Sequence record: PP885688.1
Strand: one strand, 5' to 3'
DNA: 64,000 nt
Both the position numbers and the translations under genes were made by a program. This document shows, piece by piece, positions 1-64,000 of this stretch. The notes beneath the pieces are model-generated. The model had not been told where the DNA came from, searched no databases, and saw only the letters and a program-made list of their open reading frames with translations. Positions within the stretch are counted from its first letter, which is position 1; every line of letters starts with the position of its first letter.

Positions 1-3000
1 GACGCCATTCGCATCGGTCGCCGCAACCACAACCACGAAGGTTCCGGTCTGCTGCGTATAGGACGTGAGGACCTGTCCGTTGAAGCCAGTCAGCTGTGCG
101 CCGGGTAGCGTAGTGCCGCCGAGGATATTCCACGAGTAGCTCTTGCTTCCACCCTCTGCATTGAGCGGGTAAGCCCATGGCAGGATGCCGCTCGAAGGCT
201 GCGTCGAGAGTGCCTGGCTGAGGTCGATCTCTGCGTCTTCGGTCGAGATGACAACCACCACAGGGGTTGTGCCGCCGCCCGCCGTGGTGACGGTGATGGA
301 GTAGCGGTTGACGGACTGAGTGATCGATCCCGAGTCGGTGACGATGTTCGAGAACTCGCACTCGAAGCTGTAGTTTCCGTTGTCGGTGACGTTCTGGCCG
401 CCCGAGACGTTGAAGAGCACGATGCCCGAGAAGTCCTGAGCCTGGCCGAAGGTGTTGCCCGAGAAGGCGACGATGCCGGTAGGAAGCGCACCCTTGGTCA
501 CAGTGAAGTTGATGGGAGTGTCGCCGCCCGACTGGGTCAGGTGGAGCACACCGCTCTTGTAGAGCGCGATACCGTAGAAGGTTCCCGAGCCCGCGTTGTA
601 AGGCTGCTCGTTCTGCGCATCCGGCAGCGCCGCGATCTTGGTGACCGTCCAGTTGGTTGGATTGTTCGAGCCGTTTAGGTTCACCTGTACGGGGCTGCTC
701 GTGTAGACGCCACGATTCTTACCCTGCGCGGTGAGATTGATGAGCTTGGTCGCGGTCTGGCCAACGTGGTCGGTGACCTGAACGACTGCGCCGAAATCGC
801 CGTCGCCCTGCAGCTCATAGGCGAGCAGATCCTGCCAGATGATCGAGGCAGGGATGTTGTTCTGCACGAGAGAGAACTTGTACGGAGCCACGCCGCCGGT
901 CGCCTCAAGCTTGATCGGGAGGTCGATCGGATAGCCTTGCGGGAAGACCAGCTGGTCGGTTGTCGTGATCGTGAGCGCCGGAGGAACAACACCCGCGAGC
1001 GCCGCAATCGCGCCGGAGTTGGCGATCTGGAGGCCGGTACCGATGGTCCCGTCGTCGGTGAAGCCCGCGAGGGTGTAAGGAGCGGATCCGCCGAACACGG
1101 GGATGGCGAGCTGGAAGTCTTCGTTGGCGAAGATCTCCGGCTGGTCCACAGGTCCGAACTGGAGAGCGGCAGGGGCTAGCGTGCAGGAAAGAACTGCAGA
1201 GGCCAGCGCTCCAATCGCGTCCACCACTTCGACCGTAAATGTGAAGACCTTATTGAAGTCGGTCGTCGAGTTGTAAGTCACCGGCGTTCCGACGATGATG
1301 CCAGTCTGCGGATCGATGCTGAGGCCGAGCGGAAGGTTGCCCGCGACAAGCGACCACTGGAACGGTGGGATACCGCCAGAGTTCTGGATCTGGATGTTGT
1401 ACGCGGTACCGACCACGGCCTGAGGCAGCGCGGTGGTGGTGATCTTGAGATCGCTCTCGACAACCACCGGCAACGTGATGTGTGCGATGAACGGCGGAAC
1501 GTTTGAGTCGACCACGGAGAAGTCGCACGAGGTCGTACCGATCGTCATGGCTGTACCAGAGAGAGTTCCGCTGGTCGAGAGCTTGATGCCGAAGGGAAGA
1601 TTGTCCGCGTACCAGCTGAAGGGCCCCACGCCGGAGTTCACGCCAACCTGCATGGGGAAGTCAGCCATCGGCTTGCCGACGATGATGTTCGGCAGAGCGG
1701 AGACAGCGATGCGGACCGGGTTACCGGCGGTGCCCATTTCTGCCGTGAGGTAGAGCGAGGGATCGATGAGGTCCTTGACGCGCGGACGGCCCTGAATCGG
1801 GAAGACGTCGATCGCCATGGTGCCAAGCAGCGAGCTTGCATCCGAGGTACGCGAGGTGGCCACCATGATCTTGAGCTCGTTCGAGATGGTGTCGCGTACG
1901 AGTGCGCGGACCACAACCTCATAAGGCTGCAGTGCGACACTGGCGCTCGACGCATCGGTGATTTCGAAGCCGGACTCGCCACCGATTCCCAGGTTGCCCG
2001 TGAGATCGTCGGAGCCGGAGTTCGCCGGGATGAACTGTTGGTTCATCACGTAGATGGGCTTGGTCACCTGACGGATGAGCTTCACCGGCGGGTTGGACTT
2101 TGAGTAGTCGCGCTGAGTCTGGATGACGATCGCCTGGTCACCGGCGATGTTCATGGCCTTGGCGAGGGTCTTCGAAGAGATGGGCATCCAGCCGGAGGTG
2201 GTGCCGTCCGGGTAGATCGCCTGCCACGTATCCGCGCCGATATAGTTCGGGTCGAGCGAGATCGTTACCGTCTGGCCGAGCGAGACGGTGGAGTTATCGA
2301 AGGTGATGGATGCGCCGGTGATCGCGGTCGGGAACTCGTGCGGCGTATCCCAGCCCACGGAGTTGGTAGCGATCGCGGCGTTCGCAGTGAGCGCCTGCAT
2401 CGTGACCTGCCAGTCGCCGGAGGCGAGGACAGTCTCGTAGAGGCGGGAGTCAGGAGTAGAGCCGGAGTCTTCGAGGCCGGTCGGCAGATGCCCATTGACC
2501 GACTGTAGTTGCGGCACACCATTCGGCGGCTGGCTCAGGAAGATGTTCCATGCCTTGTATGCCTGGAAGGCTCCATTGATCGTCAACGGATTCCACTTCA
2601 GCGTCAGGTTGAACTGTTCGTCGAGCGTACCGATCGTTGGTGAGTCGGGCAGGTTGCCGAGCGCGGTAATCGAGGACGAGATGACCAGCGTGGGGATCGA
2701 GTAGGCATCGCCGAAGTAGCTGGATCCGTAGATGGTGATGACGGAGGAGCCGGTCTGCGAGGTCGCGGTCTGCGTGGATCCAAGGACGGAGCGCACGGTG
2801 AAGCCCTGCAGCATGTTCAGCGTTACCGGCGTGCCCGAGTAGCCCCAGGACACGGTGAACTGCTGATTGTCGGGGAGAGACGCAACACTGGGCACCGCAT
2901 CGGTGATGGTGAGCGGCGGAATGAAGGCGCTGGCGACGAGCGTGATGACCGAAGAGTAGCCACGCGCAAAGCCCGGGGCGTCTGCGGCGATCTGGAAGGT

Positions 3001-4572
3001 GTAGGTGCCGGGCTTGAGTGCATTGCCGGTCAGATTCCCGATCGGATCGATGAAGAGGCCTGCAGGAGCACCCGCGAGCGAGAACACGGCTCCGGCGACA
3101 GGCACGGCGAGCTGGGTGTTGGCATTCAGATGAATCAGCGGGAGCGTCTGGCCGATGTTCGAAGTGAAGTTAGGTCCGCCGGTCGCCGTCACGATGATGG
3201 GTTGATCACCGTTCGAGAGAACGACGGTCTGCGCGTAGCCAGTGCGGGTCGGGTTAGACGAGGCATTGACTGCAGTCGCAGAAAGGATCCACTTCTGGTT
3301 GAAACCAGACTCAGGAAGGGTCAAACCAACCGTAGCCACAGGATTCGCTGCAGTGAGCGAGACGGTCTGGGTCGACAGGGTTGCGTTGCCTTCGAGATTG
3401 CTGCCGGTCGAGACGGCGATCGAGACGGTGAGGACCTCGCCCGCGTTGAGCTCAGCGGCTGGAGTGGAGATGGTAACGGTGGGAGTGTCGCCGGTAAATC
3501 CGCGAGCCTCCGGAGAGCTGAAGGAGAGCTTGACCGCATCGGTCGAGTTCCAGGTGGCGACGTTCGAGCAGGGGATACCAGCGCCGGATGAGTTGATCGT
3601 CGGAGCGATGATGGCCTCACCGAGGATCACACCGCTGACGGAGTTCTTGGCCTTGACTGTGAAGCCGACATTGCCGGGGGTAGCCGGTAGCCAGACAAGC
3701 GTCGTGTCGTTCGCTGTGCCGCCAGAGGAGATGTTGCCGGTCGCGGTGCCGGTGACATCCCACTCGTAGGTGACGGGAACGGCCTGGCCGCCGAGGAAGT
3801 CGAGGTGGCTTACCAGCGAGAACGCGTTGAGGTTGGTGTCGTAGGTGAGCGATACGCCGAGGTCGACGGTACCGGCCTTCGCGGTCAGGCTCTCAATCGT
3901 GATCTCCTGCGTAAAGCAGCGATCCGGATTGTCGTACATCGAGCCAGGCAGGTAGGCCTGAAGCGTGAGCTGCAGAGACGCGGGGCTGCCGGTGAAGAGT
4001 GCAAGTCCGCCAGAGACGTTCTCATCCGAAGGCTCATCGACGCGCAGACGCATCGAGCTTCCGTCCGAGGTGATGAACTTCATTCCTGGGGGAAGGACGG
4101 CGGGGGTGATGAACTTGACGCCCTCATCGATCACACCATTGAGGCCGATGCCCTGGACGATGATGTCGGGAACGGTGCTGTCGTAGGACGGGATGCTGAA
4201 GTTGGTTGCGCCGGTGGTAGCCGCGATCGAGAAGGGATCCTTCACATCGAGGAAGACCGCGTAGTTGACTGTGGTCACGCCGTCGTTGGCGGTGACGATG
4301 AACTGGTAAGGATTCGACTGGGCCTGAGCGTTCGAGAACATCAGGGTGGCGATCAGAGTCGTCGGATCGAGGTTGAGCGTGATCCATGAGGGATTCTGGC
4401 TCAGCGACCAGCTGACCGTCGGCGAGGCCGCTCCGGTAGCCGTCAGAACGCCAAGCAGGCCTGATGCGGTCGAGGCGACACGCACGGCAACGCCGTTCTT
4501 GCTGCTGTTCTGTGCAAGAGGAACGACCGAATTCTGTTTTGCGATGAAGCTCGCCGTTAGCGCCAGGCTCAT
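1..4572 (-). CDS. Giant virion surface/tail protein with multiple putative Ig (He_PIG-like) repeats; 3'-truncated by the window edge (>1524 aa)
   Basis: Frame read manually from ATG 4572 (MSLALTASF) to base 1 without noticing a stop; absent from the ORF track because the stop lies outside the window. Contains segments such as LKITTAALPQAVVGTAYNIQIQNSGGIPPFQWSLVAGNLPLGLSIDPQTGIIVGTP, typical of putative Ig domains. Confidence 0.85.
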   Translation of the reverse strand, partial: MSLALTASFIAKQNSVVPLAQNSSKNGVAVRVASTASGLLGVLTATGAASPTVSWSLSQNPSWITLNLDPTTLIATLMFSNAQAQSNPYQFIVTANDGVTTVNYAVFLDVKDPFSIAATTGATNFSIPSYDSTVPDIIVQGIGLNGVIDEGVKFITPAVLPPGMKFITSDGSSMRLRVDEPSDENVSGGLALFTGSPASLQLTLQAYLPGSMYDNPDRCFTQEITIESLTAKAGTVDLGVSLTYDTNLNAFSLVSHLDFLGGQAVPVTYEWDVTGTATGNISSGGTANDTTLVWLPATPGNVGFTVKAKNSVSGVILGEAIIAPTINSSGAGIPCSNVATWNSTDAVKLSFSSPEARGFTGDTPTVTISTPAAELNAGEVLTVSIAVSTGSNLEGNATLSTQTVSLTAANPVATVGLTLPESGFNQKWILSATAVNASSNPTRTGYAQTVVLSNGDQPIIVTATGGPNFTSNIGQTLPLIHLNANTQLAVPVAGAVFSLAGAPAGLFIDPIGNLTGNALKPGTYTFQIAADAPGFARGYSSVITLVASAFIPPLTITDAVPSVASLPDNQQFTVSWGYSGTPVTLNMLQGFTVRSVLGSTQTATSQTGSSVITIYGSSYFGDAYSIPTLVISSSITALGNLPDSPTIGTLDEQFNLTLKWNPLTINGAFQAYKAWNIFLSQPPNGVPQLQSVNGHLPTGLEDSGSTPDSRLYETVLASGDWQVTMQALTANAAIATNSVGWDTPHEFPTAITGASITFDNSTVSLGQTVTISLDPNYIGADTWQAIYPDGTTSGWMPISSKTLAKAMNIAGDQAIVIQTQRDYSKSNPPVKLIRQVTKPIYVMNQQFIPANSGSDDLTGNLGIGGESGFEITDASSASVALQPYEVVVRALVRDTISNELKIMVATSRTSDASSLLGTMAIDVFPIQGRPRVKDLIDPSLYLTAEMGTAGNPVRIAVSALPNIIVGKPMADFPMQVGVNSGVGPFSWYADNLPFGIKLSTSGTLSGTAMTIGTTSCDFSVVDSNVPPFIAHITLPVVVESDLKITTTALPQAVVGTAYNIQIQNSGGIPPFQWSLVAGNLPLGLSIDPQTGIIVGTPVTYNSTTDFNKVFTFTVEVVDAIGALASAVLSCTLAPAALQFGPVDQPEIFANEDFQLAIPVFGGSAPYTLAGFTDDGTIGTGLQIANSGAIAALAGVVPPALTITTTDQLVFPQGYPIDLPIKLEATGGVAPYKFSLVQNNIPASIIWQDLLAYELQGDGDFGAVVQVTDHVGQTATKLINLTAQGKNRGVYTSSPVQVNLNGSNNPTNWTVTKIAALPDAQNEQPYNAGSGTFYGIALYKSGVLHLTQSGGDTPINFTVTKGALPTGIVAFSGNTFGQAQDFSGIVLFNVSGGQNVTDNGNYSFECEFSNIVTDSGSITQSVNRYSITVTTAGGGTTPVVVVISTEDAEIDLSQALSTQPSSGILPWAYPLNAEGGSKSYSWNILGGTTLPGAQLTGFNGQVLTSYTQQTGTFVVVVAATDANGV

Positions 4573-4581
4573 GTGCTTTCC

Positions 4582-7500
4582 TTAAATGTCAGTGGTGACG
4601 GTGGAGGATGCGTCCGAAGTAATGCCTCCACTAAAGGGTGTGACAGAGACAGTTCTCGAAAGAACCGAGTTCGTGCTGATTGCCGCTGCGCCAAGGCTCG
4701 TGAAATCACTGGACACAACGATCGAGGAGTTGAGTTGGGCCTGAGCGATCACCATTGCGGCGGTGATGTTTGTCTCAAGTGACGGCGAGTGCGTCTGGAG
4801 GGTCATGCTCGAACCGCGCTCGGCGACGAAGAAGGATCCGGGAGCTGTGCCGGTCGGGACCGCGAAGGTCGTTCCCGAGACAACAAGATCCGACTGGGTA
4901 GTGACGAAGCCGGTGCTGCTTGTCGAGAGAGTCATAATGCCGCCGTCGAGGATGACTGACGATCCCTGCTCGAAGCTTGCAGCCTGCAGATTGTTGGTGA
5001 AGGCGCAGTCGACGAACTCGACGTTGGCGTCGATACCCTTGACAGCTGGATCGCTGAAGCCCTTGAACTCGATCTGGTTGAAGATCACGCGGCTGTTCTC
5101 GATGTAGAACGCTGCGGTAGGACCATCGCCGAAGCCGGTGAAGCTGCTCGCGTCGATCGTGATGCGGCCAGAGGTGCCAGCCTGCGCGGTGATGACCAGG
5201 CGGCCCGACTCCTGAATCGTGTAGCAGAGAACACCAAGAGCGTAGTACTTGGCCGAGCGGATGACTCCGTCGCCGAGCGCCACCACCTGGAGTGAGTTCT
5301 GCAGCTTCGAGATGTCGTAGGCCGTGCCGGTCGGTACCAGCTGAATGGAGCATGGGTGCTGGAGAACCGAAGGCAGCGACTGCAGCGCCGCACCAATCGA
5401 CTGGTAAGCGGTGCCGACGGTGAGCCCATCGTTGCCGTCGTTGCCGTGGATGTTGTCGACGTAGAGAGTGATCGAGGAGATCGTCGAGATGACGCCCTTG
5501 CCGGTCACAGTCTTCGGGGTCAGAGGACGGATTGCGAAGCCCATGTGCGGGATCGCCTTCGCGTAGCCACGGCCACCGCTGATGGTCGAGAGCTGGAAGG
5601 TCTTGCGCTTGTTTCCGTTGATCGGCTCGATGAAGTCGTTGGTGTGTGCCGGGACCTCGAAGGTGTGCTCGACGTTATCGAAGCTCTTGGCCTCGAAGTT
5701 TGAATCGAAGAAGCTGGCGACCGGCTGATTGAGCAGGGTCGCATCGCTCCAGGTCACCTGCGATGGCAAAGCGGTTGCGATCGGCAGTTCGCGGTTGTAG
5801 GGGTAGATGTCCTTGAGACCCGGAACTGGCGCGGTGCCGGTTCCATTGGTCGTGACGAGCGCAAAGTCTTCGGTGTGGACGATCTCGTAGTCGCGCGAGA
5901 CGGAACCTTCACCCTGATACGGGACGTAGCTTTCGATCAGCGTGAGCTGGCTGGTGGCGGGGAGCGCTGGGCAGAGTGAGCCCACGATGAAGAACGGCTG
6001 CACTTCGAGGTTGACCGTCGGAGGAACGCTGAGAGTCACGAAGCTGTTGGCGAAGACAGCGCTGGCCACGGTCACCGCGTCATAGTTGCCGGAAGCATCC
6101 TTGACCCAGATGAGTTTGTTGACGTCGTCGCCTGCGATGCCGGTGAGAGTTCCGCCGGTGGTCGCGAGAATAACGGTGTTGTGGTCGCCCGGGAAATTCT
6201 TGACCGAGATCACCTGAATGCGCGGGTCCGGGCGGAAGAGAGGATCTGCCACGGAACCGGCGAGGACCGTCTCTTCGATTACTGTGATGGCTTTGACAGG
6301 CGCGTTGTAGGAGACCTGGGCGGTGTTCTGCGCGAGGAAGGTCAGCACCACGGTTGAGGTGGTGGGAACCGGCCCTTGAATCGCAAGGATGAAGGTTGTG
6401 CCGGAGATGATGCGGCTTGCGATCGAGTAGGCCGCACCGGTGACCTGGTCTGCTGCCGCCACGATGTAGAGGCCGGTGAGATTGACGTTGAGGCCGAGGC
6501 GGCTCATCGTGAAGGTTGTGATCGAACTTCCGCTTTGCGTCGTTGTGACCACACCAAGCGACCCGGAGATGGTGGTCTGCACGCGGGTGCCGAAGATCAC
6601 ATTCGAGTAGCTGGGGTTGTAGCAGAAGGCTGCGAGCGCATTGACGGCGGGCAGCGCGTTCTGGACCGCATAGTCAGACACGCCATAGACCGGCAGCGTG
6701 AGGCCGGACGCGGAGTCGGTGAGCAAGCCACCGGGTACCGCCGAGGGAGTCTGAACGAGATCGACGCCACCGTTGGCTGGATACTCGACACCGATGGTGA
6801 CGTAGATCGGATTGAGGCCGGGATCATACGTTGTGCCAGTGAGGTCTTTCGCAAAGGTGATCGTCACAGTCTTGGTGCCAAGGCCGGTGACGGTGACCTG
6901 ACCTGAAAGGAATAGGACTGGAGTCTTGAGCTGTGTGACTTGATCGCTAACAAGACCCTGTGCCTGAGCGAACTCGATGGTCGCGAGTGAAGAGCTGGGC
7001 AGCGACACGCTGAAGCTGTCACCTTCGATCCACCGGCTTCCGGCCACACCGGCGGTCTTCTGATCCACGGTGAGGGCCTGGCTGGTGTAGAAGGTCTGAT
7101 CGGCAGACGAGAAGCCGTTGCGGTATCCGTCAAAGGATCCAACGTTGTCCGTGTTGGCTCCGGCGGTCTGCGCCATCGTGATGGTGTAGTCGAGCAGGGA
7201 ACCGATCGCTGTAGGAAGATTTCCTGGACTGTTGCCGCGTGCGAGATTCAGACGGGTCTTGCCGGAGATGATGTCGACAAAGCCAGTGCGCAGGAGCTCC
7301 TCGTTCGCCCAGCCTTCGAGCGAGATGACCGAGCGCGTGTCGATGACATCGGCAGGGAAGATGACGTCGGCGTACTTGCCGTCATAGCGGCCAGTGATGG
7401 AGGAGGAGACGAGACCGGAGTTCGGGGTGGCGGGATCTGCGGATCCGAAGGGGTTCGAATCCACCGAGTATGCGCCGGTGTTGCGCTGGAAGACGACTGC

Positions 7501-8322
7501 GACTGGCAGAGCGTAGCTGTAGCCATCCGAGGAGCCAAGTGCGTTCTGAACGTTCCCGTCGCCCGAGCGCCAGAGTCCGCTGTCGCCGGTGATCGGTCCG
7601 AGGTTGGTGAACTGGTAGGGAGCGGCTGGAGTTACGGAGTCCTGATTCGCCTGGCCCCATACGGTCTGCGAGGTAGTAGCGCCGGGATCAAGTCCGAGGT
7701 CAAACTGGGTGAAGTCGTAAGCAAGGTCGATCGACTGAGCGCGGATGGCCCACTGCAGTTGGGTGCGGTCGGTGGTCTTCTTTCCTGCAAAAGGATCGAT
7801 TGTGTCGTTCGGGATCAGGTTTCCCGGTAGCGCGTTGACGCAGCCGTTCGGGTAGTAGAAGAGGTTGCCGGTGGTCGGATCCTTGAAGTAGCCCGTACCG
7901 TCATCGGTGTTGAGACGCTGGTACCAGAACTCCAGGAACACGATGTAGATCGAGGCGGGCGGTGCGGCGGATCCGGGGGACCAGAAGATCGGGGCAGGCA
8001 GCTGCACGATGTTGCTCGTGAGCGACGCGGACTTGTTGCCGCCGATGGTCACGACTTCGCCGTTGACGAGGACGTCGAAGGCGGGGATCGTGAAGGCGCG
8101 AGGCTGTACGTTGCTGCTGTTCGCAGTGAAGGTGAATGGGGAGTACGTCAGAGCGCCGGAGCTGACCTGATTGGCGAGGATGTCGGTGCGCTTCTGATCC
8201 TGAACCGCCTGAAGGAGGTTGAGGTCGGCGTCAGAGAGCTTTTTATCGTGCAGACCAACGACACTCACCAGAGAGCGGTTTGATGGGTCGAGGGTCCGTG
8301 ATGCGCCGGGGTTCGTAATCAT
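4582..8322 (-). CDS. Tail fibre/tailspike-like virion protein with C-terminal right-handed beta-helix
   Basis: 1246 aa; N-terminal LSDADLNLLQ resembles tail-attachment N-termini; C-terminal TLYVDNIHGNDGNDGLT..AYQSIGAAL followed by beta-rich repeats is pectate-lyase-like. Confidence 0.6.
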   Translation of the reverse strand: MITNPGASRTLDPSNRSLVSVVGLHDKKLSDADLNLLQAVQDQKRTDILANQVSSGALTYSPFTFTANSSNVQPRAFTIPAFDVLVNGEVVTIGGNKSASLTSNIVQLPAPIFWSPGSAAPPASIYIVFLEFWYQRLNTDDGTGYFKDPTTGNLFYYPNGCVNALPGNLIPNDTIDPFAGKKTTDRTQLQWAIRAQSIDLAYDFTQFDLGLDPGATTSQTVWGQANQDSVTPAAPYQFTNLGPITGDSGLWRSGDGNVQNALGSSDGYSYALPVAVVFQRNTGAYSVDSNPFGSADPATPNSGLVSSSITGRYDGKYADVIFPADVIDTRSVISLEGWANEELLRTGFVDIISGKTRLNLARGNSPGNLPTAIGSLLDYTITMAQTAGANTDNVGSFDGYRNGFSSADQTFYTSQALTVDQKTAGVAGSRWIEGDSFSVSLPSSSLATIEFAQAQGLVSDQVTQLKTPVLFLSGQVTVTGLGTKTVTITFAKDLTGTTYDPGLNPIYVTIGVEYPANGGVDLVQTPSAVPGGLLTDSASGLTLPVYGVSDYAVQNALPAVNALAAFCYNPSYSNVIFGTRVQTTISGSLGVVTTTQSGSSITTFTMSRLGLNVNLTGLYIVAAADQVTGAAYSIASRIISGTTFILAIQGPVPTTSTVVLTFLAQNTAQVSYNAPVKAITVIEETVLAGSVADPLFRPDPRIQVISVKNFPGDHNTVILATTGGTLTGIAGDDVNKLIWVKDASGNYDAVTVASAVFANSFVTLSVPPTVNLEVQPFFIVGSLCPALPATSQLTLIESYVPYQGEGSVSRDYEIVHTEDFALVTTNGTGTAPVPGLKDIYPYNRELPIATALPSQVTWSDATLLNQPVASFFDSNFEAKSFDNVEHTFEVPAHTNDFIEPINGNKRKTFQLSTISGGRGYAKAIPHMGFAIRPLTPKTVTGKGVISTISSITLYVDNIHGNDGNDGLTVGTAYQSIGAALQSLPSVLQHPCSIQLVPTGTAYDISKLQNSLQVVALGDGVIRSAKYYALGVLCYTIQESGRLVITAQAGTSGRITIDASSFTGFGDGPTAAFYIENSRVIFNQIEFKGFSDPAVKGIDANVEFVDCAFTNNLQAASFEQGSSVILDGGIMTLSTSSTGFVTTQSDLVVSGTTFAVPTGTAPGSFFVAERGSSMTLQTHSPSLETNITAAMVIAQAQLNSSIVVSSDFTSLGAAAISTNSVLSRTVSVTPFSGGITSDASSTVTTDI

Positions 8323-8390
8323 TCGTCAATCCTCAAGAGGGCGATACCGCTCCTATAAGTAGGGGCGAAGTCCAAAGAGAGGAGACCGCT

Positions 8391-8888
8391 GTGGCTTACG
8401 ACTATCTGAATCAATCCGTTATCAGCTCTATGCTTTGTTTTCAGAGAGATGCGGACTCATTCTTCAACCCCATCGAGCTGGGACATACTGGATTCGCGTA
8501 TGACGGTCTCGCCTATGTGGCTGGGGTTCCGGGGACCAATGTGGCTTCGTGGTCGACCGAGGCACAGAGCGACGCGCGGGGTCCGTTGCAGAGTTTCCCG
8601 ACGCAGGCCCTGGTCATCGTGTCGCGGGCTATTGTCTCGATCGTCGATGCCACCACACCGGCGCTCAATACCTGGATGCTCTTCTATCTCGCCGACGTCT
8701 ACGGGTTCTCGGACAACTTCGCACAGCTGCCGGTCGGCTACATCGCCAAGTCGGTCACCTGGAACAACGGTTTGCTGACGGTCACCATGACGCCCGATGC
8801 CGGGGCGTCTACCAGCTCACCCAATGTCATCACATTCGACTTTGTGCAGGATTCAATTTATGCGGATAGTCACGTAACACCTTCCTAG
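8391..8888 (+). CDS. Hypothetical protein (165 aa, beta-rich)
   Basis: GTG start after GGAG; fills the gap; stop overlaps the convergent gene at CTAG. Confidence 0.7.
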   Translation: MAYDYLNQSVISSMLCFQRDADSFFNPIELGHTGFAYDGLAYVAGVPGTNVASWSTEAQSDARGPLQSFPTQALVIVSRAIVSIVDATTPALNTWMLFYLADVYGFSDNFAQLPVGYIAKSVTWNNGLLTVTMTPDAGASTSSPNVITFDFVQDSIYADSHVTPS

Positions 8889-9646
8889 TCGAGCAGAGTG
8901 GTGAAGTCCATGTGTGTCTTGTCTGCAACTCCTTTGCGGCAGGCGATGGTTCCTCTGCGCGACAAGCAATCCCAGACGAACGTAGAACGTGCCTGACTGG
9001 CGCGAGCGTAGCCGTAGTAGAGAAGGACCTGCGCAAGCGGCTCGGACGCGGCGGCGGTCTCCCACAACGCGGCACACGCGGGATCCTGAAGCTTGGCGAA
9101 GTTCAGGCAGGCTGCCGGAGTTGGGTTCGGTACCGGCTTGAGGTTCGCCATCGATCCCTGTTGCGTGCAGAGGTCGAAGAAGAAGGCGATCGTGCGCGAG
9201 CGAGTGGCATACTCCGGAGTGAAGAGAGCGGCTAGGCGGTGAGCGTGCGCCAGAACCGTAGACTCGGCGAGGCTGCGCTCTGCGGCGATCGCTTCATCGG
9301 TCGACAGGAAGGCGTGCCATGCGGTCTGCGCGGCCTGAGAGAGCTTCTTGGGATTGGTCGCGTCGAGGTAATGTTGCTGCACGAACGCGATTCCGTCCTT
9401 GGGTGATGTCTTCGAGAAGGCCTCGATGTCGGAGACGAAGAAGGCCTTGGCCTTGTCCCATCCCATCGCGGTACCGGCGAGCTTGACCAGTTGCTGCAAG
9501 GTTCCGGACAACGGATTCCATTGGAGGATCCCTGCGGACATACCAGCTCCATCGAAGTTTCCTACGAGAGCTTGATACGAAGGCTTTCCACCTTCAAAAC
9601 GGCCTGTGATGCTGAGGCAGAGGTCCAGCAGCTGGTTATCTTCCAT
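8885..9646 (-). CDS. Putative endolysin, lysozyme-like fold
   Basis: ITGRFEGG...GNFDGAGMSAGILQW resembles phage lysozyme-superfamily muramidases; adjacent to RlpA-like gene. Confidence 0.6.
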   Translation of the reverse strand: MEDNQLLDLCLSITGRFEGGKPSYQALVGNFDGAGMSAGILQWNPLSGTLQQLVKLAGTAMGWDKAKAFFVSDIEAFSKTSPKDGIAFVQQHYLDATNPKKLSQAAQTAWHAFLSTDEAIAAERSLAESTVLAHAHRLAALFTPEYATRSRTIAFFFDLCTQQGSMANLKPVPNPTPAACLNFAKLQDPACAALWETAAASEPLAQVLLYYGYARASQARSTFVWDCLSRRGTIACRKGVADKTHMDFTTLLD

Positions 9647-9689
9647 GACATGTCACCTACCCACGCCATGGAAGTCCAGAGTCTGCTTT

Positions 9690-9917
9690 TTACTGCTCTC
9701 CGCCGATATCCAGCGTCACGCCGCCAGGTCCCGCTTCGACGATCGACGCCTTGCCTACGTTCTCTTCGATCGGGATCTCGCGGGCATTGGCGATCAGGGA
9801 GTAGACCTGCGCCGCAATCGCGAGATCTTCAGCAGGCAGTCCATTGCGTGAGTGTTTCTCGAAGACGTGCAGCAGATAGCCGTGCAGCTGTTCGTTGGGT
9901 AGGGCGATGATCTTCAT
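9690..9917 (-). CDS. Hypothetical protein (75 aa)
   Basis: ATG at 9917 overlaps the RlpA stop (ATGA coupling); start corrected from ORF track. Confidence 0.7.
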   Translation of the reverse strand: MKIIALPNEQLHGYLLHVFEKHSRNGLPAEDLAIAAQVYSLIANAREIPIEENVGKASIVEAGPGGVTLDIGGEQ

Positions 9918-10324
9918 GGTTCTACGATCTCCGGGGTGAGTGTGACAGTACAGGTGCCTTGGCAATCAATCGCCTTGGCGGCGGCTTCCGATAGATCGAG
10001 GATCCGGTCTCGGGTCCACGGCCCACGGTCGGTGATTGTTACGGTGACATCCTTCCCGCTGAATAGTCCGGTGACCACGATGCGGCTGCCGAGGGGGAGG
10101 GTACGTGAGGCAGCAGTGAGCTTGAAGCGATCAAAGCGCTGACCATTGGCCATCCTGCGGCCCTGGTGCTCCTTGCCGTACCAGCTTGCTACTCCGTAAT
10201 TTTCGTTGCGTACCAGACTCCGGTGGTGCGCGTGTGACTTCTCCTTCAGGTGGTGTGTCTTGGCGGTTGCCAGAGGTGTTGCCAAGAGCACAGCTATTGC
10301 TAAACTTCCGAGCGTAAAACGCAT
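9914..10324 (-). CDS. rlpA: RlpA-like double-psi beta-barrel lytic transglycosylase with signal peptide
   Basis: GVASWYG..HQGRRMANGQRFD..LTAASRTLPLGS..VTITDRGPW..RILDLSEAAA; hydrophobic N-terminus; AGGAG SD. Confidence 0.9.
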   Translation of the reverse strand: MRFTLGSLAIAVLLATPLATAKTHHLKEKSHAHHRSLVRNENYGVASWYGKEHQGRRMANGQRFDRFKLTAASRTLPLGSRIVVTGLFSGKDVTVTITDRGPWTRDRILDLSEAAAKAIDCQGTCTVTLTPEIVEP

Positions 10325-10449
10325 TTCTCTCCTAAAGCGGCGATTACTACTGACCGGTGGGCTTCCGGGTTACAACTTCTCCTATTCGTGGAATTTTGGG
10401 CTCCGCCACAGAGCGTTATGAAGCGTTGAGGTGGTGACGCGAGGCGGGG

Positions 10450-10605
10450 TCAGGTTCTTGAGGCCTGACCCCGGTATCCACGCCAAGAAAGAAGAATCGG
10501 GACGAACCCGAGTCTGAACTGCGGTACTCGCAATAGAGCCGAGGCCCTACCCAGGGATATGTAGCCGGAGGATCGGAAAAGACCGAGCCAAGGCAGATCC
10601 CACAT
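10450..10605 (-). CDS. Possible small leaderless ORF (51 aa) upstream of the lysis genes
   Basis: ATG 5 nt after the class B promoter core GGGTATT; no recognisable homology. Confidence 0.3.
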   Translation of the reverse strand: MWDLPWLGLFRSSGYISLGRASALLRVPQFRLGFVPILLSWRGYRGQASRT

Positions 10606-10610
10606 TGGGT

Positions 10611-10642
10611 AATACCCAAACGGGAGGCTCGGACCTGAATAT
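10611..10642 (-). promoter_or_regulatory. Class B promoter-like motif (ATATTC-N19-GGGTATT)
   Basis: Same two boxes and spacing as nine other copies. Confidence 0.7.
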
Positions 10643-10645
10643 CGT

Positions 10646-13600
10646 TTAGAAATTCTGGATATAGTTGGTCGGCATGTGGGGCTCGAAGATGAAGCTCTGA
10701 GGACTGATCGCCTTACCCACACAGATGACCCAGCGACAGGTGGTGGTCACCGAGCTGAAGTCCTGGGTGAGCACTCCACCGGCGGTGACATAGAGCAGGC
10801 CGCCCACCGACCAGCTGGTACCGGGTGTGTTGAAGATTGAGCCGTAGGACACTGCTACCAGAACTGGAGCGCCAGCTGAGCCAGCCGCCGCCATGGCGAT
10901 CCCGTCTACGAACGGAGTCACACCGATCGTGGTGACCGTGGGGTCGACCGGATAGATGCTGCCGTCCGTGAACTGGCTGACTGCGGTGAAGGCCGGGAAA
11001 GGAACTCCGGCGAGGAAGCTTGCGGTGCCGGTGAAGTTTGAGCCCGAAGGGGCCGAGGGACCCGAGGGGCCTGAGGGAGGGACCGCAGCCGAGATCGCAG
11101 CACCACCGCTGTCGATGAGGCCGATCAGATTGCCGGAGACCAGGCTCTGCGGGGTCGGCAGCGAGTGAAGCGCTTCGACCGTGATGACGTCGCCCTGGGT
11201 GAGGTTGAGGTTGATCGAGAAGGCGCTCGTGAAGAGATCGGCTCCGGGATCACTGCTCGATACAGTCGAGATCGCTGTCCCGTTCTGCAACACCACGACC
11301 GTGCGCACACCGGCGGCCCCGGTTGGATCCCAACTGATCACGCCATTGAGAATGTAGGCGCTCGTCGTCTGAATCACAAAGGTGGAGGGGTTCTCGACGT
11401 AGTTGGTCTGATCGAAGTCCGTCGTGTCGTAGGGGACGATAAATCCCATGCCGACGGGAGCGGTGACGGCACTGTTGAACTCTACCTGCCAGCCGGGTAA
11501 GCCGATGGACGAGATCATGTTCTGTGCGGCTGTCTTGGCATCCGAGATGGCGCTGGTGATCTGGCCCTTGAGCGTCGCCAGTGCGGCGTAGCTCTGATTG
11601 GTGCGGAGCATGGCCATCTGAACGGGGAGACTCTGCGCCTGCACATCCGGCCTGCTGAGATAGGTGGCCGCGTTGAGCACGCCGTTGTTCCAGCCGTTGT
11701 TCGCGTCGGTTGGAAGAGAGGAGGTACCGGCGAGACTAAGGGCCTTTGGAATGGGTAGGAGATCGGACCCAGGTACCCAACTGCGGTTGCGGCTGGCTGC
11801 GTCATTCTGCAGCAGAGAGAAAGGCGTCGGGTCAGCGAGCGGATTGATCGCTGCGTTGAGGATCGCGGGATAAGTGACCGTAAAGTTAATGAGATACGGG
11901 TCGAGCGTGAGCAGCTCTGTCAGGTTCGCATTGAAGACGCGCCAGAACTGGGAGAAGCGATCGATGAGCGTTGCGTCGGCGAAGGCGTCGTAGATGAAGC
12001 GGAACTGGGGTCGCGTGCTCTGATACGTCGGGGTGTCGGCGATGTTGGCCGAGGCGATGGCGATGACCTGCTGAAGTACCGTCCCAATCGAGGTCGGATA
12101 TGTGCTCGCTACCGGGAAGCTTGCGGTACCCACGCCGTACGTGATCGCGGTAGTCGCGGTAAGGGAAGCGGTGCTCGCAACGTAGTCGAGGTCGGTGCCG
12201 GTTGGTGCTGCCACGTACGTCGTGTCCGCCGCCGCGTCCCAGAGAACTGAGCGCGGGTACCCAAGGAGTGCGGCTTCGATAAAGCTGAGCTGCCAGAGGA
12301 GATGGCTGGTTGCGTCCGCCTTCAGCGTGGCGATGAGCGGGATCGCGGTTGGCGCATCTTTGACGGCGGTACCTCCAAGCTCGTTATTCCAGGGCACAGC
12401 GGTGACTGCGAGATAGTTCAACGAAGGCTGAATCAGTTCTGCGTAAGCCGTCTCGAAGTTTGAGATCCAGGTACCAGACCGGCCTGTGCGATTGGCCTGC
12501 AGATAAAGCAGCCATGCCGCCATCAGGTTGGGATCGTACTCCGTGGCGACGATATTGCTCAGCGTGACGAAGCGAGTGAGCAGATTGCGCAGCGAGGCCT
12601 GGCGCGTCGCCGAGGGCGATGCGGTGGTGAAGTCCGGGTCGGTCGGCTGAATCACGACGGGCGCGAGCGGGGCACACGCGGAGCAGATGTTCGTCGTGTA
12701 GTCGGCTGCCGGGATCGAGTAGTTCGAAATGATGGACGCCGCAGCCGGGAGAGAGATCGTCGAGGTCGCCGAGAAGGTGGTTGGATCGAACACCGGCGTC
12801 GTCGTAGCCTGCATCTGCGCGATGTAATCGGGATCGGTGTACTGCGTCGGATCTCCATATTCACCGCCCGCCGCCGCAGCGACCGGGGCCGTCTGGTAGG
12901 TGAGTCCATCCGCAGTGATCGAGTTTGGATTCGTGTTCGTGAATGCGGCTGCCGGATCACCAGAACGCGGGATGCAGAGGTTGAAGCTCGCGTCGAAGTT
13001 GAAGGGGTTGCTGGTCAGGAACTGGAAACCCATAAGCGGGTTCTGATTGAAGCCAGGGAAGGCAAACTTACCCCCCAGCACAGAGGGAAGTGACGGGAGA
13101 TTTGGAAGTCCCCAGTTGCAGATGTCCGCGAGAAGGTTTGAGAGGGCGTTGATGTTCGCCTGAATCATCGCGATCATTCGCGCGGCAGCTGCGGTCATGA
13201 TCTGCACGTTCGCGGCGAGTGCGGCAGCGAGAGCGAGCTGCTCGTCGATAAACTTCTGCACCTTCTGGATGAAGGCGATGCTGTCGACCACCATCTTGAG
13301 AGCGCGGGGCGAGTCGGGAAGAGCGGAGTCGAGCGTGACCCGATTGAGATCGAGGTACTGCATGATCTTCTCGTCGAGGTCTACCTTTTTAGTCTGCACC
13401 CAAGCCATCGCGTCGCCGAGGGAGGTCTCAAGGAACCGCCCCTGCTCCATGGCGTAGTGATACTTGGCTTCGATGGTCGGCGCACCGGCGATCGTGATAC
13501 GTGTGGGAGGCCCAGGGGACTGGACGGGCCAGAGATGAGTCGTGTCCGCTACCACCCCCTGAGCAACGAGCGCAGCCGCCTCAGCGAGTACGGTCGCCGC

Positions 13601-13657
13601 GTAAGTCGCGGGAGAGCCGGAGCCGACGATAGATACGATGCTGGTCGAAGATCCCAT
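10646..13657 (-). CDS. Virion structural protein (1003 aa) with C1q/TNF-like domain and C-terminal cement-like domain
   Basis: Structural-block context; PYDTTDF..TFVIQTTSAYIL..VVVLQNG..LNLTQGDVITV pattern, GPSGPSAPSG linker, C-terminal GIAMAAAG..VGGLLYV..VGKA. Confidence 0.55.
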   Translation of the reverse strand: MGSSTSIVSIVGSGSPATYAATVLAEAAALVAQGVVADTTHLWPVQSPGPPTRITIAGAPTIEAKYHYAMEQGRFLETSLGDAMAWVQTKKVDLDEKIMQYLDLNRVTLDSALPDSPRALKMVVDSIAFIQKVQKFIDEQLALAAALAANVQIMTAAAARMIAMIQANINALSNLLADICNWGLPNLPSLPSVLGGKFAFPGFNQNPLMGFQFLTSNPFNFDASFNLCIPRSGDPAAAFTNTNPNSITADGLTYQTAPVAAAAGGEYGDPTQYTDPDYIAQMQATTTPVFDPTTFSATSTISLPAAASIISNYSIPAADYTTNICSACAPLAPVVIQPTDPDFTTASPSATRQASLRNLLTRFVTLSNIVATEYDPNLMAAWLLYLQANRTGRSGTWISNFETAYAELIQPSLNYLAVTAVPWNNELGGTAVKDAPTAIPLIATLKADATSHLLWQLSFIEAALLGYPRSVLWDAAADTTYVAAPTGTDLDYVASTASLTATTAITYGVGTASFPVASTYPTSIGTVLQQVIAIASANIADTPTYQSTRPQFRFIYDAFADATLIDRFSQFWRVFNANLTELLTLDPYLINFTVTYPAILNAAINPLADPTPFSLLQNDAASRNRSWVPGSDLLPIPKALSLAGTSSLPTDANNGWNNGVLNAATYLSRPDVQAQSLPVQMAMLRTNQSYAALATLKGQITSAISDAKTAAQNMISSIGLPGWQVEFNSAVTAPVGMGFIVPYDTTDFDQTNYVENPSTFVIQTTSAYILNGVISWDPTGAAGVRTVVVLQNGTAISTVSSSDPGADLFTSAFSINLNLTQGDVITVEALHSLPTPQSLVSGNLIGLIDSGGAAISAAVPPSGPSGPSAPSGSNFTGTASFLAGVPFPAFTAVSQFTDGSIYPVDPTVTTIGVTPFVDGIAMAAAGSAGAPVLVAVSYGSIFNTPGTSWSVGGLLYVTAGGVLTQDFSSVTTTCRWVICVGKAISPQSFIFEPHMPTNYIQNF

Positions 13658-13805
13658 TCGCTATAGGCTGGAGAGTTCGGACGTGGGGAAACACATCGAT
13701 TGATTCATAAACGTTCCACTTAAGGGCCTTAGTGACTCATTTATGTTCCATTCGGTTGTCCCATACAGCGGACAATTGGGAGCTAAACGTCCCCTGTATG
13801 GGACA

Positions 13806-16091
13806 TCAGGAGTTGGGTGTGCTGGCGTAGAGGCCTTGGTTGTTCTGGATGCTTGGGCTCTCGTGCGTGATCTGAGTGAGCGCGGTGTGTGTCTGGACCT
13901 GCGCCTTGGTGATGATGTCAGTCTTCGCGAGCGTCTGGACGGAAGCAGCTTCTACCGTGTAGTCGCCGGTGACAAGAAGGTTCATATTTCCCTTCACGAC
14001 CCAGTCCACGTCGCCACGAATCTCGAGCCGGAGGCCTTTGCCTTGTGCGTTAGCTCCGATCGACAGCTCAATGCCGCCATCGAGCGTCGCGGTGACAGAG
14101 CGGCCCTGCAGATCCTTACCCAGAGCTGCTGCAATCCCACCGGCGAGGTCGAGAAGGACGCTCTGACCGGAAGCTTCGTTCTTTCCAACGCGGAGCAGGA
14201 TGTCGCGAACCGCGTGCAGATCAAACGACAGACCATGCTGATCCATGTTGGTGACCGGCGAACCCGACCACGCGTACGGAAGCATGTTGAGCTGGGATTT
14301 ACCGGCCTGGGTGAGATCGTGGAATGCGTACGTCGAGTCGCCGGAGCCATAAGTGGGCCGGTTGGCACTGCGGGAGTCTTTGCGGCTGGGATCGGTGACT
14401 GCCTGAGCTTGCACGCCTGGTCCATCCGCGTATCCGTTCATCAAATGGCGGCGCAAGGCCTGCGGATTCCGAGCTCCGAGACGAAGGATGGTGCCACCGT
14501 CGAATGCACCACGGAGGCTGACGTTTTCCGCGCCTACTTTCGCGGCGAGATTGACTGCGTCGCCTGCAACGAGCTTCGGTTTTGTCCAATACTGAAGAGT
14601 GCGGCTGGTGACCGCGTCGGACTGACCACGATTCTGCGTCATCACGGTACGGCCTGCGCTCGGCAGCGCTGTATCGTCGGCACCGAGGCGTAGAACGGTC
14701 TGACCGAGAGCCTGCAGGTCGATCGCTTCCTCTTCATCGCGATTCTTGCCGATCACCATCTTCATGCTGCCGACGAGATGGGCTTCGAGAGACCGGCCTG
14801 CGCCGTGAGGGTGTTCGTAACCACCGGCAAGCGGGATATTTTCGCCTGGAAGCGTGGATCCGATCTCCAGGGCGAGCATGCCCTCCTTGGTGACGTCCCA
14901 GCGGGTGGTGTTGGACTCGTGCGTGAAGCGTACGGAGTAAGCCGAAGCGGCGACGCGCGTCTCTACGTGATCCGCAGAGGGATTGACGGGGAGGTAGCTT
15001 GATTCAACGTCGGCGGCGAAGCGTCCGGCCTTGGTGTACGGGAAGAGAACGGGCTTGAGGACCTGTCCATAGGTCGAAGGATCGTATACGTTCGAACCCA
15101 CCAACGTTCCCTGCGATCTTTCGATGATGTAACCCCGGCGGCGTGGCGTCGCACCCTCGGCGGTAGTCGGTCCGACGGGTCTGGTACCACTGAAGGTCGG
15201 GTGATCGGCTGCCTGGTCGATGAGGAAGGACTGATCGTCGTGCGAGATCGCGCCGGTGGTGACAACCTTCGTGCGGGCCCAGGGATCCGCCGTGGTGCCG
15301 AGTGCCTGATGCAGTAGAGCGTCACCGAGGACCTCTACCGGCACAGCAAAGTCGAGTGCGAACTCCTGAATCTTCTCCGTCTTCTCGACGAGCGCGATGA
15401 CATCCTGCTTGCCGAGCTGATAACGGTCGGTGGCGGCAGCGCCGGGGGCGAGATAGGCGGTCTGACGAGTGGTGCCATCCGGCATGATCTCGGCGGCGAG
15501 GCCGGGTGCGCCGGGACGGACGATGGGACCTTCAAATGTGGTGGCCGCGTCGTTGTAGCGGACCTCGCGGGAAGTGACGTGCGACCAGGTGCGACGATCC
15601 GGGTCGAGACGGTCGCGGCTGAAGTCGGCTGCGAGACGATCCCAGCCATCATCCTGGCGCTCCGAGTATCCGAAGGAGTTGGTGACAGTCTTCTGACCGG
15701 CGTAGGCCTTGCGATAGGTGCCACGGACGCGCTTGTTCCATCCGCCGAGGTCTTTGACGTCGATGGCGCGGATGGCGATGCCCTGTTGAGCGCGGTTGGT
15801 GTCGGAGGCCATCCACGCAATGATGGCTACGTCGACGAATCCGGCGTTCGAGGCAACGTGCGCGGCGGCACAGCGGCTGCCTTGCTCCGGCATGTTGACG
15901 TCGGTGCCTTCGTAGGAGGAGCTGTTGGCCGGGATGAGTTTGACTTGCTGATAAGCGATGCCAGTCTTCAGGTCGCGAAGCGTGCAGACCTTACGATCCT
16001 CATCAACGGTCAACACTTCGGCCATGAAGATCTGAAAGGACTCTTCACTGCGACTGCGTTCGGAGATGACTGGTCGGTATGTCGGTTGCAT
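13806..16091 (-). CDS. Baseplate central spike protein (gp5/VgrG/gpV-like)
   Basis: N-terminal OB-fold-like AEVLTVDEDRKVCTL..MPEQGS; C-terminal beta-helix-like RGDVDWVVKGNMNLLVTGDYTVEA; directly after hub-like gene. Confidence 0.65.
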   Translation of the reverse strand: MQPTYRPVISERSRSEESFQIFMAEVLTVDEDRKVCTLRDLKTGIAYQQVKLIPANSSSYEGTDVNMPEQGSRCAAAHVASNAGFVDVAIIAWMASDTNRAQQGIAIRAIDVKDLGGWNKRVRGTYRKAYAGQKTVTNSFGYSERQDDGWDRLAADFSRDRLDPDRRTWSHVTSREVRYNDAATTFEGPIVRPGAPGLAAEIMPDGTTRQTAYLAPGAAATDRYQLGKQDVIALVEKTEKIQEFALDFAVPVEVLGDALLHQALGTTADPWARTKVVTTGAISHDDQSFLIDQAADHPTFSGTRPVGPTTAEGATPRRRGYIIERSQGTLVGSNVYDPSTYGQVLKPVLFPYTKAGRFAADVESSYLPVNPSADHVETRVAASAYSVRFTHESNTTRWDVTKEGMLALEIGSTLPGENIPLAGGYEHPHGAGRSLEAHLVGSMKMVIGKNRDEEEAIDLQALGQTVLRLGADDTALPSAGRTVMTQNRGQSDAVTSRTLQYWTKPKLVAGDAVNLAAKVGAENVSLRGAFDGGTILRLGARNPQALRRHLMNGYADGPGVQAQAVTDPSRKDSRSANRPTYGSGDSTYAFHDLTQAGKSQLNMLPYAWSGSPVTNMDQHGLSFDLHAVRDILLRVGKNEASGQSVLLDLAGGIAAALGKDLQGRSVTATLDGGIELSIGANAQGKGLRLEIRGDVDWVVKGNMNLLVTGDYTVEAASVQTLAKTDIITKAQVQTHTALTQITHESPSIQNNQGLYASTPNS

Positions 16092-16104
16092 GCTCTACTC
16101 GCCT

Positions 16105-18756
16105 TTAGAAGTTTCCGCTTGCTCCACCACCGCCTGAGCTGCCGCCGCCGAAGCCTTTGAACGGAGTCGTCGGCTGCAGGAGTGGAGCCTGATCTGCTGC
16201 CGGTGTGCCTTGAGGAATCGCACTCTTCTCGATGTCGACCGTATTCAGAATGTGTTCTAAGAAGCTCGGGCTAGTCGAGGTTCCGGAAAGCATCGTGCTT
16301 GTACGTTTCTTGGCCGCTTGAGCCGGATCCGCTTTGGCCGCCGCTGTGGACGAGGTCGTTGACGCGGAAGCCGAGCTGCCCGCTACTGCAGGGGTTGTGC
16401 TGGCCTTCAACGTGTTCCCCAGGCCTGTCTGCGCCGTTGACGTGTCCGAGGTGTCTGAGGTCGCCGTGTTTTCGTCGTACGAGAGCTCAAAGACCTTGAA
16501 GTTGTCGACCAGGTTGGTCTGGGCCTGGAGATTCTTCACAAAGGTGCTGGCTGGATCCGCAGTTTGAGGAGCTGCAAGATCGCCGGTGAATAGGAAGGCT
16601 GAAGCGTTTGAGAGATGAAGGGTGTCCGGGTTCACGGGAGCGATGACTTGGGCCGCAGATCCGCTTGCGTTGTTTCCGAGGGCGTCGGCGATTGTGAAGA
16701 CTGTCAGCGCTTCTTTGAGCGAGCGCCACCGGCCCCACGGGAATGGACCAACGACTTCGTAACCCTTGGCGTCTGTGTAAGGACGGCGGGTGCGTAGCGC
16801 GTGATAGTAGTCGGGATCGAGCGGGCGGTCATAATCAAAGCGCAGCTTCTGATCGGTTCCGTTCTCCAGCTGGACGCGCCAGTTATGGGTGACCGAGTCC
16901 GAATTGACACCGTAGTCGTTGCCCTTGCGCTTGCGTGCTTCCATCATTTGGACAGCGGAGTTGACGACCAACGACGGAGGGACTGGGAGAGACGCAAGAT
17001 TACCGACGACGGCGGCCTTCGAAGTCGACGTGCTTGGCGGTGTCGCGGCGGCTGCGGTCCACTGCATGATCAGGTTTGGCTGCGACGTCATGAACGTTTT
17101 TACGTCCGGCTCGTTGCCTGGATTATCAACCGTCTGAGTCTCCGGCAGAAGCGGGCGGCGGCGCAGGCTGTCCAAGGTGATGGAAGTCGTCGCCGCAGCA
17201 CCCTTGGTCCAGCTCATGTTGATCGATTTGATGTACCCGTAGATGTCTTTGTGCGGGAGATACATCGGGAAGCCCAACTTGATCTCGGGACGCATCGGCA
17301 TCGTGAAGGTGTAGGTGCGGTAGCCGCGATTGGCACGAGCCATCTCGGACGCCGCATAAGCGTAGAGCGCTTCGCCATTTGATTCCGTGAACCAGTGCGC
17401 CTCTTTCGGCGGTTCGGTGCGGAGGCCAAACTGGGAGAGCTTCTGAATGTCGATGTCTTCTGCGGTCGCCATCAGTTCACGAGAGGCGGACCAGTGGAAG
17501 CCTACGGAATAATCTCCACGGGCTGTCACGCGAGTCATACGAACCGCAGATTCATCCTCCGACTCTGATTCGGTGAGGACCTCAGCCAGCTGCACGACGA
17601 ACGGGTTGTTTCCGTCCGAGAGATCGCTCAGTGACTTGTCGATCGTGACCGGCTGCACGCCGTTGGTGGTACTCATCGTATCGAGGTTGGTCACGTCAAG
17701 GTTGTATAGCGGTGGTTTGATGATGATGCCACCGTCGACGTCCTGGTAGGCCTCAAAGCCGACGAGGTTGGTCATGTAGCGGAGACGTTCGAGTCGGCTC
17801 GTGACGCGACCGTTGAGCAGCTGAATGGATCCGATACCCATGTCCGGCATGTACTTTCGGAGCTGAGAGTAAAAGTCCTGCTGATTGGAGGTCTGATCGG
17901 TCTCGCTCTGAGCTCCGACTTTATCCCCGAGTGCGCCCAGGGCTTCCTTCTCGTAGTTGGTGTTGGTCCCGTCCGGGGCCTTGAGGTGTGTGGCGATGGA
18001 ATTGATGACGTCGTTTACGTTCGGAGCGCCAAACACATGCACGTCGCGGGCGATGTCATAGAGAATTGCCTGCCACTTGGCGACGTACTGCTCATTCACC
18101 GCTTCGAAGTAAGGGTTCGCCTGGTTCATCGCGGCCTGCTTGACCGAGTACTGCTCGAATCCGTCGATCATGGAGGAGTAGAGGAATACCCACGCGATCG
18201 ATTGGTAGGGATCAAGGTTCCAGGTCGTCGAGGTGTAAGGCGTGACCTCCAGGGGAGCTGAGCTCATCGTCGAAGGGTTCTGCTCCACCTGCATACGCTC
18301 CAACATACCCAGACTGCCGGAGCACGCGAGCGTGATCGTGGTCAGCTTACCGGTCGGGTTGTAGTTGATCGAGGAGATGAAGCCTTTGAAGATCTGGTAG
18401 TACATCGTGTTGCCGCGTGGCGAGAGCCAGTAGCCCTTCGCAAAGACGCGGATGTCCGACATCGAGCGCAGAATGTTGTTTCCGCCGGGTGCGCGGAAGA
18501 GGTGATCGTCCTGGGCGGATACTGTGAGCGTAAGAGACCCGGACGGAACCATACCGTCGATGTCGTAGCTCGACTGCCAGCTGTTGACGTAGTCGTTGAT
18601 CGGAACCGTGACGCCGTCCGTGCCGAGATAGGGGTTGACGAGGTAGTCCTGACCGTCGATGTAGACGATGATGTCCGAGGCCTGCTTGATGACGTCGCGG
18701 TACTGGACGCTCTGCTGGATATTCCGAATTTGTCCGCTGTTGTCTGAGGCACTCAT
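16105..18756 (-). CDS. Baseplate hub protein (gp27/gp44-like)
   Basis: 883 aa; GSLTLTV..FKGFISSINYN..ITLACSG and YTFTMPMRPEIKLGFPMY..GYIKSINMSW..TSITL patterns; position. Confidence 0.6.
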   Translation of the reverse strand: MSASDNSGQIRNIQQSVQYRDVIKQASDIIVYIDGQDYLVNPYLGTDGVTVPINDYVNSWQSSYDIDGMVPSGSLTLTVSAQDDHLFRAPGGNNILRSMSDIRVFAKGYWLSPRGNTMYYQIFKGFISSINYNPTGKLTTITLACSGSLGMLERMQVEQNPSTMSSAPLEVTPYTSTTWNLDPYQSIAWVFLYSSMIDGFEQYSVKQAAMNQANPYFEAVNEQYVAKWQAILYDIARDVHVFGAPNVNDVINSIATHLKAPDGTNTNYEKEALGALGDKVGAQSETDQTSNQQDFYSQLRKYMPDMGIGSIQLLNGRVTSRLERLRYMTNLVGFEAYQDVDGGIIIKPPLYNLDVTNLDTMSTTNGVQPVTIDKSLSDLSDGNNPFVVQLAEVLTESESEDESAVRMTRVTARGDYSVGFHWSASRELMATAEDIDIQKLSQFGLRTEPPKEAHWFTESNGEALYAYAASEMARANRGYRTYTFTMPMRPEIKLGFPMYLPHKDIYGYIKSINMSWTKGAAATTSITLDSLRRRPLLPETQTVDNPGNEPDVKTFMTSQPNLIMQWTAAAATPPSTSTSKAAVVGNLASLPVPPSLVVNSAVQMMEARKRKGNDYGVNSDSVTHNWRVQLENGTDQKLRFDYDRPLDPDYYHALRTRRPYTDAKGYEVVGPFPWGRWRSLKEALTVFTIADALGNNASGSAAQVIAPVNPDTLHLSNASAFLFTGDLAAPQTADPASTFVKNLQAQTNLVDNFKVFELSYDENTATSDTSDTSTAQTGLGNTLKASTTPAVAGSSASASTTSSTAAAKADPAQAAKKRTSTMLSGTSTSPSFLEHILNTVDIEKSAIPQGTPAADQAPLLQPTTPFKGFGGGSSGGGGASGNF

Positions 18757-19613
18757 GACTGGTTAAATCCTTCGTCGGTCGGGTTCATGATGAGGGTGGC
18801 GATGCTGACGTCTTCGGTCGCTACCTGATTTGCCGAGGCCGAGTTATTTGCGATGACCTGTTGAATCGGCGTGTTGCGGGGAACGTGTCCGCGTTGAATA
18901 TCTCCACCAAGGGAGTTGGGGTAGGGAGTCGATTTGTTGAAGCGCTCCTTCCACGCAATGAAGACGAGACTGAAGTCCGCCAGGAACGGGGTGTCCGCAT
19001 CCTCGGTCACTTCAAAGGATTCGAATAGTCCATGCCAGGTAAACTCCCCCACCGTGAGCTCTACGTCGGAGTGCATCTTGATCCGCTTGGAGTTCTGGAG
19101 TGAGCTGAGTGAGGTTGCGACCTGCTCACCTTCGAACCAGTAGCCGTTGTTCTCGTACAAAACCTCGAGAGCAATCAGGTTGCGATAGGACAGAGAGAAC
19201 TGGGCGTCCACGTCAGTGAGGCCATTGGTGAAGTACTTGCCCGGCGTCTTGCCGTTGAGTGTGATGGTGATGAAGTCGTCCCCAAACAGGCCGATCTGCC
19301 ATCCGGAGCGAGAGAAGGCCTGCTCGTCCACCGTCTGGTGCGCGATCTGAACCTCGGCAGGGTTGATGAGGAACCAATAGCCAACAGAGGACGACGTATC
19401 GAAAACGCCTTGCTTTGCGCCGCCACGTCCGCCGATCTTGATGTTGACGTAGTCTTTGTAGTTCAGCTTGTGACGCGGGGTGATCTTGTAGTCGTTGTTG
19501 TTTCCCTGCGATGCGTCGACAGGGGTTGTGACGATGCGCTTCTCCGAGCGTGTCGGAAGTGGTAGCCGTCCCTGGGCGTCGGGTGTGATGTCGCTGATGT
19601 TTTTGATCGCCAT
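18753..19613 (-). CDS. Tail tube initiator / baseplate protein
   Basis: FLINPAEVQI..ITITLNG..WHGLFESFEVTEDADTPFLADFSLVF; between tape measure and hub. Confidence 0.55.
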   Translation of the reverse strand: MAIKNISDITPDAQGRLPLPTRSEKRIVTTPVDASQGNNNDYKITPRHKLNYKDYVNIKIGGRGGAKQGVFDTSSSVGYWFLINPAEVQIAHQTVDEQAFSRSGWQIGLFGDDFITITLNGKTPGKYFTNGLTDVDAQFSLSYRNLIALEVLYENNGYWFEGEQVATSLSSLQNSKRIKMHSDVELTVGEFTWHGLFESFEVTEDADTPFLADFSLVFIAWKERFNKSTPYPNSLGGDIQRGHVPRNTPIQQVIANNSASANQVATEDVSIATLIMNPTDEGFNQS

Positions 19614-20933
19614 TTAGATCGGCACCTGCACATTCATGGAGGTGTGCTCTACCTGGAACACGAAGTTAAAGTTCCAGCGAAAGGGGTTCTTCGCGTCCAT
19701 CACCCAGCTCAGGCTCTTGAAGTAGCCGGAGTAACGAACGTTGCGGAACAACATGACAACGCGACCGCGAGCCATCACATCGTTGCGCCGGGAAACGTTC
19801 TGGAAGGTCGAGGATCCGGTCGTAGGGGACCATGCGAACTCATCCATCTGCTGCATGGAGGTGGATGCGCCGGTGAAGTTCTTGTTCTGGAACCAGACCT
19901 GGCCGTTGTTCTTGAACATCGCGAGGAATTCGACGAAGGCGTCCTTGGCGGCGACGCGGAAGAATCCCTCGGAGTCGATCGAGTTTTCAATATCACCCGC
20001 AGCTACGGGGTCGGACTGGAAGGCCTGCAGGACAGACTGCTTGATGGTGGCGGGTGCTGTGGACAAGCTCAGGAAGTCGGTGACGCCCAGCTGATTCGCC
20101 ATGAGGCCGGTGGAGGCCTGGCCGGAGATCGTGTCGGGGGCTGATCCCCAGAGATTGACGAGGACGGCTGTGCGGGTCTGCTGTTTCGTGACGACGTGAC
20201 GCAGCGACTTCTGGAAGGTGCGCACAGAAGCATTGAGACGAAGTGAGATCGGAAGGAGAGCGCTGTTCTCCTTGAAGTAAATCAGGAAGGTCACGGGGGA
20301 TCCGACCGCCGCTGTAGGTCCGTTGACCTGAAGAATGCTGGGATCGCTGTACCAGGGGGCCTGACTGAGGCCCGACGAGATGATGAGCGCCGGTTCGGTT
20401 GCATTGATCACGGCCTGCGACGTCAGTACCTGGCCAGACACCGGCTTCGCCGTCGGCACATTGGAGTCGTCCACAGTGAGATTCGCGAGTTCGCTGCTGG
20501 GATTGGGTCCGGAGCTGTCGTTGACGTGTCCGTCGCCCTGTGGCTGCGCGACTGGCTTGACCTGCACTTTTCCAGAGGCGATATCGTTCCACGTTGTTGT
20601 GGGTGGGACACCAAGGCGTGAGGCCACGCCGTTCGCCCAGTTGGGATCCGACGCGTAGTTGGCTCCCGTCTGTGCGATGGTCTGATTTGGGTTGTAGAAC
20701 TTCGACGGAGTTCCGTCAGGAGTGGTTCCAGTGAAGAAGGTATTCACCTGACCGTAGAGCGCGTTGTAGCCGTCATCCTGCGTCGCGAAGCTCTGGGTCC
20801 CTCCCGAGTCCGTGTTTCCAAGATCTCCGGGGTTGTTGGTACGCGTCGGTTTGTTCCCCGCAGCGGCACCATAACCCTCTTGCTTGGCGATTGAATTTCC
20901 GATGGATGCGATTGTGGCTTGGCTGGGTGGCAT
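19614..20933 (-). CDS. Baseplate protein with N-terminal lysozyme-like domain and C-terminal tube-initiator-like domain
   Basis: IAKQEG..RTNNPGDL..FATQDDG..YASDPNW (NNPG muramidase-like); C-terminal YSGYFKSLSWVMDAKNPFRWNFNFVF parallels the neighbouring gene. Confidence 0.55.
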   Translation of the reverse strand: MPPSQATIASIGNSIAKQEGYGAAAGNKPTRTNNPGDLGNTDSGGTQSFATQDDGYNALYGQVNTFFTGTTPDGTPSKFYNPNQTIAQTGANYASDPNWANGVASRLGVPPTTTWNDIASGKVQVKPVAQPQGDGHVNDSSGPNPSSELANLTVDDSNVPTAKPVSGQVLTSQAVINATEPALIISSGLSQAPWYSDPSILQVNGPTAAVGSPVTFLIYFKENSALLPISLRLNASVRTFQKSLRHVVTKQQTRTAVLVNLWGSAPDTISGQASTGLMANQLGVTDFLSLSTAPATIKQSVLQAFQSDPVAAGDIENSIDSEGFFRVAAKDAFVEFLAMFKNNGQVWFQNKNFTGASTSMQQMDEFAWSPTTGSSTFQNVSRRNDVMARGRVVMLFRNVRYSGYFKSLSWVMDAKNPFRWNFNFVFQVEHTSMNVQVPI

Positions 20934-23900
20934 TATTTCGCCTTCACGAGCGGCACAGCCTCACCGGACTGATTTACCGCGTTCTGAGCGCTGCCGCCCG
21001 CTGCCGTGTAACCCACCGACATGTTGTTGGTGGTGTTGTAGTGGTTCGTCACACTTCCGCCGGGCGCTGAAGACGTCGAGTCGACTGGGTTCAGGGTGCC
21101 GTCGGTGAGGTGTTTGAATTGGGTTGCGCCCAGGCCTCCGTACGAACCTGCCGCAGCTGCGCCGGTAGCATCGAGCGCCTTCTGGGTTTCGGTGGGGGTC
21201 TGGTTATCACGAATATCGAATAGCGCGGACGAGGCATCCTTCTCCAGCAGCATTCCGCTCTTACCGTTGGCGACTGCGCCGGTGGCTTCACGGATCTTTT
21301 GCACGGCAGCTGTCTTGTCGTCGAGTTCTTTCTGTAGTTGGTCTTTCGTCTTACCTTCTTTGCCGTGTTCGATGTCGTACTTCAATCCGTCGATCGCCTT
21401 GTTGAGGTTGTCGATCGCGATCTCGGAATCGCCCTTGTTCATCGCATCCTGCAGCTCTTTGAGATCACCGCCGGTGACGGTGTCGGCCTGCCCGAGGTGG
21501 AAGTGGGAGAGCAGATTTGCGATGTAGTCGAGCGGGGTCTGCAGCTTGTTGAATAGGGAAGTGAAAGCGTCGGCAAAGATCTCGGAAGAGGTACGCGTTG
21601 CGGAGGAGAGCTCACGCGCGTGGTCAATCCCCTCTCGGCGATCTGTCTCTTCTACCTTCGGCTTCAAAAGCGGAGCGAGCCAGCTGGCCCCACCCATCAG
21701 CTGGAGAATCTTTGGATCGCGAGCGAGGACCTCCATCATTTTGCTTTGGCCGTCCGTGGTCTTCGCGTAATTCGACAGATCCTGCACCTTATTGCCGGAG
21801 TGACCCAGTCCCTGAACCCCGTTGTTCTGGAGCTGGTCGTACATCGCTTCCAGACCAGCACGGGATTTGCGTCCTTCGACAGAGTTGGGATCCTTGACGT
21901 TCGACAGACCGTTCTTTGCTCCCTCAATCTCGGCCCCGACGATGTCGAAGACGTTCGACGTAATCAACTTATTCGCCTTCGTTGGGTCAGTACCGAGTGC
22001 CTTCAGGAGCATCTGGAACGCAGGGTCAGACTGCATCTTGGCGTTCCGCACTGGATCCAACGTGTCCGAAATTTTGTAATTGGTCGCCTTCATGGCAGCC
22101 TGAATCGAAAGCGAGTTGAACATTCTCGCGGAAAGGATGTTGTTGCCGAGGGTCTCACCCCCTTGTGCAAGACCGACAGCGTTCCCACTCTTGATGTTCT
22201 GGTCCGCGACCGCTTTTGCGGCATAAGCCTGGCGGGCCGCTTCAAGAGCGGTTGAGGTCGTCTGGTACTTCGTAGAGTCAACCTTTCCGTCAGCTCCGGT
22301 AGCCGTCCTTTTGGCTTCGAGTAGCAGTTGGTTGATCGCGTCGTTTCCACCGGCTTCGATGCGCTGGCGCAGTTTGTCGGGATCGTAACCGGGTCCGAGA
22401 GCAGTGCTGGCATTCTCCAGGCTGGACTGGAAGTTCGAGTCGAAGGCACCACGGTAGGTGTCCGCACTACCCTTGTCATGAATCATCTGCGTCGCGAGGT
22501 ATGACTTCACCTCCAACGAACGATCGGCTCCTCCGCCGGTCTGCACATCGAGTGCGTCCTTCAGATCTTCGGCAGTATTTCTACCAGTGACCGACAGCAG
22601 ACGCATCGTGTCGACCGTGGTCTCAAGAAGTTTGTTTGAGCGGTCGTAGTGCGAGTTCACCTCGTCAATCAGACCGATGTACTTCATCGTGGACATCCCA
22701 GCCGTGCGGGTGTCCTTGTTGATTCGGATGAAGAAGTCCTCGGTCGAACCAAGCGACTGCTTGTACTGCGAGACGAGCTTGATCGTCTGGTCAGTGCTCT
22801 GATTTGCGTCAAGACCAGCCATACGGCCATAGGCATACACATTGCGTTGCATCGTGCCGAAGCTGCCGCCGACGATACCGTGACCGTCCTTCTGTAGATC
22901 GCCCTGGCTAAGATTTGAATTCGAGAAACCAGCCTCCTGCAGTGAGTGCGCGATGGCGAGATTCTTCTCGTAACCGATACCGAGATCGGAATAGAGTGGA
23001 CCGTTCAGGTTGCTGCGCACCTGATTGATCGAGCCCAACGGGCCGCCAAACCGACTGCTACCGTGATCGTTGTAGATTCCACTACCGCCGAGCTTGTCAG
23101 CGGTCTCTGCGTTGAGGACCTGATTCTTATCAAATGCCATCTTCACGGCTTCAAGGCCTGCGAGGATGGGTGCGAGTGGGCCTGCGAGCTCAGCGACGGC
23201 TCCTGCCCCTGATTCCAGAGCACCTAGACCCATTGAAGCGATACCGTGGCCGATGCTGCCTTCGCCACGGGCGAGAATATTCATGCCGAAACGGTTCAGC
23301 ACGCCGGGTGTCTTGCCTGCTGCGGTGTCGGCGGCGTGGCGACCGTAGATGCGAGCGCCAAAGCGCCCAGCACCTTCTTTTTTTGCCTGCTCGGCTGCGC
23401 GTGCAGCAAACTCTCTACGTTCCTGGCGCGAGCTGGAGCTGCTCAGTAGACCCTCGCGCGAGGCTACCTCCATGACACGCTCGCGGCGCTCCCTCTGGCT
23501 CTGGTGGCTACCCGCGACATGCTGACTCTGGGCACGACGAAGCTTGGTGGCGGTGGCCGCATACTGGCGGTACTTCCGTGTCGAGTCGTTGTTGATCTGA
23601 AACAGGTGGCGCAGGGAGCGAGTAGCACTTGCTGCATCCTCGCTAAGTGAGTTCAGGCGGATGCCCTTCATGCTCTTTCCCGTGCGAATGGTCTCCTGAC
23701 CGATCCGCTCCATCATGGTCAGAACGTTGTGCAGCTTCTCCGGCGACAGGGGATTATCCGGACCGATCTTGATGTCGTTGAGCGCCTTCCCGATCTCTGC
23801 GATGTTGCGCTTGATCAGGGCTGTGCGCTTCTTGCCGTAGGCTCCGTTTTCGAGCTGCGACTTGTTCAGCTTCTCCATCTCCCGCAGCGTCTTGACGATG

Positions 23901-24253
23901 TCCTGATAGTCAGAGGCCTTCACACCGTCCTTGCGGATCATGCGGGTGTAGTTCCTGATCTTGCCGAGGCTCTCCGAGTACTCGCTTATAAAGCTGACCG
24001 ACTTACGCAGCTCGCTTGTGCTCTCGGCGTAGGCCTTGCGAATTGACTCACCCATTGACTCGTTCTTACCCAACAGGACGCCGATCTTTGTCAGCAGATC
24101 CGCAATATCCTTCAGCTGTGGAGTTCCACCACCGAGGGCGTCGATCGAGGACTGAAGGGGATTCGGTGTCTGCTTCGGACCCGTCTGGGCAGGACCCTGC
24201 GCGGCATTTTGTGCCGGGTTGTTTGGGTTCGCATTGTTGGGCGGCGGAGGCAT
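20933..24253 (-). CDS. Tape measure protein
   Basis: 1106 aa, helical/Ala-Gly-rich, between chaperone-like genes and baseplate genes. Confidence 0.65.
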   Translation of the reverse strand: MPPPPNNANPNNPAQNAAQGPAQTGPKQTPNPLQSSIDALGGGTPQLKDIADLLTKIGVLLGKNESMGESIRKAYAESTSELRKSVSFISEYSESLGKIRNYTRMIRKDGVKASDYQDIVKTLREMEKLNKSQLENGAYGKKRTALIKRNIAEIGKALNDIKIGPDNPLSPEKLHNVLTMMERIGQETIRTGKSMKGIRLNSLSEDAASATRSLRHLFQINNDSTRKYRQYAATATKLRRAQSQHVAGSHQSQRERRERVMEVASREGLLSSSSSRQERREFAARAAEQAKKEGAGRFGARIYGRHAADTAAGKTPGVLNRFGMNILARGEGSIGHGIASMGLGALESGAGAVAELAGPLAPILAGLEAVKMAFDKNQVLNAETADKLGGSGIYNDHGSSRFGGPLGSINQVRSNLNGPLYSDLGIGYEKNLAIAHSLQEAGFSNSNLSQGDLQKDGHGIVGGSFGTMQRNVYAYGRMAGLDANQSTDQTIKLVSQYKQSLGSTEDFFIRINKDTRTAGMSTMKYIGLIDEVNSHYDRSNKLLETTVDTMRLLSVTGRNTAEDLKDALDVQTGGGADRSLEVKSYLATQMIHDKGSADTYRGAFDSNFQSSLENASTALGPGYDPDKLRQRIEAGGNDAINQLLLEAKRTATGADGKVDSTKYQTTSTALEAARQAYAAKAVADQNIKSGNAVGLAQGGETLGNNILSARMFNSLSIQAAMKATNYKISDTLDPVRNAKMQSDPAFQMLLKALGTDPTKANKLITSNVFDIVGAEIEGAKNGLSNVKDPNSVEGRKSRAGLEAMYDQLQNNGVQGLGHSGNKVQDLSNYAKTTDGQSKMMEVLARDPKILQLMGGASWLAPLLKPKVEETDRREGIDHARELSSATRTSSEIFADAFTSLFNKLQTPLDYIANLLSHFHLGQADTVTGGDLKELQDAMNKGDSEIAIDNLNKAIDGLKYDIEHGKEGKTKDQLQKELDDKTAAVQKIREATGAVANGKSGMLLEKDASSALFDIRDNQTPTETQKALDATGAAAAGSYGGLGATQFKHLTDGTLNPVDSTSSAPGGSVTNHYNTTNNMSVGYTAAGGSAQNAVNQSGEAVPLVKAK

Positions 24254-24256
24254 GGA

Positions 24257-24859
24257 TTAGCTGACTTCGCTCTCTTCCACGTCCTCATCGAGAATCTGGT
24301 CGACGCGCTCCTGAAGTGCGTTCTTGGTCATCTGTTCAAGATCTTTCTGAATCGTGGCCTGGTACCGGCGCTCGACTTCCGTCAGTACTGCGGCCTGCGG
24401 GAAGCTGTCGAAGAGGCGGCTCTCGATGGTTTGCGCGTGATTCATCAGCACTTTCCACAAAACTTGCATCACTTCGAGGCCCCAGCTCTTGATCAGCCCA
24501 CGCAGGACGACCTGAATATCCTTGGGATAACCATCGGCGGGGTCGGTAACGCGGCGCTCCTGCTTCGAGAGCTTGCGGATGTCGATGCCGTTGATCCACG
24601 TGATCGAACGCGAGAGCAGCTCGATCTTGACCTCCTGGAAGAAGGCGTAATTCTTCAAACCCTCGACCGCACTCATGGCGGTGAGGTCCGACTCGGTGGG
24701 AACATTCGACAGCTTGATCTGGACTTGCTTGCCCGCAACGACCAGGGTCAGGATCTCTTCAAACTCTTCAATTCCGAAGCCAACCAGGTCTGCCAATACG
24801 TCATCGATCGACGTGGGGACTGGAAGCTCGGGGGAAACTTGCTCTACGGATTCACTCAT
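24257..24859 (-). CDS. Putative tail assembly chaperone
   Basis: Directly upstream of tape measure; acidic; ATG 24859 preferred to GTG 24871. Confidence 0.5.
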   Translation of the reverse strand: MSESVEQVSPELPVPTSIDDVLADLVGFGIEEFEEILTLVVAGKQVQIKLSNVPTESDLTAMSAVEGLKNYAFFQEVKIELLSRSITWINGIDIRKLSKQERRVTDPADGYPKDIQVVLRGLIKSWGLEVMQVLWKVLMNHAQTIESRLFDSFPQAAVLTEVERRYQATIQKDLEQMTKNALQERVDQILDEDVEESEVS

Positions 24860-24867
24860 GGAAGCCC

Positions 24868-25917
24868 TCACCTGTACTTCGCTAGCCGGTCCATTGGCGA
24901 AGACTGTGGTTCGTCGTCAGGCTCCCCGCCGACGACCATACGACCCTTCCTGAGGACGCTCTCTCGCTCTTCGACCTCGGCGGCGGTCATCGGGGTGAAG
25001 GAGGACTCCTCGAAGCCTCGACCTCCGCGTGCCGCGACTCTCTCGTCGATCTCCTGCTGACGCTTCTCAGCGCGGAGACGTTCCTGCTCGTCGAAGGCAG
25101 CGAAGACTCGCTCGTGCCGGTCGTTCTCCATCATGCCTTTGAGCTCACGCATCATGCCCTCGACCGATTCGTCCTCGGAGTGAGCCCAGCCGTCATCGAG
25201 CTTCGGTTGGTCGCGGTACTTCACGGTCTCGCGCCACGGCTCCAGGGTGTCGGTCATCAGGCCACGTGCGGCAGCCTTCAGGTCGGCGGCTATCGGGTCA
25301 GCGTTCTTACCGACGTGAGGCCGGATCATGAGCACGGCGTTCATGGATGATTCGACCCGGCGCTTGGCCTCGATGCGGTAGTTGCACAACGTCGCCCAGA
25401 GGCGGGCCTGGTCGGAGGGTGCGCTCAGGCGAATCTTCTTTCCATCCGGCAGGGTCACGCTGCGATCGCGGAAGGAGGTGATCTCAGAACCCTGCGAGTA
25501 CCAGAGCTGCTCACTGCGGCTAGTGGTAACAAACGGGCTGATGTACGAGTAGAGCCGCAGATCGCTGTCGCTCATCGCCTTGACGACGCGGGACAAGCTT
25601 CGCAGTTCAATCAGGCTCAGGCCACGGATCTCGTCGACGGTGAGCGTTGTGGCGAGGCCGAGCAGGTACTCGATAAATTCGATCTCGTTGGTGATCCACC
25701 GGCGCAGCGCCTTACGCTCCGACAGGTGGACGCCGCGTACCCAGCCGACCTTCTCCTCGCCGACGTACAGCGGACGGATGCGAGCGCCAACTTCGAGCAG
25801 CTCTTCGATCGCGACGGAGACGTCTTCGCGGGTCTTGACGAGGAACTCGGAGGGCGCAACCTCCAGACGTCCGTCGTTCAGACGCTGCATGAGCTCAACG
25901 CCCTGTGTCCTAGCCAC
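24868..25917 (-). CDS. Hypothetical protein, possible tail assembly chaperone
   Basis: 349 aa, charged, coupled to neighbours. Confidence 0.5.
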   Translation of the reverse strand: MARTQGVELMQRLNDGRLEVAPSEFLVKTREDVSVAIEELLEVGARIRPLYVGEEKVGWVRGVHLSERKALRRWITNEIEFIEYLLGLATTLTVDEIRGLSLIELRSLSRVVKAMSDSDLRLYSYISPFVTTSRSEQLWYSQGSEITSFRDRSVTLPDGKKIRLSAPSDQARLWATLCNYRIEAKRRVESSMNAVLMIRPHVGKNADPIAADLKAAARGLMTDTLEPWRETVKYRDQPKLDDGWAHSEDESVEGMMRELKGMMENDRHERVFAAFDEQERLRAEKRQQEIDERVAARGGRGFEESSFTPMTAAEVEERESVLRKGRMVVGGEPDDEPQSSPMDRLAKYR

Positions 25918-26389
25918 GGGAGCCCTCCCGCGCGGGAACTAGGCGGCCTTCGGACTCGGCCTGCTGGAACATGAGCTTGCTGATGTTCTCCGCGTCGTCG
26001 ACGCCAGCGCGACCGAACTTGCGCGAGACGGCGGCGGTCGCCTCATCGGCAACAGCGTCGACAGCTTCTTCCTCGTCCTCGATTCGTTTGCGGTAGGCCA
26101 TCTGATCCGGGGCTTCGTACAGACCCCCAGCGGTGTAATACCGTTCGTCGGGCAGGTTCCCCCGGTATAGGATCCAGATTCTCCAAAAAATAGCCTCGGG
26201 AAGTTTCTTCAGGACGTCGAGCGCCTGCGCAACCGTCACCGGGAGACCGGAGATGTCGACCAGGGCATGCGACATCACCGTCTTGCGTTGATCCTCAGCG
26301 GGAGAGAACGGGAGTCGGATCTCCTCGGACCACGTGAGTCGACGGAAGTGGTAGCGGTACGAGTTCAGGGGTATTTCGATCAGGTCCAT
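25910..26389 (-). CDS. Hypothetical protein, possible tail assembly chaperone
   Basis: 159 aa, first gene of the minus-strand block. Confidence 0.55.
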   Translation of the reverse strand: MDLIEIPLNSYRYHFRRLTWSEEIRLPFSPAEDQRKTVMSHALVDISGLPVTVAQALDVLKKLPEAIFWRIWILYRGNLPDERYYTAGGLYEAPDQMAYRKRIEDEEEAVDAVADEATAAVSRKFGRAGVDDAENISKLMFQQAESEGRLVPAREGSRG

Positions 26390-26559
26390 CACTTCAGACT
26401 GGGGAAGTCGGACGCAGGGATCTCACCGGAGTACGGGTTGTCAGGAGGATCTATGACAACGGGAGCTGGTGTCGTGGTTTTTGCTTTTGCCTTTGTTTTT
26501 GCTCTTGTTCTTCAGGCCTAGAAGAGGCCAAAACCCGTAGGGTTAGGTGAGACATTCTC

Positions 26560-26780
26560 TCAGGTGCCCACATGCCCACATATATACATAAAAACAGGTA
26601 ACTGACAGTCAATTACCTAAGCCTGCTTCTCTAGCGAAAACTCCATAGCGAAAAATCCCTGAGTTCAGGTACCTAGCCTAAACTCCATAGCGAAAAATAC
26701 CAGAAGTTAATCATTCCAGACGACTTAGCTCCTACATGGGGACTTCTCGTCACTTTTTTCAGTTTTATTTTCAATCCATA
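26560..26780. repeat. Candidate replication origin: direct repeats, palindrome and AT-rich tract
   Basis: 19-bp direct repeat AAACTCCATAGCGAAAAAT at 26638-26656 and 26680-26698; extra TAGCGAAAA at 26632; 11-bp imperfect palindrome at 26596-26618; tandem TGCCCACA; T-runs at 26754-26771; directly upstream of initiator/loader genes. Confidence 0.5.
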
Positions 26781-26809
26781 ATCGCCTCCTTGCCTCCTCC
26801 GTGGGTATT
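26778..26809 (+). promoter_or_regulatory. Class B promoter-like motif (ATAATC-N19-GGGTATT)
   Basis: Conserved boxes and spacing; upstream of initiator gene. Confidence 0.75.
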
Positions 26810-26833
26810 ACCACTTTGACTGGCTTGGAGGCC

Positions 26834-27661
26834 ATGACTGTGACAGAGGAACGAGTTCTATACGAGCGCCGGTGGAGACTGGCATTTGAGCAGATAGCTG
26901 CAATCCGATCTGAACCGAACGGAGCAAAGGGCGAGGGACATTACTCGCTGCGTAAACCGCGTGTCTTCACCCGCGAAAACGGAAGCACCTACACCCTGGA
27001 CAGTCGCCACTACAGCGTATGGGTTGCCCTAATCGCCCGTGCCTGGGATCTCAGCTTCAGCCGCGCTGTCACACGTATCGGCAACGAGGCTCTCAGTCAG
27101 GAGGCCGCGATGTCTTCAACCATGCTCAACACCTGCATGCGTGATTTGATCTCGGTAGGTCTCGTGCGCCGCCGCCCCAGCAAGAATGCCACCAGCGAGA
27201 CGCGCCTCTACCTCCACCCACTCAAGGCCGGTCAGAACGACAGCCCTATGGTCCCCGTCATGATCGGGAAGGATGACATGCCCTACTTCGTCTGCGAGGC
27301 AGGTCTGGCCCGAGGTGAGCGTTCCGAAGATCCCGAAGATCCAGCTGGTGACCCTGAGGGTCTATGGCAGATCGTGGAGATCCTCGGTGAGGCGTTCCCG
27401 CAGCACAAGAGCAACACGCCGAAGCAGTTGCCGAAGCTCAAGAAACATTTGATCCACTGCTGCCTCGACATTGCGGGTTCGGTTCGTGGTGGCTGGGACG
27501 TCCTCTACCCGCTCATGCGTAGTGAAGCCCCTGATGACCTAGAGCTCAAGGAACGTATGCGTCAATCCAAAGACCTTGGCGTGTTCATCGAGCAAGCCTT
27601 CCCACGCTGGTGGGCCGCACACTCTGAACCGTCGAATGCTGACGTGATCGCCACTTTCTGA
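26834..27661 (+). CDS. Putative replication initiator, winged-helix (RepA/DnaD-N-like)
   Basis: IGNEALSQEAAMSSTMLNTCMRDLISVGLVRR wHTH pattern; followed by DnaC-like ATPase; ATG with GGAGG SD. Confidence 0.6.
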   Translation: MTVTEERVLYERRWRLAFEQIAAIRSEPNGAKGEGHYSLRKPRVFTRENGSTYTLDSRHYSVWVALIARAWDLSFSRAVTRIGNEALSQEAAMSSTMLNTCMRDLISVGLVRRRPSKNATSETRLYLHPLKAGQNDSPMVPVMIGKDDMPYFVCEAGLARGERSEDPEDPAGDPEGLWQIVEILGEAFPQHKSNTPKQLPKLKKHLIHCCLDIAGSVRGGWDVLYPLMRSEAPDDLELKERMRQSKDLGVFIEQAFPRWWAAHSEPSNADVIATF

Positions 27662-27690
27662 ACACTGAAATCCATAGAGAAGAGTCCATT

Positions 27691-28983
27691 ATGAGCAAAC
27701 AAAAGAAGGAAAATACAGCGCTGGCTGTGTACGAAGGTGAAGTCATCCCAGCCCCGGAGCTGCCCATCCCTGCGGCCTCCGAGATCGAGCGCTTCTTCTG
27801 GAGCAAGGGTATGCAGTATCAGGCCTTGGAACAAGGTCTGACTCTCCACGAGCTACCACACGGAGCGTTGAACTATCTCAAGCTGGAGACAGACTGGGTT
27901 GCAGAACCCTTCGACGAGATGCAGTGGTTGGAGGAAGACGCGAAGAAGGTCGGCCTAGGTCTGAAGCCATGCCCATACTGCTTTGGTAAAACCAAGATCG
28001 AGCGTCCCTACATCGGCAAGGTGACTGGGCTGCGCATCGAACGTCCCTACCCCTGCGAGTGCCGTCTCTGGATGAACTTCTATCCCCGCTGGTACAACCC
28101 GGCCAACGTGGCTGCCGACTACCGCTCTGTGAGAATGGACAATCTTGAGGACTACTCGAACAATCTCAACGCCTTCAAAGGTGAGGAGCTGGTCAAGTTG
28201 CTCGATACCGTCCGCAGCAACCAGTACAACTGCTATCTCCTGTCAGGACCTTCTGGCACTGGGAAGACGACGCTGATTACGGCGATGTACCATCGCGCAC
28301 TCCAGGCTTGGTCTGCTCTTTGCTATGAGTACAACCTACACACGCCTGCAGTCTGGAAGGTTCACGCGACATCGTTAGCAAAACAGTTCCGCAACTGGGA
28401 GATGCGTTCCGAACGGGACGACGATACTGGGAAGCCGACCGAGCCACCAGAGGTCACCGTAGAGAAGGTGTTGGCTGCGGTGAAGGTTGGTCTCACTCCT
28501 TGCCTCTTCATCGAAGAGCTCGACAAGATCAAACTGAACTCCGAGTTTCAGGCCAAAGAGTTCTCAGCCGTCATCGACGTCATCCAGTCGAACGGTGGGC
28601 AGGTCGTCGCCGCCTCGAACCTCAGCGAACTCGGTATCAAGAATGCTCTGGGTGAACAGTTCGGCCCGGCCATCATCCGTCGGTTGATCGGACCTCGCCT
28701 CAACGCGGAGAAGCCAGATGAGCCCGCCAATCCTGAGAAGGGTGGCTTCCTGATCGACTTCAAGAGTGGGCTCGTGAAGCACAACGAGAAGATCTCAGAG
28801 GCGAACTGGAAAGGGGAGGCCCGCACGCAGGAGCTTCCAAAGGGTGGTAACAAAAAGAATTTCTCCACTCCATCCCTCCCTCCACCGGTAGTCGCTGAGC
28901 GTGCGTTCGGTGAGAAGGCCCCAGCTAAGGTTCACGGCACCTTTCAGACTACGAGCAGTGGCACTCGTCGCTTCGGCGCGTAG
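27691..28983 (+). CDS. DnaC/IstB-like AAA+ ATPase (helicase loader)
   Basis: CPYC..CEC zinc site, Walker A GPSGTGKT, Walker B LFIEELD, AIIRRL sensor segment. Confidence 0.75.
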   Translation: MSKQKKENTALAVYEGEVIPAPELPIPAASEIERFFWSKGMQYQALEQGLTLHELPHGALNYLKLETDWVAEPFDEMQWLEEDAKKVGLGLKPCPYCFGKTKIERPYIGKVTGLRIERPYPCECRLWMNFYPRWYNPANVAADYRSVRMDNLEDYSNNLNAFKGEELVKLLDTVRSNQYNCYLLSGPSGTGKTTLITAMYHRALQAWSALCYEYNLHTPAVWKVHATSLAKQFRNWEMRSERDDDTGKPTEPPEVTVEKVLAAVKVGLTPCLFIEELDKIKLNSEFQAKEFSAVIDVIQSNGGQVVAASNLSELGIKNALGEQFGPAIIRRLIGPRLNAEKPDEPANPEKGGFLIDFKSGLVKHNEKISEANWKGEARTQELPKGGNKKNFSTPSLPPPVVAERAFGEKAPAKVHGTFQTTSSGTRRFGA

Positions 28984-29046
28984 CACCTCCGACAACCGAC
29001 TACTCAACCCATAGTGCAGGGTGCCCTCCAAAGAAATTTGGGGGGC

Positions 29047-29078
29047 ATTTTGTCCCTACGGCCCTTCCTGTGGGTATT
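29047..29078 (+). promoter_or_regulatory. Class B promoter-like motif (ATTTTG-N19-GGGTATT)
   Basis: Core GGGTATTACCC, weaker upstream box; upstream of RNR. Confidence 0.6.
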
Positions 29079-29137
29079 ACCCATCAGGACTCGCGCTATA
29101 CCCAGCGGCTCCAAAGTAAAAAGAAAAGGCAAACACA

Positions 29138-32100
29138 TTGTCAGTGACAGCAAGTACGACCGGCGTGGCTCCCACGACGCATATGACCATCCGCAAACGG
29201 AATGGCCAGCTCGAACCCATCAACCTCGACAAGATCGTAAAGGCAGTAACCCGTAGTGCACGTGGCATCACCGATGTAGACCCTGCTCGCGTCGCCGCTA
29301 AGACCATCGGCGGCATCTACGACGGAGCCACCACCCAGGAACTGGATAAGCTCTCCATCGAGACTGCAGCTTCCCTAATTTCTGAACACCTGAATTATTC
29401 CAAGTTAGCTGCCGCCCTGCTGTGCGAGTACATCCGCAAGGAAGCCGCCGGTCAGGGCATCGACTCCTTTTCCTTCAGCATCGACAAAGCCTACGACCTC
29501 AACCTCGTCCCCCAGGTTGTGTTCGATTTCGTGTCCGCCAACTCGCGGAAGCTGAACAACGCGATCGATGACGACAACAACACCAGCTTCGAGTACTACG
29601 GACTGCGCAACGTCTACGATCACCACCTGCTTCGGCACCCCGAGACCGGTAAGGTCATTGAGACCCCACAGCAGTACTTCATGCGCCTCGCAGTGCATCA
29701 GGCCAAGTCTGCGACCGAGGCTGTTCGTGCCTATCGCAAGATGACCGAGGCTGATGCGTATCCTCTTGTTTCCTTCGCGCAGAACGCAGTAAACCACACC
29801 CCTGAACAGTCCGCTCTCGCTGAAGACAACGACATCTTCGTCCGGTCTCTCATGCCGGGTATGGGTCAGGCCGTCGCTGAGCGCACAATCCTCCGCAAGG
29901 ACGCGAACGGTAACTGGGAAGACTGGGGTGATGTCGCCAACCGCGTAGCCCTAGGCAACTCTCTATTAGCCTCCACGCCTGCACACCCCTCCGAGATCGA
30001 ACACCGCCTCCTCCGCCGCCATATCGCCAAGGGCAACACACTGATGTCTGGCCGCCACCTACAGCACGGTGACGCTGATCAGCCGAAGCGCAACATGGAA
30101 GTCTTCACGAACTGCTCGACCGCAGCCGCAACGTTCCTGGAGTTTTACCTCCTGCTGAATGGATCCGGGGTAGGCCGCTGCTACGACGACGACATGATGT
30201 TGGTGAACTGGGACAACGCGCCCAACATCCGCTGCGTGATGGACACCGCTCACCCTGACTTCGTCTGGGGATCCCATGAGTCCCGGCGTGATGCACAGCA
30301 CAAGTACGGCACACCGGCGAACGCGAACTGGTTTGAAGTTCCTGCCGACCGTAACGACTGGGCGAAGGCTCGCGAAGAGTGGGACACGACCGCGCAGACT
30401 TCGTTTGCTCAGCCGGTCGGATCGAACGTCCTCTGGTTCCAGGTTCCTGACTCCCGCGAGGGCTGGGCGAAGGCACTTGAGCTCTGGGAGTTCCTGGCCT
30501 ACGAGAAGGTCCATAAGGACAAGCTCCTGATTCTGGACTTCACTCCAGTTCGTCCGAAGAACGCTCCGATCGGTGGCATGCAGAACCGTCCCGCCAGCGG
30601 CCCCGTGCCTCTGATGAACGCGTTCATGTCCTCCTCGGCGCTCAAGGGGGCAGGCCTCGCACGCTGGAAGCAGACGCTCTACATCGATCACTACTTCGCT
30701 GAGTGCGTACTCGTTGGCGGCGCTCGCCGTGCAGCACGCATGAGCACCAAGCGCTGGAATGATCTGAACGTCCTCGACTTCATCGTCGTCAAGCGTCCTC
30801 TGGAGTACCTGAACGAAGACGTTTCAACCATCACTGCGATTCGGGCCGAGCGGACTAAGCAGGGACTGGATCAGTTGCAGGGTTTCCTCTGGTCCTCGAA
30901 CAACAGCATCACCGTGGACGAAGAGTTCTGGTCTCTGGTCCGCAGCAACAAGCCAGAGTCCGAACAGGGTCCGATTGAGAAACATGCGAAGGCTGTGTTC
31001 AACCTCGCCTGCGCTGCGGCCTATGCCGACGGTACCGGTGAACCCGGCTTCATCAACAGCCACAAGCTAGTGCAGAAGGACCGTGGTTGGAACGACCTGA
31101 TCAAGGGTGAGTACGTCGAGAGCGCGAAGTACAAGCTGAACGACGACACACACCTGCTCATGAATCGCCTGGCGAAGAAGGCCAAGTCGAAACCGTTCAA
31201 CATGATCACCAACCCCTGCGGTGAGATCACTCTCAACCTGCTGGGTGCCTTTTGCGTGATCGCGGACGTGGTTCCGTTCCACTGCGACACTCTCGACGAA
31301 GCAGAGGAGTGCTTCAGGGCCACCACACGTGCCCTCATGCGCGTGAACCTGATGAACTCGATCTACAACAAGGAAGTCAAGCGCACGAATCGTATCGGCG
31401 TCGGACTCACCGGCGTGCACGAGTTCGCATGGAAGTTCTTCGGGTTCGGCTTCCTCGATCTGATCGATGAAGAGAAGAGCCTGGAGTTCTGGCTGACAAT
31501 GGCGCGGTTCAACCGTGCGGTCGCCGACGAAGCGAAGAAGTACGCGGCAGAGCTCGGCGTCGAAGTTCCGCACACGATGACGACGATCAAGCCCGCCGGT
31601 ACCACCTCGAAGCTGTTCGGTCTCACCGAGGGTTGGCACCTTCCTGCAATGGCCTTCTGGCTGCGCTGGGTGCAGTTCCGCTCCGACGATCCGCTGGTTC
31701 AGCAGTACAAGAACAACGGCTATCCGGTCCGCGACGACCTCAAGCAGTACAGCGGCACCACGATCGTTGGCTTCCCGACTGCTCCCACCATCGCAACACT
31801 GGGAATGGGCGACAAGCTGGTGACCGCCGGAAACGCAACGCCGGAGCAGCAGTTCCAGTGGCTGATGTTGGGTGAGAAGTACTGGATCCACGGCACCGAC
31901 GAAGTCGGCACTCCGGTGGCTGAGCAGTACGGCAACCAGATCTCCTACACGCTGAAGTACAAGCCTGGCATCGTCTCCTACGAACACTTCAAGGAGATGA
32001 TCCTGCAGTACCAGAGCCAGGTGCGTTGCTGCTCTGTGATGCCGCAGGAGGATCAGGGCGCGTACGAGTACCTCCCTGAGCAGCCGATCACCGAAGAAGA

Positions 32101-32233
32101 GTACCGCTCGATCAAGGCCGGTCTTGAGCAGAGCGTTTACAAGAAGGCCGAAGTCCAGGAAGAGATTGGCCGTGAGCATCTCAACTGCGACAACGGTGCC
32201 TGCCCGATCGACTTCAACTCGGGTGCCAAGTAA
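29138..32233 (+). CDS. nrdJ: Class II (adenosylcobalamin-type) ribonucleotide reductase with N-terminal ATP cone
   Basis: ATP cone (IRKRNGQLEPINLDKI), FTNCS, VPDSREGW, TNPCGEI, TTIKPAGTTSKL, C-terminal CDNGAC; no class I beta subunit seen in the window. Confidence 0.85.
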   Translation: MSVTASTTGVAPTTHMTIRKRNGQLEPINLDKIVKAVTRSARGITDVDPARVAAKTIGGIYDGATTQELDKLSIETAASLISEHLNYSKLAAALLCEYIRKEAAGQGIDSFSFSIDKAYDLNLVPQVVFDFVSANSRKLNNAIDDDNNTSFEYYGLRNVYDHHLLRHPETGKVIETPQQYFMRLAVHQAKSATEAVRAYRKMTEADAYPLVSFAQNAVNHTPEQSALAEDNDIFVRSLMPGMGQAVAERTILRKDANGNWEDWGDVANRVALGNSLLASTPAHPSEIEHRLLRRHIAKGNTLMSGRHLQHGDADQPKRNMEVFTNCSTAAATFLEFYLLLNGSGVGRCYDDDMMLVNWDNAPNIRCVMDTAHPDFVWGSHESRRDAQHKYGTPANANWFEVPADRNDWAKAREEWDTTAQTSFAQPVGSNVLWFQVPDSREGWAKALELWEFLAYEKVHKDKLLILDFTPVRPKNAPIGGMQNRPASGPVPLMNAFMSSSALKGAGLARWKQTLYIDHYFAECVLVGGARRAARMSTKRWNDLNVLDFIVVKRPLEYLNEDVSTITAIRAERTKQGLDQLQGFLWSSNNSITVDEEFWSLVRSNKPESEQGPIEKHAKAVFNLACAAAYADGTGEPGFINSHKLVQKDRGWNDLIKGEYVESAKYKLNDDTHLLMNRLAKKAKSKPFNMITNPCGEITLNLLGAFCVIADVVPFHCDTLDEAEECFRATTRALMRVNLMNSIYNKEVKRTNRIGVGLTGVHEFAWKFFGFGFLDLIDEEKSLEFWLTMARFNRAVADEAKKYAAELGVEVPHTMTTIKPAGTTSKLFGLTEGWHLPAMAFWLRWVQFRSDDPLVQQYKNNGYPVRDDLKQYSGTTIVGFPTAPTIATLGMGDKLVTAGNATPEQQFQWLMLGEKYWIHGTDEVGTPVAEQYGNQISYTLKYKPGIVSYEHFKEMILQYQSQVRCCSVMPQEDQGAYEYLPEQPITEEEYRSIKAGLEQSVYKKAEVQEEIGREHLNCDNGACPIDFNSGAK

Positions 32234-32470
32234 GTGAGCACGCAGAAGGTACCAGTCTTCCAGCCGCCTATGACCGTCAAGGTCTGGCACACGAACTGGA
32301 AAGGGGAGAGGGCGTTACGCACCATAACGCCCCTCCGCGTGTTCTTCGGCAGCAACCAATGGCATCCGGAGCCACAGTGGCTGCTGGAGGCCAAGGATGA
32401 GGATAAGCAGGCTCTGCGCACTTTCTCGTTCACCGGCCTTGGCTGGGATAAGCCAAAGAATTTCAACTGA
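32234..32470 (+). CDS. Stand-alone WYL-like domain protein
   Basis: TNWKGERALRTITP..W....QWLLEA.D.DK..LRTF. Confidence 0.6.
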   Translation: MSTQKVPVFQPPMTVKVWHTNWKGERALRTITPLRVFFGSNQWHPEPQWLLEAKDEDKQALRTFSFTGLGWDKPKNFN

Positions 32471-32501
32471 TAATCCCAGAACAGAGACCTCAGTGGGTAT
32501 T
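32470..32501 (+). promoter_or_regulatory. Class B promoter-like motif overlapping a 12-bp hairpin
   Basis: ATAATC-N19-GGGTATT; the core lies in the loop of AGACCTCAGTGG/CCACTGAGGTCT followed by TTTT. Confidence 0.7.
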
Positions 32502-32520
32502 AGCCACTGAGGTCTTTTTC

Positions 32521-33033
32521 ATGCAAGTAAAATACCGTGACTTTCTCGTCTATCTGGCTGGCCCGATATCTGGCTTGACCTACGCAGGCGGCCAGGGCTG
32601 GCGTGAATACGTCGCTCAGGCGCTCCCACAAGAGATTCGTGCTATCTCCCCACTCCGGGCCAAGTCCCAGATGCTCTCACGCGTTGGCGTGATCGAGGAT
32701 TCCTACGAGGACAACCCGTTGACCTCGACCTCCGGCATCACCACACGCGATCGTCAGGACTGCACACGTGCCGACGCCGTCCTCTTCAACATGCTCGGTG
32801 CGACGCGCGTTTCTGTCGGTACCTGCATGGAGTTCGGTTGGGCTGATCTCGCACGTATCCCGATCATTCTCGTGATGGAGAAGAGCGGCAACGTCCATGA
32901 CCATCCGATGGTCCGAGGCGTGACTGGTTACCGTGTCGATAACCTCGACGACGCTATCAAGATTCTTGAGGCGGTGTTGATGCCTGAAGGTGTTGGGACG
33001 CCGAGGGAATTGCTGCCTGTAGCGCAGAGCTAA
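32521..33033 (+). CDS. Nucleoside 2-deoxyribosyltransferase-like / nucleotide hydrolase
   Basis: VYLAGPI..RD..DCTRADAVL..SVGTCMEFGWA. Confidence 0.85.
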   Translation: MQVKYRDFLVYLAGPISGLTYAGGQGWREYVAQALPQEIRAISPLRAKSQMLSRVGVIEDSYEDNPLTSTSGITTRDRQDCTRADAVLFNMLGATRVSVGTCMEFGWADLARIPIILVMEKSGNVHDHPMVRGVTGYRVDNLDDAIKILEAVLMPEGVGTPRELLPVAQS

Positions 33034-33409
33034 GCGGCTTCCAGAACCTGTCCCAGTCTTCGAGCTGATCGTATTTGACGTCCCCTTCTTCAAGGTAAAG
33101 GCCTTTGGAGAGGGGGATGGCAGATTCCGGGTGCAGACAGATCAGCAGATTATCGAAGGTAGCTGGTTGCTCCGTGTGTTTCACCATCGGAAACAGGAAG
33201 GCGAGGTAGTTCGGTAATTCCACGTCCTCCGGGTTGGTGTATCCGATCGTGATGTATCCCCTGGGCTCATTCTCGCTCGAAGGAACGATGTAAGGCACCG
33301 GCACAGCAACCCACTGATGAGCTCCATCGCTCATCTTGAGTAGGTGTTCATTGAGTTCAGCGAGAGAGACAACGTATCCGTGGTTCAGTTCATAGCCATA
33401 ACGAATCAT
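32957..33409 (-). CDS. Hypothetical protein (150 aa), probably leaderless
   Basis: ATG 4 nt after class A promoter motif; start corrected from ORF track; convergent overlap with the upstream gene. Confidence 0.6.
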   Translation of the reverse strand: MIRYGYELNHGYVVSLAELNEHLLKMSDGAHQWVAVPVPYIVPSSENEPRGYITIGYTNPEDVELPNYLAFLFPMVKHTEQPATFDNLLICLHPESAIPLSKGLYLEEGDVKYDQLEDWDRFWKPLSSALQAAIPSASQHLQASTPPQES

Positions 33410-33413
33410 GTCT

Positions 33414-33446
33414 TCAACCTGCAGACCAAATCGGCCCAAAGATGAA
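33414..33446 (-). promoter_or_regulatory. Class A promoter-like motif (TTCATCTTT-N13-CTGCAGGTTGA)
   Basis: Variant of the 6-copy motif with identical spacing. Confidence 0.7.
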
Positions 33447-33469
33447 AATTGCCGGAAGAAAGTTAATTT

Positions 33470-33838
33470 GTGGGACTTACAGACGATAAAGCGGTGGAGA
33501 TCGCGAAGCTGATCAACAACACCGTCTTCCGGTTCAGTGATGAGAAGACGCTGCAGGATCGCATCGAGGATCTCCTGAAATCCAAAGGGGTTGAGTACGC
33601 CAGAGAGGTGATTCTCTCGCCCCGCAACCGCATCGACTTCATGTCTGGCCGCGTCGGCATCGAGATCAAAGTCGATTCCAGCGCGACTACGGTACAACGT
33701 CAGCTCTGGCGCTACGCCGAGGACGAACGGATCGACACGCTCATTCTGGTCACCAGTCTGAGCAAGCATCGAGAGATCGCACGCGAGATTTTAGGTAAGC
33801 CCGTAATAGTTGTGCATCTTTTAGCTTCCATTTTCTAG
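33470..33838 (+). CDS. PD-(D/E)xK restriction-endonuclease-like protein
   Basis: E..L..RIDF..GIEIK..QLWRYA motif; adjacent to SNF2 helicase. Confidence 0.7.
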   Translation: MGLTDDKAVEIAKLINNTVFRFSDEKTLQDRIEDLLKSKGVEYAREVILSPRNRIDFMSGRVGIEIKVDSSATTVQRQLWRYAEDERIDTLILVTSLSKHREIAREILGKPVIVVHLLASIF

Positions 33839-33861
33839 GAAGTGCCCTCCCGATGGGTATT
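33830..33861 (+). promoter_or_regulatory. Class B promoter-like motif (ATTTTC-N19-GGGTATT)
   Basis: Conserved spacing; upstream of SNF2 gene. Confidence 0.65.
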
Positions 33862-33884
33862 AGCCCTTGAGGGACTAAGGGCAG

Positions 33885-35600
33885 ATGCGTACGTACGGCA
33901 CAATCACTCACGACCTAAAGAACAAACGCTGGCTCATCAAGTGTGAGCCGCATGTCGTGATGCGCCTCAAGCGCGTGTTCGGCAAGATCGACAAGTCGGA
34001 TCACGGCGTCCTGAAACTCTCCGCGACCAAGGAGAACAGCCGCGATCTGGAATGGTTCATCGAGCGCTATCCGATGGAGGTCAGCCCTCCCGGTGTGCTC
34101 CGAGAGCTGTCACAGGCACACAAGGACAACGAGACCATCCTCGCCGCGCTCCTGGGAGGCCAGCAGAAGCCCCTCCAGATTGCTTTGAAGCTTCCGGCCC
34201 GTGACTACCAGGTCGAAGCCGCCAACATGTGGGAGATCGTCAAAGGCTACCTCCTGGGCGATGACGTTGGTCTTGGTAAGACCGCCAGTGCGATCGCTGG
34301 ACTGGTTCAACCCGGCAAGCTTCCCGCGCTCGTCGTGACGCTGACTCACCTCCCGCCGCAATGGAAGAGGGAGATCGAGCGCTTCACCGGCCTTGAGGTT
34401 CACATTCTCAAGAAGGGCACACCGTACGACATCACCAAGTATCACGGTGGCCGATTCCCGGACATCATCGTCTCGAACTATCACAAACTTTCCGGATGGG
34501 TCGACACTCTTGCCGGTCTCGTGAAGGCCGTTGTGTTCGATGAGGTGCATGAGCTCCGGAACACAGGCAGCGCCAAGTACGCTGCCGCGAAGTTCATCGC
34601 TGACTCTGTGGAGTTCAAGCTCGGCCTCTCTGCCACACCGATCTTCAACTACGGCAGCGAGATCTACAACATCCTCAACGTGCTCCGTCCCGATGCCCTC
34701 GGGACCTATGAGGAGTTCTATCGCGAGTGGTGCACCCAGACCTATGGCGGTAAGACGCTCATCAAGGATCCAGCTGCTTTCGGTCTCTATCTTCGTGAAG
34801 CCGGTCTCATGTTGCGCCGCACCCGACTCGACGTGAGGAGGGAACTCAAACCGATCACGGTGGTTCCTCACACTGTCGACGCTGACCCCAACGTCATGAA
34901 GACGATGAAGGGTAAGGCGATTGAGCTCGCCAAACTTGTTCTCTCCCAGGGCGAGGCCTTCAAGGGCCAGAAGATGCAGGCCGCCGGTGAGTTCGACGTG
35001 AAGATGCGTCAGGCCACTGGAATCGCCAAGGCCCCGTATGTCGCGGAGTTCGTCAAGTTCCTGCACGAGGAGTGTGGAGAAAAGATCGTCCTCTTCGGCT
35101 GGCATCGTGAGGTCTACGAGATCTGGATGGAGCAGCTGCGGGATCTGAAGCCGGTCATGTATACGGGCTCAGAGTCAGCCGCCCAGAAAGAAGTATCCCG
35201 CAAAGCCTTCATGGAGGGAGACTCCCAGGTCCTCATCATCAGCCTTCGCTCCGGCGCTGGACTCGATGGTCTGCAGGACGTCTGTAAGATCGGCGTCTTC
35301 GGAGAGCTCGACTATTCGCCCGCTGTACACATACAGTGCGGTGGCCGTATTCACCGTGACGGACAGGACGAACCCGTCATCCTTTACTACCTCATTGCAG
35401 ACTCGGGATCTGACCCAGTGATCAGCGACATCCTTGGTGTCAAGCGTCAGCAGTTGGAAGGTATCAATTCGCCTAAGCCGGAGTTCATCGAGAACCTGCA
35501 GGTCGAAGCGGACTACATAAAACGTTTGGCACAAGACTTCCTGTTGAAGAACGGGGAGCAGCTGCCGGAACCAGAAATCACACAGGAGAGTGCAGCATGA
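33885..35600 (+). CDS. SNF2-family helicase/ATPase
   Basis: DDVGLGKT, FDEVH, LSATP, LRRT, GAGLDGLQ, QCGGRIHRDGQ. Confidence 0.92.
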   Translation: MRTYGTITHDLKNKRWLIKCEPHVVMRLKRVFGKIDKSDHGVLKLSATKENSRDLEWFIERYPMEVSPPGVLRELSQAHKDNETILAALLGGQQKPLQIALKLPARDYQVEAANMWEIVKGYLLGDDVGLGKTASAIAGLVQPGKLPALVVTLTHLPPQWKREIERFTGLEVHILKKGTPYDITKYHGGRFPDIIVSNYHKLSGWVDTLAGLVKAVVFDEVHELRNTGSAKYAAAKFIADSVEFKLGLSATPIFNYGSEIYNILNVLRPDALGTYEEFYREWCTQTYGGKTLIKDPAAFGLYLREAGLMLRRTRLDVRRELKPITVVPHTVDADPNVMKTMKGKAIELAKLVLSQGEAFKGQKMQAAGEFDVKMRQATGIAKAPYVAEFVKFLHEECGEKIVLFGWHREVYEIWMEQLRDLKPVMYTGSESAAQKEVSRKAFMEGDSQVLIISLRSGAGLDGLQDVCKIGVFGELDYSPAVHIQCGGRIHRDGQDEPVILYYLIADSGSDPVISDILGVKRQQLEGINSPKPEFIENLQVEADYIKRLAQDFLLKNGEQLPEPEITQESAA

Positions 35601-36013
35601 AATTTTTCAGTCTCAAGATCGGTGAAACCTTTTTCATCGAAGAAAAGAAGAACGGTAAAGTAACCGGCACCACCACCGCAACCAAGACCTCGGCCCTCGG
35701 ATACACCATGGTCGGCGAAGAGGTTCTCGGCGAACACTCGATCGAGCCAATGACAGACGGCAAGATTGTCACCCAGGCAGAGAAGAATCCGAAGCCTGCA
35801 GCAGCCCCGGCGTTCGCCTCCGTCAAGCAGGTACCGATCATTGGTAAGCCTCCCGTGAAGGGTGTAGCAACCGCACGTCCGGCATCCCCCAAGGCTTCCG
35901 TGCCCAAGGTCGCTGTCCCGGTCGTTGCTCCGAAGCCCGCTGCAAAGAAGGCACCAGCGAAGAAGGCTGCTGCCAAGAAAGCGCCTGCAAAAAAGAAGGC
36001 CGCGAAGAAGTAA
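35597..36013 (+). CDS. Histone H1-like, Lys/Ala/Pro-rich protein
   Basis: C-terminal PAAKKAPAKKAAAKKAPAKKKAAKK after a small globular N-terminus. Confidence 0.7.
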   Translation: MKFFSLKIGETFFIEEKKNGKVTGTTTATKTSALGYTMVGEEVLGEHSIEPMTDGKIVTQAEKNPKPAAAPAFASVKQVPIIGKPPVKGVATARPASPKASVPKVAVPVVAPKPAAKKAPAKKAAAKKAPAKKKAAKK

Positions 36014-36074
36014 CAGCTGTCCTAGTTTGTAACCAAACCCCCTAATTCAGGGGGTTTTGTTGCAGATAATTGCA

Positions 36075-36114
36075 GCTATAACAAAGCCTCCCTTTTGGGA
36101 GGCTTTGTTATAGC
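36075..36114. terminator. Bidirectional terminator-like perfect 18-bp inverted repeat
   Basis: GCTATAACAAAGCCTCCC-TTTT-GGGAGGCTTTGTTATAGC between convergent genes. Confidence 0.75.
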
Positions 36115-36129
36115 GGGGAGGGCTACTGA

Positions 36130-37764
36130 CTACGCTGCGGAGTGCTTCATCTTCACGCCGGTGACCTTGCGGCTGTCGATCACAGGAGAGATGAACTCGG
36201 CGATGATGCCACGGTCACGGCTCACTAGGTACGCCTGCATCGCACGGTCGGAGCAGATGTAACCGCTGTTCGCAGTCCAACGATCCTTACCGGCGAGACT
36301 CGAGACCTGGTAGTGCTTCATGCCGTGGATCTCACGAACCATCTCCTGGTGGAGGTGACCCGAGAATCCATAGTGACGATCAGCCTGACGCCAGAGCTCG
36401 CGTGCTTCCTTGCTCATCACCGACTGCATATCGCCGACCTTCATGCCGTGTCCATGCCAGAAGCCCAGGCAGGAGTTGCCATACAAGGTGAACTTGCGCG
36501 GCTTCGGCGAGAACTGTACGTCGACACGCTTGTTGTTACGGAACCATGCCTTCATGTAAAGCATGCAGCTCAGCGCTGAATCCTCGTCATGGTTTCCGGG
36601 TACAGCGAGCCACTCGACAGGTGCGATCTGAGCAAGCATTTCCGCGTGCTCTACGGCCAGCTCACAACCCTCAATGAGGATCTGTGCACGCGTGCCGTCA
36701 ACGTCCTGCGGAGTACCGCGAGTCGTCATGTGCTGAGGATTGTCGACGTGGAAGTAGTCTGACGCCGAGGCGCAGATGATCTTCTCAGGGCGACCGAACA
36801 GCGAGACATACTTCGCCAGCGCCTGGGTGTGATGGAGGAGCAGGTGACGAGCTTCAGCGCGGGTGTAGCTATCGCCGGTCTCATCTTCCCAGCCATGCTT
36901 ACCGTAGTGGAGATCGAACGGAGCGACGACCATCGCAAACTTCTCACGTGCCTTCGCGATGTTGAGTACAGGAGCGCGATGCTTTGGTGCATTCAACTCG
37001 ATGTGGCTGAACAGTGGCAGGAGGACGTTCTGCTCGAAGTTGACCCACTTGTCGGAGTTCTTCTTCGTCTCAAGCCACTTCTCATTTTCGAACTTCTTAT
37101 AGAGCGAGAGGCGACGCATCTGCAGAGCGTCCTGCACCATATCCTCTTCAGGACGGTCACGGACCTCTTCTTCGGTGAACGGTTCAGAGTCGTGCGTCCA
37201 GCCCAGCAACGCCTTCATCTCCATGAACCAGTCGCGGCGGATTCCGAAGGTGCGGCAGATCTCATTGATCGACTGAGGCTGACCATCCCAGTTCGAATAA
37301 GCGATCTTCATGTTCTTGACCTGCACGCCGGACAGGGTCAGACGCACACCAGCGCGATCAAGGAAGATGAGATAGGTGTCAGTGTTCTCGTTGTAGACGT
37401 AGGACTGGTTGAACACAATCTCTGAGTCGACTACTTCCTTCACCTTCTGGCTGTTTGAGACTTTGCCGGGATCGGGCGTCATTCCTGCTGCTTTGCGGAA
37501 ATCAGAGAAGCGGCCAAAGAAACCCTGCCATGCTCCTTCGCTGTATCGACCATGTGCGCGATAGAAATTGCGAGTTACGGTAGCTTCCGGATTCTCAGTC
37601 TGTACGCGCTGTAGATCTGCAATAAGACCTTCACGTGTCGGGGCGGTGGACTCTGTGACGGGCTCTTCTGTGTTGGACTTGCGACCGCGTTGCTGTCCCG
37701 GTCGCTGCTTCGTAGCTTTCTTTGGCGCTTTCTTATTCAAGGCGTCTCCGTGGTTCAAAGGCAT
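36130..37764 (-). CDS. Calcineurin-like metallophosphoesterase with N-terminal homing-endonuclease-associated repeat and HTH
   Basis: DLHYGK, SDYFH, GNHD, WHGH, GHLH motifs; N-terminal LIADLQRV..FYRAHGRYS..FGRFSDFRKAAG. Confidence 0.8.
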   Translation of the reverse strand: MPLNHGDALNKKAPKKATKQRPGQQRGRKSNTEEPVTESTAPTREGLIADLQRVQTENPEATVTRNFYRAHGRYSEGAWQGFFGRFSDFRKAAGMTPDPGKVSNSQKVKEVVDSEIVFNQSYVYNENTDTYLIFLDRAGVRLTLSGVQVKNMKIAYSNWDGQPQSINEICRTFGIRRDWFMEMKALLGWTHDSEPFTEEEVRDRPEEDMVQDALQMRRLSLYKKFENEKWLETKKNSDKWVNFEQNVLLPLFSHIELNAPKHRAPVLNIAKAREKFAMVVAPFDLHYGKHGWEDETGDSYTRAEARHLLLHHTQALAKYVSLFGRPEKIICASASDYFHVDNPQHMTTRGTPQDVDGTRAQILIEGCELAVEHAEMLAQIAPVEWLAVPGNHDEDSALSCMLYMKAWFRNNKRVDVQFSPKPRKFTLYGNSCLGFWHGHGMKVGDMQSVMSKEARELWRQADRHYGFSGHLHQEMVREIHGMKHYQVSSLAGKDRWTANSGYICSDRAMQAYLVSRDRGIIAEFISPVIDSRKVTGVKMKHSAA

Positions 37765-37817
37765 ATCGAATGGCCCCGTAGTCGGAATTCCTACCTTTGG
37801 TAACCCTTCACAGGGCT

Positions 37818-37849
37818 AATACCCATCCAGTGGCCGCTTACCCGATTAC
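37818..37849 (-). promoter_or_regulatory. Class B promoter-like motif (GTAATC-N19-GGGTATT)
   Basis: Conserved boxes and spacing, oriented toward the phosphoesterase gene. Confidence 0.7.
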
Positions 37850-37874
37850 TGACCCATAGGTAGGGGTGAGAAAT

Positions 37875-38360
37875 ATGCGGGTCGTCGTCGACAAGCACGA
37901 AGAGAAGAAGTTCCGGAGGCGAGCACTCAGCCACATGCCGAACGAGTACATGGAAGTGATGTATGGATATGTCGAAGGCGACACCGTAGTGGTCTGTGCC
38001 TTCGTCGATATCGATCACGAAGGGACCCCGAAGTCGATTGCTTACGATCAAGAAGAGATCGAGCGGCAGAAGGGACTCGCGGAGAAGAGCGGGCTCACAC
38101 TACTCGGCACGATCCACACTCACCCAGACCGCGAAGAGGGGATCTACAGCGAGTGCGATGCGCGTGACTCCTACCACAACGAAGAGAAGTTGTTCGCGAT
38201 CTGCAGCATCCACACGAAGTCAGGGAAGCGCAGGACTGTGGACATCTGGTACTGGCCCGGAGTGACACCGCTCGAAGTGGAGTACCGCGAGACTGTGTCG
38301 ACGCCGGAAGCCGACCGAGCCCGTGAGCGCCGCCTTCTCAACAAGGAAAGCAAGGTCTGA
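37875..38360 (+). CDS. JAB/MPN (JAMM) metalloprotease domain protein
   Basis: NEYME ... IHTHP-x7-S-x2-D JAMM-like motif. Confidence 0.8.
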   Translation: MRVVVDKHEEKKFRRRALSHMPNEYMEVMYGYVEGDTVVVCAFVDIDHEGTPKSIAYDQEEIERQKGLAEKSGLTLLGTIHTHPDREEGIYSECDARDSYHNEEKLFAICSIHTKSGKRRTVDIWYWPGVTPLEVEYRETVSTPEADRARERRLLNKESKV

Positions 38361-38391
38361 TTACTGGACCCCTATAGAGAGGGACATCCAG

Positions 38392-39729
38392 ATGAAGTCA
38401 GGTTTGCTAGGTAGGAAAGTTGCGGGAGATCCCAATGAGGCCCCCGCCAGCTCACAAGAGATTAGTTTTCAGGGCGTTCCCGTGGTCATCGAGTGGCCAG
38501 AGGGATCCACCCGCTCCGGAACGGATGCACAGGGCCAGCCATGGCAGACAGAGATGGAGGCCGGTTACGGTTACATCCCTGACACCGTAGGCGCTGGCGA
38601 CCACGAGAATCTCGACTGCTACGTCGGTGACGACGAAGAGGCTCCGGAAGCCTATGTCATCGAGCAGCTCAAGGAAGATGGCTCGTTCGACGAGTACAAG
38701 ATCATGCTGGGCTTCGCGGACGCCGAACAGGCGCTCGGGATCTACCAGAATCACTTCCCGAAGGTCTGGGAGTACGACCGCGTCGGCGGTATATGGGGCT
38801 TCCCGGTCAGCCGTCTTGCTGCTCTGGTCGATGGCGAGCAGACCGTCGTTGAGCAGGAGACCGAAGAGAAGGCCGACGAGCTGGAGAAGACCGCCGCTCC
38901 TGTCAAGAAGGCTCCTCCGGCAGAAGGTGCAGAGAAAGCCAAGCGTGGCCGGTACCCCAAGCCGCAAGGTTATCGTCCTCTTCTTCAGAGAGCAAACGCC
39001 AAGACAATCAAGGGCGAGAAACTCGGGTACTTGACCGGCATCCTCTACCTCGCTCCGGCGCTTGAGGCCGGTGGACGTGATCTCTGCCCCGGTCGTAGTG
39101 CGCAGTGCACGATGGGCTGCCTCTACGACGCCGGTCGCGCCGCGACCTTCCCAGCCATCAAGGCAGCCCGCATCGCCAAGACGAAGTTCTACTTCAACAG
39201 CCCCGAGCAGTTCGTTGAGGCGCTCAAGTGGGACATCGAAGCTCTGGAACGTAAGGCTGACCGTGATGGTCTCATCCCGGCTGTTCGCATCAACGGAACG
39301 TCGGACATCCCGAAGCTCGCACAGGCGATGGCGCAGGCATACCCGCACATCCAGTTCTACGACTACACGAAGCTGGCCAAGGCTCACCGTCGCGTTACTG
39401 ACAACTACCACCTGACCTTCTCTCGTTCTGAAGACAATGAAGAGCACGTGAAGGAAGCCCTCGCCAACGGCATCAACGTGGCGGTGGTATTCAACGTGAA
39501 GCCCACTGAGGACCTCCCAACGACCTTCATGGGTCACAAGGTCATCAACGGCGACGAGCACGATCTTCGCTTCCTCGATGAGCAGGATGGCGGCAAGCCG
39601 GTCATCGTCGGTCTCCGCGCCAAGGGCCCAGCCAAGAAGCTGGAGAAGCTTGAGAACAGCTTCGTCGTCCGCGTCGAGGACCTGATGAACGGTTCCGGCT
39701 CCACCCTGCCAAGCACACAGGTCGCCTAA
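38392..39729 (+). CDS. Fusion of inorganic-pyrophosphatase-like domain and Gp88-like domain
   Basis: N-terminal YGYIPDT..D...LDCYVG..YVIEQ..FDEYKIMLGF; C-terminal LCPGRSAQCTMGCL, RINGTSDI, FYDYTK, HLTFSRSE, NVAVVF, DLRFLD. Confidence 0.7.
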   Translation: MKSGLLGRKVAGDPNEAPASSQEISFQGVPVVIEWPEGSTRSGTDAQGQPWQTEMEAGYGYIPDTVGAGDHENLDCYVGDDEEAPEAYVIEQLKEDGSFDEYKIMLGFADAEQALGIYQNHFPKVWEYDRVGGIWGFPVSRLAALVDGEQTVVEQETEEKADELEKTAAPVKKAPPAEGAEKAKRGRYPKPQGYRPLLQRANAKTIKGEKLGYLTGILYLAPALEAGGRDLCPGRSAQCTMGCLYDAGRAATFPAIKAARIAKTKFYFNSPEQFVEALKWDIEALERKADRDGLIPAVRINGTSDIPKLAQAMAQAYPHIQFYDYTKLAKAHRRVTDNYHLTFSRSEDNEEHVKEALANGINVAVVFNVKPTEDLPTTFMGHKVINGDEHDLRFLDEQDGGKPVIVGLRAKGPAKKLEKLENSFVVRVEDLMNGSGSTLPSTQVA

Positions 39730-39786
39730 CCAACAACGCGGCAAGCAACGGTAACGGCGGTGTGAGTCATCCACCGCCGTTTATCG

Positions 39787-42700
39787 ATGGAGCGGAAGTA
39801 CATGGCAAAGAGCAGGCTTCTCAAGAAGGCCACCGAGTTCGCATCTTGGTATGGCGTTGACCTCGACGGCACCATGGCGGTCGCCCAAGATCCCTTTGAC
39901 CCTCTGACCATCGGTGTGCCGATTCCCGCTATGATTGAGAAGGTCAAGCAAGGGATTGCTGACGGACACACCTTCAAGATCTTCACCGCCCGCGTCGCCG
40001 ACGAAGACAAGGCAGAAGCTATCAAGCAGGTCATCGGGGACTGGACAGAGAAGCACGTGGGCACGCGGTTGGAAGCAACGAATGAGAAAGACCCAGGCAT
40101 GATTGAAGTCTGGGACGATCGCGCCCGTGCGGTCGAGAAAGACACCGGCGAGTTCGCTAAGGTAGCTCGCGAAGGCCTCGACGAGAACGGTTTCTGGTCC
40201 GGAGACAACGGAGCCAGCGGCATCCTACCGATCGCCCGCGACACCAAACGTATCTGCCTCGCCTGGCGCTCTATCGAAGTTCAGACCGGCGAGTGCTGGG
40301 GAACCATAGGCGGCGCTTGCAAGGACGGCCTATCGCCCGCTGACAGTGCTAAGGCTGAGATGGCAGAAGAGACCGGCTACCACGGCGGCGTCGAGCTTCA
40401 TCCCGCGTACGTGTTCACTTCCGGTTCGTTCAAATACCGCAACTACATCGGCGTCGTAGACTCCGAGTTCGACTTCAACCCCGGCGACGAGCATGGCTGG
40501 GAGACCGACTACATCGAGTGGAAGACGCTGGCGGAAATTCAGGAAGAACTCGAGAGTGAGCCCGGCAACTTCCACCCGGGAATGATCTCACTGTTCAAGC
40601 AGTCAGCGGATCTCATCGAGCGCTTAGCTGGCAGCGCAGAGCCGAAGAAGGCCAGCACCACCACCTACGGTCCTGTCTATCACGGAACCAAGGCAGAGTT
40701 TTCAGCCGACCAGATCCATCCTGGCCCCGAAGGCCTCATCTGGTTCTCCGACAGCCGCGACTTCGCTGAGCGCTGGGGTAAGAACATCGTTGAGGCGGTT
40801 ATCACCATCACTCGTCCCGAGGAGTTCATAGACTCAGGTCTGCACATGGCGATGTTGGACGATTCCGAGGAGGTCGCCGAGATCGGTAAGACATGCGACG
40901 GAATCATCGTCTCGAATCCCTCAGACCCATCACTACCGACCAACTACGCTGTGTTCTCTTCCAGCCAGGTCAAGGTGACGCCTTCCGCTGAGATGTCGAA
41001 AAGCGCAGCGAACCAACAAGCCGTAATCGATACACCACAGTTCAAGGCATGGTTTGGTGATTCCCAGGTGGTTGACGCCGCAGGAAAGCCGTTACTCGTG
41101 TACCACGGAACTGACAACCAATTCGACATCTTCGACCCTAAAAGAGCAGGAACGGGAAATGATCGGGGCATGCGGGGGCGCGGCTTTTATTTCTCCCCTA
41201 ATGAGAGAACAGCTGCATCGTATGGAGCCAACGTAGTACCGGTTTATGTGTCCATCAAGAACCCATTCAGACCTTCCGACTTCAATTCTGAGCAGGATAT
41301 GGCTGAGCGATTGGGCATTGATGAGGGCATTTTTGAGTACACCAAAGGTGGCGAATTCAAGGTGTACCAGCCGTATAGCGGGGTATTCACTAGTGCGCTA
41401 AAAGATGCTGGTTATGACGGGGTGCTCTACCCGCCCAGGCAAGAAGTTATCGCCTTCGAATCTAGGCAGATAAAGTCCGCAACTGGAAATAGTGGCGCAT
41501 TTGATTCTACGAACCAGAGTATTCTCGCAAGTCTAAGAGAGCTCACCTTCGAGAACGATGTCACCGACTCCTACCGTGGTGAGACCTTCGCCAACGTGTA
41601 CGCGCGTGATGCTCGGGGTAAGGTCGTGGGTAAGATTGACTACAGCATCTACGACGACGAGATCCACATCAAGATGGTTGAGGTCGCCAAAGGCTACCAG
41701 CGGCAGGGAATCGGCACCCAGCTGATGAACAAACTGCGTGCTGAGAATCCCGGTACACCCATCGACTGGGGCATGCTTACCGGAGACGGTGCGGCATTCA
41801 AGAGCAAGGTCCATCAGGAATCAGACGCACCACCGAATCGCCTGCTGCAAGAGATCGAAGCTCTACGTCCCGAGTTGGCGAAGGATGCCCAACACACGAT
41901 CGATGAGTGGCCGCTGCCGCAGTATGAAGATCAGGCTGAAGGCGTTGGTGCATTCATCGCGAGCGAGCTGAAGTTCGTCATCAAATCGAACACGAGCGGC
42001 TATCCATACGAGACCGTTCAAGGCCTCGATCAGGTGCTTGAAGTAGAGAACACACGCGGTGAGAAGGTCTTGGTGTCGCTACCTTCCCAGGTATTCGAAG
42101 AGAAGGTGAGTGATCACTGGCAGGTAAAAACAGGAGTGACGATTCAGCCGAGTGACTTCATCATCACGGTTGACTCTAACCCCGACGGGAAGACTGCACG
42201 GGCGATAACAGCTCAGCCGGTGTTTCACGGATCTCCTCACAAGCTCACCTACTTCACCACGAAAATGATGGGGAGTGGCGAGGGATCGCAGGTGTTCGGC
42301 TGGGGCATGTACTTCGCTGGTGCCAAGGATGTGGCGGAACACTACCGCAAGACCACCTCCGACTACGCCTATTCAGTGGATGGCTTCCCCATCGCAAAGC
42401 GTGACCACTACATGTATGGCGTTGCACAGGACATCGCGATGAATGGTGAGTGGGAGGCAGGAATACATGCCCGTGATAACGGTCGTGAATGGCTCGTGGC
42501 CTTCGAGAAGATGAAGGGCAAGAAGGTGGAGGAGAGTCGCGGCGGATTCCTCTATGAAGCTGAGATTCCGGAGGACGATGTCATGCTCGACTGGGATAAG
42601 CCCCTCTCGACACAACCACCTGTCGTCCAAAATGCTCTGCGATCAGCCGGGGTGTTGGACGTGGTCGGTGAGATCGCCCAGCATGAAGAAGGCTACTTTG

Positions 42701-44271
42701 TGGTCACGGTCAATGGGAAGAAGGATGGGACCGCAGACACCAGGCAGGACGCAGAAGAGATACTCCAGGAACGGGCCTATGGTCAGGCGATCTATAAAGA
42801 CCTATCTTCCAAGCTCGACGACCGTACCGGTGAGAAAACGTCAAAATATCTCCACTCGCTTGGGATCAAGGGCATCAAGTATTTGGACGCTTACAGCCGA
42901 TCACTGGGACACGGTACCCACAACTACGTCGTCTTCGATGATGCGGATGTGACGAACGTGAGACAGGTCGTTACCTCATCAAAGGCTGCGGCCACATTTG
43001 ACTCCGACTTCGACCAGGCTCAGAAGATCGCTGACGAGTTCGCACCCCAGGGACTCACCATCATCCTCCGCGAGACCTACTCTGCGATCCGCATACAGAC
43101 GCTGAAGCCCACTCCAGAGGCAACTGATCAGGATCTTGGTAAGAAGTTCATGGAAGCGCTGACGGAATACGCTGAGCTCGTAGGAAAGACGATCTATATC
43201 AGCCCTAGCTCTGGTTATCAGGAGCGTGCATCGGGCGGCGTAGAGACCATTCAGCGCGTGGCGAGCCCAGACTTTGATTACTCCCAGTACACCGACCGCG
43301 ATACAGATTTGAAACGGATCACATGGATGATTACTCCGTTTAGGTCTCCAGGTTTCGAGCTCACGGCTTACTACACCCCCAAAGGACGCAACCCGCAGGG
43401 ATCGGCGGTCGGTTCGATCAAGTGTGACTACTACCCCAACGGTGACGGTGGGGCGGACAAAGAAGGTGTCGTCTACTCCAGCATCGTCAACTTGAACAAA
43501 GACTGGCGTGGAACCGGTCTCGGTCAGATGCTCTACGACAAGGCGATTGCACACGCCAAGAAGCTCGGAGCCCGCTGGTTCTCTTCTGACGTCTCCCTCA
43601 CCAATGCCGCCGTGTCCGCATGGAAGCGAATCAGTCTTCGCTATCCAGTTGAAGAGCAGCTGGGTGCAGCCTACAACTCTGAGGTAGGTGAGGACGACGA
43701 CGATGAAGCCATCTCCGGCTATCGCATCGATCTCTCCAAGGTGACGGCACCGGCGAAGGTGGCTTTTCTCCATGGCGCAACGCCCGAGCTGCAGGCCATC
43801 GTCAAGGACTACGAGTCAAAAGGTCTACAGTTCTCGATCAGCGAACAGCCAGAGCGCATCACTCTGTCAGAGATCCGCGTACCTAAGGAGAACCGGCAAC
43901 AAGGTCTTGGCTCAGCATTCATGACGGAGCTCGGGACGTATGCAGACGTCGCGAACAAACCCGTGTTCTTGACACCGTCGAAGGACTTCGGTGCCAGCTC
44001 GGTTGCACGTCTACGTGATTTTTACGGCCGCTTTGGCTTCAAGATGAACAAAGGCCGCCACAAGGACTTCTCTTCCATGGAGGCGATGGTGCGTCAGCCG
44101 AAGAGTACGAAGGCGCTAACCGCCGGTATCGGCAAGAACCCTCCTGGCAAACCTGAAACCGTCTACCCAGAGCGCAGTAACGGATGGGCCCTCAATCCGG
44201 ATCAGCGCGGCGACAGCACAGCGCCGTCACTCGCACAGCTCCTGCCGGAAGAGCTCAAGGCTTCTTCTTAG
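39787..44271 (+). CDS. Polyvalent effector protein (1494 aa): HAD phosphatase, NUDIX, three ART-like domains, several GNAT-like domains
   Basis: VDLDGT (HAD); WGTIGG..AEMAEETG (NUDIX); VYHGT/VYHGT/VFHGS with YF and YxVF strands (ART-PolyVal-like); QRQGIG, RGTGLG, RQQGLG (GNAT acetyl-CoA motifs). Confidence 0.85.
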   Translation: MERKYMAKSRLLKKATEFASWYGVDLDGTMAVAQDPFDPLTIGVPIPAMIEKVKQGIADGHTFKIFTARVADEDKAEAIKQVIGDWTEKHVGTRLEATNEKDPGMIEVWDDRARAVEKDTGEFAKVAREGLDENGFWSGDNGASGILPIARDTKRICLAWRSIEVQTGECWGTIGGACKDGLSPADSAKAEMAEETGYHGGVELHPAYVFTSGSFKYRNYIGVVDSEFDFNPGDEHGWETDYIEWKTLAEIQEELESEPGNFHPGMISLFKQSADLIERLAGSAEPKKASTTTYGPVYHGTKAEFSADQIHPGPEGLIWFSDSRDFAERWGKNIVEAVITITRPEEFIDSGLHMAMLDDSEEVAEIGKTCDGIIVSNPSDPSLPTNYAVFSSSQVKVTPSAEMSKSAANQQAVIDTPQFKAWFGDSQVVDAAGKPLLVYHGTDNQFDIFDPKRAGTGNDRGMRGRGFYFSPNERTAASYGANVVPVYVSIKNPFRPSDFNSEQDMAERLGIDEGIFEYTKGGEFKVYQPYSGVFTSALKDAGYDGVLYPPRQEVIAFESRQIKSATGNSGAFDSTNQSILASLRELTFENDVTDSYRGETFANVYARDARGKVVGKIDYSIYDDEIHIKMVEVAKGYQRQGIGTQLMNKLRAENPGTPIDWGMLTGDGAAFKSKVHQESDAPPNRLLQEIEALRPELAKDAQHTIDEWPLPQYEDQAEGVGAFIASELKFVIKSNTSGYPYETVQGLDQVLEVENTRGEKVLVSLPSQVFEEKVSDHWQVKTGVTIQPSDFIITVDSNPDGKTARAITAQPVFHGSPHKLTYFTTKMMGSGEGSQVFGWGMYFAGAKDVAEHYRKTTSDYAYSVDGFPIAKRDHYMYGVAQDIAMNGEWEAGIHARDNGREWLVAFEKMKGKKVEESRGGFLYEAEIPEDDVMLDWDKPLSTQPPVVQNALRSAGVLDVVGEIAQHEEGYFVVTVNGKKDGTADTRQDAEEILQERAYGQAIYKDLSSKLDDRTGEKTSKYLHSLGIKGIKYLDAYSRSLGHGTHNYVVFDDADVTNVRQVVTSSKAAATFDSDFDQAQKIADEFAPQGLTIILRETYSAIRIQTLKPTPEATDQDLGKKFMEALTEYAELVGKTIYISPSSGYQERASGGVETIQRVASPDFDYSQYTDRDTDLKRITWMITPFRSPGFELTAYYTPKGRNPQGSAVGSIKCDYYPNGDGGADKEGVVYSSIVNLNKDWRGTGLGQMLYDKAIAHAKKLGARWFSSDVSLTNAAVSAWKRISLRYPVEEQLGAAYNSEVGEDDDDEAISGYRIDLSKVTAPAKVAFLHGATPELQAIVKDYESKGLQFSISEQPERITLSEIRVPKENRQQGLGSAFMTELGTYADVANKPVFLTPSKDFGASSVARLRDFYGRFGFKMNKGRHKDFSSMEAMVRQPKSTKALTAGIGKNPPGKPETVYPERSNGWALNPDQRGDSTAPSLAQLLPEELKASS

Positions 44272-44473
44272 CGAACTCAGCCACCACCTGCTTGGCCGCC
44301 TCACGGTCATCCGGGTGGAAGGCACACAAGGGAACCACCTCACAGCCGCTGTCAGGCCCCCGCAAGACAACCACCCAGTCGTTATGCGGGCAGGTCACCT
44401 TCAGGAGCGCAATCAGCTCCCAGGCGGTCTCCTGCGTCTTGGTTTTGGCGACTCGTAGGTTCACATCCATCAT
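44255..44473 (-). CDS. Hypothetical protein (72 aa)
   Basis: C-terminal part of the 173-aa track ORF (MMDVNLRV..); the upstream part overlaps a promoter motif and a plus-strand gene. Confidence 0.45.
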   Translation of the reverse strand: MMDVNLRVAKTKTQETAWELIALLKVTCPHNDWVVVLRGPDSGCEVVPLCAFHPDDREAAKQVVAEFAKKKP

Positions 44474-44509
44474 CACGCAGTCCGCCTTCCCAAAATAGTT
44501 TCTCCCAAA

Positions 44510-44542
44510 TTCATCTTTGACGGTTTTCGGTTTGTAGGTTGT
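44510..44542 (+). promoter_or_regulatory. Class A promoter-like motif (TTCATCTTT-N13-TTGTAGGTTGT)
   Basis: Matches the five minus-strand copies. Confidence 0.75.
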
Positions 44543-44579
44543 GGATGAAGGGCGCAATAACGGCCCAAGGAGACCACAG

Positions 44580-44783
44580 ATGAAAGTATCCACGATCCGC
44601 GACGGCCAGGGACGCATCCTCGGAAACACCACCAGCTTCTCGAACGGCGACTCTGTCGCGCGGGACCGCAGCGGAAGCATCCTCGGACGTTCGAGCCAGA
44701 CATTCAATAACACCCGCGATCGCGACGACCGGCTGACCAGCAACAACACCGCTGACTCACGCCTCTTGTTCCGCAAGTACTAA
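44580..44783 (+). CDS. Small protein with RDxxG repeats (67 aa)
   Basis: AAGGAG SD; IRDGQGRILG / ARDRSGSILG / TRDRDDRL. Confidence 0.65.
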   Translation: MKVSTIRDGQGRILGNTTSFSNGDSVARDRSGSILGRSSQTFNNTRDRDDRLTSNNTADSRLLFRKY

Positions 44784-44844
44784 TCGATCTCCACACACCC
44801 AGCTTCCCAACCAAGCAGTAGGGCTATGCCCAGAAAGAGCGTTC

Positions 44845-45102
44845 ATGATCTTCAAGTCGACCTCCGTCCTCGCCCTCGTCCTCGCATCCACCGCAGCCTT
44901 CGCACAGTACACACCAACCGCGAAGCCCGTCGAGATGCCGAAGCCAAACGTATCAGCTTCCGTAGCTGCCCCAGTAATCACTACCGTGAACATGCCGAAG
45001 CCCGCAGCGAAGAAGACCACAGCCACCGCAGCGACGAAGGTAGCTATGCCGAAGCCTTACGCCAAGCCCGCCGCAGTCGTAGCCGTCACCTCAACCAAAT
45101 AA
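44845..45102 (+). CDS. Small secreted protein with three MPKP repeats
   Basis: Signal-peptide-like N-terminus ending AFA-Q; EMPKP, NMPKP, AMPKP. Confidence 0.6.
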   Translation: MIFKSTSVLALVLASTAAFAQYTPTAKPVEMPKPNVSASVAAPVITTVNMPKPAAKKTTATAATKVAMPKPYAKPAAVVAVTSTK

Positions 45103-45155
45103 AAATCGGGAATACCACGAAACAAAATCCTAGATTCGTAGTCTTAGTAACTGTC

Positions 45156-45254
45156 ATGAAAACTTTGTGCCTCAGTTCGTATTGCCTCTCCTCTTCGCTA
45201 TCACTTAGCGACGGTTGGGACTTGCGCACTGGAAGAGACGCAGACATGATCTAA
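45156..45254 (+). CDS. Putative attenuator leader peptide 1 (MKTLCLSSYCLSSSLSLSDGWDLRTGRDADMI)
   Basis: Codons 4-18 are all Leu/Cys/Ser/Tyr, matching the downstream tRNAs; followed by a terminator. Confidence 0.8.
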   Translation: MKTLCLSSYCLSSSLSLSDGWDLRTGRDADMI

Positions 45255-45276
45255 GTCTTAGTAGCATCCAGGATTC

Positions 45277-45313
45277 GCAAAGCCCCAGCCAACCAGCTGG
45301 GGCTTTTGCTTTG
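45277..45313 (+). terminator. Attenuator terminator before tRNA array 1
   Basis: AAAGCCCCAGC-caacca-GCTGGGGCTTT plus T-tract ending just before tRNA-Leu; the 5' arm can alternatively pair with 45213-45226. Confidence 0.8.
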
Positions 45314-45314
45314 T

Positions 45315-45401
45315 GCGGGTGTGACGGAATTGGCAGACGAGACGGCCTCAAAAACCGTTGTCCACATGGGCGTGAGAGTTCGACCCTCTCCACCCGCACC
45401 A
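45315..45401 (+). tRNA. tRNA-Leu(CAA)
   Basis: Cloverleaf, long variable arm, encoded CCA. Confidence 0.9.
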
Positions 45402-45413
45402 CAAGTTTGAGAT

Positions 45414-45488
45414 GTCGCTGTAGCTAAGTGGTAAAGCGTCGGTCTGCAAAGCCGATCATCGGGAGTTCGACTCTCCCCAGCGACTCCA
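45414..45488 (+). tRNA. tRNA-Cys(GCA)
   Basis: Cloverleaf, U73, CCA. Confidence 0.93.
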
Positions 45489-45557
45489 CCGTTTTAGAGA
45501 TCAAGCTCAGGGGCTTGATTAGCACGAAATCAAGTCTTTTCGCTTGATCGCAACAAT

Positions 45558-45649
45558 GCCGGAGTGGCGAAATTTGGTAGACGCGCAACGTTGAGATCGT
45601 TGTGGTCAGTATTACGACCGTATGGGTTCGAGTCCCTTCTCCGGCACCA
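45558..45649 (+). tRNA. tRNA-Leu(GAG)
   Basis: CAACG-ttGAGat-CGTTG, long variable arm, CCA. Confidence 0.93.
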
Positions 45650-45668
45650 AAGCTTAGTAGCAAGATGT

Positions 45669-45747
45669 GCCCGAGTGGTCAAACTGGCAAAGGCGCTCCG
45701 CTCAGAACGGAGAGATTCTGTGGGTTCGAGTCCCACCTTGGGCACCA
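45669..45747 (+). tRNA. tRNA-Leu(CAG)
   Basis: CTCCG-ctCAGaa-CGGAG, reduced variable region, CCA. Confidence 0.9.
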
Positions 45748-45767
45748 ACAATTTACCGGAGTAGACA

Positions 45768-45995
45768 ATGGTCCCGACTATCAAGCAGATCGTGAAAGAC
45801 ACCACCGCGAAGTTCTCCTTCTACCGCACCGGCAACATGTTCTACACGGTCGAGGTATCCGGTGAGACGTTCCAGTTCCCAGTGTCCCTGGAGGACATCG
45901 GTAGCGCGACGCTGACTGCGGAGTTCAGGGCGATCACGTTGATGCGCTACGTCCGCAAGGCGCTCGCTGATGGGACGTTCGTCAAGGCGTCCTGA
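45768..45995 (+). CDS. Hypothetical protein (75 aa) inside tRNA array 1
   Basis: GGAG SD; clean ORF between tRNAs. Confidence 0.75.
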   Translation: MVPTIKQIVKDTTAKFSFYRTGNMFYTVEVSGETFQFPVSLEDIGSATLTAEFRAITLMRYVRKALADGTFVKAS

Positions 45996-46011
45996 AGTGT
46001 TGTAACAATGT

Positions 46012-46098
46012 GGGCGGATGTGTGAGTGGCTAAAACAGGCTGGCTGTAACCCAGCTCCTCTATGAGGTCCGTAGGTTCGAATCCTTCTCCGCCCACCA
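46012..46098 (+). tRNA. tRNA-Tyr(GTA)
   Basis: GCTGG-ctGTAac-CCAGC, long variable arm, CCA. Confidence 0.93.
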
Positions 46099-46111
46099 TA
46101 ATTTTTAGCAC

Positions 46112-46189
46112 GCCCCTGTGACGGGAATTGGCATACCTCCTCAACTTAAAATCGAGGGCTTGTCGGTTCGAGGCCGACTGGGGGCACCA
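46112..46189 (+). tRNA. tRNA-Leu(TAA), short variable loop
   Basis: Cloverleaf with 5-nt variable loop, A73, CCA. Confidence 0.85.
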
Positions 46190-46191
46190 AC

Positions 46192-46279
46192 GGAAGAGTG
46201 GGCGAGTGGTTTATGCCGTCACCCTGCTAAGGTGAAGCTCCTACGGGAGCCAAGAGTTCGAATCTCTTCTCTTCCGCCA
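46192..46279 (+). tRNA. tRNA-Ser(GCT)
   Basis: TCACC-ctGCTaa-GGTGA, long variable arm, G73, CCA. Confidence 0.93.
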
Positions 46280-46292
46280 TCAAGATTCACAT

Positions 46293-46387
46293 GGTGACGT
46301 GCACGAGTGGTTTATGTGACTGTCCTGGAAAGACAGCATCCCGGCCTATACCCGGGGTCGTGAGTTCAAATCTCACCGTCACCGCCA
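46293..46387 (+). tRNA. tRNA-Ser(GGA)
   Basis: CTGTC-ctGGAaa-GACAG, long variable arm, G73, CCA. Confidence 0.93.
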
Positions 46388-46388
46388 T

Positions 46389-46480
46389 GGAGGGTAGTGC
46401 AATGGTGCAAAGCGGTCTCGAAAACCGTCGTATGTCGGCCAACCCGGCATTACAGAGTTCGATTCTCTGGCCCTCCTCCA
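46389..46480 (+). tRNA. tRNA-Ser(CGA)
   Basis: GCGGT-ctCGAaa-ACCGT, long variable arm, CCA; unusual D arm and U73. Confidence 0.85.
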
Positions 46481-46550
46481 AACCTTTGCTATGATCAAAA
46501 AGTTAATTTCAACCACAACTTCCCTCCCCGCAGAGTAAAGGGAATGCACG

Positions 46551-46763
46551 ATGAAGAGTTTCACGCGCCGATGCGCTTCCAGGGTGAGATCCCTGGAGGT
46601 AAGAGTTTTACGGAAGCTGGGAATAATCGACCGCTGCCAGGCATACTTCGTGGATGAGCACGGATGGTCAGCCTTCCACAAGTGTTACGCACGAACCAAC
46701 CCTGGTGAGAAGTACTGCTCCGACCATTCAGACATGAGGCGGATCAAGCGAACGATCGACTGA
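46551..46763 (+). CDS. Hypothetical protein (70 aa), possible Cys/His zinc site
   Basis: C-x16-C-x10-C-x2-H spacing; start uncertain. Confidence 0.45.
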   Translation: MKSFTRRCASRVRSLEVRVLRKLGIIDRCQAYFVDEHGWSAFHKCYARTNPGEKYCSDHSDMRRIKRTID

Positions 46764-47102
46764 TCACTGGGGAGTCTTGGCGCGGCGCGTCAGTGGCGTG
46801 TTATTTACAAGCGTCAGTCGCCGGGTGCCCATCAAGATCCCCTTCGTAGCGCGACCACCAGAGGCCGCACGGTCTGATAGGCAGGCCTCAGCATACGCAG
46901 GCCACACCGAGGGCTTGAGGAGCGTGTACCCCGCGTTACCGGCGTGCTTACGCGCCTCCTCTGACCCATCAACCCAGGTGACCATGCCCGGCGGATAGAC
47001 ACTGTCGTCTAAAGACACTTCCGCCGAGATGTCAGAGACGGTCAACTTCCCCTTCCCTGGCTCCTCGGCGGATCCGATCTTCACTACGATGTAATGGGTC
47101 AT
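46764..47102 (-). CDS. Hypothetical protein (112 aa)
   Basis: Last gene of the minus-strand block. Confidence 0.65.
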   Translation of the reverse strand: MTHYIVVKIGSAEEPGKGKLTVSDISAEVSLDDSVYPPGMVTWVDGSEEARKHAGNAGYTLLKPSVWPAYAEACLSDRAASGGRATKGILMGTRRLTLVNNTPLTRRAKTPQ

Positions 47103-47134
47103 ATTCTGCTCGTTATCCGGCGTGTTTGTGTATC

Positions 47135-48583
47135 TTACTGCCCGTTATAGGGAAGAACGCCCGAGCCAGCAACGTTCATCACTACCTGCCAGGCCTCAGG
47201 CATGCGTGCAGCCACACCATTGGGCCCAACCAGCGGTTCTACCTTCTTATACGCGGCCACGATCTCATCCAGAACCCTAAGGGCCTGCTTGCGATCGCTT
47301 ATGTTGCCCTCCAGCTGCTCCGTGGCGACGTACTCCAAGGCATTGCGGAAGAACGGGCCCGGCTCAACGAAGCGTTCTATCAGATCCTTGCCGGTGACCA
47401 GCTTGACCGGGTGAAGGACATGCTCCGGCGTCTCCGCCAGCACCTTCTCACAGAACTCCGCGTTGTCCATCTTGCCGGATCCGGACGAGGCATCCAGTTT
47501 GTGGAGTGCGAGCAGCTCGGGGAAGAGAGGCTGACCGACGAACTTGAGCAGCTTGCTCTTCCGCATCTCCTGCGTCACACGAAACTTCATGTGCTGGCTG
47601 ACGAGCATGAAGACGACCTGCTTGAACGCGACAGGGAACTTCAGACGAGTGAGTATCTCCTCCGCCTTGCGAGCACCGACGTGTTCGTGATCGTAGAAGG
47701 TAGGCTGACCATCCTTCAGACCGCGCGTCGCGGGCTTGCCTACGTCATGCAGCAACGCAGCCCATGCCAGTGTCGGAGAACAACCGTACTCCAGCTGACG
47801 CATCAGGCCCATAGTGTGGACGTAGACGTCGCCCTCGGGATGATGCTTCGGGTTCTGCTCGCATCCGTGCAGCTCTAAGACCTCTGGCAGCAAGGCATGC
47901 ATAAGCTTGGTTTCTTCCAGCAAACCAAGACCGTAGACTGCATCTCCAGAGGTGAGTATGAGCGTCAGCTCGTCCCGTACGCGCTCGGTAGGCACGTTGA
48001 GGACATCAGCCCACAACTTCCCTATCGCACGGCGGGTAAGGGCCTCAAGCTTGAACTGCAGCTTGGCGCAAAAGCGTACAGCACGCAGCATCCGCAGCTT
48101 GTCCTCACGGAACCGCGTCTCTGGATCCCCGACACACCGCACTATCCCCTGTGCCAGATCGAGCCGGGCACCCAGGTGATCTATGACGTTGCCGTCGCGA
48201 TCCATGAGTAACGTGTTCATGACGAAGTCGCGGCGCTGGAGATCCTCAAGGACGTCAGTGGTGTAGGCCACACTGTCAGGGCGGCGTGAGTCTGAGTAGA
48301 CGCCATCGAGGCGGAAGGTCCCGACCTCGAAGACCTCGTCCTCGAACTCGACGCGGCTCACACCGAAGTTGTTGCCGACTAGTACAGACTTCGGGAACAG
48401 CTCGGCTATCTCCTCCGGCGTCGCTGAGGTGCTGAGGTCATAGTCGTGTATCGGGCGGCCAAGGACATAGTCCCGGACGCATCCGCCAACCAGGTACGCG
48501 TGATAGCCCGCATCGTTGAGCAAACCGACCAGCCGCAAAGGCTTCGGGTCAACCGGGGTTCGTTCGTTAGTCAAGTCCAACAT
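47135..48583 (-). CDS. cca: CCA-adding enzyme / tRNA nucleotidyltransferase with HD domain
   Basis: YLVGGCVRD..DYDLST, RRDF, EDKLRMLRAVRF, HPEGDVYVHT..LLHDVGK. Confidence 0.92.
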   Translation of the reverse strand: MLDLTNERTPVDPKPLRLVGLLNDAGYHAYLVGGCVRDYVLGRPIHDYDLSTSATPEEIAELFPKSVLVGNNFGVSRVEFEDEVFEVGTFRLDGVYSDSRRPDSVAYTTDVLEDLQRRDFVMNTLLMDRDGNVIDHLGARLDLAQGIVRCVGDPETRFREDKLRMLRAVRFCAKLQFKLEALTRRAIGKLWADVLNVPTERVRDELTLILTSGDAVYGLGLLEETKLMHALLPEVLELHGCEQNPKHHPEGDVYVHTMGLMRQLEYGCSPTLAWAALLHDVGKPATRGLKDGQPTFYDHEHVGARKAEEILTRLKFPVAFKQVVFMLVSQHMKFRVTQEMRKSKLLKFVGQPLFPELLALHKLDASSGSGKMDNAEFCEKVLAETPEHVLHPVKLVTGKDLIERFVEPGPFFRNALEYVATEQLEGNISDRKQALRVLDEIVAAYKKVEPLVGPNGVAARMPEAWQVVMNVAGSGVLPYNGQ

Positions 48584-48992
48584 GCTCTTCCTCTTTCTTT
48601 GCGATCAGCGCCCATACGGCTGCGATCGTCCTAATATCCTGATACCCACCCCAAGGGTCTTTCACCCAATTACGGGGTCCATATTTTTCTACGGCCCAGG
48701 CCTGCGCCCGTGCCAGACAGTTTTTCTTCGCTTCAGCACCTTCGCCCGAGCTGGGATAGAAGGTCTTGTGTCCCTCGTTGTACCAGGGCCCTGCCGGATC
48801 CGACTTCTCACCGACCCGATGCACCTGGGAGATGTGAAGGGAGCTCCTACCTCCGCCGACCGACCCTCCGTTGTAGACATACAGCGGATCTGGTCCACAC
48901 TTCGCGATCTCGTGGGAGTTGAAGATCCTGACGGCCCGCATCTGGTCCCGCGTGGGGAACTTCGTCGGGTTCTTCGGAATCCTCACGCTCAT
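48567..48992 (-). CDS. Hypothetical protein
   Basis: ATGA-coupled to the upstream gene. Confidence 0.65.
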   Translation of the reverse strand: MSVRIPKNPTKFPTRDQMRAVRIFNSHEIAKCGPDPLYVYNGGSVGGGRSSLHISQVHRVGEKSDPAGPWYNEGHKTFYPSSGEGAEAKKNCLARAQAWAVEKYGPRNWVKDPWGGYQDIRTIAAVWALIAKKEEEHVGLD

Positions 48993-49249
48993 ACTCGAAC
49001 CCATTTCGTCTTACCTAGCCACCAATGCCGCCAGATCACCCACTGCAGGTACAGAGCCCCAACAAATAGGGCGGTGGTGTGGCGGGTGATGAGTGCAAGC
49101 GCTATCGATAGCACTGCGTCCTGCGCCCCGATGAGCCACTTGCGGGTAGTGGAAATATCATCCCGAGTGCCGGTCGGAGGTAGCTTGACCGTCACGATGT
49201 TGGATCTCCGGTCGGCGTTCCTGGCGAAGAAGCCCTGGTGATGCCTCAT
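48989..49249 (-). CDS. Small membrane protein (one hydrophobic segment)
   Basis: Hydrophobic AVLSIALALIT..ALFVGALYLQWVIW; coupled start/stop. Confidence 0.6.
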   Translation of the reverse strand: MRHHQGFFARNADRRSNIVTVKLPPTGTRDDISTTRKWLIGAQDAVLSIALALITRHTTALFVGALYLQWVIWRHWWLGKTKWVRV

Positions 49250-49440
49250 GCTGCGATAGTCCTTTCAGCGACGAGCCGGATCTTGGGACCGAGCTTCTTG
49301 ACCAGCCGATCCGCCTCCATCAGCGCCTCGGTGCGGGTCATGGCTGGGGTCTCCCGCTGGAGATCGTTGGCGAGCACGGCCACGGACTGAACGATCTCGT
49401 TGATTGGGTGAAGGCCGAGAGCGTACTCGTTAGCTGTCAT
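49246..49440 (-). CDS. Hypothetical protein (64 aa)
   Basis: GAGGAG SD before ATG 49440. Confidence 0.65.
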   Translation of the reverse strand: MTANEYALGLHPINEIVQSVAVLANDLQRETPAMTRTEALMEADRLVKKLGPKIRLVAERTIAA

Positions 49441-49460
49441 GGAACTCTCCTCTCTCAATT

Positions 49461-49925
49461 CTAGTTGGGCTGCGTGAAGTAGCCATAGACGCAGCGGGTG
49501 CCTCTCCGCGAGCAGTCATACGTATCGTGAATGGCTCCGTCGATCACGGCGACCATATGTTTGCTCACCTTGACGATCAACCGACCCGCAGGCAGCTCCG
49601 AGGACTTGAGGTGAACCTTGCAGCCAGACCCGATTGTCATAGTCGGCGTCCACACCCATCCCAGGGATTCCAGGTAGCGGCGAGAGGTGTCTTTGTACAC
49701 GCCGTTACGGGCGCTGGAGAGACGCTTCTTACGCCTGGTGATACGTTCCTTTGTTGCCAGACCGTTGAGCGCGTCATAGACCTCCTGATACGGCTTGCCG
49801 GTGGCGATCGCGATGGCCCGGGTGACGCAGTCTCCTACCTTCCCTTTGTATCCCGCCGCCAACCTGCCGCCGTCGTTGAAGACGTGCTCGCTATGGCCGG
49901 TCGGTGCTGTCAGTACTCCGTTCAT
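49461..49925 (-). CDS. Conserved phage protein, possible papain-like (C39-related) fold
   Basis: GDCVTRAIAIATG..YQEVY and KHMVAVIDG..HDTYD; GGAGGT SD before ATG 49925. Confidence 0.55.
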   Translation of the reverse strand: MNGVLTAPTGHSEHVFNDGGRLAAGYKGKVGDCVTRAIAIATGKPYQEVYDALNGLATKERITRRKKRLSSARNGVYKDTSRRYLESLGWVWTPTMTIGSGCKVHLKSSELPAGRLIVKVSKHMVAVIDGAIHDTYDCSRRGTRCVYGYFTQPN

Positions 49926-49951
49926 TACCTCTCCCTTCCGGTTGGTGATAC

Positions 49952-50398
49952 TTACTCGACTCGCTTCCAGAGAAGCAGGGCAGGTGCGAAGTAGCGCTCC
50001 CGGTCGGTCATGTCCCGCCATGCGGTGAGCTCAGGCCATGCTGCGATCTGAGCGCGGGATGCTGGCTTGACTCGAGCCGGAGCACCCTTGTCGGTCGACC
50101 GCCACGGGTAATCCTTCTTCCAGTTGCCTATCTTCACGTGGTTCACGCTGGCCTTGTTGAGGGTCTCAGCTTCGCCGTAGACTTCGCGGCCACCGACGGC
50201 GACCAGCTCGTACCGGATGCCCTCAAGCTTCGCCGCGCGTACAGGCCGGGTGCCGTCCGCAGTCTTCAGGCATCCGTGGTTCTTACCACCGCAGCTGCAT
50301 CGGCAGACCAGCTCCTGGGCGGACCAGCAGGCCTCGCCGCAGGTCGTGTGAGTCAAGATTGCGATGATGTCAGCGGTCAATGTCGTGGTCTGCGTCAT
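49952..50398 (-). CDS. Cys-rich hypothetical protein
   Basis: CGEACWSAQELVCRCSCGGKNHGC cluster. Confidence 0.7.
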   Translation of the reverse strand: MTQTTTLTADIIAILTHTTCGEACWSAQELVCRCSCGGKNHGCLKTADGTRPVRAAKLEGIRYELVAVGGREVYGEAETLNKASVNHVKIGNWKKDYPWRSTDKGAPARVKPASRAQIAAWPELTAWRDMTDRERYFAPALLLWKRVE

Positions 50399-50411
50399 GG
50401 TGTCCTCTACC

Positions 50412-50444
50412 TCAACCTACAAACCGAAAAGTGCGAAAGATGAA
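50412..50444 (-). promoter_or_regulatory. Class A promoter-like motif (TTCATCTTT-N13-TTGTAGGTTGA)
   Basis: Exact consensus. Confidence 0.8.
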
Positions 50445-50465
50445 AACGGGGGAAAGATTCTTCCC

Positions 50466-50801
50466 CTAGTCCATCGCGTAGTACATGTGAGCGTCGACAC
50501 CGGTGGCGACGATGGCCTTGCGAGCTGCCTCCGCCATCACGGTGCGGCGGTTGCCCTGGCCGTTGTAGCAGTGGAGCGTGAGCCGACGACCGTGAAAGCC
50601 GTACTCGCTAAGAGTGACGAGGGCCTCGGGTACCTGGGCGATGATCTCGTTGACCTGCTTCTCGCGCATGCCGGGAGTTGGGATGTAGGCGGAGTCAAAG
50701 TTGCAGGTGCCTCCATCGGCATCAGCGCCTTGGTCAGCAGCTTTGGCGGCAGCAACAGCGGCCTTGATGGCCTCAACGATCTTCGCGGTGTCGTACTTCA
50801 T
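50466..50801 (-). CDS. Hypothetical early-type protein (111 aa)
   Basis: Clean ORF in the small-gene block. Confidence 0.7.
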   Translation of the reverse strand: MKYDTAKIVEAIKAAVAAAKAADQGADADGGTCNFDSAYIPTPGMREKQVNEIIAQVPEALVTLSEYGFHGRRLTLHCYNGQGNRRTVMAEAARKAIVATGVDAHMYYAMD

Positions 50802-50836
50802 GGTGGGTCCCTTTCGTGTGATGGGTTAGGCGTGAA

Positions 50837-51190
50837 CTATGCGCGGGTGGCGACGTACGTCTTGGCACCGTCGAAGCGGTCGTAGTAATCCACGACCCTC
50901 TTGCGGGCTGAGGTGATCGCTTCCTTCGCGTTGTAGGCAAGGACCTCGATCGTGGTGCCGAAGTCGTCGCAGGCCGGATACTTCACGGTGATCTTGACTT
51001 TGTAGGTGTGAATGGTGCGAGCGGACCGTACGCGCGTCTTCTTCGCAGTGGGGGCTGTGACCTTACCGTCCAGGGCTGCGACGACTTCATCCGGGGTGCT
51101 CTTCTCTACCATGTTCTCGAAGATGCCGTTGATGAAACCGTAGAAGACCTGCTTGCCGTTCCGCATCAAGATTCCGACTCGTGGATCCAT
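50837..51190 (-). CDS. Hypothetical early-type protein (117 aa)
   Basis: ATG 51190 after class A motif and GAGGG SD. Confidence 0.7.
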   Translation of the reverse strand: MDPRVGILMRNGKQVFYGFINGIFENMVEKSTPDEVVAALDGKVTAPTAKKTRVRSARTIHTYKVKITVKYPACDDFGTTIEVLAYNAKEAITSARKRVVDYYDRFDGAKTYVATRA

Positions 51191-51210
51191 GTTGTTGTTG
51201 CCCTCTAAAT

Positions 51211-51243
51211 TCAACCTACAAACCAAAAAGGTCGAAAGATGAA
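51211..51243 (-). promoter_or_regulatory. Class A promoter-like motif
   Basis: Exact consensus, 13-nt spacer. Confidence 0.8.
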
Positions 51244-51260
51244 TTTGAGGGCAAACTTTT

Positions 51261-51809
51261 TTAGACGACGGCCTCGTTCACGATGAAGGTCTTGTCGATC
51301 GTGTTGTCGACCATGAACTCAAGTGTGCTGTCGACCGAGATCTGGTTATAGGACCAGGTGTCATAGCAAGACCAGCTGCTGCTGCTGATCTTCTGGTCCT
51401 GAACGAGGACGCGCTTGATCTTCAGACCCTTGCACATGAGTGTGACAAACTGTCCGAAGCTGGAGGGACGGACCGGCAACGCGTTCTGGACCTTGGCGAC
51501 AACCTTGAGGATGTCGACGAGTTCCTGGGCCTCGCTGACCCGTTCGATGTCGCGCACGTTGCGGAGACCGAGCGTCTGAGCGTAGACGCCCTTGTCCTTG
51601 CGAGCGGGCTCCCACTGGCAGTGAAACCGGAGAGCATTGAGCTTGCGATGCGTCCCCTCGAAGTCGCTTAGGTTGCGGACCTTCTTCTCGTTGCCGTCCC
51701 ACCCGACGAAGCCGATCGTCCACGTAGCGTACTCACCACCGCTGCGTTCGATTTGGGTGGGTGCGAGGAGGAGGGCGACGTTGCTGAGGTCCATCTTGGC
51801 TTTTGACAT
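51261..51809 (-). CDS. Hypothetical early-type protein (182 aa)
   Basis: Own class A motif and GGAG SD. Confidence 0.7.
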   Translation of the reverse strand: MSKAKMDLSNVALLLAPTQIERSGGEYATWTIGFVGWDGNEKKVRNLSDFEGTHRKLNALRFHCQWEPARKDKGVYAQTLGLRNVRDIERVSEAQELVDILKVVAKVQNALPVRPSSFGQFVTLMCKGLKIKRVLVQDQKISSSSWSCYDTWSYNQISVDSTLEFMVDNTIDKTFIVNEAVV

Positions 51810-51828
51810 GTGATCTCTCCGTTCTTAT

Positions 51829-51861
51829 TCAACCTACAAAGGGCGTCGCCCCAAAGATGAA
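51829..51861 (-). promoter_or_regulatory. Class A promoter-like motif
   Basis: Exact consensus, 13-nt spacer. Confidence 0.8.
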
Positions 51862-51874
51862 AATGCGTGAAAGT

Positions 51875-52129
51875 TTATTTGGCGTCGAGAATTGCGTCCG
51901 TCAGATCCTTCAGTTCCATCCGGATCGCGGTGAGGCGGGCGAGACGCGAATCATGCTCAGCGAGCGCGAGTGCGTAAGCGTTCTCCCCTTGAGGGTAGTA
52001 GTCTCGAGAGTTCGGCGCGGCCTGCCCTACGGCTTCGATGGCCTTACGGAGCGCTACCATGGCGACGATGTTGGGTTGGGCTAGATCGTCGCGGCTGGTC
52101 CCGTTGCGGTGGATCGTGGGCTTCATCAT
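51875..52129 (-). CDS. Hypothetical early-type protein (84 aa)
   Basis: AAAGGA SD upstream. Confidence 0.65.
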   Translation of the reverse strand: MMKPTIHRNGTSRDDLAQPNIVAMVALRKAIEAVGQAAPNSRDYYPQGENAYALALAEHDSRLARLTAIRMELKDLTDAILDAK

Positions 52130-52146
52130 GGAGGAGGTCCTTTCGG

Positions 52147-52446
52147 TTAGAGGCTGAGGGCGAGGCCGGTGCGGTCGGCGATCATACGGCGGAGGTCTTC
52201 GTTGTAGACACCTTCGGTGGTCTCCAGCAGGGTGTACTTCATACCGCGAATCTTGCCGAACTCGATGGTGTAGGTATCGGACGGGGCGAGGATGACCTTG
52301 ATGTAGTTGATCCCGTCCTTGGCCCAGTTGGTGGAGGGCAGCTTGAACGATAGGGCGTCACTGTGTCCCGTATAGTTCTTCGCGCCGGTCATTACGGTGA
52401 ACCGGCCACCACCAAGTTGCTGCAGGATTGTTTGTGCGATTGTCAT
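52147..52446 (-). CDS. Conserved phage hypothetical protein (MTIAQTILQQLGGGRFTVMTGAK)
   Basis: TAATG coupling to the upstream gene. Confidence 0.7.
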   Translation of the reverse strand: MTIAQTILQQLGGGRFTVMTGAKNYTGHSDALSFKLPSTNWAKDGINYIKVILAPSDTYTIEFGKIRGMKYTLLETTEGVYNEDLRRMIADRTGLALSL

Positions 52447-52667
52447 TAGTCCCATCCCTTGTGAGCGCGAGCCCAGTCGAAAGCCTTGTATTCGCCACGG
52501 GCGTACTCGATGCAAGCCTTGACGTCGACGCCGAACATGTCAGCATACAGTTCAAGATTGCGGGCGGCCTCGTAGCGGCTGTCTGAGATCTCGCGCTTCT
52601 CTTCGTGGGCGGTGTCCCACTCGTTCTGCATTGCCGAGTCCCAAACGTTTTCTGGTGTATATGCCAT
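52446..52667 (-). CDS. Hypothetical early-type protein (73 aa), probably leaderless
   Basis: ATG 6 nt after class A motif; no SD. Confidence 0.7.
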   Translation of the reverse strand: MAYTPENVWDSAMQNEWDTAHEEKREISDSRYEAARNLELYADMFGVDVKACIEYARGEYKAFDWARAHKGWD

Positions 52668-52673
52668 CTAACT

Positions 52674-52706
52674 TCAACCTACAATCCTCGAAACCCCAAA
52701 GATGAA
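52674..52706 (-). promoter_or_regulatory. Class A promoter-like motif
   Basis: Exact consensus, 13-nt spacer. Confidence 0.8.
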
Positions 52707-52747
52707 ATTGAAACGAAAATAGTTTTACCGACTTCGGAGTTCAGAGT

Positions 52748-53134
52748 ATGAACTTCAAGTCCGTACTCTACCTCGACGACATGCGCACCCCGATCGTCTT
52801 CGGCATCGACGTCGTCCGCAACTATGAGCAGTTCGTATGGCACCTGCAGAACAAGGAGATGCCGAAGCTGATCTCCTTCGACCATGATCTTTCAACCGAG
52901 CACTACCCGGTCTTCGAGAACAAGCCGGGCATGCAGATCCCCTACGACGCCTACAAGGAGAAGACCGGCCTACACGCGGCGAGGTACATCATCGAGAACA
53001 AGCTGCCGCTACAGTACTGGATGGTCCACTCGATGAATGTGCAGGGTCGACTCAACATCGAGGCTGAGCTTCGACGCTACTGTCCCCAGGGCGAGCTGCG
53101 CGGCGTCACGATCCCGTATCGCATCAAGGGATGA
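52748..53134 (+). CDS. Cyclic-phosphate-processing receiver domain protein
   Basis: LYLDDMRTP..VRNYEQF..ISFDHDL..TG..VHSMNVQG pattern. Confidence 0.8.
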   Translation: MNFKSVLYLDDMRTPIVFGIDVVRNYEQFVWHLQNKEMPKLISFDHDLSTEHYPVFENKPGMQIPYDAYKEKTGLHAARYIIENKLPLQYWMVHSMNVQGRLNIEAELRRYCPQGELRGVTIPYRIKG

Positions 53135-53221
53135 GTTTGTAACTCGATCTGAATTTATTTTCGGAATTCGATGAAACACTTTTCGAGAATCCGGGTCGAA
53201 GTAGTCACGAGGTTTTACTCC

Positions 53222-53335
53222 ATGCAACATGTATCCACATTCCGTTTCGCAGTCCCAGCCACCGCCGGTAATCCGGCAGGTCAGCAGGGTACGAACGCGT
53301 GCGATACAGGCGGGGGTAAGGTGGTCAAGTGGTAA
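53222..53335 (+). CDS. Putative attenuator leader peptide 2 (MQHVSTFRFAVPATAGNPAGQQGTNACDTGGGKVVKW)
   Basis: GAGG SD 9 nt upstream; codons 6-26 are 20/21 amino acids with tRNAs in array 2; followed by a terminator. Confidence 0.7.
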   Translation: MQHVSTFRFAVPATAGNPAGQQGTNACDTGGGKVVKW

Positions 53336-53355
53336 TTTGATCCCAAAGTTTTCAC

Positions 53356-53384
53356 AAGCCCCCAGCCTAAAGGCTGGGTTTTTT
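53356..53384 (+). terminator. Attenuator terminator before tRNA array 2
   Basis: CCCAGCC-taaa-GGCTGGG-TTTTTT; the 5' arm can alternatively pair with GGCGGGGG at 53309-53316. Confidence 0.8.
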
Positions 53385-53475
53385 GTTTGCAGTAAACAAG
53401 TTTCGAGAACTGACTTATACGTCAATTACAACGGGTTTCAGGCCCAAAATTGACGCATACATCAACTCTCAGTGT

Positions 53476-53552
53476 TCCGGAGTAGCTCAGTGGTAGTAGC
53501 GGCTGGGCTGTTAACCAGAAGGTCGGGGGTTCGATCCCCTCCTCCGGAGCCA
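53476..53552 (+). tRNA. tRNA-Asn(GTT), apparent 8-nt anticodon loop
   Basis: Cloverleaf, G73, CCA; CTGG-gctGTTaa-CCAG. Confidence 0.8.
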
Positions 53553-53628
53553 ACAAGTGTAGTAGCAACACCCGACGCTCCCAGGAGCACCATCGGGCCG
53601 GTGGATTTTTGACAACCGAAGTGCATGT

Positions 53629-53706
53629 TGGGGAGTAGCTCAAGTTGGTAGTAGCGCCTGACTCTGAATCAGGAGGTTAGAGGTTCGAGGCCTCTCTCCC
53701 CAACCA
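53629..53706 (+). tRNA. tRNA-Gln(CTG)
   Basis: CCTGA-ctCTGaa-TCAGG, CCA. Confidence 0.92.
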
Positions 53707-53724
53707 ACAAGTTTAGTTTCACGA

Positions 53725-53800
53725 TGGGCAGTGGAGTAATCGGTAGCTCACCTGACTTTGAATCAGGACGGCGTGGGTTCGAGCCCTACCTGCCCAACCA
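53725..53800 (+). tRNA. tRNA-Gln(TTG)
   Basis: CCTGA-ctTTGaa-TCAGG, CCA. Confidence 0.92.
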
Positions 53801-53820
53801 TCAACATTCTCTTTCCCAGC

Positions 53821-53913
53821 GTGCCAGCGTTGGACGGTAGAGAACCGGAGAGCGCAACAAGCCTCCGTGGAGCTGGCGAGTCCGACACCGTCCTGGTGTC
53901 CGGCCACACTCCA
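53821..53913 (+). ncRNA. Candidate pseudoknotted small RNA ending in CCA
   Basis: Crossing helices 53823-28/53872-77 and 53830-35/53880-85; hairpin GACACC/GGTGTC. Confidence 0.35.
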
Positions 53914-53917
53914 AAAT

Positions 53918-53992
53918 GCGGGATTAGCTCAGTGGTAGAGCGCAACCTTGCCAAGGTTGAGGTCGTGGGTTCGAGCCCCACATCCCGCTCCA
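53918..53992 (+). tRNA. tRNA-Gly(GCC)
   Basis: Canonical cloverleaf, U73, CCA. Confidence 0.95.
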
Positions 53993-53998
53993 ATTTCA

Positions 53999-54030
53999 AT
54001 ATTCACCCTCGTGACCACTTCCGAGGTATT
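53999..54030 (+). promoter_or_regulatory. Class B promoter-like motif (ATATTC-N19-AGGTATT) inside tRNA array 2
   Basis: ATATTCACCCT box also seen at 62800; conserved spacing. Confidence 0.65.
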
Positions 54031-54049
54031 AGCAAGTAGACATCAACAC

Positions 54050-54125
54050 GCCCGGGTAGCTCAGTGGTCAGAGCGCCTGCTTCGTAAGCAGAGGGTCGTC
54101 GGTTCAACTCCGACTCTGGGCTCCA
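54050..54125 (+). tRNA. tRNA-Thr(CGT)
   Basis: Cloverleaf, loop ttCGTaa, CCA. Confidence 0.92.
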
Positions 54126-54147
54126 ACTCGAACGAAAGGAGACTGTC

Positions 54148-54669
54148 ATGAGCAAGCTGATGAAGAGGCCGGTACTCGTACTCAACGCCTACTACGAGCC
54201 AATCAGTATCACCCCGGCGCAGAATGCCATGAAGCTCCTCGTCAAGGGTGTCGCTGACGACATCACGGAGCCAGAGCAAGACGCTCGCTTCGTTCACATC
54301 AATTTCAGACTGCCGAGCGTTGTCCGTCTGTCTCAGTACAGGCGCATCCCGTACCGGCATGTCATGCCTCACCGGCACAACATCATCCTTCGCGACGGCA
54401 ACACCTGCCAGTACTGCTACCAGGTGTTCCCAAGCATCCAGCTCACGATGGATCACGTCATCCCCCGTGCGCAAGGCGGTAAGTCGACCTGGGAGAACCT
54501 GGTCGCCGCATGCCAGCCCTGCAATGGATTGAAGGCTGACCGTACGCCGGAGCAGGCAGGTATGGAACTCCTCAGGGTGCCGAGGATGCTGTCGATCCAC
54601 ACCTCGCGGCACATGCTGCGGATGCTGGGTAGCACAGATCCGAACTGGAGGAAGTACCTGTACCACTAA
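54148..54669 (+). CDS. HNH endonuclease
   Basis: RDGNTCQYC..TMDHVIPRAQGGKSTWENLVAACQPCN..K. Confidence 0.92.
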   Translation: MSKLMKRPVLVLNAYYEPISITPAQNAMKLLVKGVADDITEPEQDARFVHINFRLPSVVRLSQYRRIPYRHVMPHRHNIILRDGNTCQYCYQVFPSIQLTMDHVIPRAQGGKSTWENLVAACQPCNGLKADRTPEQAGMELLRVPRMLSIHTSRHMLRMLGSTDPNWRKYLYH

Positions 54670-54676
54670 CTTCAAC

Positions 54677-54752
54677 GCCGCCGTAGCTCAGTTGGCAGAG
54701 CACTCCCTTGGTAAGGGAAAGGTCATCGGTTCGACTCCGATTGGTGGCTCCA
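54677..54752 (+). tRNA. tRNA-Thr(GGT)
   Basis: Cloverleaf, loop ttGGTaa, CCA. Confidence 0.93.
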
Positions 54753-54756
54753 TAAA

Positions 54757-55075
54757 TGTGGACTCTGGTTTGGTCCAGTCTAAAGACTCCGTACCTGGAA
54801 GCACTCCGGTGCTGCAGACGACGGGGCAGTCTCCTACGATCTGCCTGAAAGGAATCTGGTGAGCCTTGGCCCCAGTGACCGGGATGGTTGATGAGCATTG
54901 CGACCCATCGGACGCGAGCGGGAATCCGGCGATAACCGGAGATAGAAACACTCGTTTGTCTCGACCGTAGAACAGGGCGACACCTGCCCGGACGTAACCT
55001 CTGCGAAGAGGGTCATAAGCGCGATGATGGTCGCGACTGAGTCCAGTGGTGAATACCTCGGAGAGAGCTCCGGCA
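54757..55075 (+). ncRNA. Candidate large structured ncRNA (~300 nt)
   Basis: No convincing ORF; closing helix TGGACTC/GAGTCCA and at least 7 local hairpins, one with a GCGA tetraloop. Confidence 0.5.
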
Positions 55076-55094
55076 TAAAGTTTAGGAGAGTCGT

Positions 55095-55493
55095 ATGGCG
55101 AAGAAGAGTAAGGTCAGGATCCCACCACCCGCGCCCGCAATCGACCAGTGGTCGTTCCGCACCGCAACGGTCTGCTCCAGCTGCTTCAACAGCAAAGGTC
55201 ACGGTCAGGTATGCGATGGAAAGCCGCTTCGGTTCCTCTCCATCAACGATGTCACGGAGTACGAGACGAACGCAATGATTGCCCAGCTTCGTGAGGAGCT
55301 CAAGACGATCGGCCTCGACTACCTGGTTCACCCTGATCGTAAGGACGGACAGTACGCGCGGGCTTATGTAATTCTTCTCGGGGACCATGTTCCGTATCCG
55401 GAAGAGTTCGACAAGATCTTCCTCCGCGTGATGGAGCCAGACGATCCAGAGGATCTTCCCGTACGGGAACATGCTGGCATAGCTCAGTGGTAG
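55095..55493 (+). CDS. Hypothetical protein (132 aa) with CxxC; 3' end overlaps tRNA-Thr(TGT)
   Basis: AGGAG SD; stop codon 21 nt inside the tRNA. Confidence 0.7.
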   Translation: MAKKSKVRIPPPAPAIDQWSFRTATVCSSCFNSKGHGQVCDGKPLRFLSINDVTEYETNAMIAQLREELKTIGLDYLVHPDRKDGQYARAYVILLGDHVPYPEEFDKIFLRVMEPDDPEDLPVREHAGIAQW

Positions 55494-55547
55494 AGCGTCT
55501 GATTTGTAATCAGAGGGCCGGGGGTTCAAGTCCCTCTGTCAGCTCCA
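55473..55547 (+). tRNA. tRNA-Thr(TGT)
   Basis: TCTGA-ttTGTaa-TCAGA, CCA. Confidence 0.93.
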
Positions 55548-55605
55548 GTCGTTGACAGCGTAAAGTCCGTCAAGTCGAAGACGTAAAAACTTCGGCCAAG
55601 TTTGT

Positions 55606-55683
55606 CGAGGTGTAGCGCAGTCTGGTCAGCGCACTCCGTTTGGGGCGGAGGGGCCAGTGGTTCGAATCCACTCACCTCGACCA
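55606..55683 (+). tRNA. tRNA-Pro(TGG)
   Basis: C1:G72, A73, CTCCG-ttTGGgg-CGGAG. Confidence 0.94.
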
Positions 55684-55719
55684 TCAACATCGAACGCTGT
55701 GTCGTCGCGTTCAGCAAGC

Positions 55720-55798
55720 TGCGGGAATTGAGCTACAGTGCGCTCGCTGGTTTCATATGCCAGAACGTACCCGGTGCCAACTCCGGGTCCCGCAACCA
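55720..55798 (+). tRNA. Non-canonical tRNA(CAT) (Met- or Ile2-like)
   Basis: 7-bp acceptor, CAT anticodon, CCA; D loop lacks GG, T loop TGCCAACT. Confidence 0.65.
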
Positions 55799-55831
55799 AT
55801 CAGAACGCTGAGTCCGCCGCGTTCGTCAAGT

Positions 55832-55911
55832 GTGGTCGTGCTAACTGCGGGCATGTTAGAGCAGACTGTGAATCTGTCTTCTCGTGGGTCCGACTCCCAC
55901 CGACCACCCCA
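55832..55911 (+). tRNA. Non-canonical tRNA-His(GTG)
   Basis: GCAGA-ctGTGaa-TCTGT, C73, CCA; T loop TCCGACT; base -1 is T rather than G. Confidence 0.75.
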
Positions 55912-55988
55912 TGTAGTGATAACCGGTGCTTTCTTACCGGTTAGAAGCAAAAACCCTCGTAACCGGTGGAATTGTACCGCTTATAGAT

Positions 55989-56064
55989 GGGCCGTTAGCT
56001 CAGTTGGGAGAGCGCATTCATGGCATGAATGAGGTCAACGGTTCGAGCCCGTTACGGTCCACCA
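55989..56064 (+). tRNA. tRNA-Ala(GGC)
   Basis: G3:U70, CCA. Confidence 0.93.
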
Positions 56065-56293
56065 CTTTCAACGCACCTCGGAGGAAGCCATGTCACAGCG
56101 GGACGCTATTGGAGCTGTCCAGGATGTGGAGTAAGGCGCGACTTTGATCCGCGCAGCGAGTGTCGCTGCTACCGGTGCCAGGTCACGTTCGATGCGGACC
56201 AGCTCGTCCGCAGTCACCTAACCGGGAATGATGCGATCCCGTTCGGAGAGAAGCTCAATCGTCTCTTCGATCCCGACGCATGAAAAAGTTTTT

Positions 56294-56369
56294 GGGGCTG
56301 TAGCTTAGTTGGGAGAGCGCTTCGTTCGCAACGAAGAGGTCAACGGTTCGATCCCGTTCAGCTCCACCA
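56294..56369 (+). tRNA. tRNA-Ala(CGC)
   Basis: G3:U70, CTTCG-ttCGCaa-CGAAG, CCA. Confidence 0.93.
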
Positions 56370-56494
56370 CAAGTTTGTACAATTCCTGACTTTTGCACAC
56401 ATTAGTACAAGTCAGTGGAGGAAACAATGCGATGCGTAAAGAGACGTGGTGCAAGGGGGCCTATGCGTTAGGTGTCTAAAGGAACACCTACCGT

Positions 56495-56806
56495 ATGTGC
56501 ACTCAGAACTACTGGAAGGACATCGTTGAAACTCGCGATAGTCATGACTGGCCGGATTGGCCTGAAGATACTCGACGCAAGAGACGTTGGAAGCGCAGAC
56601 TCGGTCTCGAGATGGACTCACCCGAGTGGCTGGTCTGGAGAGTCACCTGTAAGCCTCCTGGTCCTGTCAACCGTGACTTCCGTCGTATCACACGCAACAC
56701 CATGAATCGCACCCTGCGCAACGCTATCGCGCACGGTGACGACTTCGAAGACCTCAACATCGAGTCCCGACCTTCCCGGCTGGAAGGGCGCGATCGGTGG
56801 TTCTAA
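56495..56806 (+). CDS. Basic Arg/Trp-rich hypothetical protein (103 aa)
   Basis: Most protein-like frame in the interval; start uncertain. Confidence 0.55.
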   Translation: MCTQNYWKDIVETRDSHDWPDWPEDTRRKRRWKRRLGLEMDSPEWLVWRVTCKPPGPVNRDFRRITRNTMNRTLRNAIAHGDDFEDLNIESRPSRLEGRDRWF

Positions 56807-56809
56807 TTT

Positions 56810-57085
56810 CGGCTCGACACTGGCTATCCCTGAAGGAATATTGCTGGACAGGGAGTGTAGTAAGGCGGTGTCCCCCTATATGTAAGGCCTGCGAAAGGGG
56901 CATGCGGCAACCCGGGGTTCGCCCCGGGACACATTGAGGTGAGCCCCCTAGTAGTCTCTGCCCGTCAAAGGCCGTCCACGGTCGTTGGGCATACGAATGG
57001 GAGTCCCCGTACCCCGGCTGTGGAACAGGCCGACGGTATCGCACGAGGGGAAGACCCGAGGCTCCGGCCTCGGGACACATTAGAA
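56810..57085 (+). ncRNA. Candidate structured ncRNA (~270 nt)
   Basis: No convincing ORF; UUCG-capped 7-bp hairpin; duplicated hairpin+GGGACACATT module. Confidence 0.45.
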
Positions 57086-57090
57086 AGATT

Positions 57091-57165
57091 GGGCGCGTAG
57101 TTCAGCGGGAGAACGTCTGCCTTGCACGCAGAATGTCGGGGGTTCGATCCCCTCCGCGTCCACCA
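57091..57165 (+). tRNA. tRNA-Ala(TGC)
   Basis: G3:U70, TCTGC-ctTGCac-GCAGA, CCA. Confidence 0.93.
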
Positions 57166-57291
57166 CAACATTCAACACAAGTGTCTCAGCGTGGAAACCG
57201 TCCGGCCTGTCGTGATCAGGTCGAAGCCGGATCAACGGTCCACGCGAGGCGATCAGCCGGGTAAGCCACACACGACTTCCCGAGCACCAAT

Positions 57292-57367
57292 GGCCCGTGT
57301 AGCTCACCGTTAGAGCGGCTGTCTGAAGAACAGCGCGTAGTGGGTTGAATTCCCATCCGGGCCACCA
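57292..57367 (+). tRNA. Divergent tRNA-Phe(GAA)
   Basis: GCTGT-ctGAAga-ACAGC, CCA; bulged acceptor stem, D loop without GG, T loop TTGAATT. Confidence 0.7.
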
Positions 57368-57380
57368 AATTCTCAAAACG

Positions 57381-57412
57381 ATAATCACCCTCGTGGCCTC
57401 CTCATGGGTATT
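57381..57412 (+). promoter_or_regulatory. Class B promoter-like motif (ATAATC-N19-GGGTATT)
   Basis: Exact consensus. Confidence 0.75.
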
Positions 57413-57425
57413 ACCCAGACAGGAG

Positions 57426-57698
57426 ATGTACATGAAGACACTTAAGAACGGACTAACGCTCCTCGCGCTAGTTGTCCTGCTCGGATGCACGGGATGCACC
57501 GGCGCAGCGAGATCAAACCTGGCGGCCTACGGGCAACAACACCACATCAAGCAGTTCAGCGGCGGTCAGTTGATCGGCGAGTGGGACTCGACGGGCATGG
57601 TCAGCAACGAAGAGCAGAGCGACGGCATTTACTTCCAAGACGCAGCCACCGACAAGAAGGTGGAAGTCACGGGCACCCTGCAGATCACGGTCAAATAA
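57426..57698 (+). CDS. Putative lipoprotein (90 aa)
   Basis: AGGAG SD; basic/hydrophobic N-terminus with LLGC lipobox-like site. Confidence 0.7.
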   Translation: MYMKTLKNGLTLLALVVLLGCTGCTGAARSNLAAYGQQHHIKQFSGGQLIGEWDSTGMVSNEEQSDGIYFQDAATDKKVEVTGTLQITVK

Positions 57699-57707
57699 AA
57701 AATTTCA

Positions 57708-57739
57708 ATAATCACCCTTGTCGACTCGGCGTGGGTATT
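57708..57739 (+). promoter_or_regulatory. Class B promoter-like motif upstream of rtcB
   Basis: ATAATCACCCT-..-GGGTATT with conserved spacing. Confidence 0.75.
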
Positions 57740-57761
57740 GACCCGGTAGAGGGCCAATACA

Positions 57762-58943
57762 ATGTCGATGCAGTTAGTTGATGGAATCATCCCAGTGTTC
57801 GGCGAAGCAGACGAGAACACTCTCACCCAGATCCGCACGTGCTTGAAGACCGCCGATAAGGTCGCACTGATGCCGGACAACCACCTTGGCTACGGAGTCC
57901 CAATCGGGGGCGTAGTCGCTTACAAGGACGCCATCAGTCCCACCGGCGTCGGATACGACATCGGCTGCGGCAACAAAGCAGTCCGGCTCGACATCAGCGG
58001 CGAAGAGCTCCGCAAGGGCATCTACCGCACGATGAACGAGGTCTGGTCCAAGGTCAGCTTCGGTGTAGGCCGGAAGAACGGCGAGAAGGTTGACCACGCT
58101 CTGTTCGATGACGACGCCTGGAAGTTGAAGGCGATCAGTGGACTGAAGGATAAGGCACGGGCGCAGCTCGGCACCGTAGGAAGCGGCAACCACTATGTGG
58201 ACCTCTTCATCGACGAGCTCGACCGGGTATGGTGTGGGGTCCACTTCGGATCTCGTGGCTTCGGTCACGGTGCCGCAACGTGGTTCCTCAAGGCAGCGGG
58301 AGCGTCGGACGGCATGATGGTGGAGCCTTGTGTTCTGCCGACGTCAGGCAACCTCGGTGCTGAGTATCTGGAGGCCATGCGTCTCGCCGGTGAGTACGCT
58401 TACGCCGGTCGTGACTGGGTCTGCCAGAAGGTCGCGGACATTCTGCGGGCGAACATTGTGGAGGTCATCCATAACCACCACAACTACGCTTGGAGAGAAA
58501 CCCACGGCGGAGAGGATTTCTGGGTCGTCCGTAAGGGCGCTACTCCAGCTTTCCCGGGACAGAAGGGCTTCGTCGGTGCCACCATGGGCGAGGAGTCAGT
58601 CATCCTCGAAGGGGTCGAGAACGAGAACGCGAAGTACTCTCTCTACTCGACGGTGCATGGTGCTGGTCGTGCAATAGGTCGCATGATGGCGAAGGGTATG
58701 GTCGACAAGAAGACGGGCGCTGTGAAGCGTGCTGGTCTGGTGTCGCCGGACATGATGAAGGGTTGGGTCGACAAGGCAGGCATCGAGTTGCGTGGTGCCG
58801 GTATCGACGAGTCGCCTGACTGCTACAAGCGTTTGGACGTGGTGCTCGATCACGTTGCGGACTCGGTCAAGATCTTGCACCGCCTGACTCCGGTCGGTGT
58901 TGCGATGGCCGGAAGCAACGAGTTCGATCCCTACAAGGACTAG
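57762..58943 (+). CDS. rtcB: RtcB-family RNA ligase
   Basis: MPDNH.GYG.PIG, GYDIGCG, GSGNHY, HFGSRG, HNHHN, VRKGAT, HGAGR, DESPDCYK. Confidence 0.95.
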   Translation: MSMQLVDGIIPVFGEADENTLTQIRTCLKTADKVALMPDNHLGYGVPIGGVVAYKDAISPTGVGYDIGCGNKAVRLDISGEELRKGIYRTMNEVWSKVSFGVGRKNGEKVDHALFDDDAWKLKAISGLKDKARAQLGTVGSGNHYVDLFIDELDRVWCGVHFGSRGFGHGAATWFLKAAGASDGMMVEPCVLPTSGNLGAEYLEAMRLAGEYAYAGRDWVCQKVADILRANIVEVIHNHHNYAWRETHGGEDFWVVRKGATPAFPGQKGFVGATMGEESVILEGVENENAKYSLYSTVHGAGRAIGRMMAKGMVDKKTGAVKRAGLVSPDMMKGWVDKAGIELRGAGIDESPDCYKRLDVVLDHVADSVKILHRLTPVGVAMAGSNEFDPYKD

Positions 58944-58990
58944 TAGTGAAGGCCCCGGGAATGCTAACACATTCCTGGGGCCAGCAAGAT

Positions 58991-59067
58991 CGGAATGTAG
59001 CGCAGCCTGGTAGCGCACTTGTTTCGGGAACAAGGGGTCGAGAGTTCGAATCTCTCCATTCCGACCA
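58991..59067 (+). tRNA. tRNA-Pro(CGG)
   Basis: C1:G72, A73, canonical cloverleaf. Confidence 0.95.
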
Positions 59068-59073
59068 TTCATC

Positions 59074-59155
59074 CCCTATGTAGCGCAGTGGTCAGCGTGC
59101 CAGCCACGGTAGCAGAGGCTGGAGGTCGTTCGTTCGAATCGAACCATTGGGGCCA
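59074..59155 (+). tRNA. tRNA-like RNA with an expanded (11-13 nt) anticodon loop
   Basis: Canonical acceptor, D and T arms and CCA; CCAGC-cacggtagcagag-GCTGG. Confidence 0.7.
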
Positions 59156-59171
59156 AGTTTATGAGGAGAGT

Positions 59172-59951
59172 ATGCACCACGTCATCCAAAACGATCTCTA
59201 CAACGAGCAAGGGTTCAACGCTCTGATGGATACGCTGACTGAGCTCGGCGCTCCGTTCACGGTAGTGAAGGTGATCCCGTTCGTTCATGAGCTGGAGCCG
59301 GACATCAACCTTGAAGGTGAGGTGATGGTTTGGGGCGCGACGACGTTAGGGCACATCTCCCGGCTCAAGGGTTGGACGCCAGGTGTGTTCAAGACCGATG
59401 AGTTCGATATGCGTGTGCTTCACGCACGGTACGGCGAGCACATGTTGAATAGTGACGCCGCCTTCTGCACGTTCTCAGAGCTCTCCTTTGAGGGAGTGAA
59501 GTTCGTTCGCCCAGTACACGACTCGAAGACCTTCACCGGCGCACTGGTCCACTCGGAAGAGATGGCTGCGTGGATTGAGAAGGTGCAGAGAGCGGAGAAC
59601 GATGGGTTCACGTCACTGGATAGTGACACGCCGGTGATGTACGCGGACCCGAAACAGATTCAGCTCGAAGCCCGCTACTTCGTAGTTGGTGGCAGGGTCA
59701 TCTCGGGCAGCACGTATCGGGTTCACGGGCGGTCCCAGAAGCACAATCTGGACAACAACCCAAACCTACGTGACCTGCAAGAGTTCGCCCAGTCAATGGT
59801 GGATCGCTGGAGCCCGGATCGGGCGTTCGTCATTGATGTGGCGATCACCGGCGACGATGAGTACAAGGTCGTTGAGATAAACGCATTGAACAACGCAGGC
59901 TTCTACGCCTGCAACATGGGAGCGGTCGTTCGCGCGATCGAATGTTTATGA
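59172..59951 (+). CDS. ATP-grasp domain protein (R2K/DUF4343-like)
   Basis: FVRP..DSKTFTG, EARYFVVGG..ISGSTY, FVIDVA..KVVEIN..NAGFY; GAGGAG SD before ATG 59172. Confidence 0.8.
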   Translation: MHHVIQNDLYNEQGFNALMDTLTELGAPFTVVKVIPFVHELEPDINLEGEVMVWGATTLGHISRLKGWTPGVFKTDEFDMRVLHARYGEHMLNSDAAFCTFSELSFEGVKFVRPVHDSKTFTGALVHSEEMAAWIEKVQRAENDGFTSLDSDTPVMYADPKQIQLEARYFVVGGRVISGSTYRVHGRSQKHNLDNNPNLRDLQEFAQSMVDRWSPDRAFVIDVAITGDDEYKVVEINALNNAGFYACNMGAVVRAIECL

Positions 59952-60325
59952 TCACAGCAAAGCAAGCACAAGCCGCAGCAGCCAAGAAGAAACGTGACGA
60001 AGCGAAAGCTGAACGCGCGAAGGTGAAGGAACGGGCTGATCGCCGCACCTCCGACCGCAAGTATGCAAAGACTCAGGTCCCTAGCGAGCTGGAGAAGATC
60101 GAGGCTCAGATCAAGGAAGCGATCGCTGCCGACGCGAAGGAGACACTTTACATCACGCGCGACAACTATGTTGGTGAGTGCCTCGTGGGGTGGCTCGTCC
60201 CCGCGCTCGTCAGGCTTGGATTCAAGGCTGAGCCGAAAGAGGTATATGTGCCAGGCGAGCGGGGCAGCTATGACGAACCGAGCTGGGACGCATACACGAG
60301 CCACCGCATCAGGATCGCGTGGTGA
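59948..60325 (+). CDS. Hypothetical protein (125 aa)
   Basis: ATGA-coupled to the ATP-grasp gene. Confidence 0.7.
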   Translation: MITAKQAQAAAAKKKRDEAKAERAKVKERADRRTSDRKYAKTQVPSELEKIEAQIKEAIAADAKETLYITRDNYVGECLVGWLVPALVRLGFKAEPKEVYVPGERGSYDEPSWDAYTSHRIRIAW

Positions 60326-60462
60326 GCAACGAGAAGTATCTGCCAACGGTGTTGATCGTCCTGCAGGTTGCCGCAGCGATCGTATACGCCTTTCACAAAG
60401 ACATGCGCCGCACAGTGTACTGGTTCTGCTGCGCAGCACTCACAGCATCGGTCACGTACTAG
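60322..60462 (+). CDS. Small two-TM membrane protein (46 aa)
   Basis: GTGA overlap; MSNEKYLPTVLIVLQVAAAIVYAFHKDMRRTVYWFCCAALTASVTY; not in ORF track. Confidence 0.65.
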   Translation: MSNEKYLPTVLIVLQVAAAIVYAFHKDMRRTVYWFCCAALTASVTY

Positions 60463-60470
60463 GAAATCGA

Positions 60471-60680
60471 ATGCACGCAGAGAAGAGATCAGGTCAGTTG
60501 AACGACGCCGGTGAGGCCGTCTACTTCGTCACAGCCGACGACGTTGTCCTTCTGGCCGGTAAAGTCGGAGTCGCCATCACAAAGAAGATCGCCGAAGAGT
60601 GGCTGAGAGATCCTAAGTCCCGCATCGAGCTCGAAGCTGCGATCGACGAACACATCAAGCACCGTATGCGGTGGTTGTAG
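60471..60680 (+). CDS. Hypothetical protein (69 aa)
   Basis: AGGA SD; 3' part of the 205-aa track ORF. Confidence 0.6.
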   Translation: MHAEKRSGQLNDAGEAVYFVTADDVVLLAGKVGVAITKKIAEEWLRDPKSRIELEAAIDEHIKHRMRWL

Positions 60681-60686
60681 CAACAT

Positions 60687-60764
60687 CCAAGGGTTTCAGT
60701 GGGAGGGCGGCGTGCATCTCGAGTGCACCGGTGCCGGAGCGTTCGATTCGCTCCCCTTGGGCCA
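60687..60764 (+). tRNA. Divergent tRNA-Arg(TCG)-like RNA
   Basis: Perfect acceptor CCAAGGG/CCCTTGG, T arm, GTGCA-tcTCGag-TGCAC, CCA; C at position 33, weak D arm. Confidence 0.55.
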
Positions 60765-60774
60765 AGTTTAGTTT

Positions 60775-60852
60775 CGGGATGTAGCGGAGCCTGGTTACCG
60801 CGCTAGTCTGGGGGACTAGAGATCGCTGGTTCGAATCCAGCCATCCCGACCA
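60775..60852 (+). tRNA. tRNA-Pro(GGG)
   Basis: C1:G72, A73, CTAGT-ctGGGgg-ACTAG. Confidence 0.93.
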
Positions 60853-60855
60853 CAC

Positions 60856-60879
60856 AAGCCACCTTCGGGTGGCTTTTTC
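60856..60879 (+). terminator. Intrinsic terminator ending tRNA array 2
   Basis: AAGCCACC-TTCG-GGTGGCTT-TTT. Confidence 0.85.
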
Positions 60880-60957
60880 TCTTGCCCTCAGCAACGCCGG
60901 ACAAACGGACTTTCGAGCTCTCTTGTGAACGCTAATCCCACAAGAAACCGGTCCGTC

Positions 60958-61725
60958 ATGAAGAATCCCTTCGCCCGCAGCGCTACCAAAGCTTACTGGT
61001 GGAACGAGGTCCCGAACTTCGGGGACGCCCTAGCTCCCCTCCTCCTCGAACGCTACGCCTATCTCTCGGTCGAGTGGGGCTCGATCTCCGAGTCGAAGAT
61101 CGCATCGGTAGGCTCGATCCTTGAACACATTCCGCCCCGCTGGGATGGTTACATCGTAGGCTCCGGCAGGCTCAAGGAGAACTCCGGCCTCCACATCCGT
61201 GGAATGAAGAGCGGCATCACTGCCAAGATCCTTGCACTGCGCGGCCCGCTGACGGCGAAGTACATCCCCGGCAGCTATGCGATCGGCGATCCCGGCCTCC
61301 TTGCCGATGAGCTCGTCGGCGTGCAGGAGAAGAACTGGGACCTGGGCATCATCCCACACTTCACAGATACCGAGCTGGAGCCGAAGTTTCGCGCCATGAT
61401 CCCGAAGCAGCACAGCGTTCGTGTCATCAACCCCGGCGACGACCCGCTCACCGTACTCCGTGCGATCGGCTCCTGTCACCGCGTTGTAACGTCTTCGCTC
61501 CACGGCATGATCGTCGCCGACGCGTTCGGCATTCCTCGCCGCGTTGAGTACACCAAGAAGATGGACAACGACGGCGGCGACTTCAAGTTCCGCGACTACA
61601 GCGCCAGCATCCAGACTCCGTTCGTGACTGGCAAGATGACCGAGGCCAATCGCCCGGTTGTAGAAGATGTGAAGTTTGCGATCTACGACGCCTACCGTGC
61701 GTTGGCGGCGGCGGTGTCCAAATGA
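60958..61725 (+). CDS. Polysaccharide pyruvyltransferase family protein (ExoV-like)
   Basis: NFGD.L.P, VGSIL, LRGPLT, GDPGLL, GIIPH, VTSSLHGMIVADAFGIP. Confidence 0.85.
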   Translation: MKNPFARSATKAYWWNEVPNFGDALAPLLLERYAYLSVEWGSISESKIASVGSILEHIPPRWDGYIVGSGRLKENSGLHIRGMKSGITAKILALRGPLTAKYIPGSYAIGDPGLLADELVGVQEKNWDLGIIPHFTDTELEPKFRAMIPKQHSVRVINPGDDPLTVLRAIGSCHRVVTSSLHGMIVADAFGIPRRVEYTKKMDNDGGDFKFRDYSASIQTPFVTGKMTEANRPVVEDVKFAIYDAYRALAAAVSK

Positions 61726-62696
61726 TCGCTCTGATAGTTCTCACAGTTTTGTTAGGGGTTTTCATGATCAAGAAGGTTCTCTCGAAGTGGTTCAACCGCC
61801 GTGGTGCGGGCATCAGCATCATCATCCCGTTCCGTGCCCCGAAGATCCCGGACGAGCGTGTCCGCAATATCAACTGGCTCAAGCACTACTGGAACACTCA
61901 TCTCCCCGGCGCGGAAGTGATCGTCGGTGAGGACGTGGAGTGGTGCCGTGCGTTCAGCAAGTCGGTCGCGGTCAACGATGGTGTCTCGAAGTCCAGAGGC
62001 GACGTGCTGGTGATCGTTGACGCCGACGGCTATCTGCCGATCGAGCAGGTCCTTTACTGCGCCGAGGAGATTCGTCAGGCCCGCAAGCTTGGCCACCGTC
62101 TTTGGTTCATGCCCTACCGCAAGTTCTATCGCCTCTCGAACCCTGCGACGCTGCGCCTGATCAATAGCGACATTCGCAAGCCGTATGAGTTCCCCGAGGA
62201 AGTGAACCCGGAGGACATCCTCAACCTCCGCGACGCGAACCCGAACATCGCGCACCGCTACGGCGCACTGATCCAGATCGTCCCGCGTGAGGCTTTCGAA
62301 ATCGTCGGCGGCTGGGATGAGCGCTTCCGTGGATGGGGCGGCGAGGACCATGCAGCGATGCGTGCCACCGACACTCTCTACGGACCGCACAAGACCCTAC
62401 CGACGCCGGTCTTCCACCTCTGGCACCCAATGATTGGAGACAGCGGCAAGAAGGATCTCGTGGACTGGAAGGAGCGCCGTTGGGAAGGTCAGGAAGACTC
62501 TGGCATCAACAATCAGCTCAGCTATCGCTACTACCACGCCTTCGGCAAGCACAAGCTTATGCGGAAGTTGGTCGATGAGTGGATCCGCTTGAAGCGCGAA
62601 GGTAAGCTCGGCCCCAGACCGTGCGACCCGGACCCGCCGAAGTGCGACCACAAGCACCACCACCCCCATCACCCGTGCGGTGGGCACTCAATCTAA
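61722..62696 (+). CDS. Membrane-anchored GT-A fold glycosyltransferase (GT2/GT7-like)
   Basis: N-terminal TM, IIIPF, KSVAVNDG, VDAD, GGWDERFRGWGGED; His/Cys-rich tail. Confidence 0.85.
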   Translation: MIALIVLTVLLGVFMIKKVLSKWFNRRGAGISIIIPFRAPKIPDERVRNINWLKHYWNTHLPGAEVIVGEDVEWCRAFSKSVAVNDGVSKSRGDVLVIVDADGYLPIEQVLYCAEEIRQARKLGHRLWFMPYRKFYRLSNPATLRLINSDIRKPYEFPEEVNPEDILNLRDANPNIAHRYGALIQIVPREAFEIVGGWDERFRGWGGEDHAAMRATDTLYGPHKTLPTPVFHLWHPMIGDSGKKDLVDWKERRWEGQEDSGINNQLSYRYYHAFGKHKLMRKLVDEWIRLKREGKLGPRPCDPDPPKCDHKHHHPHHPCGGHSI

Positions 62697-62763
62697 GTTC
62701 TCATCCACCAGGCTGTGGAAAGAGATCCAGGGCCGTCCACCAAGGGCGACCCCAGCCACAGAG

Positions 62764-62794
62764 AAGGACCCCTCATACGGGTCCTTTTTCTTTT
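62764..62794 (+). terminator. Intrinsic terminator
   Basis: AAGGACCC-ctcatac-GGGTCCTT-TTT. Confidence 0.8.
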
Positions 62795-62799
62795 CTTCG

Positions 62800-62831
62800 A
62801 TATTCACCCTCGGAGCCTCCGCTTGGGTATT
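62800..62831 (+). promoter_or_regulatory. Class B promoter-like motif (ATATTC-N19-GGGTATT)
   Basis: Conserved; ATG follows 7 nt later. Confidence 0.75.
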
Positions 62832-62838
62832 ACCCCAC

Positions 62839-63570
62839 ATGGACAAGATTGAACACAAATGGCCAGAGAGTCTGATGATCATTCGCCATGGTCAGTCAGA
62901 GCGCAACGTAGCCAAGGATGCGGCGGTCGCAGCAGGCGGAAAGCTCTCCTATGCGGACACAGTTCGTGATCAGGACACTCCTCTCACAGAGATGGGTATG
63001 GCTCAGGCTCTTCACGTAGGAGTGCACCTTCGGAGTGCGCAAGACCATAACAAGTTCGACACCATCTTCGTGTCTCCCTACCTACGCACCCGCCAGACGA
63101 CAGAACAGATCGTGCGTGGCCTCGACTACAGCCCCGAGATCGTCATCGAAGAGCGGATCCGCGAGATCGAGTTCGGCATCCTCGACGGCCTGCCGCCAGA
63201 AGGCATCAAGGCGAAATATCCGGAGGAGGTCGCGCGTCGGCAGAAGGAAGGGAAGTACTGGTACCGCGCACCCGGCGGCGAGTCCCGTCCCGACGTTGCT
63301 CTTCGTGTTCAGAGTTTCCTCGGCACACTTACTCGTGACTACGTCGACAAGCGGGTGGCGGTTGTATGTCACAGCGTCGTGGTGTTGGTTTTCCGCCGCC
63401 TGCTGGAGCGCTGGGGTGAACAGGAGTACCTCAAGGTCGACCGTGAAGATGACGTCAAGAACTGCTCGATGACGCGCTACTCGGTGAACAACATGACTGG
63501 CAAGCTGAATCTCCGGGTCTACAACGCGACGCTGACTCCCGACGGCAAGATCGAGGCCCCACGTGTCTAG
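62839..63570 (+). CDS. Histidine phosphatase superfamily protein (phosphoglycerate-mutase-like), probably leaderless
   Basis: IIRHGQS, SPYLRTRQT, REIEFG, GGES, VVCHS. Confidence 0.9.
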   Translation: MDKIEHKWPESLMIIRHGQSERNVAKDAAVAAGGKLSYADTVRDQDTPLTEMGMAQALHVGVHLRSAQDHNKFDTIFVSPYLRTRQTTEQIVRGLDYSPEIVIEERIREIEFGILDGLPPEGIKAKYPEEVARRQKEGKYWYRAPGGESRPDVALRVQSFLGTLTRDYVDKRVAVVCHSVVVLVFRRLLERWGEQEYLKVDREDDVKNCSMTRYSVNNMTGKLNLRVYNATLTPDGKIEAPRV

Positions 63571-63904
63571 GATCCTCGCCCTCGCGTTCTTACTATGCAC
63601 CTCAGTCGCATTCTCCAGCTCTACGACAACGCTGAAGCGCCATGACGGTCCAGCACCGAAGGAGACATGCGAGGAGCACGTCCGCAGCACACGCCACACG
63701 TACCTGGATGCGGCGAAGGTTGCTGGTAAGGGATCTTATGCGAAGAGTTTGAGGAAGTCGTACAAGAGGCTCCTCGACGATCGCCGGGTGGCCCTCAACT
63801 GCACCTTTCCGAAGTATGTGGAAGCGTACGACTTGGATCTTGCCACTGTTGAGTTACAGCGGCGGTACACAATCGCCAACATGGAGAAAGCAGGCAACCA
63901 ATGA
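63563..63904 (+). CDS. Hypothetical secreted protein (113 aa)
   Basis: Signal-peptide-like N-terminus; coupled start. Confidence 0.65.
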   Translation: MSRILALAFLLCTSVAFSSSTTTLKRHDGPAPKETCEEHVRSTRHTYLDAAKVAGKGSYAKSLRKSYKRLLDDRRVALNCTFPKYVEAYDLDLATVELQRRYTIANMEKAGNQ

Positions 63905-64000
63905 AGTGGGTTCTTCTCTTTCGCTGCCTAAAGTTCCTCATCTGCCAACACCTCGAACCTGAAGTGCGGGCCAAGATCTACCAGGGCAGCGGCCCGGCGC
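63901..64000 (+). CDS. Partial hypothetical ORF running off the window
   Basis: ATGA coupling; MKWVLLFRC... Confidence 0.45.
   Translation, partial: MKWVLLFRCLKFLICQHLEPEVRAKIYQGSGPA

Follow-up and report, generated by a model that had tools for sequence, protein, structure and literature searches.

A Lys-x-Ala motif at the module seams of the polyvalent proteins gp272 and gp273 of Tunturiibacter phage Tunturi_5: a candidate cutting signal of the prohead protease

Two proteins of Tunturiibacter phage Tunturi_5 (Tunturi 5; PP885688.1), a soil jumbo phage of 58% G+C, have Lys-x-Ala sequences between their recognizable domains. Are these cutting signals for the protease that matures the phage head? 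Both genes lie in the window, by which we mean the whole stretch of 64,000 nucleotides that was analysed; its base 1 is base 186001 of the record. The genes of the locus are:

37875..38360, + strand: gp271, annotated as 'minor tail protein', with a Pfam match to Prok-JAB (PF14464, E 1.5e-9, above the cut-off).
38392..39729, + strand: gp272, InPase (approximately residues 22-128) followed by GP88 (approximately residues 197-412).
39802..44271 (annotated), + strand: gp273, a polyvalent protein of 1,489 amino acids and approximately ten modules, its reading frame being open from 39787.

The domain matches place gp272 and gp273 among the polyvalent effector proteins of phages, which are chains of small enzymes; the modules predicted here are InPase, GP88, HAD-like and NUDIX, along with three of ADP-ribosyltransferase-like and three to four of acetyltransferase-like type. 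Pfam analysis of gp272 revealed PF18823 (InPase, 6e-34) and PF17338 (GP88, 4e-41). gp273 matched NUDIX, three ART-PolyVal (PF18760 at 3e-42) and three or more GNAT domains in Pfam, and a HAD-like domain in PHROG; its order is leader, HAD-like, NUDIX, small ART, ART-PolyVal, GNAT+X, third ART, unknown module, GNAT, GNAT and C-terminal tail. The annotated start at 39802 gives a leader like that of its relatives. A search of IMG/VR for close orthologues of gp273 returned matches limited to the last GNAT module. Both genes sit among replication genes, outside the head module. Polyvalent proteins were defined by Iyer, Burroughs, Anand, de Souza and Aravind in 2017, delivery alongside the DNA being predicted for them (PMC5512222). 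gp272 and gp273 share the architecture and the signature ART-PolyVal, InPase, NUDIX and GNAT domains of that class (PMC5512222), in which a built-in MPTase is frequent and is not needed for membership. No peptidase domain was found by Pfam scan in gp272 or gp273, a SprT-like domain being present only in the paralogue gp321.

Contrary to its annotation as a tail protein, gp271 is, as judged from its sequence, a Prok-JAB (JAMM metallopeptidase-type) protein in which a HxHxx...SxxD motif is visible. In a related 303.5-kb contig a JAB gene adjoins InPase and polyvalent genes.

All ten strings in which an earlier note on this DNA had read the motif, as [KR]-x-A, were located in gp272 and gp273; they are a chosen subset, because the loose pattern is frequent in both proteins (18 copies in gp273 and 12 in gp272). 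The leaders and sites are given below, residue numbers in gp273 being counted from the start of the open frame at 39787 and not from the annotated start at 39802.

38392..38424, + strand: gp272 N-terminal leader, M-K-S-G-L-L-G-R-K-V-A, ending in K-V-A (38416-38424; RKVAG).
38887..38913, + strand: gp272 InPase-GP88 linker, with K-T-A-A (38887-38895; EKTAA) and K-K-A-P (38905-38913), between both Pfam envelopes.
39823..39831, + strand: gp273 s1, LLKKAT (K13; K-K-A, then T), closing the leader M-A-K-S-R-L-L-K-K-A.
40159..40167, + strand: gp273 s2, FAKVAR (K125; K-V-A, then R), HAD-like/NUDIX seam; block edges at residues 122-133.
40645..40653, + strand: gp273 s3, PKKAST (K287; K-K-A, then S), NUDIX/small ART seam; NUDIX is modelled confidently up to residue 283.
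40999..41007, + strand: gp273 s4, MSKSAA (K405; K-S-A, then A), preceding ART-PolyVal; alignments to the paralogue and relatives begin 3 residues upstream of the motif.
42190..42198, + strand: gp273 s5, DGKTAR (K802; K-T-A, then R), GNAT+X/third ART seam; confident block ends at 796, block edges at 802-809.
42982..42990, + strand: gp273 s6, SSKAAA (K1066; K-A-A, then A), seam of the third ART and a 91-amino acid module; block ends at 1056-1059, confident block starts at 1073.
43255..43263, + strand: gp273 s7, IQRVAS (R1157; R-V-A, then S), immediately ahead of a GNAT module starting S-P-D-F-D-Y.
43756..43764, + strand: gp273 s8, PAKVAF (K1324; K-V-A, then F), seam of the last two GNAT modules; block edges at 1316-1324.

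The residue after Ala is T, R, R or F at four of the eight gp273 sites. At the corresponding seams relatives have K-A-A, K-T-A or K-V-A (s2), K-T-A-A, K-Q-A-S, K-K-A-S or K-E-A-A (s3), K-T-A-K or K-T-A-A (s5) and K-V-A-G or K-K-A-V (s8). K-x-A stands ahead of the HAD-like module in five of six relatives. Of nine copies of the s7-type GNAT module in relatives, seven have it immediately before their first residues, which read S-P-D-F-G in five, M-P-D-F-G in one and D-V-G-Y in one. The relatives P0003-P0012 carry the same modules in different orders with K-x-A still at the module edges, for example before a S-P-D-F-G-Y module and, as K-T-A-A or K-T-A-S, before the HAD-like module.

Beyond what the earlier note described, a longer N-terminal leader is present, its form in Tunturi 5 being S-(K/R)-L-L-x-(K/R)-x-A. 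The arrangement S-(K/R)-L-L...K-x-A is common to gp272, gp273, gp205, gp220 and gp195 as well as to the relatives P0003 and P0005; the N-terminus of P0003, M-A-R-A-K-L-L-R-K-A-A, may be compared with that of gp273.

That the motif falls at domain junctions was borne out when gp273 was compared with relatives in which the modules are shuffled. Among 54 blastp block edges, 54% lay within 10 residues of K.A, against 15% for random edges (p<0.0005), and K.A ranked first of 55 a.b patterns of equal frequency. Division of gp273 at the sites leaves one Pfam domain per piece, and the four strict sites of the polyvalent paralogue gp321 fall between its Pfam domains. The gp273 fold, modelled for residues 1-1200, is of low confidence (mean pLDDT 50, with four modules confident and the ART modules uninformative); all seven sites in this region fall in stretches of pLDDT<50, s2 within the stretch 100-140, and for s3, s5 and s6 the nearest end of a confident block is 4-7 residues away. 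Synonymous codons vary from site to site; therefore the constraint acts on the protein. A DNA microhomology at the seams was ruled out for the same reason.

The genome-wide distribution of K-x-A-[A/S] was judged against 15-residue local shuffles of the proteins. We counted 27 copies in the polyvalent set (9.7 expected), 20 in the head module (5.4 expected) and 15 in the late genes (3.7 expected; this set was bounded after the ranking had been seen), an overall 3- to 4-fold excess. There was no enrichment in the tail set (13 versus 10.8) and a slight excess elsewhere in the genome (79 versus 59.9), where K/A/S patterns show a small excess. In an unbiased scan of 5,622 patterns, K.AA and K.AS ranked first and second, and neither permuted patterns nor R/E variants were comparably enriched in Tunturi 5. 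The proteins in which the motif is concentrated are the scaffold-like gp332, the ejection-type gp328 and further late head proteins, together with the major capsid protein in its N-arm; within head proteins it clusters in the N-terminal regions. It is thus a short motif common to protease, scaffold-like, capsid and internal proteins and scarce elsewhere, which is the pattern looked for in prohead-protease substrates. The x-x-Glu type of T4 and phiKZ was not found here, E.A[AS] being unenriched in Tunturi 5. R-x-A, enriched nowhere, was rejected as a general part of the motif; the [KR]-x-A proposed earlier thus narrows to K-x-A with Ala or Ser preferred next. The enrichment then looked for is seen for K-x-A at seams and for K-x-A-[A/S] in head proteins; the loose [KR]-x-A is common, and in gp273 alone the strict K.A[AS] occurs three times against 1.7 expected (not significant).

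Phage G is a distant relative with a G+C content of 30%. Its head module contains 19 copies of K-x-A-[A/S] against 5.2 expected, a value reached in none of 500 shuffles, and the enrichment is limited to that module (71 versus 63.4 in the remainder of the genome). Observed and expected counts in the head modules of other relatives were 23/8.2, 15/4.3 and 25/7.4. Close polyvalent relatives are enriched in the motif, approximately 100 distant polyvalent proteins show no enrichment, and the 3,659-amino acid giant polyvalent ORF of a 455-kb relative has a modest excess (7 versus 2.9). Two of the five top-scoring ORFs of phage G encode unrelated proteins (one actin-like, one BNR-like), and the N-arm motif is missing from its capsid protein. 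The cluster C mycobacteriophage Bread gave a weak, ambiguous signal. Since seams, distribution and relatives agree as three independent tests, we regard the motif as real and selected.

The candidate protease lies outside the window:

277718-278581 of the record: gp331, putative prohead protease, with a PHROG match.

The match is to PHROG 18299, 'head maturation protease' (3.8e-13), and the gene adjoins scaffold-like and capsid genes. In Tunturi 5, in 15 relatives from IMG/VR, in phage G and in LR745208, the catalytic core of the protease has three K-x-A sites on its flanks, amid residues that vary. gp331 had no Pfam hit at 0.01 and no match in a PDB sequence search. At E<=10, Pfam gave zinc-ribbon hits for the gp331 family and, in one relative, a weak Peptidase_S78_2 match (E 0.2); an AlphaFold model built from nine sequences was unusable (pLDDT 39). 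The alignment contains invariant His51, His105 and Ser162 (numbering of L015, its first sequence) and an E-x-S-W-V-x-x-P-A-F motif, features that are compatible with an HK97/assemblin-type family without proving it.

The T4 prohead protease recognizes L/I-x-E; T4 carries the ADP-ribosyltransferase Alt in its head and has a capsid-targeting sequence. The maturation and release sites of herpesvirus assemblin are (V/L/I)-x-Ala followed by Ser, the cut lying between the two, and phage prohead proteases are regarded as kin of assemblin. The prohead proteases of giant phages are self-cleaving and cut at a motif of P3-x-P1 form, the code already known from jumbo phages being x-x-Glu, with A-x-E in SPN3US (PMC10052503). 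The known enzymes mostly strip N-terminal propeptides and do not dissect one protein into many parts (PMC10052503).

Tunturi 5 resembles T4 (gp21) and the phiKZ/SPN3US-type phages (gp175, gp245) in having a three-residue motif, here a candidate P3-x-P1, common to capsid, scaffold/internal proteins and protease; those phages remove short N-terminal leaders and carry ADP-ribosyltransferase-type enzymes in the head, as would Tunturi 5. It differs in that its K-x-A motif, with Ala or Ser next, does not end in Glu, and in that the sites, known here from sequence alone, separate as many as ten enzyme modules. As in assemblin sites, any residue separates the proposed P3 from an Ala at P1, with Ser or Ala at P1'; this P3, however, is Lys and not hydrophobic, and the Pfam (at 0.01) and PDB sequence searches revealed no homology of gp331 to assemblin-fold proteases.

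Lys-x-Ala(-Ala/Ser) is thus probably the cutting signal of the head-maturation protease, hitherto undescribed; no description of a K-x-A head-protease code was found in the literature searched. Our best reading, to which we give a probability of approximately 0.58, is that K-x-A followed by Ala or Ser, together with the S-(K/R)-L-L leader, is the cleavage code of the phage-G-type prohead protease. The modules of gp272 and gp273 would be set apart by this lineage-specific Lys-x-Ala, usually with Ala or Ser next. As in T4 and phiKZ/SPN3US-type phages, the leader would bring the proteins into the prohead, where the protease, presumably an HK97/assemblin-type serine protease, would cut after Ala (P3 = Lys, P1 = Ala, P1' = Ala/Ser). 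Such cuts would take off the leader and part at least some of the modules, which would accompany the DNA out of the head on infection. The exact bond, the packaging of gp272 and gp273, their cutting, its extent and the sites used are all things that we infer. The earlier proposal, that domain junctions carry a signal for the head protease, is partly supported, several independent computations speaking for it: the enrichment in head, ejection and polyvalent proteins and the flanking of the protease core agree with it, but the signal is specific to this lineage and not general to jumbo phages, for which the known code is x-x-Glu.

The strongest alternative, which we nonetheless consider unlikely, is that the motif is selected but uncut, serving as a linker or docking element for scaffold, capsid interior or DNA, or as a folding mark at module ends, with gp273 remaining an intact 165-kDa protein. 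Enrichment and conservation show selection and not proteolysis, and packaging in unprocessed form is known for some large virion proteins, the N4 virion RNA polymerase among them (PMC5512222). However, the protease has the motif on both sides of its own core, and head proteins have it clustered in their N-terminal regions, as in the autoprocessing and propeptide removal of T4/SPN3US-type phages, and three residues of P3-x-P1 form followed by a small residue are typical of a protease subsite pattern.

Less probable still is cutting by another peptidase, whether the SprT-like zincin (MPTase) of gp321, the JAB protein gp271 or a host protease. gp321 does bear a SprT-like domain (PF10263), gp271 is encoded just upstream, and in one relative a JAB gene is syntenic with polyvalent genes; characterised JAB peptidases, though, cut after the C-terminal Gly-Gly of ubiquitin-like proteins, which counts against gp271 as the processor. 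MPTase domains were proposed as processors of polyvalent proteins by Iyer et al. (PMC5512222). Against this reading, it is in proteins of the head module that the motif is concentrated, and it brackets the prohead protease in phages whose hosts belong to different phyla; it is therefore tied to the head protease gene and not to accessory peptidases. Chance or composition, by which fitting examples would have been picked from linkers that, in a phage of 58% G+C, often contain Lys and Ala, could draw on the frequency of [KR]-x-A in gp273, the non-significant strict motif there and the small K/A/S excess in the remaining genome, but is very improbable and largely refuted by the local shuffles, permuted patterns, pattern scan, replication in phage G despite its base composition, and conservation at aligned positions.

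If the prohead-protease reading is correct, the code would allow the head-loaded proteins of phage-G-like jumbo phages, and the points at which these are trimmed, to be predicted from sequence. It would also offer peptidase-free polyvalent proteins a processing route other than that proposed in 2017: unlike the proteins of that proposal, whose processing was ascribed to a built-in zincin MPTase, gp272 and gp273 have none, and their seams bear a motif of the head-protease lineage. The specificity of a phage protease (Ala at P1, Ser/Ala at P1') would be linked to the format of herpesvirus assemblin. More tentatively, one code, K-x-A cut before Ala or Ser, may extend across a lineage of large phages, maturing the capsid and dissecting polyvalent polyproteins, once packaged, into as many as ten separate injected enzymes; under the same tentative proposal this lineage would take in several metagenomic phages of 0.3-0.5 Mb as well as phage G and Tunturi 5, and perhaps the cluster C mycobacteriophages. 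Were this so, a viral polyprotein strategy would operate within a tailed-phage head, and leader and sites would reveal, from the sequence of any member of the lineage, what cargo it carries. The prediction is directly testable, as Tunturi 5 and its host are cultured and virion spectra of phage G exist; a 2025 paper on phage G reports detection at the level of whole proteins.

A further feature of gp273 is its conserved end:

44116..44268, + strand: gp273 C-terminal tail, approximately 45 amino acids, ..P-P-G-K..Y-P-E.S-N-G-W-A-L.P-D-Q-R..

No second copy of this tail was found in Tunturi 5. A tail of the same type forms the extreme C-terminus of P0003, P0004, P0005, P0007, P0008 and P0010, whatever modules come before it, and may be a packaging or anchoring signal.

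The best-supported reading of the K-x-A motif in Tunturi_5 (PP885688.1), a jumbo myovirus of 308,711 bp with an acidobacterial host, is that K-x-A|(A/S) is the cutting code of a prohead protease of the phage G type. The motif was noticed in two neighbouring genes spanning 5.9 kb, a stretch with 100% identity to Tunturiibacter phage Tunturi_5; base 1 of the window corresponds to base 186001 of the record:

38392-39729, +, gp272: polyvalent-type InPase domain and GP88 domain
39802-44271 (ORF open from 39787), +, gp273: NUDIX, ART-PolyVal (three hits) and GNAT domains

From this domain content both products are polyvalent proteins sensu Iyer et al. 2017, who proposed that such proteins travel in with the DNA and that a zincin peptidase of their own splits them into units (PMC5512222). 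Outside the window Tunturi 5 encodes further polyvalent proteins, namely gp225 (adjoining a portal gene), gp321 (with a SprT-like zincin domain), gp205, gp203 and gp350.

The earlier note had read [KR]-x-A at domain junctions as a candidate cleavage signal, and all ten strings which it quoted were found in place in gp272 and gp273. Since the loose pattern is common (18 copies in gp273, 12 in gp272) and the strict form, K-x-A-[A/S], is not significant in gp273 alone (3 observed, 1.7 expected), this list by itself is weak proof, and the junctions were therefore checked against independently defined boundaries. Close multi-module relatives (P0003-P0013) were found by word search, with the edges of blastp blocks taken as boundaries. 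They contain the same modules as gp273 in different orders, and one, P0006, has a matching gene neighbourhood around it, on a contig of 303.5 kb. The edges cluster at the claimed gp273 sites, 54% of 54 lying ≤10 residues from a K-x-A versus 15% by random placement (p<0.0005), and K.A ranked first among 55 a.b patterns of equal frequency. The motif also recurs in the relatives just beyond the gp273 block edges: K-T-A-A, K-T-A-S or K-V-A upstream of the HAD-like module, K-T-A-A, K-Q-A-S or K-E-A-A downstream of NUDIX, and K-x-A immediately ahead of the GNAT module starting S-P-D-F-G-Y in seven of nine copies.

Split at the claimed sites, gp273 yields pieces each holding one Pfam domain; the ART domains start 7-8 residues past the site. 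Residues 1-1200 were modelled with AlphaFold at low overall confidence, the confident blocks being approximately 41-100, 141-283, 585-796 and 1073-1134. All seven sites covered fall within stretches of pLDDT<50, and K287, K802 and K1066 lie 4-7 residues from the end of a confident block. The strict form occurs four times in gp321 (residues 473, 730, 910 and 1046), each time between Pfam domains. At four of the eight gp273 sites the residue after Ala is T, R, R or F. The main rival explanation is that K-x-A is a docking or linker motif, with no cleavage.

ART-PolyVal modules close with a conserved Q-(I/V)-K-S-A-x-G-N-x-G-x-F (41473-41481, +, and paralogues). Its K-S-A is a feature of the domain family and probably no lineage-specific site, although another module begins about 10 residues further on. 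The last ~45 residues of gp273 (44116-44268, +; P-P-G-K..Y-P-E.S-N-G-W-A-L.P-D-Q-R) are kept at the extreme C-terminus in six related polyvalent proteins of differing module order, and may serve in packaging or anchoring.

A second rival assigns the cutting to the SprT-like domain of gp321 or to the following product:

37875-38360, +, gp271: Prok-JAB (JAMM) metallopeptidase-type protein (PF14464, 1.5e-9)

Beside the InPase and polyvalent genes on the related 303.5-kb contig there is likewise a JAB gene. The annotation of gp271 as a minor tail protein is rejected on its Pfam match.

Across the genome (307 ORFs called), K.A[AS] was counted in protein sets and compared with shuffles within 15-residue windows, which preserve local composition.

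Observed K.A[AS] and shuffle means in Tunturi 5
Seven polyvalent proteins (set fixed beforehand): 27; 9.7; z 5.6
Head module gp328-336 (set fixed beforehand): 20; 5.4; z 7.5
Late genes beyond 298 kb (set drawn after the single-protein ranking was seen): 15; 3.7; z 5.8
40 tail, baseplate and fibre ORFs: 13; 10.8; not significant
Remaining 285 ORFs: 79; 59.9; z 2.2

Neither permuted patterns nor R.A[AS] or E.A[AS] showed comparable enrichment under these shuffles; of the proposed [KR]-x-A, the lysine form stands and the arginine form is rejected as a general rule. When 5,622 a.bc patterns were scanned without bias, K.AA (z 8.6) and K.AS (z 8.1) ranked first and second in the combined polyvalent, head and late set, and 23rd and 1099th in the remaining proteins. 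The strongest single proteins were gp328 ("DNA ejection protein"), gp350 (DarB-like), gp348, the scaffold-like gp332 and gp345. gp269 (35597-36013, +) has a histone-H1-like, Lys/Ala/Pro-rich C-terminal tail, P-A-K-K-A-A-A-K-K-A, which raises the counts in the non-structural set. The Ala codons vary among sites (GCC, GCG, GCT, GCA), so the constraint acts on protein, and DNA microhomology for domain shuffling is ruled out as the cause.

The candidate enzyme lies outside the window, immediately upstream of the scaffold-like and capsid genes:

record 277718-278581, gp331: annotated head maturation protease (PHROG of that name, 3.8e-13)

The capsid protein is gp334 (record 281069-282028); gp90 (record 68759-69988), annotated "major head protein", is rejected as such, its Pfam matches being AAA/BCS1-type ATPase domains. 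Identity to Tunturi 5 is 38% (capsid) and 28% (protease) in Bacillus phage G, and 47% and 43% in LR745208, a 485-kb metagenomic phage; remoter relatives of both proteins occur in cluster C mycobacteriophages and related Gordonia and Rhodococcus phages. In the protease alignment, which takes in 15 IMG/VR relatives, three K-x-A sites amid variable residues bracket the conserved core:

Site 1, extreme N-terminus: F-K-K-x-A (Tunturi 5 P-L-K-T-A; phage G V-K-I-A)
Site 2, near residue 33: K-[T/S/N/Q]-A-[A/S]
Site 3, past the core near residue 265: K-x-A-S (two copies in phage G)

A protease that processes itself would be expected to show such an arrangement. The capsid N-arm contains K-S-A-A and Q-K-L-A-A-S, the latter retained in all relatives but phage G. 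Prohead proteases of T4 cut at L/I-x-E|, and herpesvirus assemblin at (V/L/I)-x-A|S. By analogy with these and with A-x-E| of SPN3US, whose protease is known to process itself (PMC10052503), Lys would be P3 and Ala P1. Packaging and cutting of gp272 and gp273 are inferred, as are the use of each junction and the bond that would be severed. Searches with gp331 gave no Pfam hit at 0.01 and no PDB sequence match, and an AlphaFold model from nine sequences reached pLDDT 39, without confirming a protease fold. The protease family (gp331 and loci L010-L024 in other phages) also has an invariant C-x-x-C...C-x-H insertion within the catalytic core, with weak zinc-ribbon hits, which is unusual among prohead proteases.

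The first 8-12 residues of the relatives P0003 and P0005, and of five otherwise unrelated Tunturi 5 proteins, contain a shared leader, S-(K/R)-L-L-x(1-3)-(K/R)-x-A. The Tunturi 5 proteins are:

38392-38424, +, gp272
39802-39831, +, gp273
record 147269, gp205
record 159796, gp220
record 139994, gp195

For gp273, agreement with this leader favours 39802 as the real start. A similar element lies close to the C-termini of gp203, gp225 and gp321. The leader recalls the capsid-targeting sequence of T4. A system of this type, with prohead-protease motif, leader and packaged enzymes, is already known; what is new in this one is its specificity, its lineage and the placing of the motif at seams of polyvalent proteins lacking their own peptidase. 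Literature searches found no paper on these three points, and the isolation paper of Tunturi 5 reports no proteomics and discusses no protease.

The enrichment recurs in phage G (30% G+C, Ala-poor), where 26 head-module ORFs (3.9-25.2 kb) hold 19 K.A[AS] versus 5.2 expected, a count attained in none of 500 shuffles; outside the module, 642 ORFs carry 71 versus 63.4. Its five top-scoring ORFs encode the portal, the protease, gp7 and an actin-like and a BNR-like protein, the last two probably by chance. Head modules of IMG/VR relatives gave observed/expected counts of 23/8.2, 15/4.3, 25/7.4 and 17/5.7; two were weaker. Among polyvalent proteins, close relatives are enriched (e.g. P0006, 11 versus 2.9); some 100 distant ones, taken from other phage groups, show no enrichment. 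The motif thus belongs to this lineage and not to polyvalent proteins or the ART domain as such. In cluster C mycobacteriophages (Mycobacterium phage Bread gene 97, L061:7013-11122) the homologous protease domain is the N-terminal part of a protein of 1,369 aa, preceded by a 1,276-aa ORF; K-x-A and [KR]-x-A-[AS] show a mild, ambiguous enrichment there.

Follow-up and report, generated by a model that had tools for sequence, protein, structure and literature searches.

Leader ORFs with codons mirroring the downstream tRNA genes: candidate attenuators before the tRNA arrays of phage Tunturi_5 and of Acidobacteriota

Results

Organisation of array 1

The window, i.e. the whole stretch of DNA that was analysed, comprises 64,000 nt of record PP885688.1 from the Tunturiibacter phage Tunturi_5, a jumbo phage. 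The features discussed below are collected in Table 1. The first tRNA array extends from 45315 to 46480, and the tRNA genes called there with ARAGORN are exactly the nine that an earlier note on this DNA had listed, namely Leu x4, Cys, Tyr and Ser x3. They are divided into two blocks by gp277, which occupies the same place in bacterial arrays. A gp277-like gene is also present in Xanthomonas phage XacN1, where it lies outside any tRNA array. The preceding gene, gp276, ends 177 nt upstream of the array 1 hairpin.

Table 1. Features at tRNA arrays 1 and 2 of Tunturi_5
Feature	Position	Strand	Description
Leader ORF 1	45156..45254	+	peptide MKTLCLSSYCLSSSLSLSDGWDLRTGRDADMI, then stop; 32 codons; no GenBank annotation; homologous to bacterial leader A, (V)KNLFKSYLSESLSDLLGMEGCG
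Control-codon run	45165..45209	+	15 codons (codons 4-18), only Leu/Cys/Ser/Tyr; 13 of 15 readable by the array's own tRNAs
Putative segment 1:2 structure	45185..45219	+	CCUCUCC weakly pairs with GGUUGGG around inner hairpin UCGCUA/UAGCGA (45195-45211); prediction
Antiterminator 5' strand	45213..45233	+	GGTTGGGACTTGCG plus CTGGA; inside the ORF, directly after the control run
Antiterminator 3' strand	45267..45290	+	TCCAG ... CGCAAAGCCCCAGCC; overlaps terminator 5' arm
Intrinsic terminator 1	45279..45314	+	stem AAAGCCCCAGC-caacca-GCTGGGGCTTT at 45279-45306; 11-bp stem, 6-nt loop, tail TGCTTTGT
tRNA block 1a	45315..45747	+	Leu-CAA, Cys-GCA, Leu-GAG, Leu-CAG
gp277	45768..45995	+	75-aa protein, phrog_20427, within array 1
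tRNA block 1b	46012..46480	+	Tyr-GTA, Leu-TAA, Ser-GCT, Ser-GGA, Ser-CGA
Leader ORF 2	53222..53335	+	MQHVSTFRFAVPATAGNPAGQQGTNACDTGGGKVVKW, then stop; GAGG 9 nt upstream
Leader 2 antiterminator strand	53309-53317	+	GGCGGGGGT
Leader 2 terminator	53361..53390	+	CCCAGCC-taaa-GGCTGGG, then TTTTTTGTTTG
tRNA array 2	53476..60852	+	Asn, Gln x2, Gly, Thr x3, Pro x4, His, Ala x3, Phe; interspersed genes
HNH endonuclease gene	54148-54669		within array 2
Terminator after array 2	60856..60875	+	directly follows last tRNA; marks unit end

Leader ORF 1 opens with ATG (45156), AAA and ACT and closes with TAA at 45252-45254. Its codons 4-18, TTG TGC CTC AGT TCG TAT TGC CTC TCC TCT TCG CTA TCA CTT AGC, can be read directly from the sequence as solely Leu, Cys, Ser and Tyr with all six Ser codons, just as the earlier note had it. 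CTA and TCA are the two codons that the tRNAs of array 1 cannot read, and the codon of tRNA-Leu-CAG is absent from the leader. No other run of at least nine such codons occurs in any of the six frames of the window, and in 162 kb of the genome the run is the only one among 323,912 windows of 15 codons, which excludes a chance origin.

No Shine-Dalgarno sequence was found upstream of this ATG or of the GTG of bacterial leader A, although other Tunturi_5 genes have one, and a sigma-70 scan upstream of leader 1 in the phage found no promoter. Within the window neither TTGTAAC (5 matches, 2.6 expected) nor the shared motif ATTCG-N-GWAAC (3 matches, 1.9 expected) is enriched above chance.

Alternative pairing and ribosome position

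The terminator that the earlier note had placed just before the first tRNA lies there indeed, its stem separated from the tRNA at 45315 by 8 nt. Including the tail it ends 1 nt before tRNA-Leu, so that there is no room for a promoter between terminator and tRNAs. Folding also recovered the alternative pairing of the terminator 5' arm proposed in that note: 45213-45226 is predicted to pair with 45276-45290, extended by CTGGA (45229-45233) with TCCAG (45267-45271), and the antiterminator and terminator helices are predicted to be mutually exclusive. The energy gained through the antiterminator 5' arm amounts to -10.3 kcal/mol, compared with -3.0 +/- 2.1 in codon-shuffled ORFs (0 of 100 shuffles reached the observed value). 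The terminator stems of phage and bacteria differ, with a corresponding difference in the antiterminator strand (GGUUGGG/CCCCAGCC versus GAGGGG/CCCCUC). In addition, the possible 1:2 structure of leader 1 parallels a 1:2 helix predicted for bacterial leader A.

Leader 1 was also folded with a ribosome masked out, assuming a footprint of about -15 to +14 around the A-site. In this thermodynamic prediction the antiterminator has a probability of 0.82 with the ribosome at codons 1-15, of 0.08-0.24 at codons 17-26 and again of 0.82 at the stop codon, suggesting that its 5' strand is masked during passage of the ribosome over codons 16-27. The ORF continues for 8 codons beyond the antiterminator strand, the stop codon lies 25 nt past it, and a terminating ribosome leaves the strand uncovered; a model of leader 1 without any ribosome also favours the antiterminator. 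The folding prediction agrees with the first half of the claim in the earlier note, namely that the antiterminator becomes free when the ribosome stalls in the control codons. The second half, that a finished ribosome covers the strand as in trp/his-type attenuators, fails for leader 1 and would apply to its bacterial homologues, in which the stop abuts the strand.

Leaders of arrays 2 and 3

A small ORF rich in cognate codons and a terminator precede each of the three tRNA arrays of Tunturi_5 (3/3). Leader 2 draws 25 of its 36 residues from the amino-acid set of array 2, and its synonymous codons follow the anticodons behind it, with ACA, ACC and ACG for Thr-TGT, Thr-GGT and Thr-CGT and GCA, GCC and GCG for the three Ala tRNAs. 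Its antiterminator gains -8.2 kcal/mol, compared with -2.9 in codon shuffles (2/100). Leader 3 is the annotated CDS gp308, deposited as a hypothetical protein. It contains 6 Asp and 2 Glu codons, array 3 carries Asp and Glu tRNAs, and the indels that distinguish leader 3 in Tunturi_5 from that of locus L004 are in frame. Only leaders 1 and 2 reached significance in the codon-shuffle test, and the leader-3 family did not; the test carries no information for antiterminator strands that overlap the stop or lie downstream of it.

At array 2 the first tRNA is separated from the terminator by a gap of 97 nt and at array 3 by one of 64 nt, which leaves space for a downstream promoter. Both gaps contain the conserved motif TTTGACAACCGAAG, which could be a promoter or a processing signal.

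Bacterial and phage relatives

The same design of ORF, terminator and tRNAs is found in 3 metagenomic relatives, in about 45 long tRNA arrays of Acidobacteriota and in 5 unrelated large-phage contigs. The arrays of Tunturi_5, with 41 tRNAs in total, follow the gene order of the Acidobacteriota arrays (up to 31 tRNAs in 4.5 kb) and have the features of L-arrays, as they are dense, share their order across distant genomes and include a homing endonuclease, the HNH gene inside array 2. The earlier note had discussed the device for phage tRNA arrays; judged by sequence comparison, the candidate attenuator is not a phage invention and is common to the long tRNA arrays of Acidobacteriota.

In 14 of 14 leaders the spacing from stop to terminator is 23-32 nt, and 8-20 nt separate the terminator from the first tRNA in bacterial A, B and C and in the loci L007 and L066. 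The only strong plus-strand terminators of one bacterial array are its three leader terminators. In leader A a Ser codon alternates between TCA and AGC, which, together with the in-frame indels of leader 3, points to coding constraint. RNAalifold with 37 leader-A sequences predicted the helix between control codons and antiterminator (1:2); the helices vary so little that hardly any covariation is seen. Masked folding predicts that a terminating ribosome masks the antiterminator strand in bacterial leaders A and C and in L066_N, whereas the geometry is ambiguous in bacterial leader B, L066_E and L067.

Several independent cases fit as well. L066 has NNNN before Asn x3/Arg and EREEER before Glu x4, as well as a near-consensus sigma-70 promoter (TTGACA-17-TATATT) 25 nt before the leader; L067 shows Cys/Val/Leu, and the pattern extends to L072 and L074.

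Scans of IMG/VR with gp307 and gp279 revealed no close phage relatives, and an alignment-based scan retrieved distant exonucleases only, without tRNAs. The CCA-adding enzyme gp279 was useless as a synteny guide, its homologues being bacterial chromosomal genes. The relatives recovered did not include a Tunturi_5-like phage with array 1, so that the case for conservation of leader 1 is built on the leader-A homologues in bacteria instead of sister phages. Rfam matched the array and leaders with tRNAs only, no T-box or other cis-regulatory family reaching threshold on any leader. An 'rnk leader' match (23.8 bits with a gathering score of 55, E = 0.5) was sub-threshold and was rejected.

Leader codons and tRNA blocks

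Each leader is enriched in codons cognate to the tRNAs behind it. For Tunturi_5, the residues of the three leaders tabulated against the three amino-acid sets (16, 3, 10; 2, 19, 9; 4, 7, 33) give a chi-square of 49.7 (p = 4e-10). The observed match was reached neither by random partitions of the amino acids (0/200,000) nor, in 100,000 trials, by permuting leaders among blocks. Every amino acid of the own block is present in all 13 leaders examined. A readable leader codon exists for 84 of the 88 block anticodons in 10 leaders, whereas 5,000 chance samples averaged 47.2 +/- 4.9 and never exceeded 63.

The earlier note had asked whether leader composition tracks tRNA content in related phages; it does so in these phages, in the homologous arrays of bacteria and in unrelated phages. 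In bacterial block A, tRNAs for Asp and Glu are accompanied by Asp and Glu codons in leader A, and in the phage both are located in array 3 and leader 3. Likewise, phage array 1 has tRNA-Cys together with Cys codons in its leader, codons and tRNAs shifting together as tRNAs move between blocks. Covariation inside the bacterial family is mixed: L012 supports it and L096 and L134 do not, and two bacterial loci without tRNA-Glu still keep a Glu codon in the leader. As far as sequence can tell, replication and comparison strongly support reading the element as a leader-peptide attenuator with control codons that mirror the tRNAs of the following block.

Discussion

Proposed mechanism

We consider it probable that the element is a ribosome-mediated leader-peptide transcription attenuator placed before a tRNA block and sensing the tRNA pool; translation of the leader, its promoter, the kinetics and the direction of the response we infer. 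Transcription would begin upstream of leader 1 and would have to pass terminator 1 in order to reach the tRNAs, while the control codons would call on nearly every tRNA species of the leader's own block. If these tRNAs are scarce, cleaved or uncharged, decoding would be slow and the ribosome would stall within the control run, leaving the antiterminator 5' strand free to pair with the 3' strand, so that no terminator forms and the tRNA block is transcribed. With fast decoding the ribosome would overrun the antiterminator strand, the terminator would form and transcription would stop. The tRNAs would then be produced only upon depletion or cleavage of the host tRNAs. As the same device appears before all three phage arrays and before the three blocks of the Acidobacteriota arrays, each block would be regulated by its own tRNA pool.

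Comparison with known systems

The multivalent attenuators of amino-acid operons (trp, his, leu, pheA, thr with Thr and Ile, ilvGMEDA with Leu, Val and Ile) likewise have a short ORF rich in regulatory codons, a terminator before the regulated genes and an antiterminator that shares the terminator 5' arm, and in them the position of the ribosome selects the structure, as is predicted here. Bacterial leader A resembles them further in its predicted 1:2, 2:3 and 3:4 pairings and in a stop codon beside segment 2. However, the control codons of tRNA-array leaders cover 4-9 amino acids and nearly every isoacceptor of the block, with synonymous codons spread rather than repeated, an arrangement that suits a sensor of tRNA species and not of a single amino acid. 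In addition, the phage ORF extends past the antiterminator and the element is absent from Rfam. Because the regulated genes are tRNAs and not, as in all described members, genes for amino-acid biosynthesis or aminoacyl-tRNA synthetases, the element would work like this family but as a new variant outside the described subfamilies.

Control of aminoacyl-tRNA synthetase genes of the pheST/thrS type and T-box riboswitches also tie the expression of a translation component to the state of the cognate tRNA via termination or antitermination. The pheST leader, however, is specific for Phe and regulates a protein gene, and T-boxes work without an ORF, by direct binding of uncharged tRNA. In drug-inducible leader peptides (ermC, cat, bmrCD, vmlR) stalling in a short upstream ORF remodels the RNA and switches on genes that relieve a translational problem, but there it is an antibiotic together with a specific nascent peptide, not the supply of codons or tRNAs, that stalls the ribosome, and no codon set matches the product.

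Long tRNA arrays such as that of Anabaena PCC 7120 spread horizontally; they consist of 20-40 dense tRNA genes in bacteria and phages, contain an HNH endonuclease and supply additional tRNAs that are presumed to be activated under impaired translation. The trn operon of Anabaena is induced by translational stress, its control having been assigned to direct repeats in the promoter and a putative repressor, and the study does not mention attenuation, a leader or a terminator (PMC8421152). The candidate control described here differs in acting in cis, for each block, and in reading the codons themselves. A tRNA-array attenuator of this kind was found described neither in the literature nor in Rfam.

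Alternative explanations

Amino-acid starvation leads, through the stringent response, to repression of stable RNA synthesis, and by analogy the direction of the response might be reversed: stalling in the leader would promote termination as a cis-acting, block-specific counterpart of stringent control, and smooth translation with release would allow the antiterminator and the tRNAs. The folding without a ribosome would agree with this, as would the antiterminator becoming free again with the ribosome at the stop in Tunturi_5 leader 1 and in L072. Moreover, the Glu control codons of L066_E (GAACGTGAAGAGG) mimic the terminator 3' arm (GAACGTGAGGT), so that stalling there would place the ribosome on the antiterminator strand. 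We nevertheless hold a reversed response to be unlikely, given that in 9 of 12 leader types the antiterminator is predicted to be free when the ribosome stalls at most control codons and masked only at the last ones, that the stop codons of bacterial leaders A and C abut or overlap the antiterminator strand like those of trp-type attenuators, and that a 1:2 helix is predicted in leader A. In addition, the long tRNA array of Anabaena is induced, not repressed, by translation stress (PMC8421152).

Attenuation, with stalling leading to readthrough, also has to be weighed against readings in which no termination is controlled. The codon/anticodon match demands a functional link but leaves termination unspecified; the hairpin might thus be a processing or stability element, the leader acting on precursor processing, stability or access of Rho. 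The conserved hairpin and TTTGACAAC motifs adjoin the tRNA 5' ends and the antiterminator is statistically weak in several leaders, yet a canonical G+C-rich stem followed by a T tract is present in every element, the spacing from stop to arm is constant and the alternative pairing of leaders 1 and 2 beats shuffled controls, which makes such a coupling somewhat less probable still than the reversed direction. A slightly smaller chance still falls to the small ORFs being functional micro-proteins, their composition unrelated to regulation. The annotation of gp308 and the well-conserved peptides of leaders A, B and C in bacterial arrays speak for this; however, the peptides diverge freely between lineages without losing their match to the local tRNAs, the leader ORFs have no match in Pfam or PHROG, these ORFs of 15-49 codons stand without exception 23-32 nt ahead of a terminator abutting tRNAs, and the coverage of the anticodons would be left unexplained. 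Finally, the hairpin might merely terminate gp276, which ends close by, with the tRNAs having a promoter of their own and the ORF being a chance frame in pyrimidine-rich DNA. Leader 1 does lack a Shine-Dalgarno sequence, and the comparable hairpin of L068-L070 stands merely behind an ordinary gene, but the uniqueness of the control run, the short distance from stem to tRNA, the failure of permuted leaders and the recurrence of the design at all three arrays and in independent lineages render coincidence barely credible.

Conclusion

The regulation of long tRNA arrays in phages and bacteria is largely obscure, and their purpose is debated between matching codon usage and replacing tRNAs destroyed in the conflict of phage and host. 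With modest confidence we lean towards the view that a general and so far undescribed class of cis-acting sensors of the tRNA pool is present in the long tRNA arrays of bacteria and jumbo phages, one leader ORF per block sampling nearly every isoacceptor and gating transcription by attenuation. Backup tRNAs would be made block by block only when those tRNAs fail. Such failure could be caused, for instance, by toxins that attack tRNAs, by the anticodon nucleases of phage defence or by loss of host tRNAs to degradation during infection.

The proposal is testable at once, as Tunturi_5 and its host, Tunturiibacter psychrotolerans X4BP1, are cultured and one AT-rich phage version has a sigma-70-type promoter suited to reporters in E. 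coli K-12. It also offers an annotation rule for regulatory small ORFs, namely a small ORF, a terminator 23-32 nt later and then tRNAs, applicable to entries such as gp308. If true, a leader that reads the very tRNAs under its control would monitor tRNA supply by direct feedback, as a self-contained sensor. It would account for the grouping of arrays into blocks, offer a mechanism for their reported induction under translational stress and extend classical attenuation from the sensing of amino acids to the sensing of isoacceptors.

The phage leaders and their arrays

The window is 100% identical to PP885688.1 (record coordinate = window + 186000), the genome of Tunturiibacter phage Tunturi_5, a jumbo myovirus of 308,711 bp with an Acidobacteriota host. 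The describing paper reports 43 tRNAs covering all 20 amino acids and a singleton phage, and leaves tRNA regulation unmentioned. The GenBank entry contains no tRNA features and no annotated gene at 45156-45254; leaders 1 and 2, the small ORFs ahead of tRNA arrays 1 and 2, are unannotated, and for leader 3 the entry has a hypothetical protein, gp308.

The earlier note had described leader codons 4-18 as Leu, Cys, Ser and Tyr only, including all six Ser codons, nine tRNAs for exactly these amino acids (Leu x4, Cys, Tyr, Ser x3) and a terminator just before the first of them. All of this was recovered, the tRNAs by both ARAGORN and Rfam. In a six-frame scan the leader run is the sole one of at least nine such codons in the window, and of the 323,912 fifteen-codon windows taken from 162 kb of the Tunturi_5 genome it is the only one of its kind.

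Leaders, terminators and tRNA blocks (window coordinates unless marked "record")
Feature	Position	Strand	Description
Leader 1 ORF	45156-45254	+	ATG 45156, AAA ACT, 15-codon run, stop 45252-45254 (sequence reading)
Leader 1 control run	45165-45209	+	15 codons, Leu/Cys/Ser/Tyr only, all six Ser codons
Leader 1 antiterminator	45213-45233 with 45267-45290	+	predicted
Leader 1 terminator	stem 45279-45306	+	11 bp; tail TGCTTTGT, ending 1 nt short of first tRNA
Array 1, first part	from 45315	+	Leu-CAA, Cys-GCA, Leu-GAG, Leu-CAG (ARAGORN, Rfam)
Array 1, after gp277	to 46480	+	Tyr-GTA, Leu-TAA, Ser-GCT, Ser-GGA, Ser-CGA (ARAGORN, Rfam)
Leader 2 ORF	53222-53335	+	MQHVSTFRFAVPATAGNPAGQQGTNACDTGGGKVVKW; GAGG 9 nt upstream
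Leader 2 terminator	53361-53378	+	3' of leader 2 ORF
Array 2	53476-60852	+	Asn, Gln x2, Gly, Thr x3, Pro x4, His, Ala x3, Phe
Leader 3 (gp308)			MKQILKQLGHDFDIRGKRGVVVDTWDITIRGERKWSDVRDMRVLRERPV; then terminator, ahead of array 3
Array 3	record 251837-255899 (outside window)		Trp, Asp, Met x2, Lys x2, Val x2, Arg x4, Glu x2, Ile, Gly
L004 (74% identity)			MRQIVKQIGIQGDIRGKRGVVDTWDVIRGERKWNDVRDMRVFGGSV; terminator as in Tunturi_5; Trp, Asp, Met, Met, Lys
L006 (58% identity)			MRSLAIKNVSTEAQGKWGRGDMRVRIETDRTGGGYA; terminator differs
L007 (56% identity)			MISTIRKNVSVDSMREWRKRDTPWGERVDS; further different terminator, stem end 16 nt before tRNA-Trp
Bacterial block A			leader A (V)KNLFKSYLSESLSDLLGMEGCG; Leu Leu Ser Ser Ser [gp277 homologue] Ser Tyr Asp Glu
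Bacterial block B			leader B MMLRVNHGFIPTAWAQPTRQGITVFWPD; Asn Gln Gln Gly Thr [537 nt] Thr Thr His (Ala) Phe Pro Arg
Bacterial block C			leader C MMLRTFKRDIVRMTGKRVIWGVVS; Trp Met Ile Lys Lys Arg Arg Arg Val Ile Gly
L066_N (large-phage contig)			MEFNMTFTTLNNNNERECRSTETI; Asn x3 + Arg
L066_E (same contig)			MIIATVYEREEERMRY; Glu x4-5
L067 (large-phage contig)			...ILVLCLLSSVVLL...; Cys, Val, Leu x4
L072 (large-phage contig)			...SFSHISSIVSSVKRHKWFISH...; Ser, Trp, Ile, Val, His, Lys
L074 (large-phage contig)			Phe, Lys, Gly, Asp, Trp

The arrangement of small ORF, terminator and tRNA block thus recurs at all arrays of the phage. Residues of the three leaders counted over three disjoint amino-acid sets gave 16, 3, 10; 2, 19, 9; and 4, 7, 33 (chi-square 49.7, p = 4e-10). 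The correct leader-to-array assignment scored 1.98 and all other permutations at most 1.16, and the 78 matched residues out of 115 were reached by none of 200,000 random amino-acid partitions.

The tails of leaders 1 (45210-45251, DGWDLRTGRDADMI) and 2 (53297-53332, CDTGGGKVVKW) contain many residues that belong to the array-3 amino-acid set, probably just because the antiterminator strand is G-rich; a ribosome stalled there would promote termination, which makes cross-talk between the blocks conceivable. Arrays 2 and 3 have a conserved stretch, containing TTTGACAACCGAAG, between the terminator and the first tRNA. Before tRNA-Trp (record 251786-251836, or 1786-1836 of stretch L002; 2826-2875 in the metagenomic relative L004) it contains a small hairpin, GGGGCTCAGTGYCCC (G-U changed to G-C in L006), and the motif TTTGACAAC(C/T)GAAG, which recurs before the array-2 tRNA-Gln (53590-53628) and, as CTTTGAAAAT, before the bacterial tRNA-Trp; this stretch may be a promoter or precursor-processing signal.

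An HNH endonuclease gene (54148-54669) lies in array 2 between Thr-CGT and Thr-GGT, where bacterial arrays have a constant 537-nt gap, in keeping with the association reported between homing endonucleases and spreading long tRNA arrays. Directly 3' of array 1 is an unannotated Cys/His-rich ORF of 70 codons (46551-46763, MKSFTRRCASRV...CSDHSDMRRIKRTID), preceded by AGGGA and with no Pfam match. A tRNA-Leu-GAG called by ARAGORN within the minus-strand CDS gp245 (L003 46758-46848, record 183758-183848) is probably a false positive.

Folding of the leaders

When transcripts were ended before the 3' arm of the terminator, its 5' arm paired instead within the 3' part of the ORF; the probability of this pairing was 0.82 for leader 1, 0.86 for leader 2 and 1.0 for leader 3. 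Adding the 5' arm gained -10.3 kcal/mol in leader 1 (codon-shuffled ORFs -3.0 +/- 2.1, 0/100) and -8.2 in leader 2 (shuffled -2.9, 2/100), bearing out the alternative pairing proposed earlier for leader 1; in the leader-3 family and several other leaders the shuffle test gave no significance or was uninformative. With the ribosome footprint masked, the antiterminator of leader 1 has a probability of 0.82 while the A site is at codons 1-15; this drops to 0.08-0.24 over codons 17-26 and is again 0.82 at the stop. The suggestion that the stop lets a finished ribosome cover the antiterminator strand thus fails in leader 1. Bacterial leaders A and C and L066_N have the stop directly next to this strand or overlapping it, and there the probability is low at the stop too.

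The distance from stop to terminator is 23-32 nt in 14 of 14 leaders. Terminator stems differ between phage (CCCCAGC/GCTGGGG) and bacteria (CCCCTCGA/TCGAGGGG), and the antiterminator strand is changed to suit (GGTTGGG versus GAGGGG). For 37 leader-A sequences RNAalifold predicted the terminator and, in addition, pairing of the control codons with the antiterminator strand (1:2 helix); the paired positions are almost invariant, which makes covariation uninformative. Neither leader 1 nor bacterial leader A has a Shine-Dalgarno sequence ahead of it, and both are possibly on leaderless mRNA; no promoter was identified for the leaders in Tunturi_5.

Related leaders in bacteria and phages

The 75-aa gene gp277 inside array 1 (45768-45995; phrog_20427, without Pfam family) has about 150 homologues with 60-83% identity, mostly on Acidobacteriota chromosomal contigs; L012, L021-L157 and L064-L076 are among the loci with a homologue. 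Phage and Acidobacteriaceae copies are ~80% identical and the flanking tRNAs just ~68%. Many jumbo phages have remoter members (Ralstonia RsoM2USA, Xanthomonas XacN1/XbC2, the Cronobacter GAP32 group, huge phages LR7565xx); the strong conservation beside tRNAs points to a function connected with tRNA.

Searching GTDB genomes and JGI metagenomes gave more than 120 loci, about 45 of them with a complete or partial long tRNA array in the order of the three phage arrays. A conserved small ORF and terminator stand ahead of each bacterial block, and these three are the only strong plus-strand terminators in the array. Leaders 1 and A have in common TCG TAT, TCA CTY AGC GAY and the terminator flanks AAGCCCC...GGGGCTTTTGCTTT; judged by sequence, they are homologous. 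As phage and bacterial array tRNAs are only ~68% identical, the split is old.

The leader-A spacer between stop and terminator (25 nt; alignment A4 columns 73-100, e.g. L056 2830-2854) is highly variable, and by eye a small hairpin is kept (GTAG/CTAC, CAGA/TCTG, TCGAT/ATCGA, GGGA/TCCT), suggesting a helix maintained through compensatory change. In two Acidobacteriaceae MAGs the arrays are degenerate (L021, L022; Phe Leu Ser Ser / Tyr Asp Glu and Met / Leu / Tyr Asp Glu) and retain leader A with Ser-to-Pro and Asp-to-His changes; here the attenuator may be decaying together with its block. Suppressor-like tRNAs were seen in a bacterial array (L033 4721-4794, anticodon CTA reading UAG, replacing Thr-TGT of other arrays) and in L007 (7501-7576, anticodon TTA reading UAA).

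Three metagenomic relatives of the phage (L004, L006, L007) were reached via homologues of exonuclease gp307. Among them and Tunturi_5 the composition of leader 3 is kept while its peptide sequence drifts, and indels between the Tunturi_5 and L004 leaders are in frame.

Leader composition tracks tRNA content in relatives, as the earlier note had proposed to check. In bacteria the Asp and Glu tRNAs are in block A and D/E codons in leader A, with at most one D in leader C; in the phage these tRNAs are in array 3, leader 3 has 6 D and 2 E, and the leader-1 run has neither and contains two Cys codons, matching the tRNA-Cys of array 1. A bacterial array ending at Asp (L012) reads SDSLSDS where others read SESLSDL. 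Two loci (L096, L134) deviate, keeping the Glu codon with tRNA-Glu absent. Every block amino acid is present in the leader in 13/13 leaders, and permuting ten independent leaders among blocks reached the observed match in 0/100,000 trials.

The gp277 family also occurs within tRNA arrays of unrelated large IMG/VR phage contigs. Taking every block there with a terminator before its first tRNA, in five of five independent cases an ORF ends 23-32 nt before the stem and contains all block amino acids; the sole exception (L068-L070) is a hairpin after an ordinary gene. In L066 a near-consensus sigma-70 promoter lies 25 nt 5' of the first leader.

Discussion

No Rfam family covers these leaders, and full-text searches, largely of non-subscription journals, turned up no account of tRNA arrays controlled by a leader peptide or attenuator. 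The long-tRNA-array paper (PMC8421152) ascribes induction of the Anabaena array by translational stress to promoter repeats; the words attenuation, leader and terminator are absent from it and from the Mycobacterium tRNA-array paper. We therefore take the element for a probable variant of classical attenuation that acts on tRNA genes. The mechanism would be alike; the leaders differ in being multi-amino-acid and in sampling isoacceptors.

In its parts and their order the element matches a ribosome-mediated attenuator. Of the trp/his-type geometry claimed earlier, parts and order agree and the rule on stop-codon placement does not hold in leader 1. Since only 8 nt separate stem and tRNA at leader 1 (8-20 nt in many homologues), the tRNAs would have to come from read-through. 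Slow decoding of the block's own codons would stall the ribosome ahead of the antiterminator strand, and the block would then be transcribed; this logic is the most likely one. The geometry of L066_E favours the reverse, a stringent-like response in which stalling shuts the tRNA block off, which we consider less likely.

Of 88 distinct block anticodons, 84 can pair with a leader codon by Watson-Crick or wobble rules (chance 47.2 +/- 4.9, maximum 63, in equal-length stop-free windows), and synonyms are distributed over isoacceptors instead of being repeated, which fits leaders that sense tRNA species.

Follow-up and report, generated by a model that had tools for sequence, protein, structure and literature searches.

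What does a jumbo phage gain by keeping RNA-repair-type genes among its tRNA genes? The question is raised by a 64,000-nucleotide stretch (hereafter the window) of Tunturiibacter phage Tunturi_5 (PP885688.1; 309 kb), a soil jumbo phage, in which 25 plus-strand tRNA genes surround genes for an RtcB ligase, a CCA-adding enzyme with an HD domain, a cyclic-phosphate-processing receiver-like protein (cREC) and an R2K-clade ATP-grasp protein (Table 1). The window is home to most of the tRNA genes of Tunturi 5, and a first-pass annotation had read this part of it as a module that senses, replaces and repairs tRNA, an observation that proved mostly real. We put at roughly 0.6 the probability that the region combines a near-complete tRNA set with enzymes for damaged RNA ends, which together keep translation going. 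The region is the core of the Tunturi 5 tRNA island, and the gene types are indeed co-located, but "module" is too strong a word for genes that are split between two strands and among several transcription units; the island is loose, with no single operon. Between 44 and 64 kb, repair-type genes are intermixed with unrelated ones, including a lipoprotein-like ORF, a probable homing endonuclease and many unknowns. By a post hoc estimate, tRNA islands make up about 7% of the genome. The genome paper names gp279 and gp296 as the sole tRNA-processing genes (PMC11924767).

Table 1. Features of the Tunturi 5 tRNA island in window coordinates (record coordinate = window coordinate + 186000).
Feature	Position	Strand	Remarks
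Hairpin + T-run before array 1	45279..45306	+	-23.5 kcal/mol, z -3.2; 8 nt ahead of first tRNA
tRNA array 1	45315..46480	+	nine tRNAs: Leu x4, Cys, Tyr, Ser x3; tRNA calls and Rfam
Leftward block, 13 ORFs gp278-gp290	46764..52631	-	function recognisable only for gp279
gp279, class II CCA-adding tRNA nucleotidyltransferase with C-terminal HD (HDIG) phosphohydrolase domain	47135..48583	-
gp291, stand-alone cREC (cyclic-phosphate-processing receiver-like)	52748..53134	+	PF20274 65 bits, cut-off 27
Hairpin + T-run, gap between cREC and array 2	53361..53378	+	-15.5 kcal/mol, z -2.9; about 100 nt before array 2
tRNA array 2	53476..57367	+	13 tRNAs: Asn-like, Gln x2, Gly, Thr x3, Pro, His, Ala x3, Phe
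gp292, HNH endonuclease within array 2	54148..54669	+	Pfam HNH_5, HNH
gp296, RtcB-family RNA ligase	57762..58943	+	Pfam RtcB (PF01139) 219 bits, cut-off 27, full-length
tRNA-Pro(CGG) + tRNA-like element	58991..59155	+	tRNA-Pro(CGG) starts 47 nt past rtcB stop
gp297, R2K-clade ATP-grasp ligase	59172..59951	+	PF14243 78 bits (cut-off 26); PF18299 62 bits
gp298	59948..60325	+	start overlaps R2K stop by 4 nt
tRNA-Pro(GGG) + hairpin/T-run	60775..60875	+	last tRNA (60775-60852) with the closing hairpin of the next row
Hairpin + T-run closing island	60856-60875	+	z -4.1; 4 nt past last tRNA
gp303, histidine phosphatase superfamily branch 1	62875..63570	+	PF00300 (His_Phos_1) 113 bits

A near-complete tRNA set with encoded CCA

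The 25 tRNA genes of the window fall into four blocks, and 21 of them reached the Rfam tRNA model. The small ORF gp277 sits within array 1, and gp292-gp294 are interspersed among the tRNAs of array 2. The tRNA set of Tunturi 5 is near-complete, which fits the proposed role of the region in tRNA replacement. An encoded CCA was found in all 25 window tRNAs (9/9 in array 1) and in 15 of the 16 tRNAs of array 3, giving 40 of 41 phage tRNAs; the test discriminates, because an unrelated phage contig that carries an RtcB relative (L063) has an encoded CCA in only 1 of its 29 tRNAs. One tRNA-like element is odd: it has an 11-nt anticodon loop, scores below the Rfam tRNA model, lies 131 nt after rtcB and ends 16 nt upstream of the R2K start, and it is kept in the close relative L070.

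The arrays had also been described as attenuated. Stable hairpins with T-runs do stand at three sites (Table 1), but, counted together, terminator-like sites do not exceed the chance level (16 found against 14.3 expected). The hairpin before array 1 is kept in the relative L069: its stem sequence differs there, but the T-run and the start of the tRNA are identical. Expression would probably be governed by the phage programme together with read-through at the hairpins that precede the arrays.

RtcB and the CCA-adding enzyme

The presence of an RtcB ligase was confirmed in gp296. In an alignment, its residues D66, C69, N143, H144, H161, H237 and H299 correspond to D95, C98, N202, H203, H234, H329 and H404 of the Pyrococcus horikoshii enzyme, positions that we take from solved structures to be the metal-binding Asp/Cys/His/Asn residues and the histidine of the His-GMP intermediate. 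By this alignment gp296 keeps every RtcB catalytic residue and, together with the intact head and HD motifs of gp279 described below, this agrees with the suggested repair function. The protein scores below the NCBIfam RtcB equivalog cut-off (117.5 against 407). RtcB was found in 522 phage records, many of them mycobacteriophages of roughly 60 kb.

We consider it improbable that the substrate of gp296 is something other than cleaved tRNA, such as nicked ribosomal RNA, as for bacterial RtcB2-PrfH, or a phage RNA in need of ligation, for example the downstream tRNA-like element. PrfH and RtcB are known to repair ribosomes (PMC9304027), the R2K relative in contig L074 adjoins a 175-aa release-factor-like gene, and the tRNA-like element with its enlarged loop is conserved. 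gp296 also matches the NCBIfam release-factor-associated RtcB family, but weakly, at 93 bits and far below the cut-off, and neither a PrfH-like gene (44-64 kb) nor a splicing endonuclease was found.

The CCA enzyme with an HD domain, likewise borne out, is gp279, in which Pfam identified a PolyA_pol head (110 bits), PolyA_pol_RNAbd and HD. The motifs of the head are present (GGCVRD33-38, D47xD49, RRD117-119 and the nucleotide template E160DxxR164), as is the HD signature (H247/H248 and H279-D280; PF01966 35 bits, cut-off 22; TIGR00277 HDIG 36.8, cut-off 27.6). Among NCBIfam models gp279 scores highest with the CCA enzyme (255 bits), ahead of pcnB (197 against a cut-off of 306). Since 255 bits is below the equivalog cut-off of 290, CC-only or A-only adding activity may be an alternative to full CCA addition. 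The gene had been described as interleaved with the tRNA arrays, and it does lie between arrays 1 and 2, but on the strand opposite to the tRNAs and as the second-to-last gene of the 13-ORF leftward block. This 5.9-kb block is missing from the nearest relative at the corresponding position, and it is missing between array 1 and cREC in L069.

The architecture resembles that of Escherichia coli Cca, with a class II head and an HD phosphohydrolase domain; the role of Cca is repair, because E. coli tRNA genes already encode CCA, and its HD domain removes a blocking 2',3'-cyclic or 2'/3' phosphate. gp279 differs in scoring only 145 bits to the NCBIfam model of Cca (cut-off 451), and its head is nearer to the Geobacillus enzyme (1MIV, 180 bits) and to Acidobacteriota enzymes. 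Since 40 of the 41 phage tRNA genes encode their own CCA, gp279 is superfluous to their maturation, and tail repair is its only evident use on phage tRNAs, a deduction from the tRNA genes that is new here.

One counter-proposal is housekeeping: the tRNAs would suit the codon usage of the phage or stand in for host tRNAs that disappear in shut-off, while RtcB and the CCA enzyme would maintain a heavily used tRNA pool against ordinary wear. The genome authors interpret the tRNAs in this way (PMC11924767), the closest named relatives of gp279 are ordinary Acidobacteriota CCA enzymes (46-49% identity), and the region has no defence-related trigger or sensor. Against this, a second CCA enzyme brings little gain to a phage with CCA-encoding tRNAs unless tails are being lost, and the islands of relatives gather end-healing enzymes typical of conflict systems (RlaP, 2H phosphoesterase, Tpt1, Ro60, cREC and NADAR). 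On balance we regard housekeeping as possible, though unlikely.

A stand-alone cREC and no dedicated sensor

The cyclic-phosphate-processing receiver domain was recovered as the cREC_REC protein gp291, which GenBank labels "nudix hydrolase". Its AF2 model is confident (pLDDT 94.8), and its PDB matches are weak and nearly all to receiver domains. Across 24 homologues, D10, D11, R13, D45, H46, D47, H52, E71, K72, T73, G74, H94, S95 and N97 are invariant (pattern DD / DHD / H / EKTG / HS.N), and D10, D11, D45 and D47 fall on the catalytic positions of the receiver domain. The gene lies 4.6 kb upstream of rtcB, and a NUDIX + ART polyvalent protein is encoded 8 kb upstream. In one cellular-looking contig a histidine kinase gene adjoins a cREC homologue on the other strand.

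The sensing part of the initial proposal found no support: cREC is stand-alone with enzyme-like invariant residues, and RtcR, a CARF regulator and RtcA were all absent by Pfam from the annotated ORFs between 44 and 64 kb. A dedicated sensor is lacking, and nothing in the region resembles one. The describers of cREC predicted a phosphoesterase, never found in two-component signalling, that hydrolyses 2',3'-cyclic phosphate or cyclic ADP-ribose (PMC7824862).

The R2K-clade ATP-grasp protein

The R2K ATP-grasp assignment was upheld for gp297, and R113, K119, E166, R168, D222 and E235 are invariant in the clade. R2K.3 is defined by an ExGD motif (Burroughs et al. 2015, PMC4431377), which takes the place of the usual ExN in the last strand; gp297 has E235-I-N237 at this site, with N237 nearly invariant in its clade. 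Because it lacks ExGD and also matches the R2K_2 model at 62 bits, we file it simply as R2K clade. Foldseek searches with the AF2 model (pLDDT 92.9) returned ArgX/LysX, RimK, PsnB and Ddl as best matches, and the similarity to RimK and LysX/ArgX reached a TM score of about 0.6 (E 1e-11 to 1e-9) at a sequence identity of only 12-17%. RimK and LysX/ArgX, the best structural matches of the model, extend the C-terminal end of a small protein, either ribosomal protein S6 or the LysW carrier protein, by amino acids. Since gp297 resembles amide-forming and not RNA ligases, it is no RNA-repair enzyme in the strict sense; it models as a peptide or protein ligase rather than an RNA ligase. R2K loci have no conserved downstream ORF: gp298 is conserved only in the close relative L070, and the ORFs downstream of other R2K genes show no homology to it.

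Recurrence in the tRNA islands of other phages

Over 33.6 kb around its arrays, the nearest metagenomic relative has the arrays, cREC, HNH and RtcB in common with Tunturi 5 but neither the CCA gene nor R2K. Among further contigs, CCA(HD) adjoins tRNA arrays in L078 and L079 (50-54% identity), and cREC lies within the arrays of L069, L075 and L076, with RlaP or Ro60/TROVE plus NADAR nearby. R2K lies within or adjoins arrays in L071, L073, L074, Ralstonia phage RsoM2USA and Cronobacter phage GAP32, where its neighbours include SmpB, CCA(HD), Tpt1, aminoacyl-tRNA-synthetase fragments, a release-factor-like protein and peptidyl-tRNA hydrolase. That CCA(HD), cREC and the gp297 clade of R2K recur inside the tRNA arrays of diverged soil jumbo phages is new here, although these contexts are not fully independent because several come from one broad lineage of such phages. 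Of 62 RtcB relatives in viral contigs, 44 lack tRNA genes in their vicinity.

This recurrence bears on whether the genes share a function at all, since tRNA islands could be plastic regions in which unrelated accessory genes simply pile up through shuffling by homing endonucleases. An HNH endonuclease does sit inside an array in Tunturi 5 and its relatives, L069 differs by an insertion or deletion of the CCA-bearing block, the arrays are mutually inverted in the L069 contig, and interspersed genes include a lipoprotein-like ORF and glycosyltransferase-like ones. Yet CCA(HD), cREC and the closer R2K clade are found in or beside arrays in several contigs, with different neighbours and at 40-60% protein identity, and the islands cover only about 7% of the genome (estimated post hoc). 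Of the explanations we weighed, mere co-location is the one we hold least probable.

Relation to known systems and proposed role

The idea of provision plus repair has already been published for jumbo phages from comparative genomics (Iyer, Anantharaman, Krishnan, Burroughs, Aravind, Viruses 2021, PMC7824862). Those systems have the same components (many phage tRNAs, RtcB ligase, CCA-adding enzyme and cREC) and the same proposed purpose of heading off host attacks on the translation apparatus. The survey differs in treating R2K ATP-grasps as sporadic protein modifiers, with no link to tRNA islands; CCA-templated tRNAs go unmentioned and no Acidobacteriota phage is included (PMC7824862). Unlike those systems, the Tunturi 5 region showed no ATP-dependent Rnl ligase, kinase-phosphatase or RlaP. 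The bacterial rtcBA/RtcR system is alike in its ligase family and its tie to damaged tRNAs, but includes the RtcA cyclase and, in the CARF domain of RtcR, a true sensor (PMC7790460), neither of which occurs at 44-64 kb.

The general scheme also recalls T4, a phage that encodes its own heal-and-seal enzymes against an anticodon nuclease, with 2',3'-cyclic phosphate and 5'-OH ends in common. In T4, Pnkp-Rnl1, a kinase-phosphatase and an ATP-dependent ligase, repairs PrrC-cleaved tRNA-Lys. Tunturi 5 instead has an RtcB-type ligase that, by analogy with its family, would seal such ends directly; a T4-type kinase-phosphatase (HAD-type phosphatase) and an ATP-dependent RNA ligase were both absent from the annotated ORFs at 44-64 kb.

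The mechanism we propose takes its activities from the families to which the observed domains and residues belong. The phage would provide its own tRNAs. Metal-independent anticodon nucleases leave a 2',3'-cyclic phosphate or 3'-phosphate on one side of the cut and a 5'-OH on the other, and RtcB would join such ends with GTP and Mn2+. gp279 would restore clipped 3' tails, and its HD domain, as in E. coli Cca, may first strip a blocking 2',3'-cyclic or 2'/3' phosphate. The probable role of cREC is hydrolysis of cyclic phosphate ends or of molecules of the cyclic ADP-ribose type. For the R2K protein the most likely target is not RNA but a protein of the translation machinery, to which it would couple an amino acid or peptide. 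The likely benefit is that translation continues despite tRNA cutting by host defence nucleases or infection stress. Defence systems are known that cleave tRNAs in the anticodon loop or the CCA tail (PMC12851939), and we infer that the island could protect against such tRNA-targeting systems.

A more specific version is doubtful: CCA(HD) would be a dedicated counter to tail-clipping defences in a lineage with almost all tRNAs CCA-templated, cREC and the R2K clade would be enzymes specific to phage tRNA islands, and R2K would modify a translation protein. If true, its target could be a ribosomal protein or elongation factor, for example, sustaining translation under attack.

Mobile and flanking genes

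gp292 is probably a mobile homing endonuclease, with homologues within the tRNA arrays of five contigs (L007, L008, L043, L071 and L073); an annotated HNH gene is also present in the tRNA region of GAP32. Of the phosphatases reported nearby, the HAD family had no match in the annotated ORFs at 44000-64000, even at E<=1 for unknowns. A histidine phosphatase does exist, just past the range given for the region: gp303, labelled "DNA methyltransferase" in GenBank, lies 2 kb beyond the island, behind two glycosyltransferase-like genes and a terminator-like hairpin, and its link to the island is uncertain. In a close relative, the His_Phos_1 gene stands two genes ahead of an RNase_T-like exonuclease gene, and three ORFs lie between them in Tunturi 5; in L078 the two genes are side by side, adjoining a Trp-Asp-Met tRNA array.

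A tRNA island in an acidobacterial jumbo phage

The window matches Tunturi_5 (PP885688.1) at 100% identity across the region, and adding 186000 to a window position gives the record position. Tunturi 5 is a 308,711-bp myovirus from Finnish tundra soil with Tunturiibacter psychrotolerans X4BP1 (Acidobacteriota) as host, and the first jumbo phage isolated on this phylum. Its genome paper reports 43 tRNA genes covering all 20 amino acids and names two tRNA-processing genes and nothing further, gp279 (tRNA nucleotidyltransferase) and gp296 (tRNA splicing ligase) (PMC11924767). In the window ARAGORN predicted 25 tRNA genes, every one on the plus strand, of which the Rfam tRNA model supports 21; a 22nd, Ser CGA, gave a sub-threshold tRNA-Sec match only. 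Profile searches identified several protein genes among and next to these arrays.

The first-pass annotation had read this island as a module that senses, replaces and repairs tRNAs and that could counter tRNA-targeting defences, an observation that was largely right and an interpretation that was partly right. Replacement and repair are well grounded in the sequence and in recurring genomic context, and sensing found no support, since the cREC (cyclic-phosphate-processing receiver-like domain) pattern is enzyme-like and nothing resembling the RtcR sensor is present. No annotated ORF from 44 to 64 kb matched the proposed HAD phosphatase (unknowns screened to E<=1), and the histidine phosphatase is present, lying beyond the first-pass range.

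Features of the tRNA island and its surroundings (window coordinates unless marked)
Feature	Position	Strand	Basis or content
tRNA array 1	45315-46480	+	9 genes (ARAGORN)
CCA-adding enzyme with HD domain (gp279)	47135-48583	-	family profile match
Stand-alone cREC (gp291)	52748-53134	+	family profile match
tRNA array 2	53476-57367	+	13 genes (ARAGORN)
HNH endonuclease	54148-54669	+	family profile match
RtcB (gp296)	57762-58943	+	family profile match
tRNA pair	58991-59155	+	2 genes (ARAGORN)
R2K-clade ATP-grasp (gp297)	59172-59951	+	family profile match
Single tRNA	60775-60852	+	1 gene (ARAGORN)
Histidine phosphatase (gp303)	62875-63570	+	His_Phos_1; outside the first-pass range
Two glycosyltransferase-like genes			outside the first-pass range
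tRNA array 3	record 251.8-255.9 kb		16 tRNAs; just past the window end

Encoded CCA tails point to a repair role for the CCA-adding enzyme

All 25 window tRNAs and 15 of the 16 in array 3 encode CCA at their 3' end, and the share in related contigs is 79-100%. This measure discriminates, because an unrelated tRNA-rich phage contig encodes CCA in just 1 of its 29 tRNAs. The phage tRNAs therefore need no CCA-adding enzyme for maturation, and on them, as judged from the gene sequences, such an enzyme could only restore lost tails. The arrangement parallels that of E. coli, where CCA is likewise encoded in the tRNA genes and the CCA enzyme serves a repair function. The gp279 protein joins an HDIG-type HD domain to a class II head with the motifs GGCVRD, DxD, RRD and EDxxR; its score falls under the NCBIfam equivalog cut-off and is compatible with full or partial CCA addition. 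Its closest named relatives, at 46-49% identity, are CCA enzymes of Acidobacteriota, and this suggests that the gene was taken up from the phylum of the host; a genome-contig scan with the enzyme as query returned no Acidobacteriota locus.

Homologues with 50-54% identity adjoin tRNA arrays on contigs L078 (307 kb) and L079 (26 kb). Next to the one on L078 are genes for an ART polyvalent protein, a 2H phosphoesterase of 530 aa, an RNase_T-like protein and His_Phos_1. For both the CCA enzyme and the R2K protein, a single-protein pattern scan found no close relative among viral contigs, which is weak evidence of absence as the scan required exact 8-residue words. Directly 5' of the Tunturi 5 island lies a 1494-aa polyvalent protein (39787-44271, plus strand) with NUDIX, ART-PolyVal and GNAT domains, labelled 'MutT/NUDIX hydrolase' in GenBank, and ART-PolyVal proteins adjoin the CCA gene in L078 and L079 too.

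The Cas12a3 study describes an immune nuclease that cuts off the CCA tail, and it holds that viral tRNAs have no way to evade it and that viral resistance would take other, unknown means (PMC12851939). A phage CCA enzyme in a CCA-templated lineage would be an obvious candidate for resisting tail removal of this type. If it does rebuild tails cut off by immune nucleases, this would be a first case of a virus countering tail-cleaving defences such as Cas12a3.

cREC and R2K proteins recur inside tRNA arrays

Across 24 cREC homologues the residues D10, D11, R13, D45, H46, D47, H52, E71, K72, T73, G74, H94, S95 and N97 are invariant, a pattern typical of enzymes and not of phospho-relay modules. 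A confident AlphaFold model (pLDDT 94.8) bears a weak likeness to receiver domains (TM about 0.5), and a fold search gave weak matches only, nearly all of them receiver domains. Homologues with 58-72% identity sit within arrays on two contigs, L075 with RlaP nearby and L076 with Ro60/TROVE and NADAR nearby; a third lies on a cellular-looking contig without tRNAs. Iyer et al. (2021) describe cREC as a predicted cyclic-phosphate-processing enzyme never found in two-component systems, and list R2K ATP-grasps only as sporadic protein modifiers (PMC7824862).

The R2K protein claimed for the island is present and its model shows an ATP-grasp fold (pLDDT 92.9), with ArgX/LysX, RimK, PsnB and D-Ala-D-Ala ligases as top structural matches. 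All of these make amide bonds, with proteins, peptides or amino acids as substrates; none is an RNA ligase, and the model points to a protein-ligase-type enzyme. A PDB sequence search gave no match. The protein carries the motif ExN instead of ExGD, the stated hallmark of family R2K.3, and was therefore filed as R2K-clade only.

A 95%-identical R2K on a short contig keeps the order RtcB, tRNA-Pro, tRNA-like element, R2K, gp298 and gp299, and a longer contig with the same R2K runs on to His_Phos_1 and an RNase_T-like gene. We examined homologues with 40-61% identity in five further contexts: the gene lies inside or directly beside the array in all four with DNA read (L071, L073, L074 and Ralstonia phage RsoM2USA), and on the contig that encodes homologue P0002 it is flanked by SmpB and a CCA(HD) gene. 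Tpt1, synthetase fragments, RlaP and a release-factor-like protein are also among the neighbours. Contexts vary for the more distant homologues (29-33% identity): in Cronobacter phage GAP32 tRNAs, HNH and peptidyl-tRNA hydrolase lie nearby, and in XacN1 and CcrColossus the 5 kb around the gene are free of tRNAs. In all, 62 phage records carry an R2K homologue and, among the matches listed, 40 of 40 exceed 150 kb.

We considered gp298, the ORF directly after R2K, as a conserved partner or substrate and rejected it, since the ORFs closely 3' of R2K in five other loci are not homologous; in four of these five the ORF start overlaps the R2K stop. An Atlas search with gp298 returned viral hypothetical proteins only. 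A tRNA-like element (59074-59155, plus strand) stops 16 nt 5' of the R2K start codon. Its acceptor, D and T arms are normal, its anticodon loop has 11 nt, and its CCA is encoded. ARAGORN calls it Pro, Ser, or Cys with a 4-nt 'intron', depending on mode, and it is kept in the 95%-identical relative (L070, 2481-2562).

RtcB keeps its active site and is less bound to tRNAs

Aligned with Pyrococcus horikoshii RtcB, gp296 keeps all active-site residues (D66, C69, N143, H144, H161, H237 and H299, the last at the nucleophile position). If RtcB and cREC rescue anticodon-cleaved tRNAs, the phage would have a route built on RtcB that parallels the classic T4 Pnkp-Rnl1 pathway. RtcB is less tRNA-bound, with a tRNA within 1.5 kb of the gene in only 18 of 62 close relatives among viral contigs. 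It is found in 522 phage records; Mycobacterium phages make up 221 of these and, among the matches listed, are about 60 kb.

A functional link to tRNA-Pro might be read from its position, as it is the first downstream tRNA in 9 of the 12 metagenomic loci that carry a tRNA no more than 600 nt from the rtcB stop, and tRNA-Pro(UGG) starts at or overlaps that stop codon in six of them (IMG/VR contigs L017, L020, L023, L025, L026 and L035), once reversed. We rejected this link: in sister contig L019 the tRNA is reduced to its 5' two-thirds, as far as the T-loop, the label is dispersed inside one shallow RtcB clade, and what the pattern suggests is not functional coupling but an integration site in temperate elements.

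Directly 5' of rtcB, gp295 (57432-57698, plus strand) has a lipoprotein-type signal, a hydrophobic stretch ending LLGC; the protein is kept at 69% identity in L070 and is an odd neighbour for an RNA ligase. The unrelated contig with 29 tRNAs (L063, 72 kb; 1-10000) carries these and a tmRNA gene directly 5' of a distant RtcB relative.

Relation to known systems

Jumbo phages have been proposed to answer attacks on translation with their own tRNAs and RNA repair, through parts that include RtcB, CCA-adding enzymes and cREC (Iyer et al., 2021; PMC7824862). Because provision plus repair is already in the literature, the Tunturi 5 locus is not a new idea; it is a well-preserved example of one published from comparative genomics. 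In the bacterial rtc operon RtcR acts as a true sensor and responds to damaged tRNAs (PMC7790460), whereas the Tunturi 5 island has nothing of the kind.

Three points add value beyond the published idea. One is the CCA-templating argument. Another is that CCA(HD), cREC and this R2K clade turn up embedded in tRNA arrays time after time, where the recurrent placement of cREC and R2K narrows the search for their substrates; several of the contigs concerned have the Trp-Asp-Met-Met-Lys tRNA order of Tunturi 5, come from a single broad lineage and are not wholly independent. The third is that Tunturi 5 and its host are a cultured pair, which makes the predictions testable at the bench.

Organisation, array borders and minor features

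The term module overstates the organisation: the genes form a loose island that occupies two strands and is not one operon. The CCA gene is second-to-last in a 13-ORF leftward block (46764-52631) divergent from cREC. The nearest metagenomic relative (IMG/VR 3300044713_000194; 74% identity for RtcB and for cREC) lacks this block at this position, array 1 being followed by cREC at about 1.4 kb, and its RtcB-bearing array is inverted relative to cREC. Arrays, cREC, HNH and RtcB are common to both, and CCA, R2K and phosphatase genes were not detected in the 33.6 kb of the relative examined.

The description of the arrays as attenuated holds in part: three stable hairpins with T-runs stand at array borders, but terminator-like sites as a whole are at chance level. 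One hairpin (45279-45306) ends 8 nt 5' of the first tRNA, and the relative keeps it with a different stem sequence and the same T-run and tRNA start; another stands at 53361-53378. Array 1 is probably reached by read-through, because no promoter space remains between hairpin and tRNA. A sigma-70-type promoter scan found 2 sites against 7.4 expected and is uninformative for this host. Public-run searches listed none for a 4 kb stretch and seven runs for rtcB, none of them established as RNA: five are probably DNA metagenomes of relatives, and two same-study runs contain almost none of the query words.

Three GenBank names proved unsupported: 'nudix hydrolase' for gp291, which is cREC; 'DNA methyltransferase' for gp303, which is His_Phos_1; and 'cytidyltransferase' for gp289 (52147-52446), which has no family match and hits only PHROG 9437 (function unknown). 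The histidine phosphatase gene lies three ORFs before an RNase_T-family exonuclease gene (L003 1945-2496, record 250944-251495) that directly precedes a Trp-Asp-Met tRNA array; in L078 they stand side by side at the same array, and in a close relative they are two genes apart. RNase T-type enzymes trim tRNA 3' ends, and the family also includes DNA proofreading exonucleases.

The sole Asn-type tRNA (GTT; 53476-53552, plus strand) has an extra base in or beside the anticodon loop, and ARAGORN assigns it no identity; the one Asn tRNA in the paper's tRNAscan run is presumably this gene (PMC11924767). Directly 5' of tRNA-Pro(GGG), a plus-strand segment (60720-60765) resembles a T-arm and 3' acceptor strand ending GCCA; ARAGORN calls no tRNA there, and it may be the remnant of a decayed one. 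The window contains 10 copies of the heptamer CAAGTTT against 4.0 expected, and 10 was reached in no shuffle. All seven plus-strand copies (45402, 53397, 53708, 55597, 56370, 59154 and 60763) fall within the tRNA island, four of them directly at or after a tRNA 3' CCA, array 3 has two more, and the heptamer may be a processing or spacer signal.
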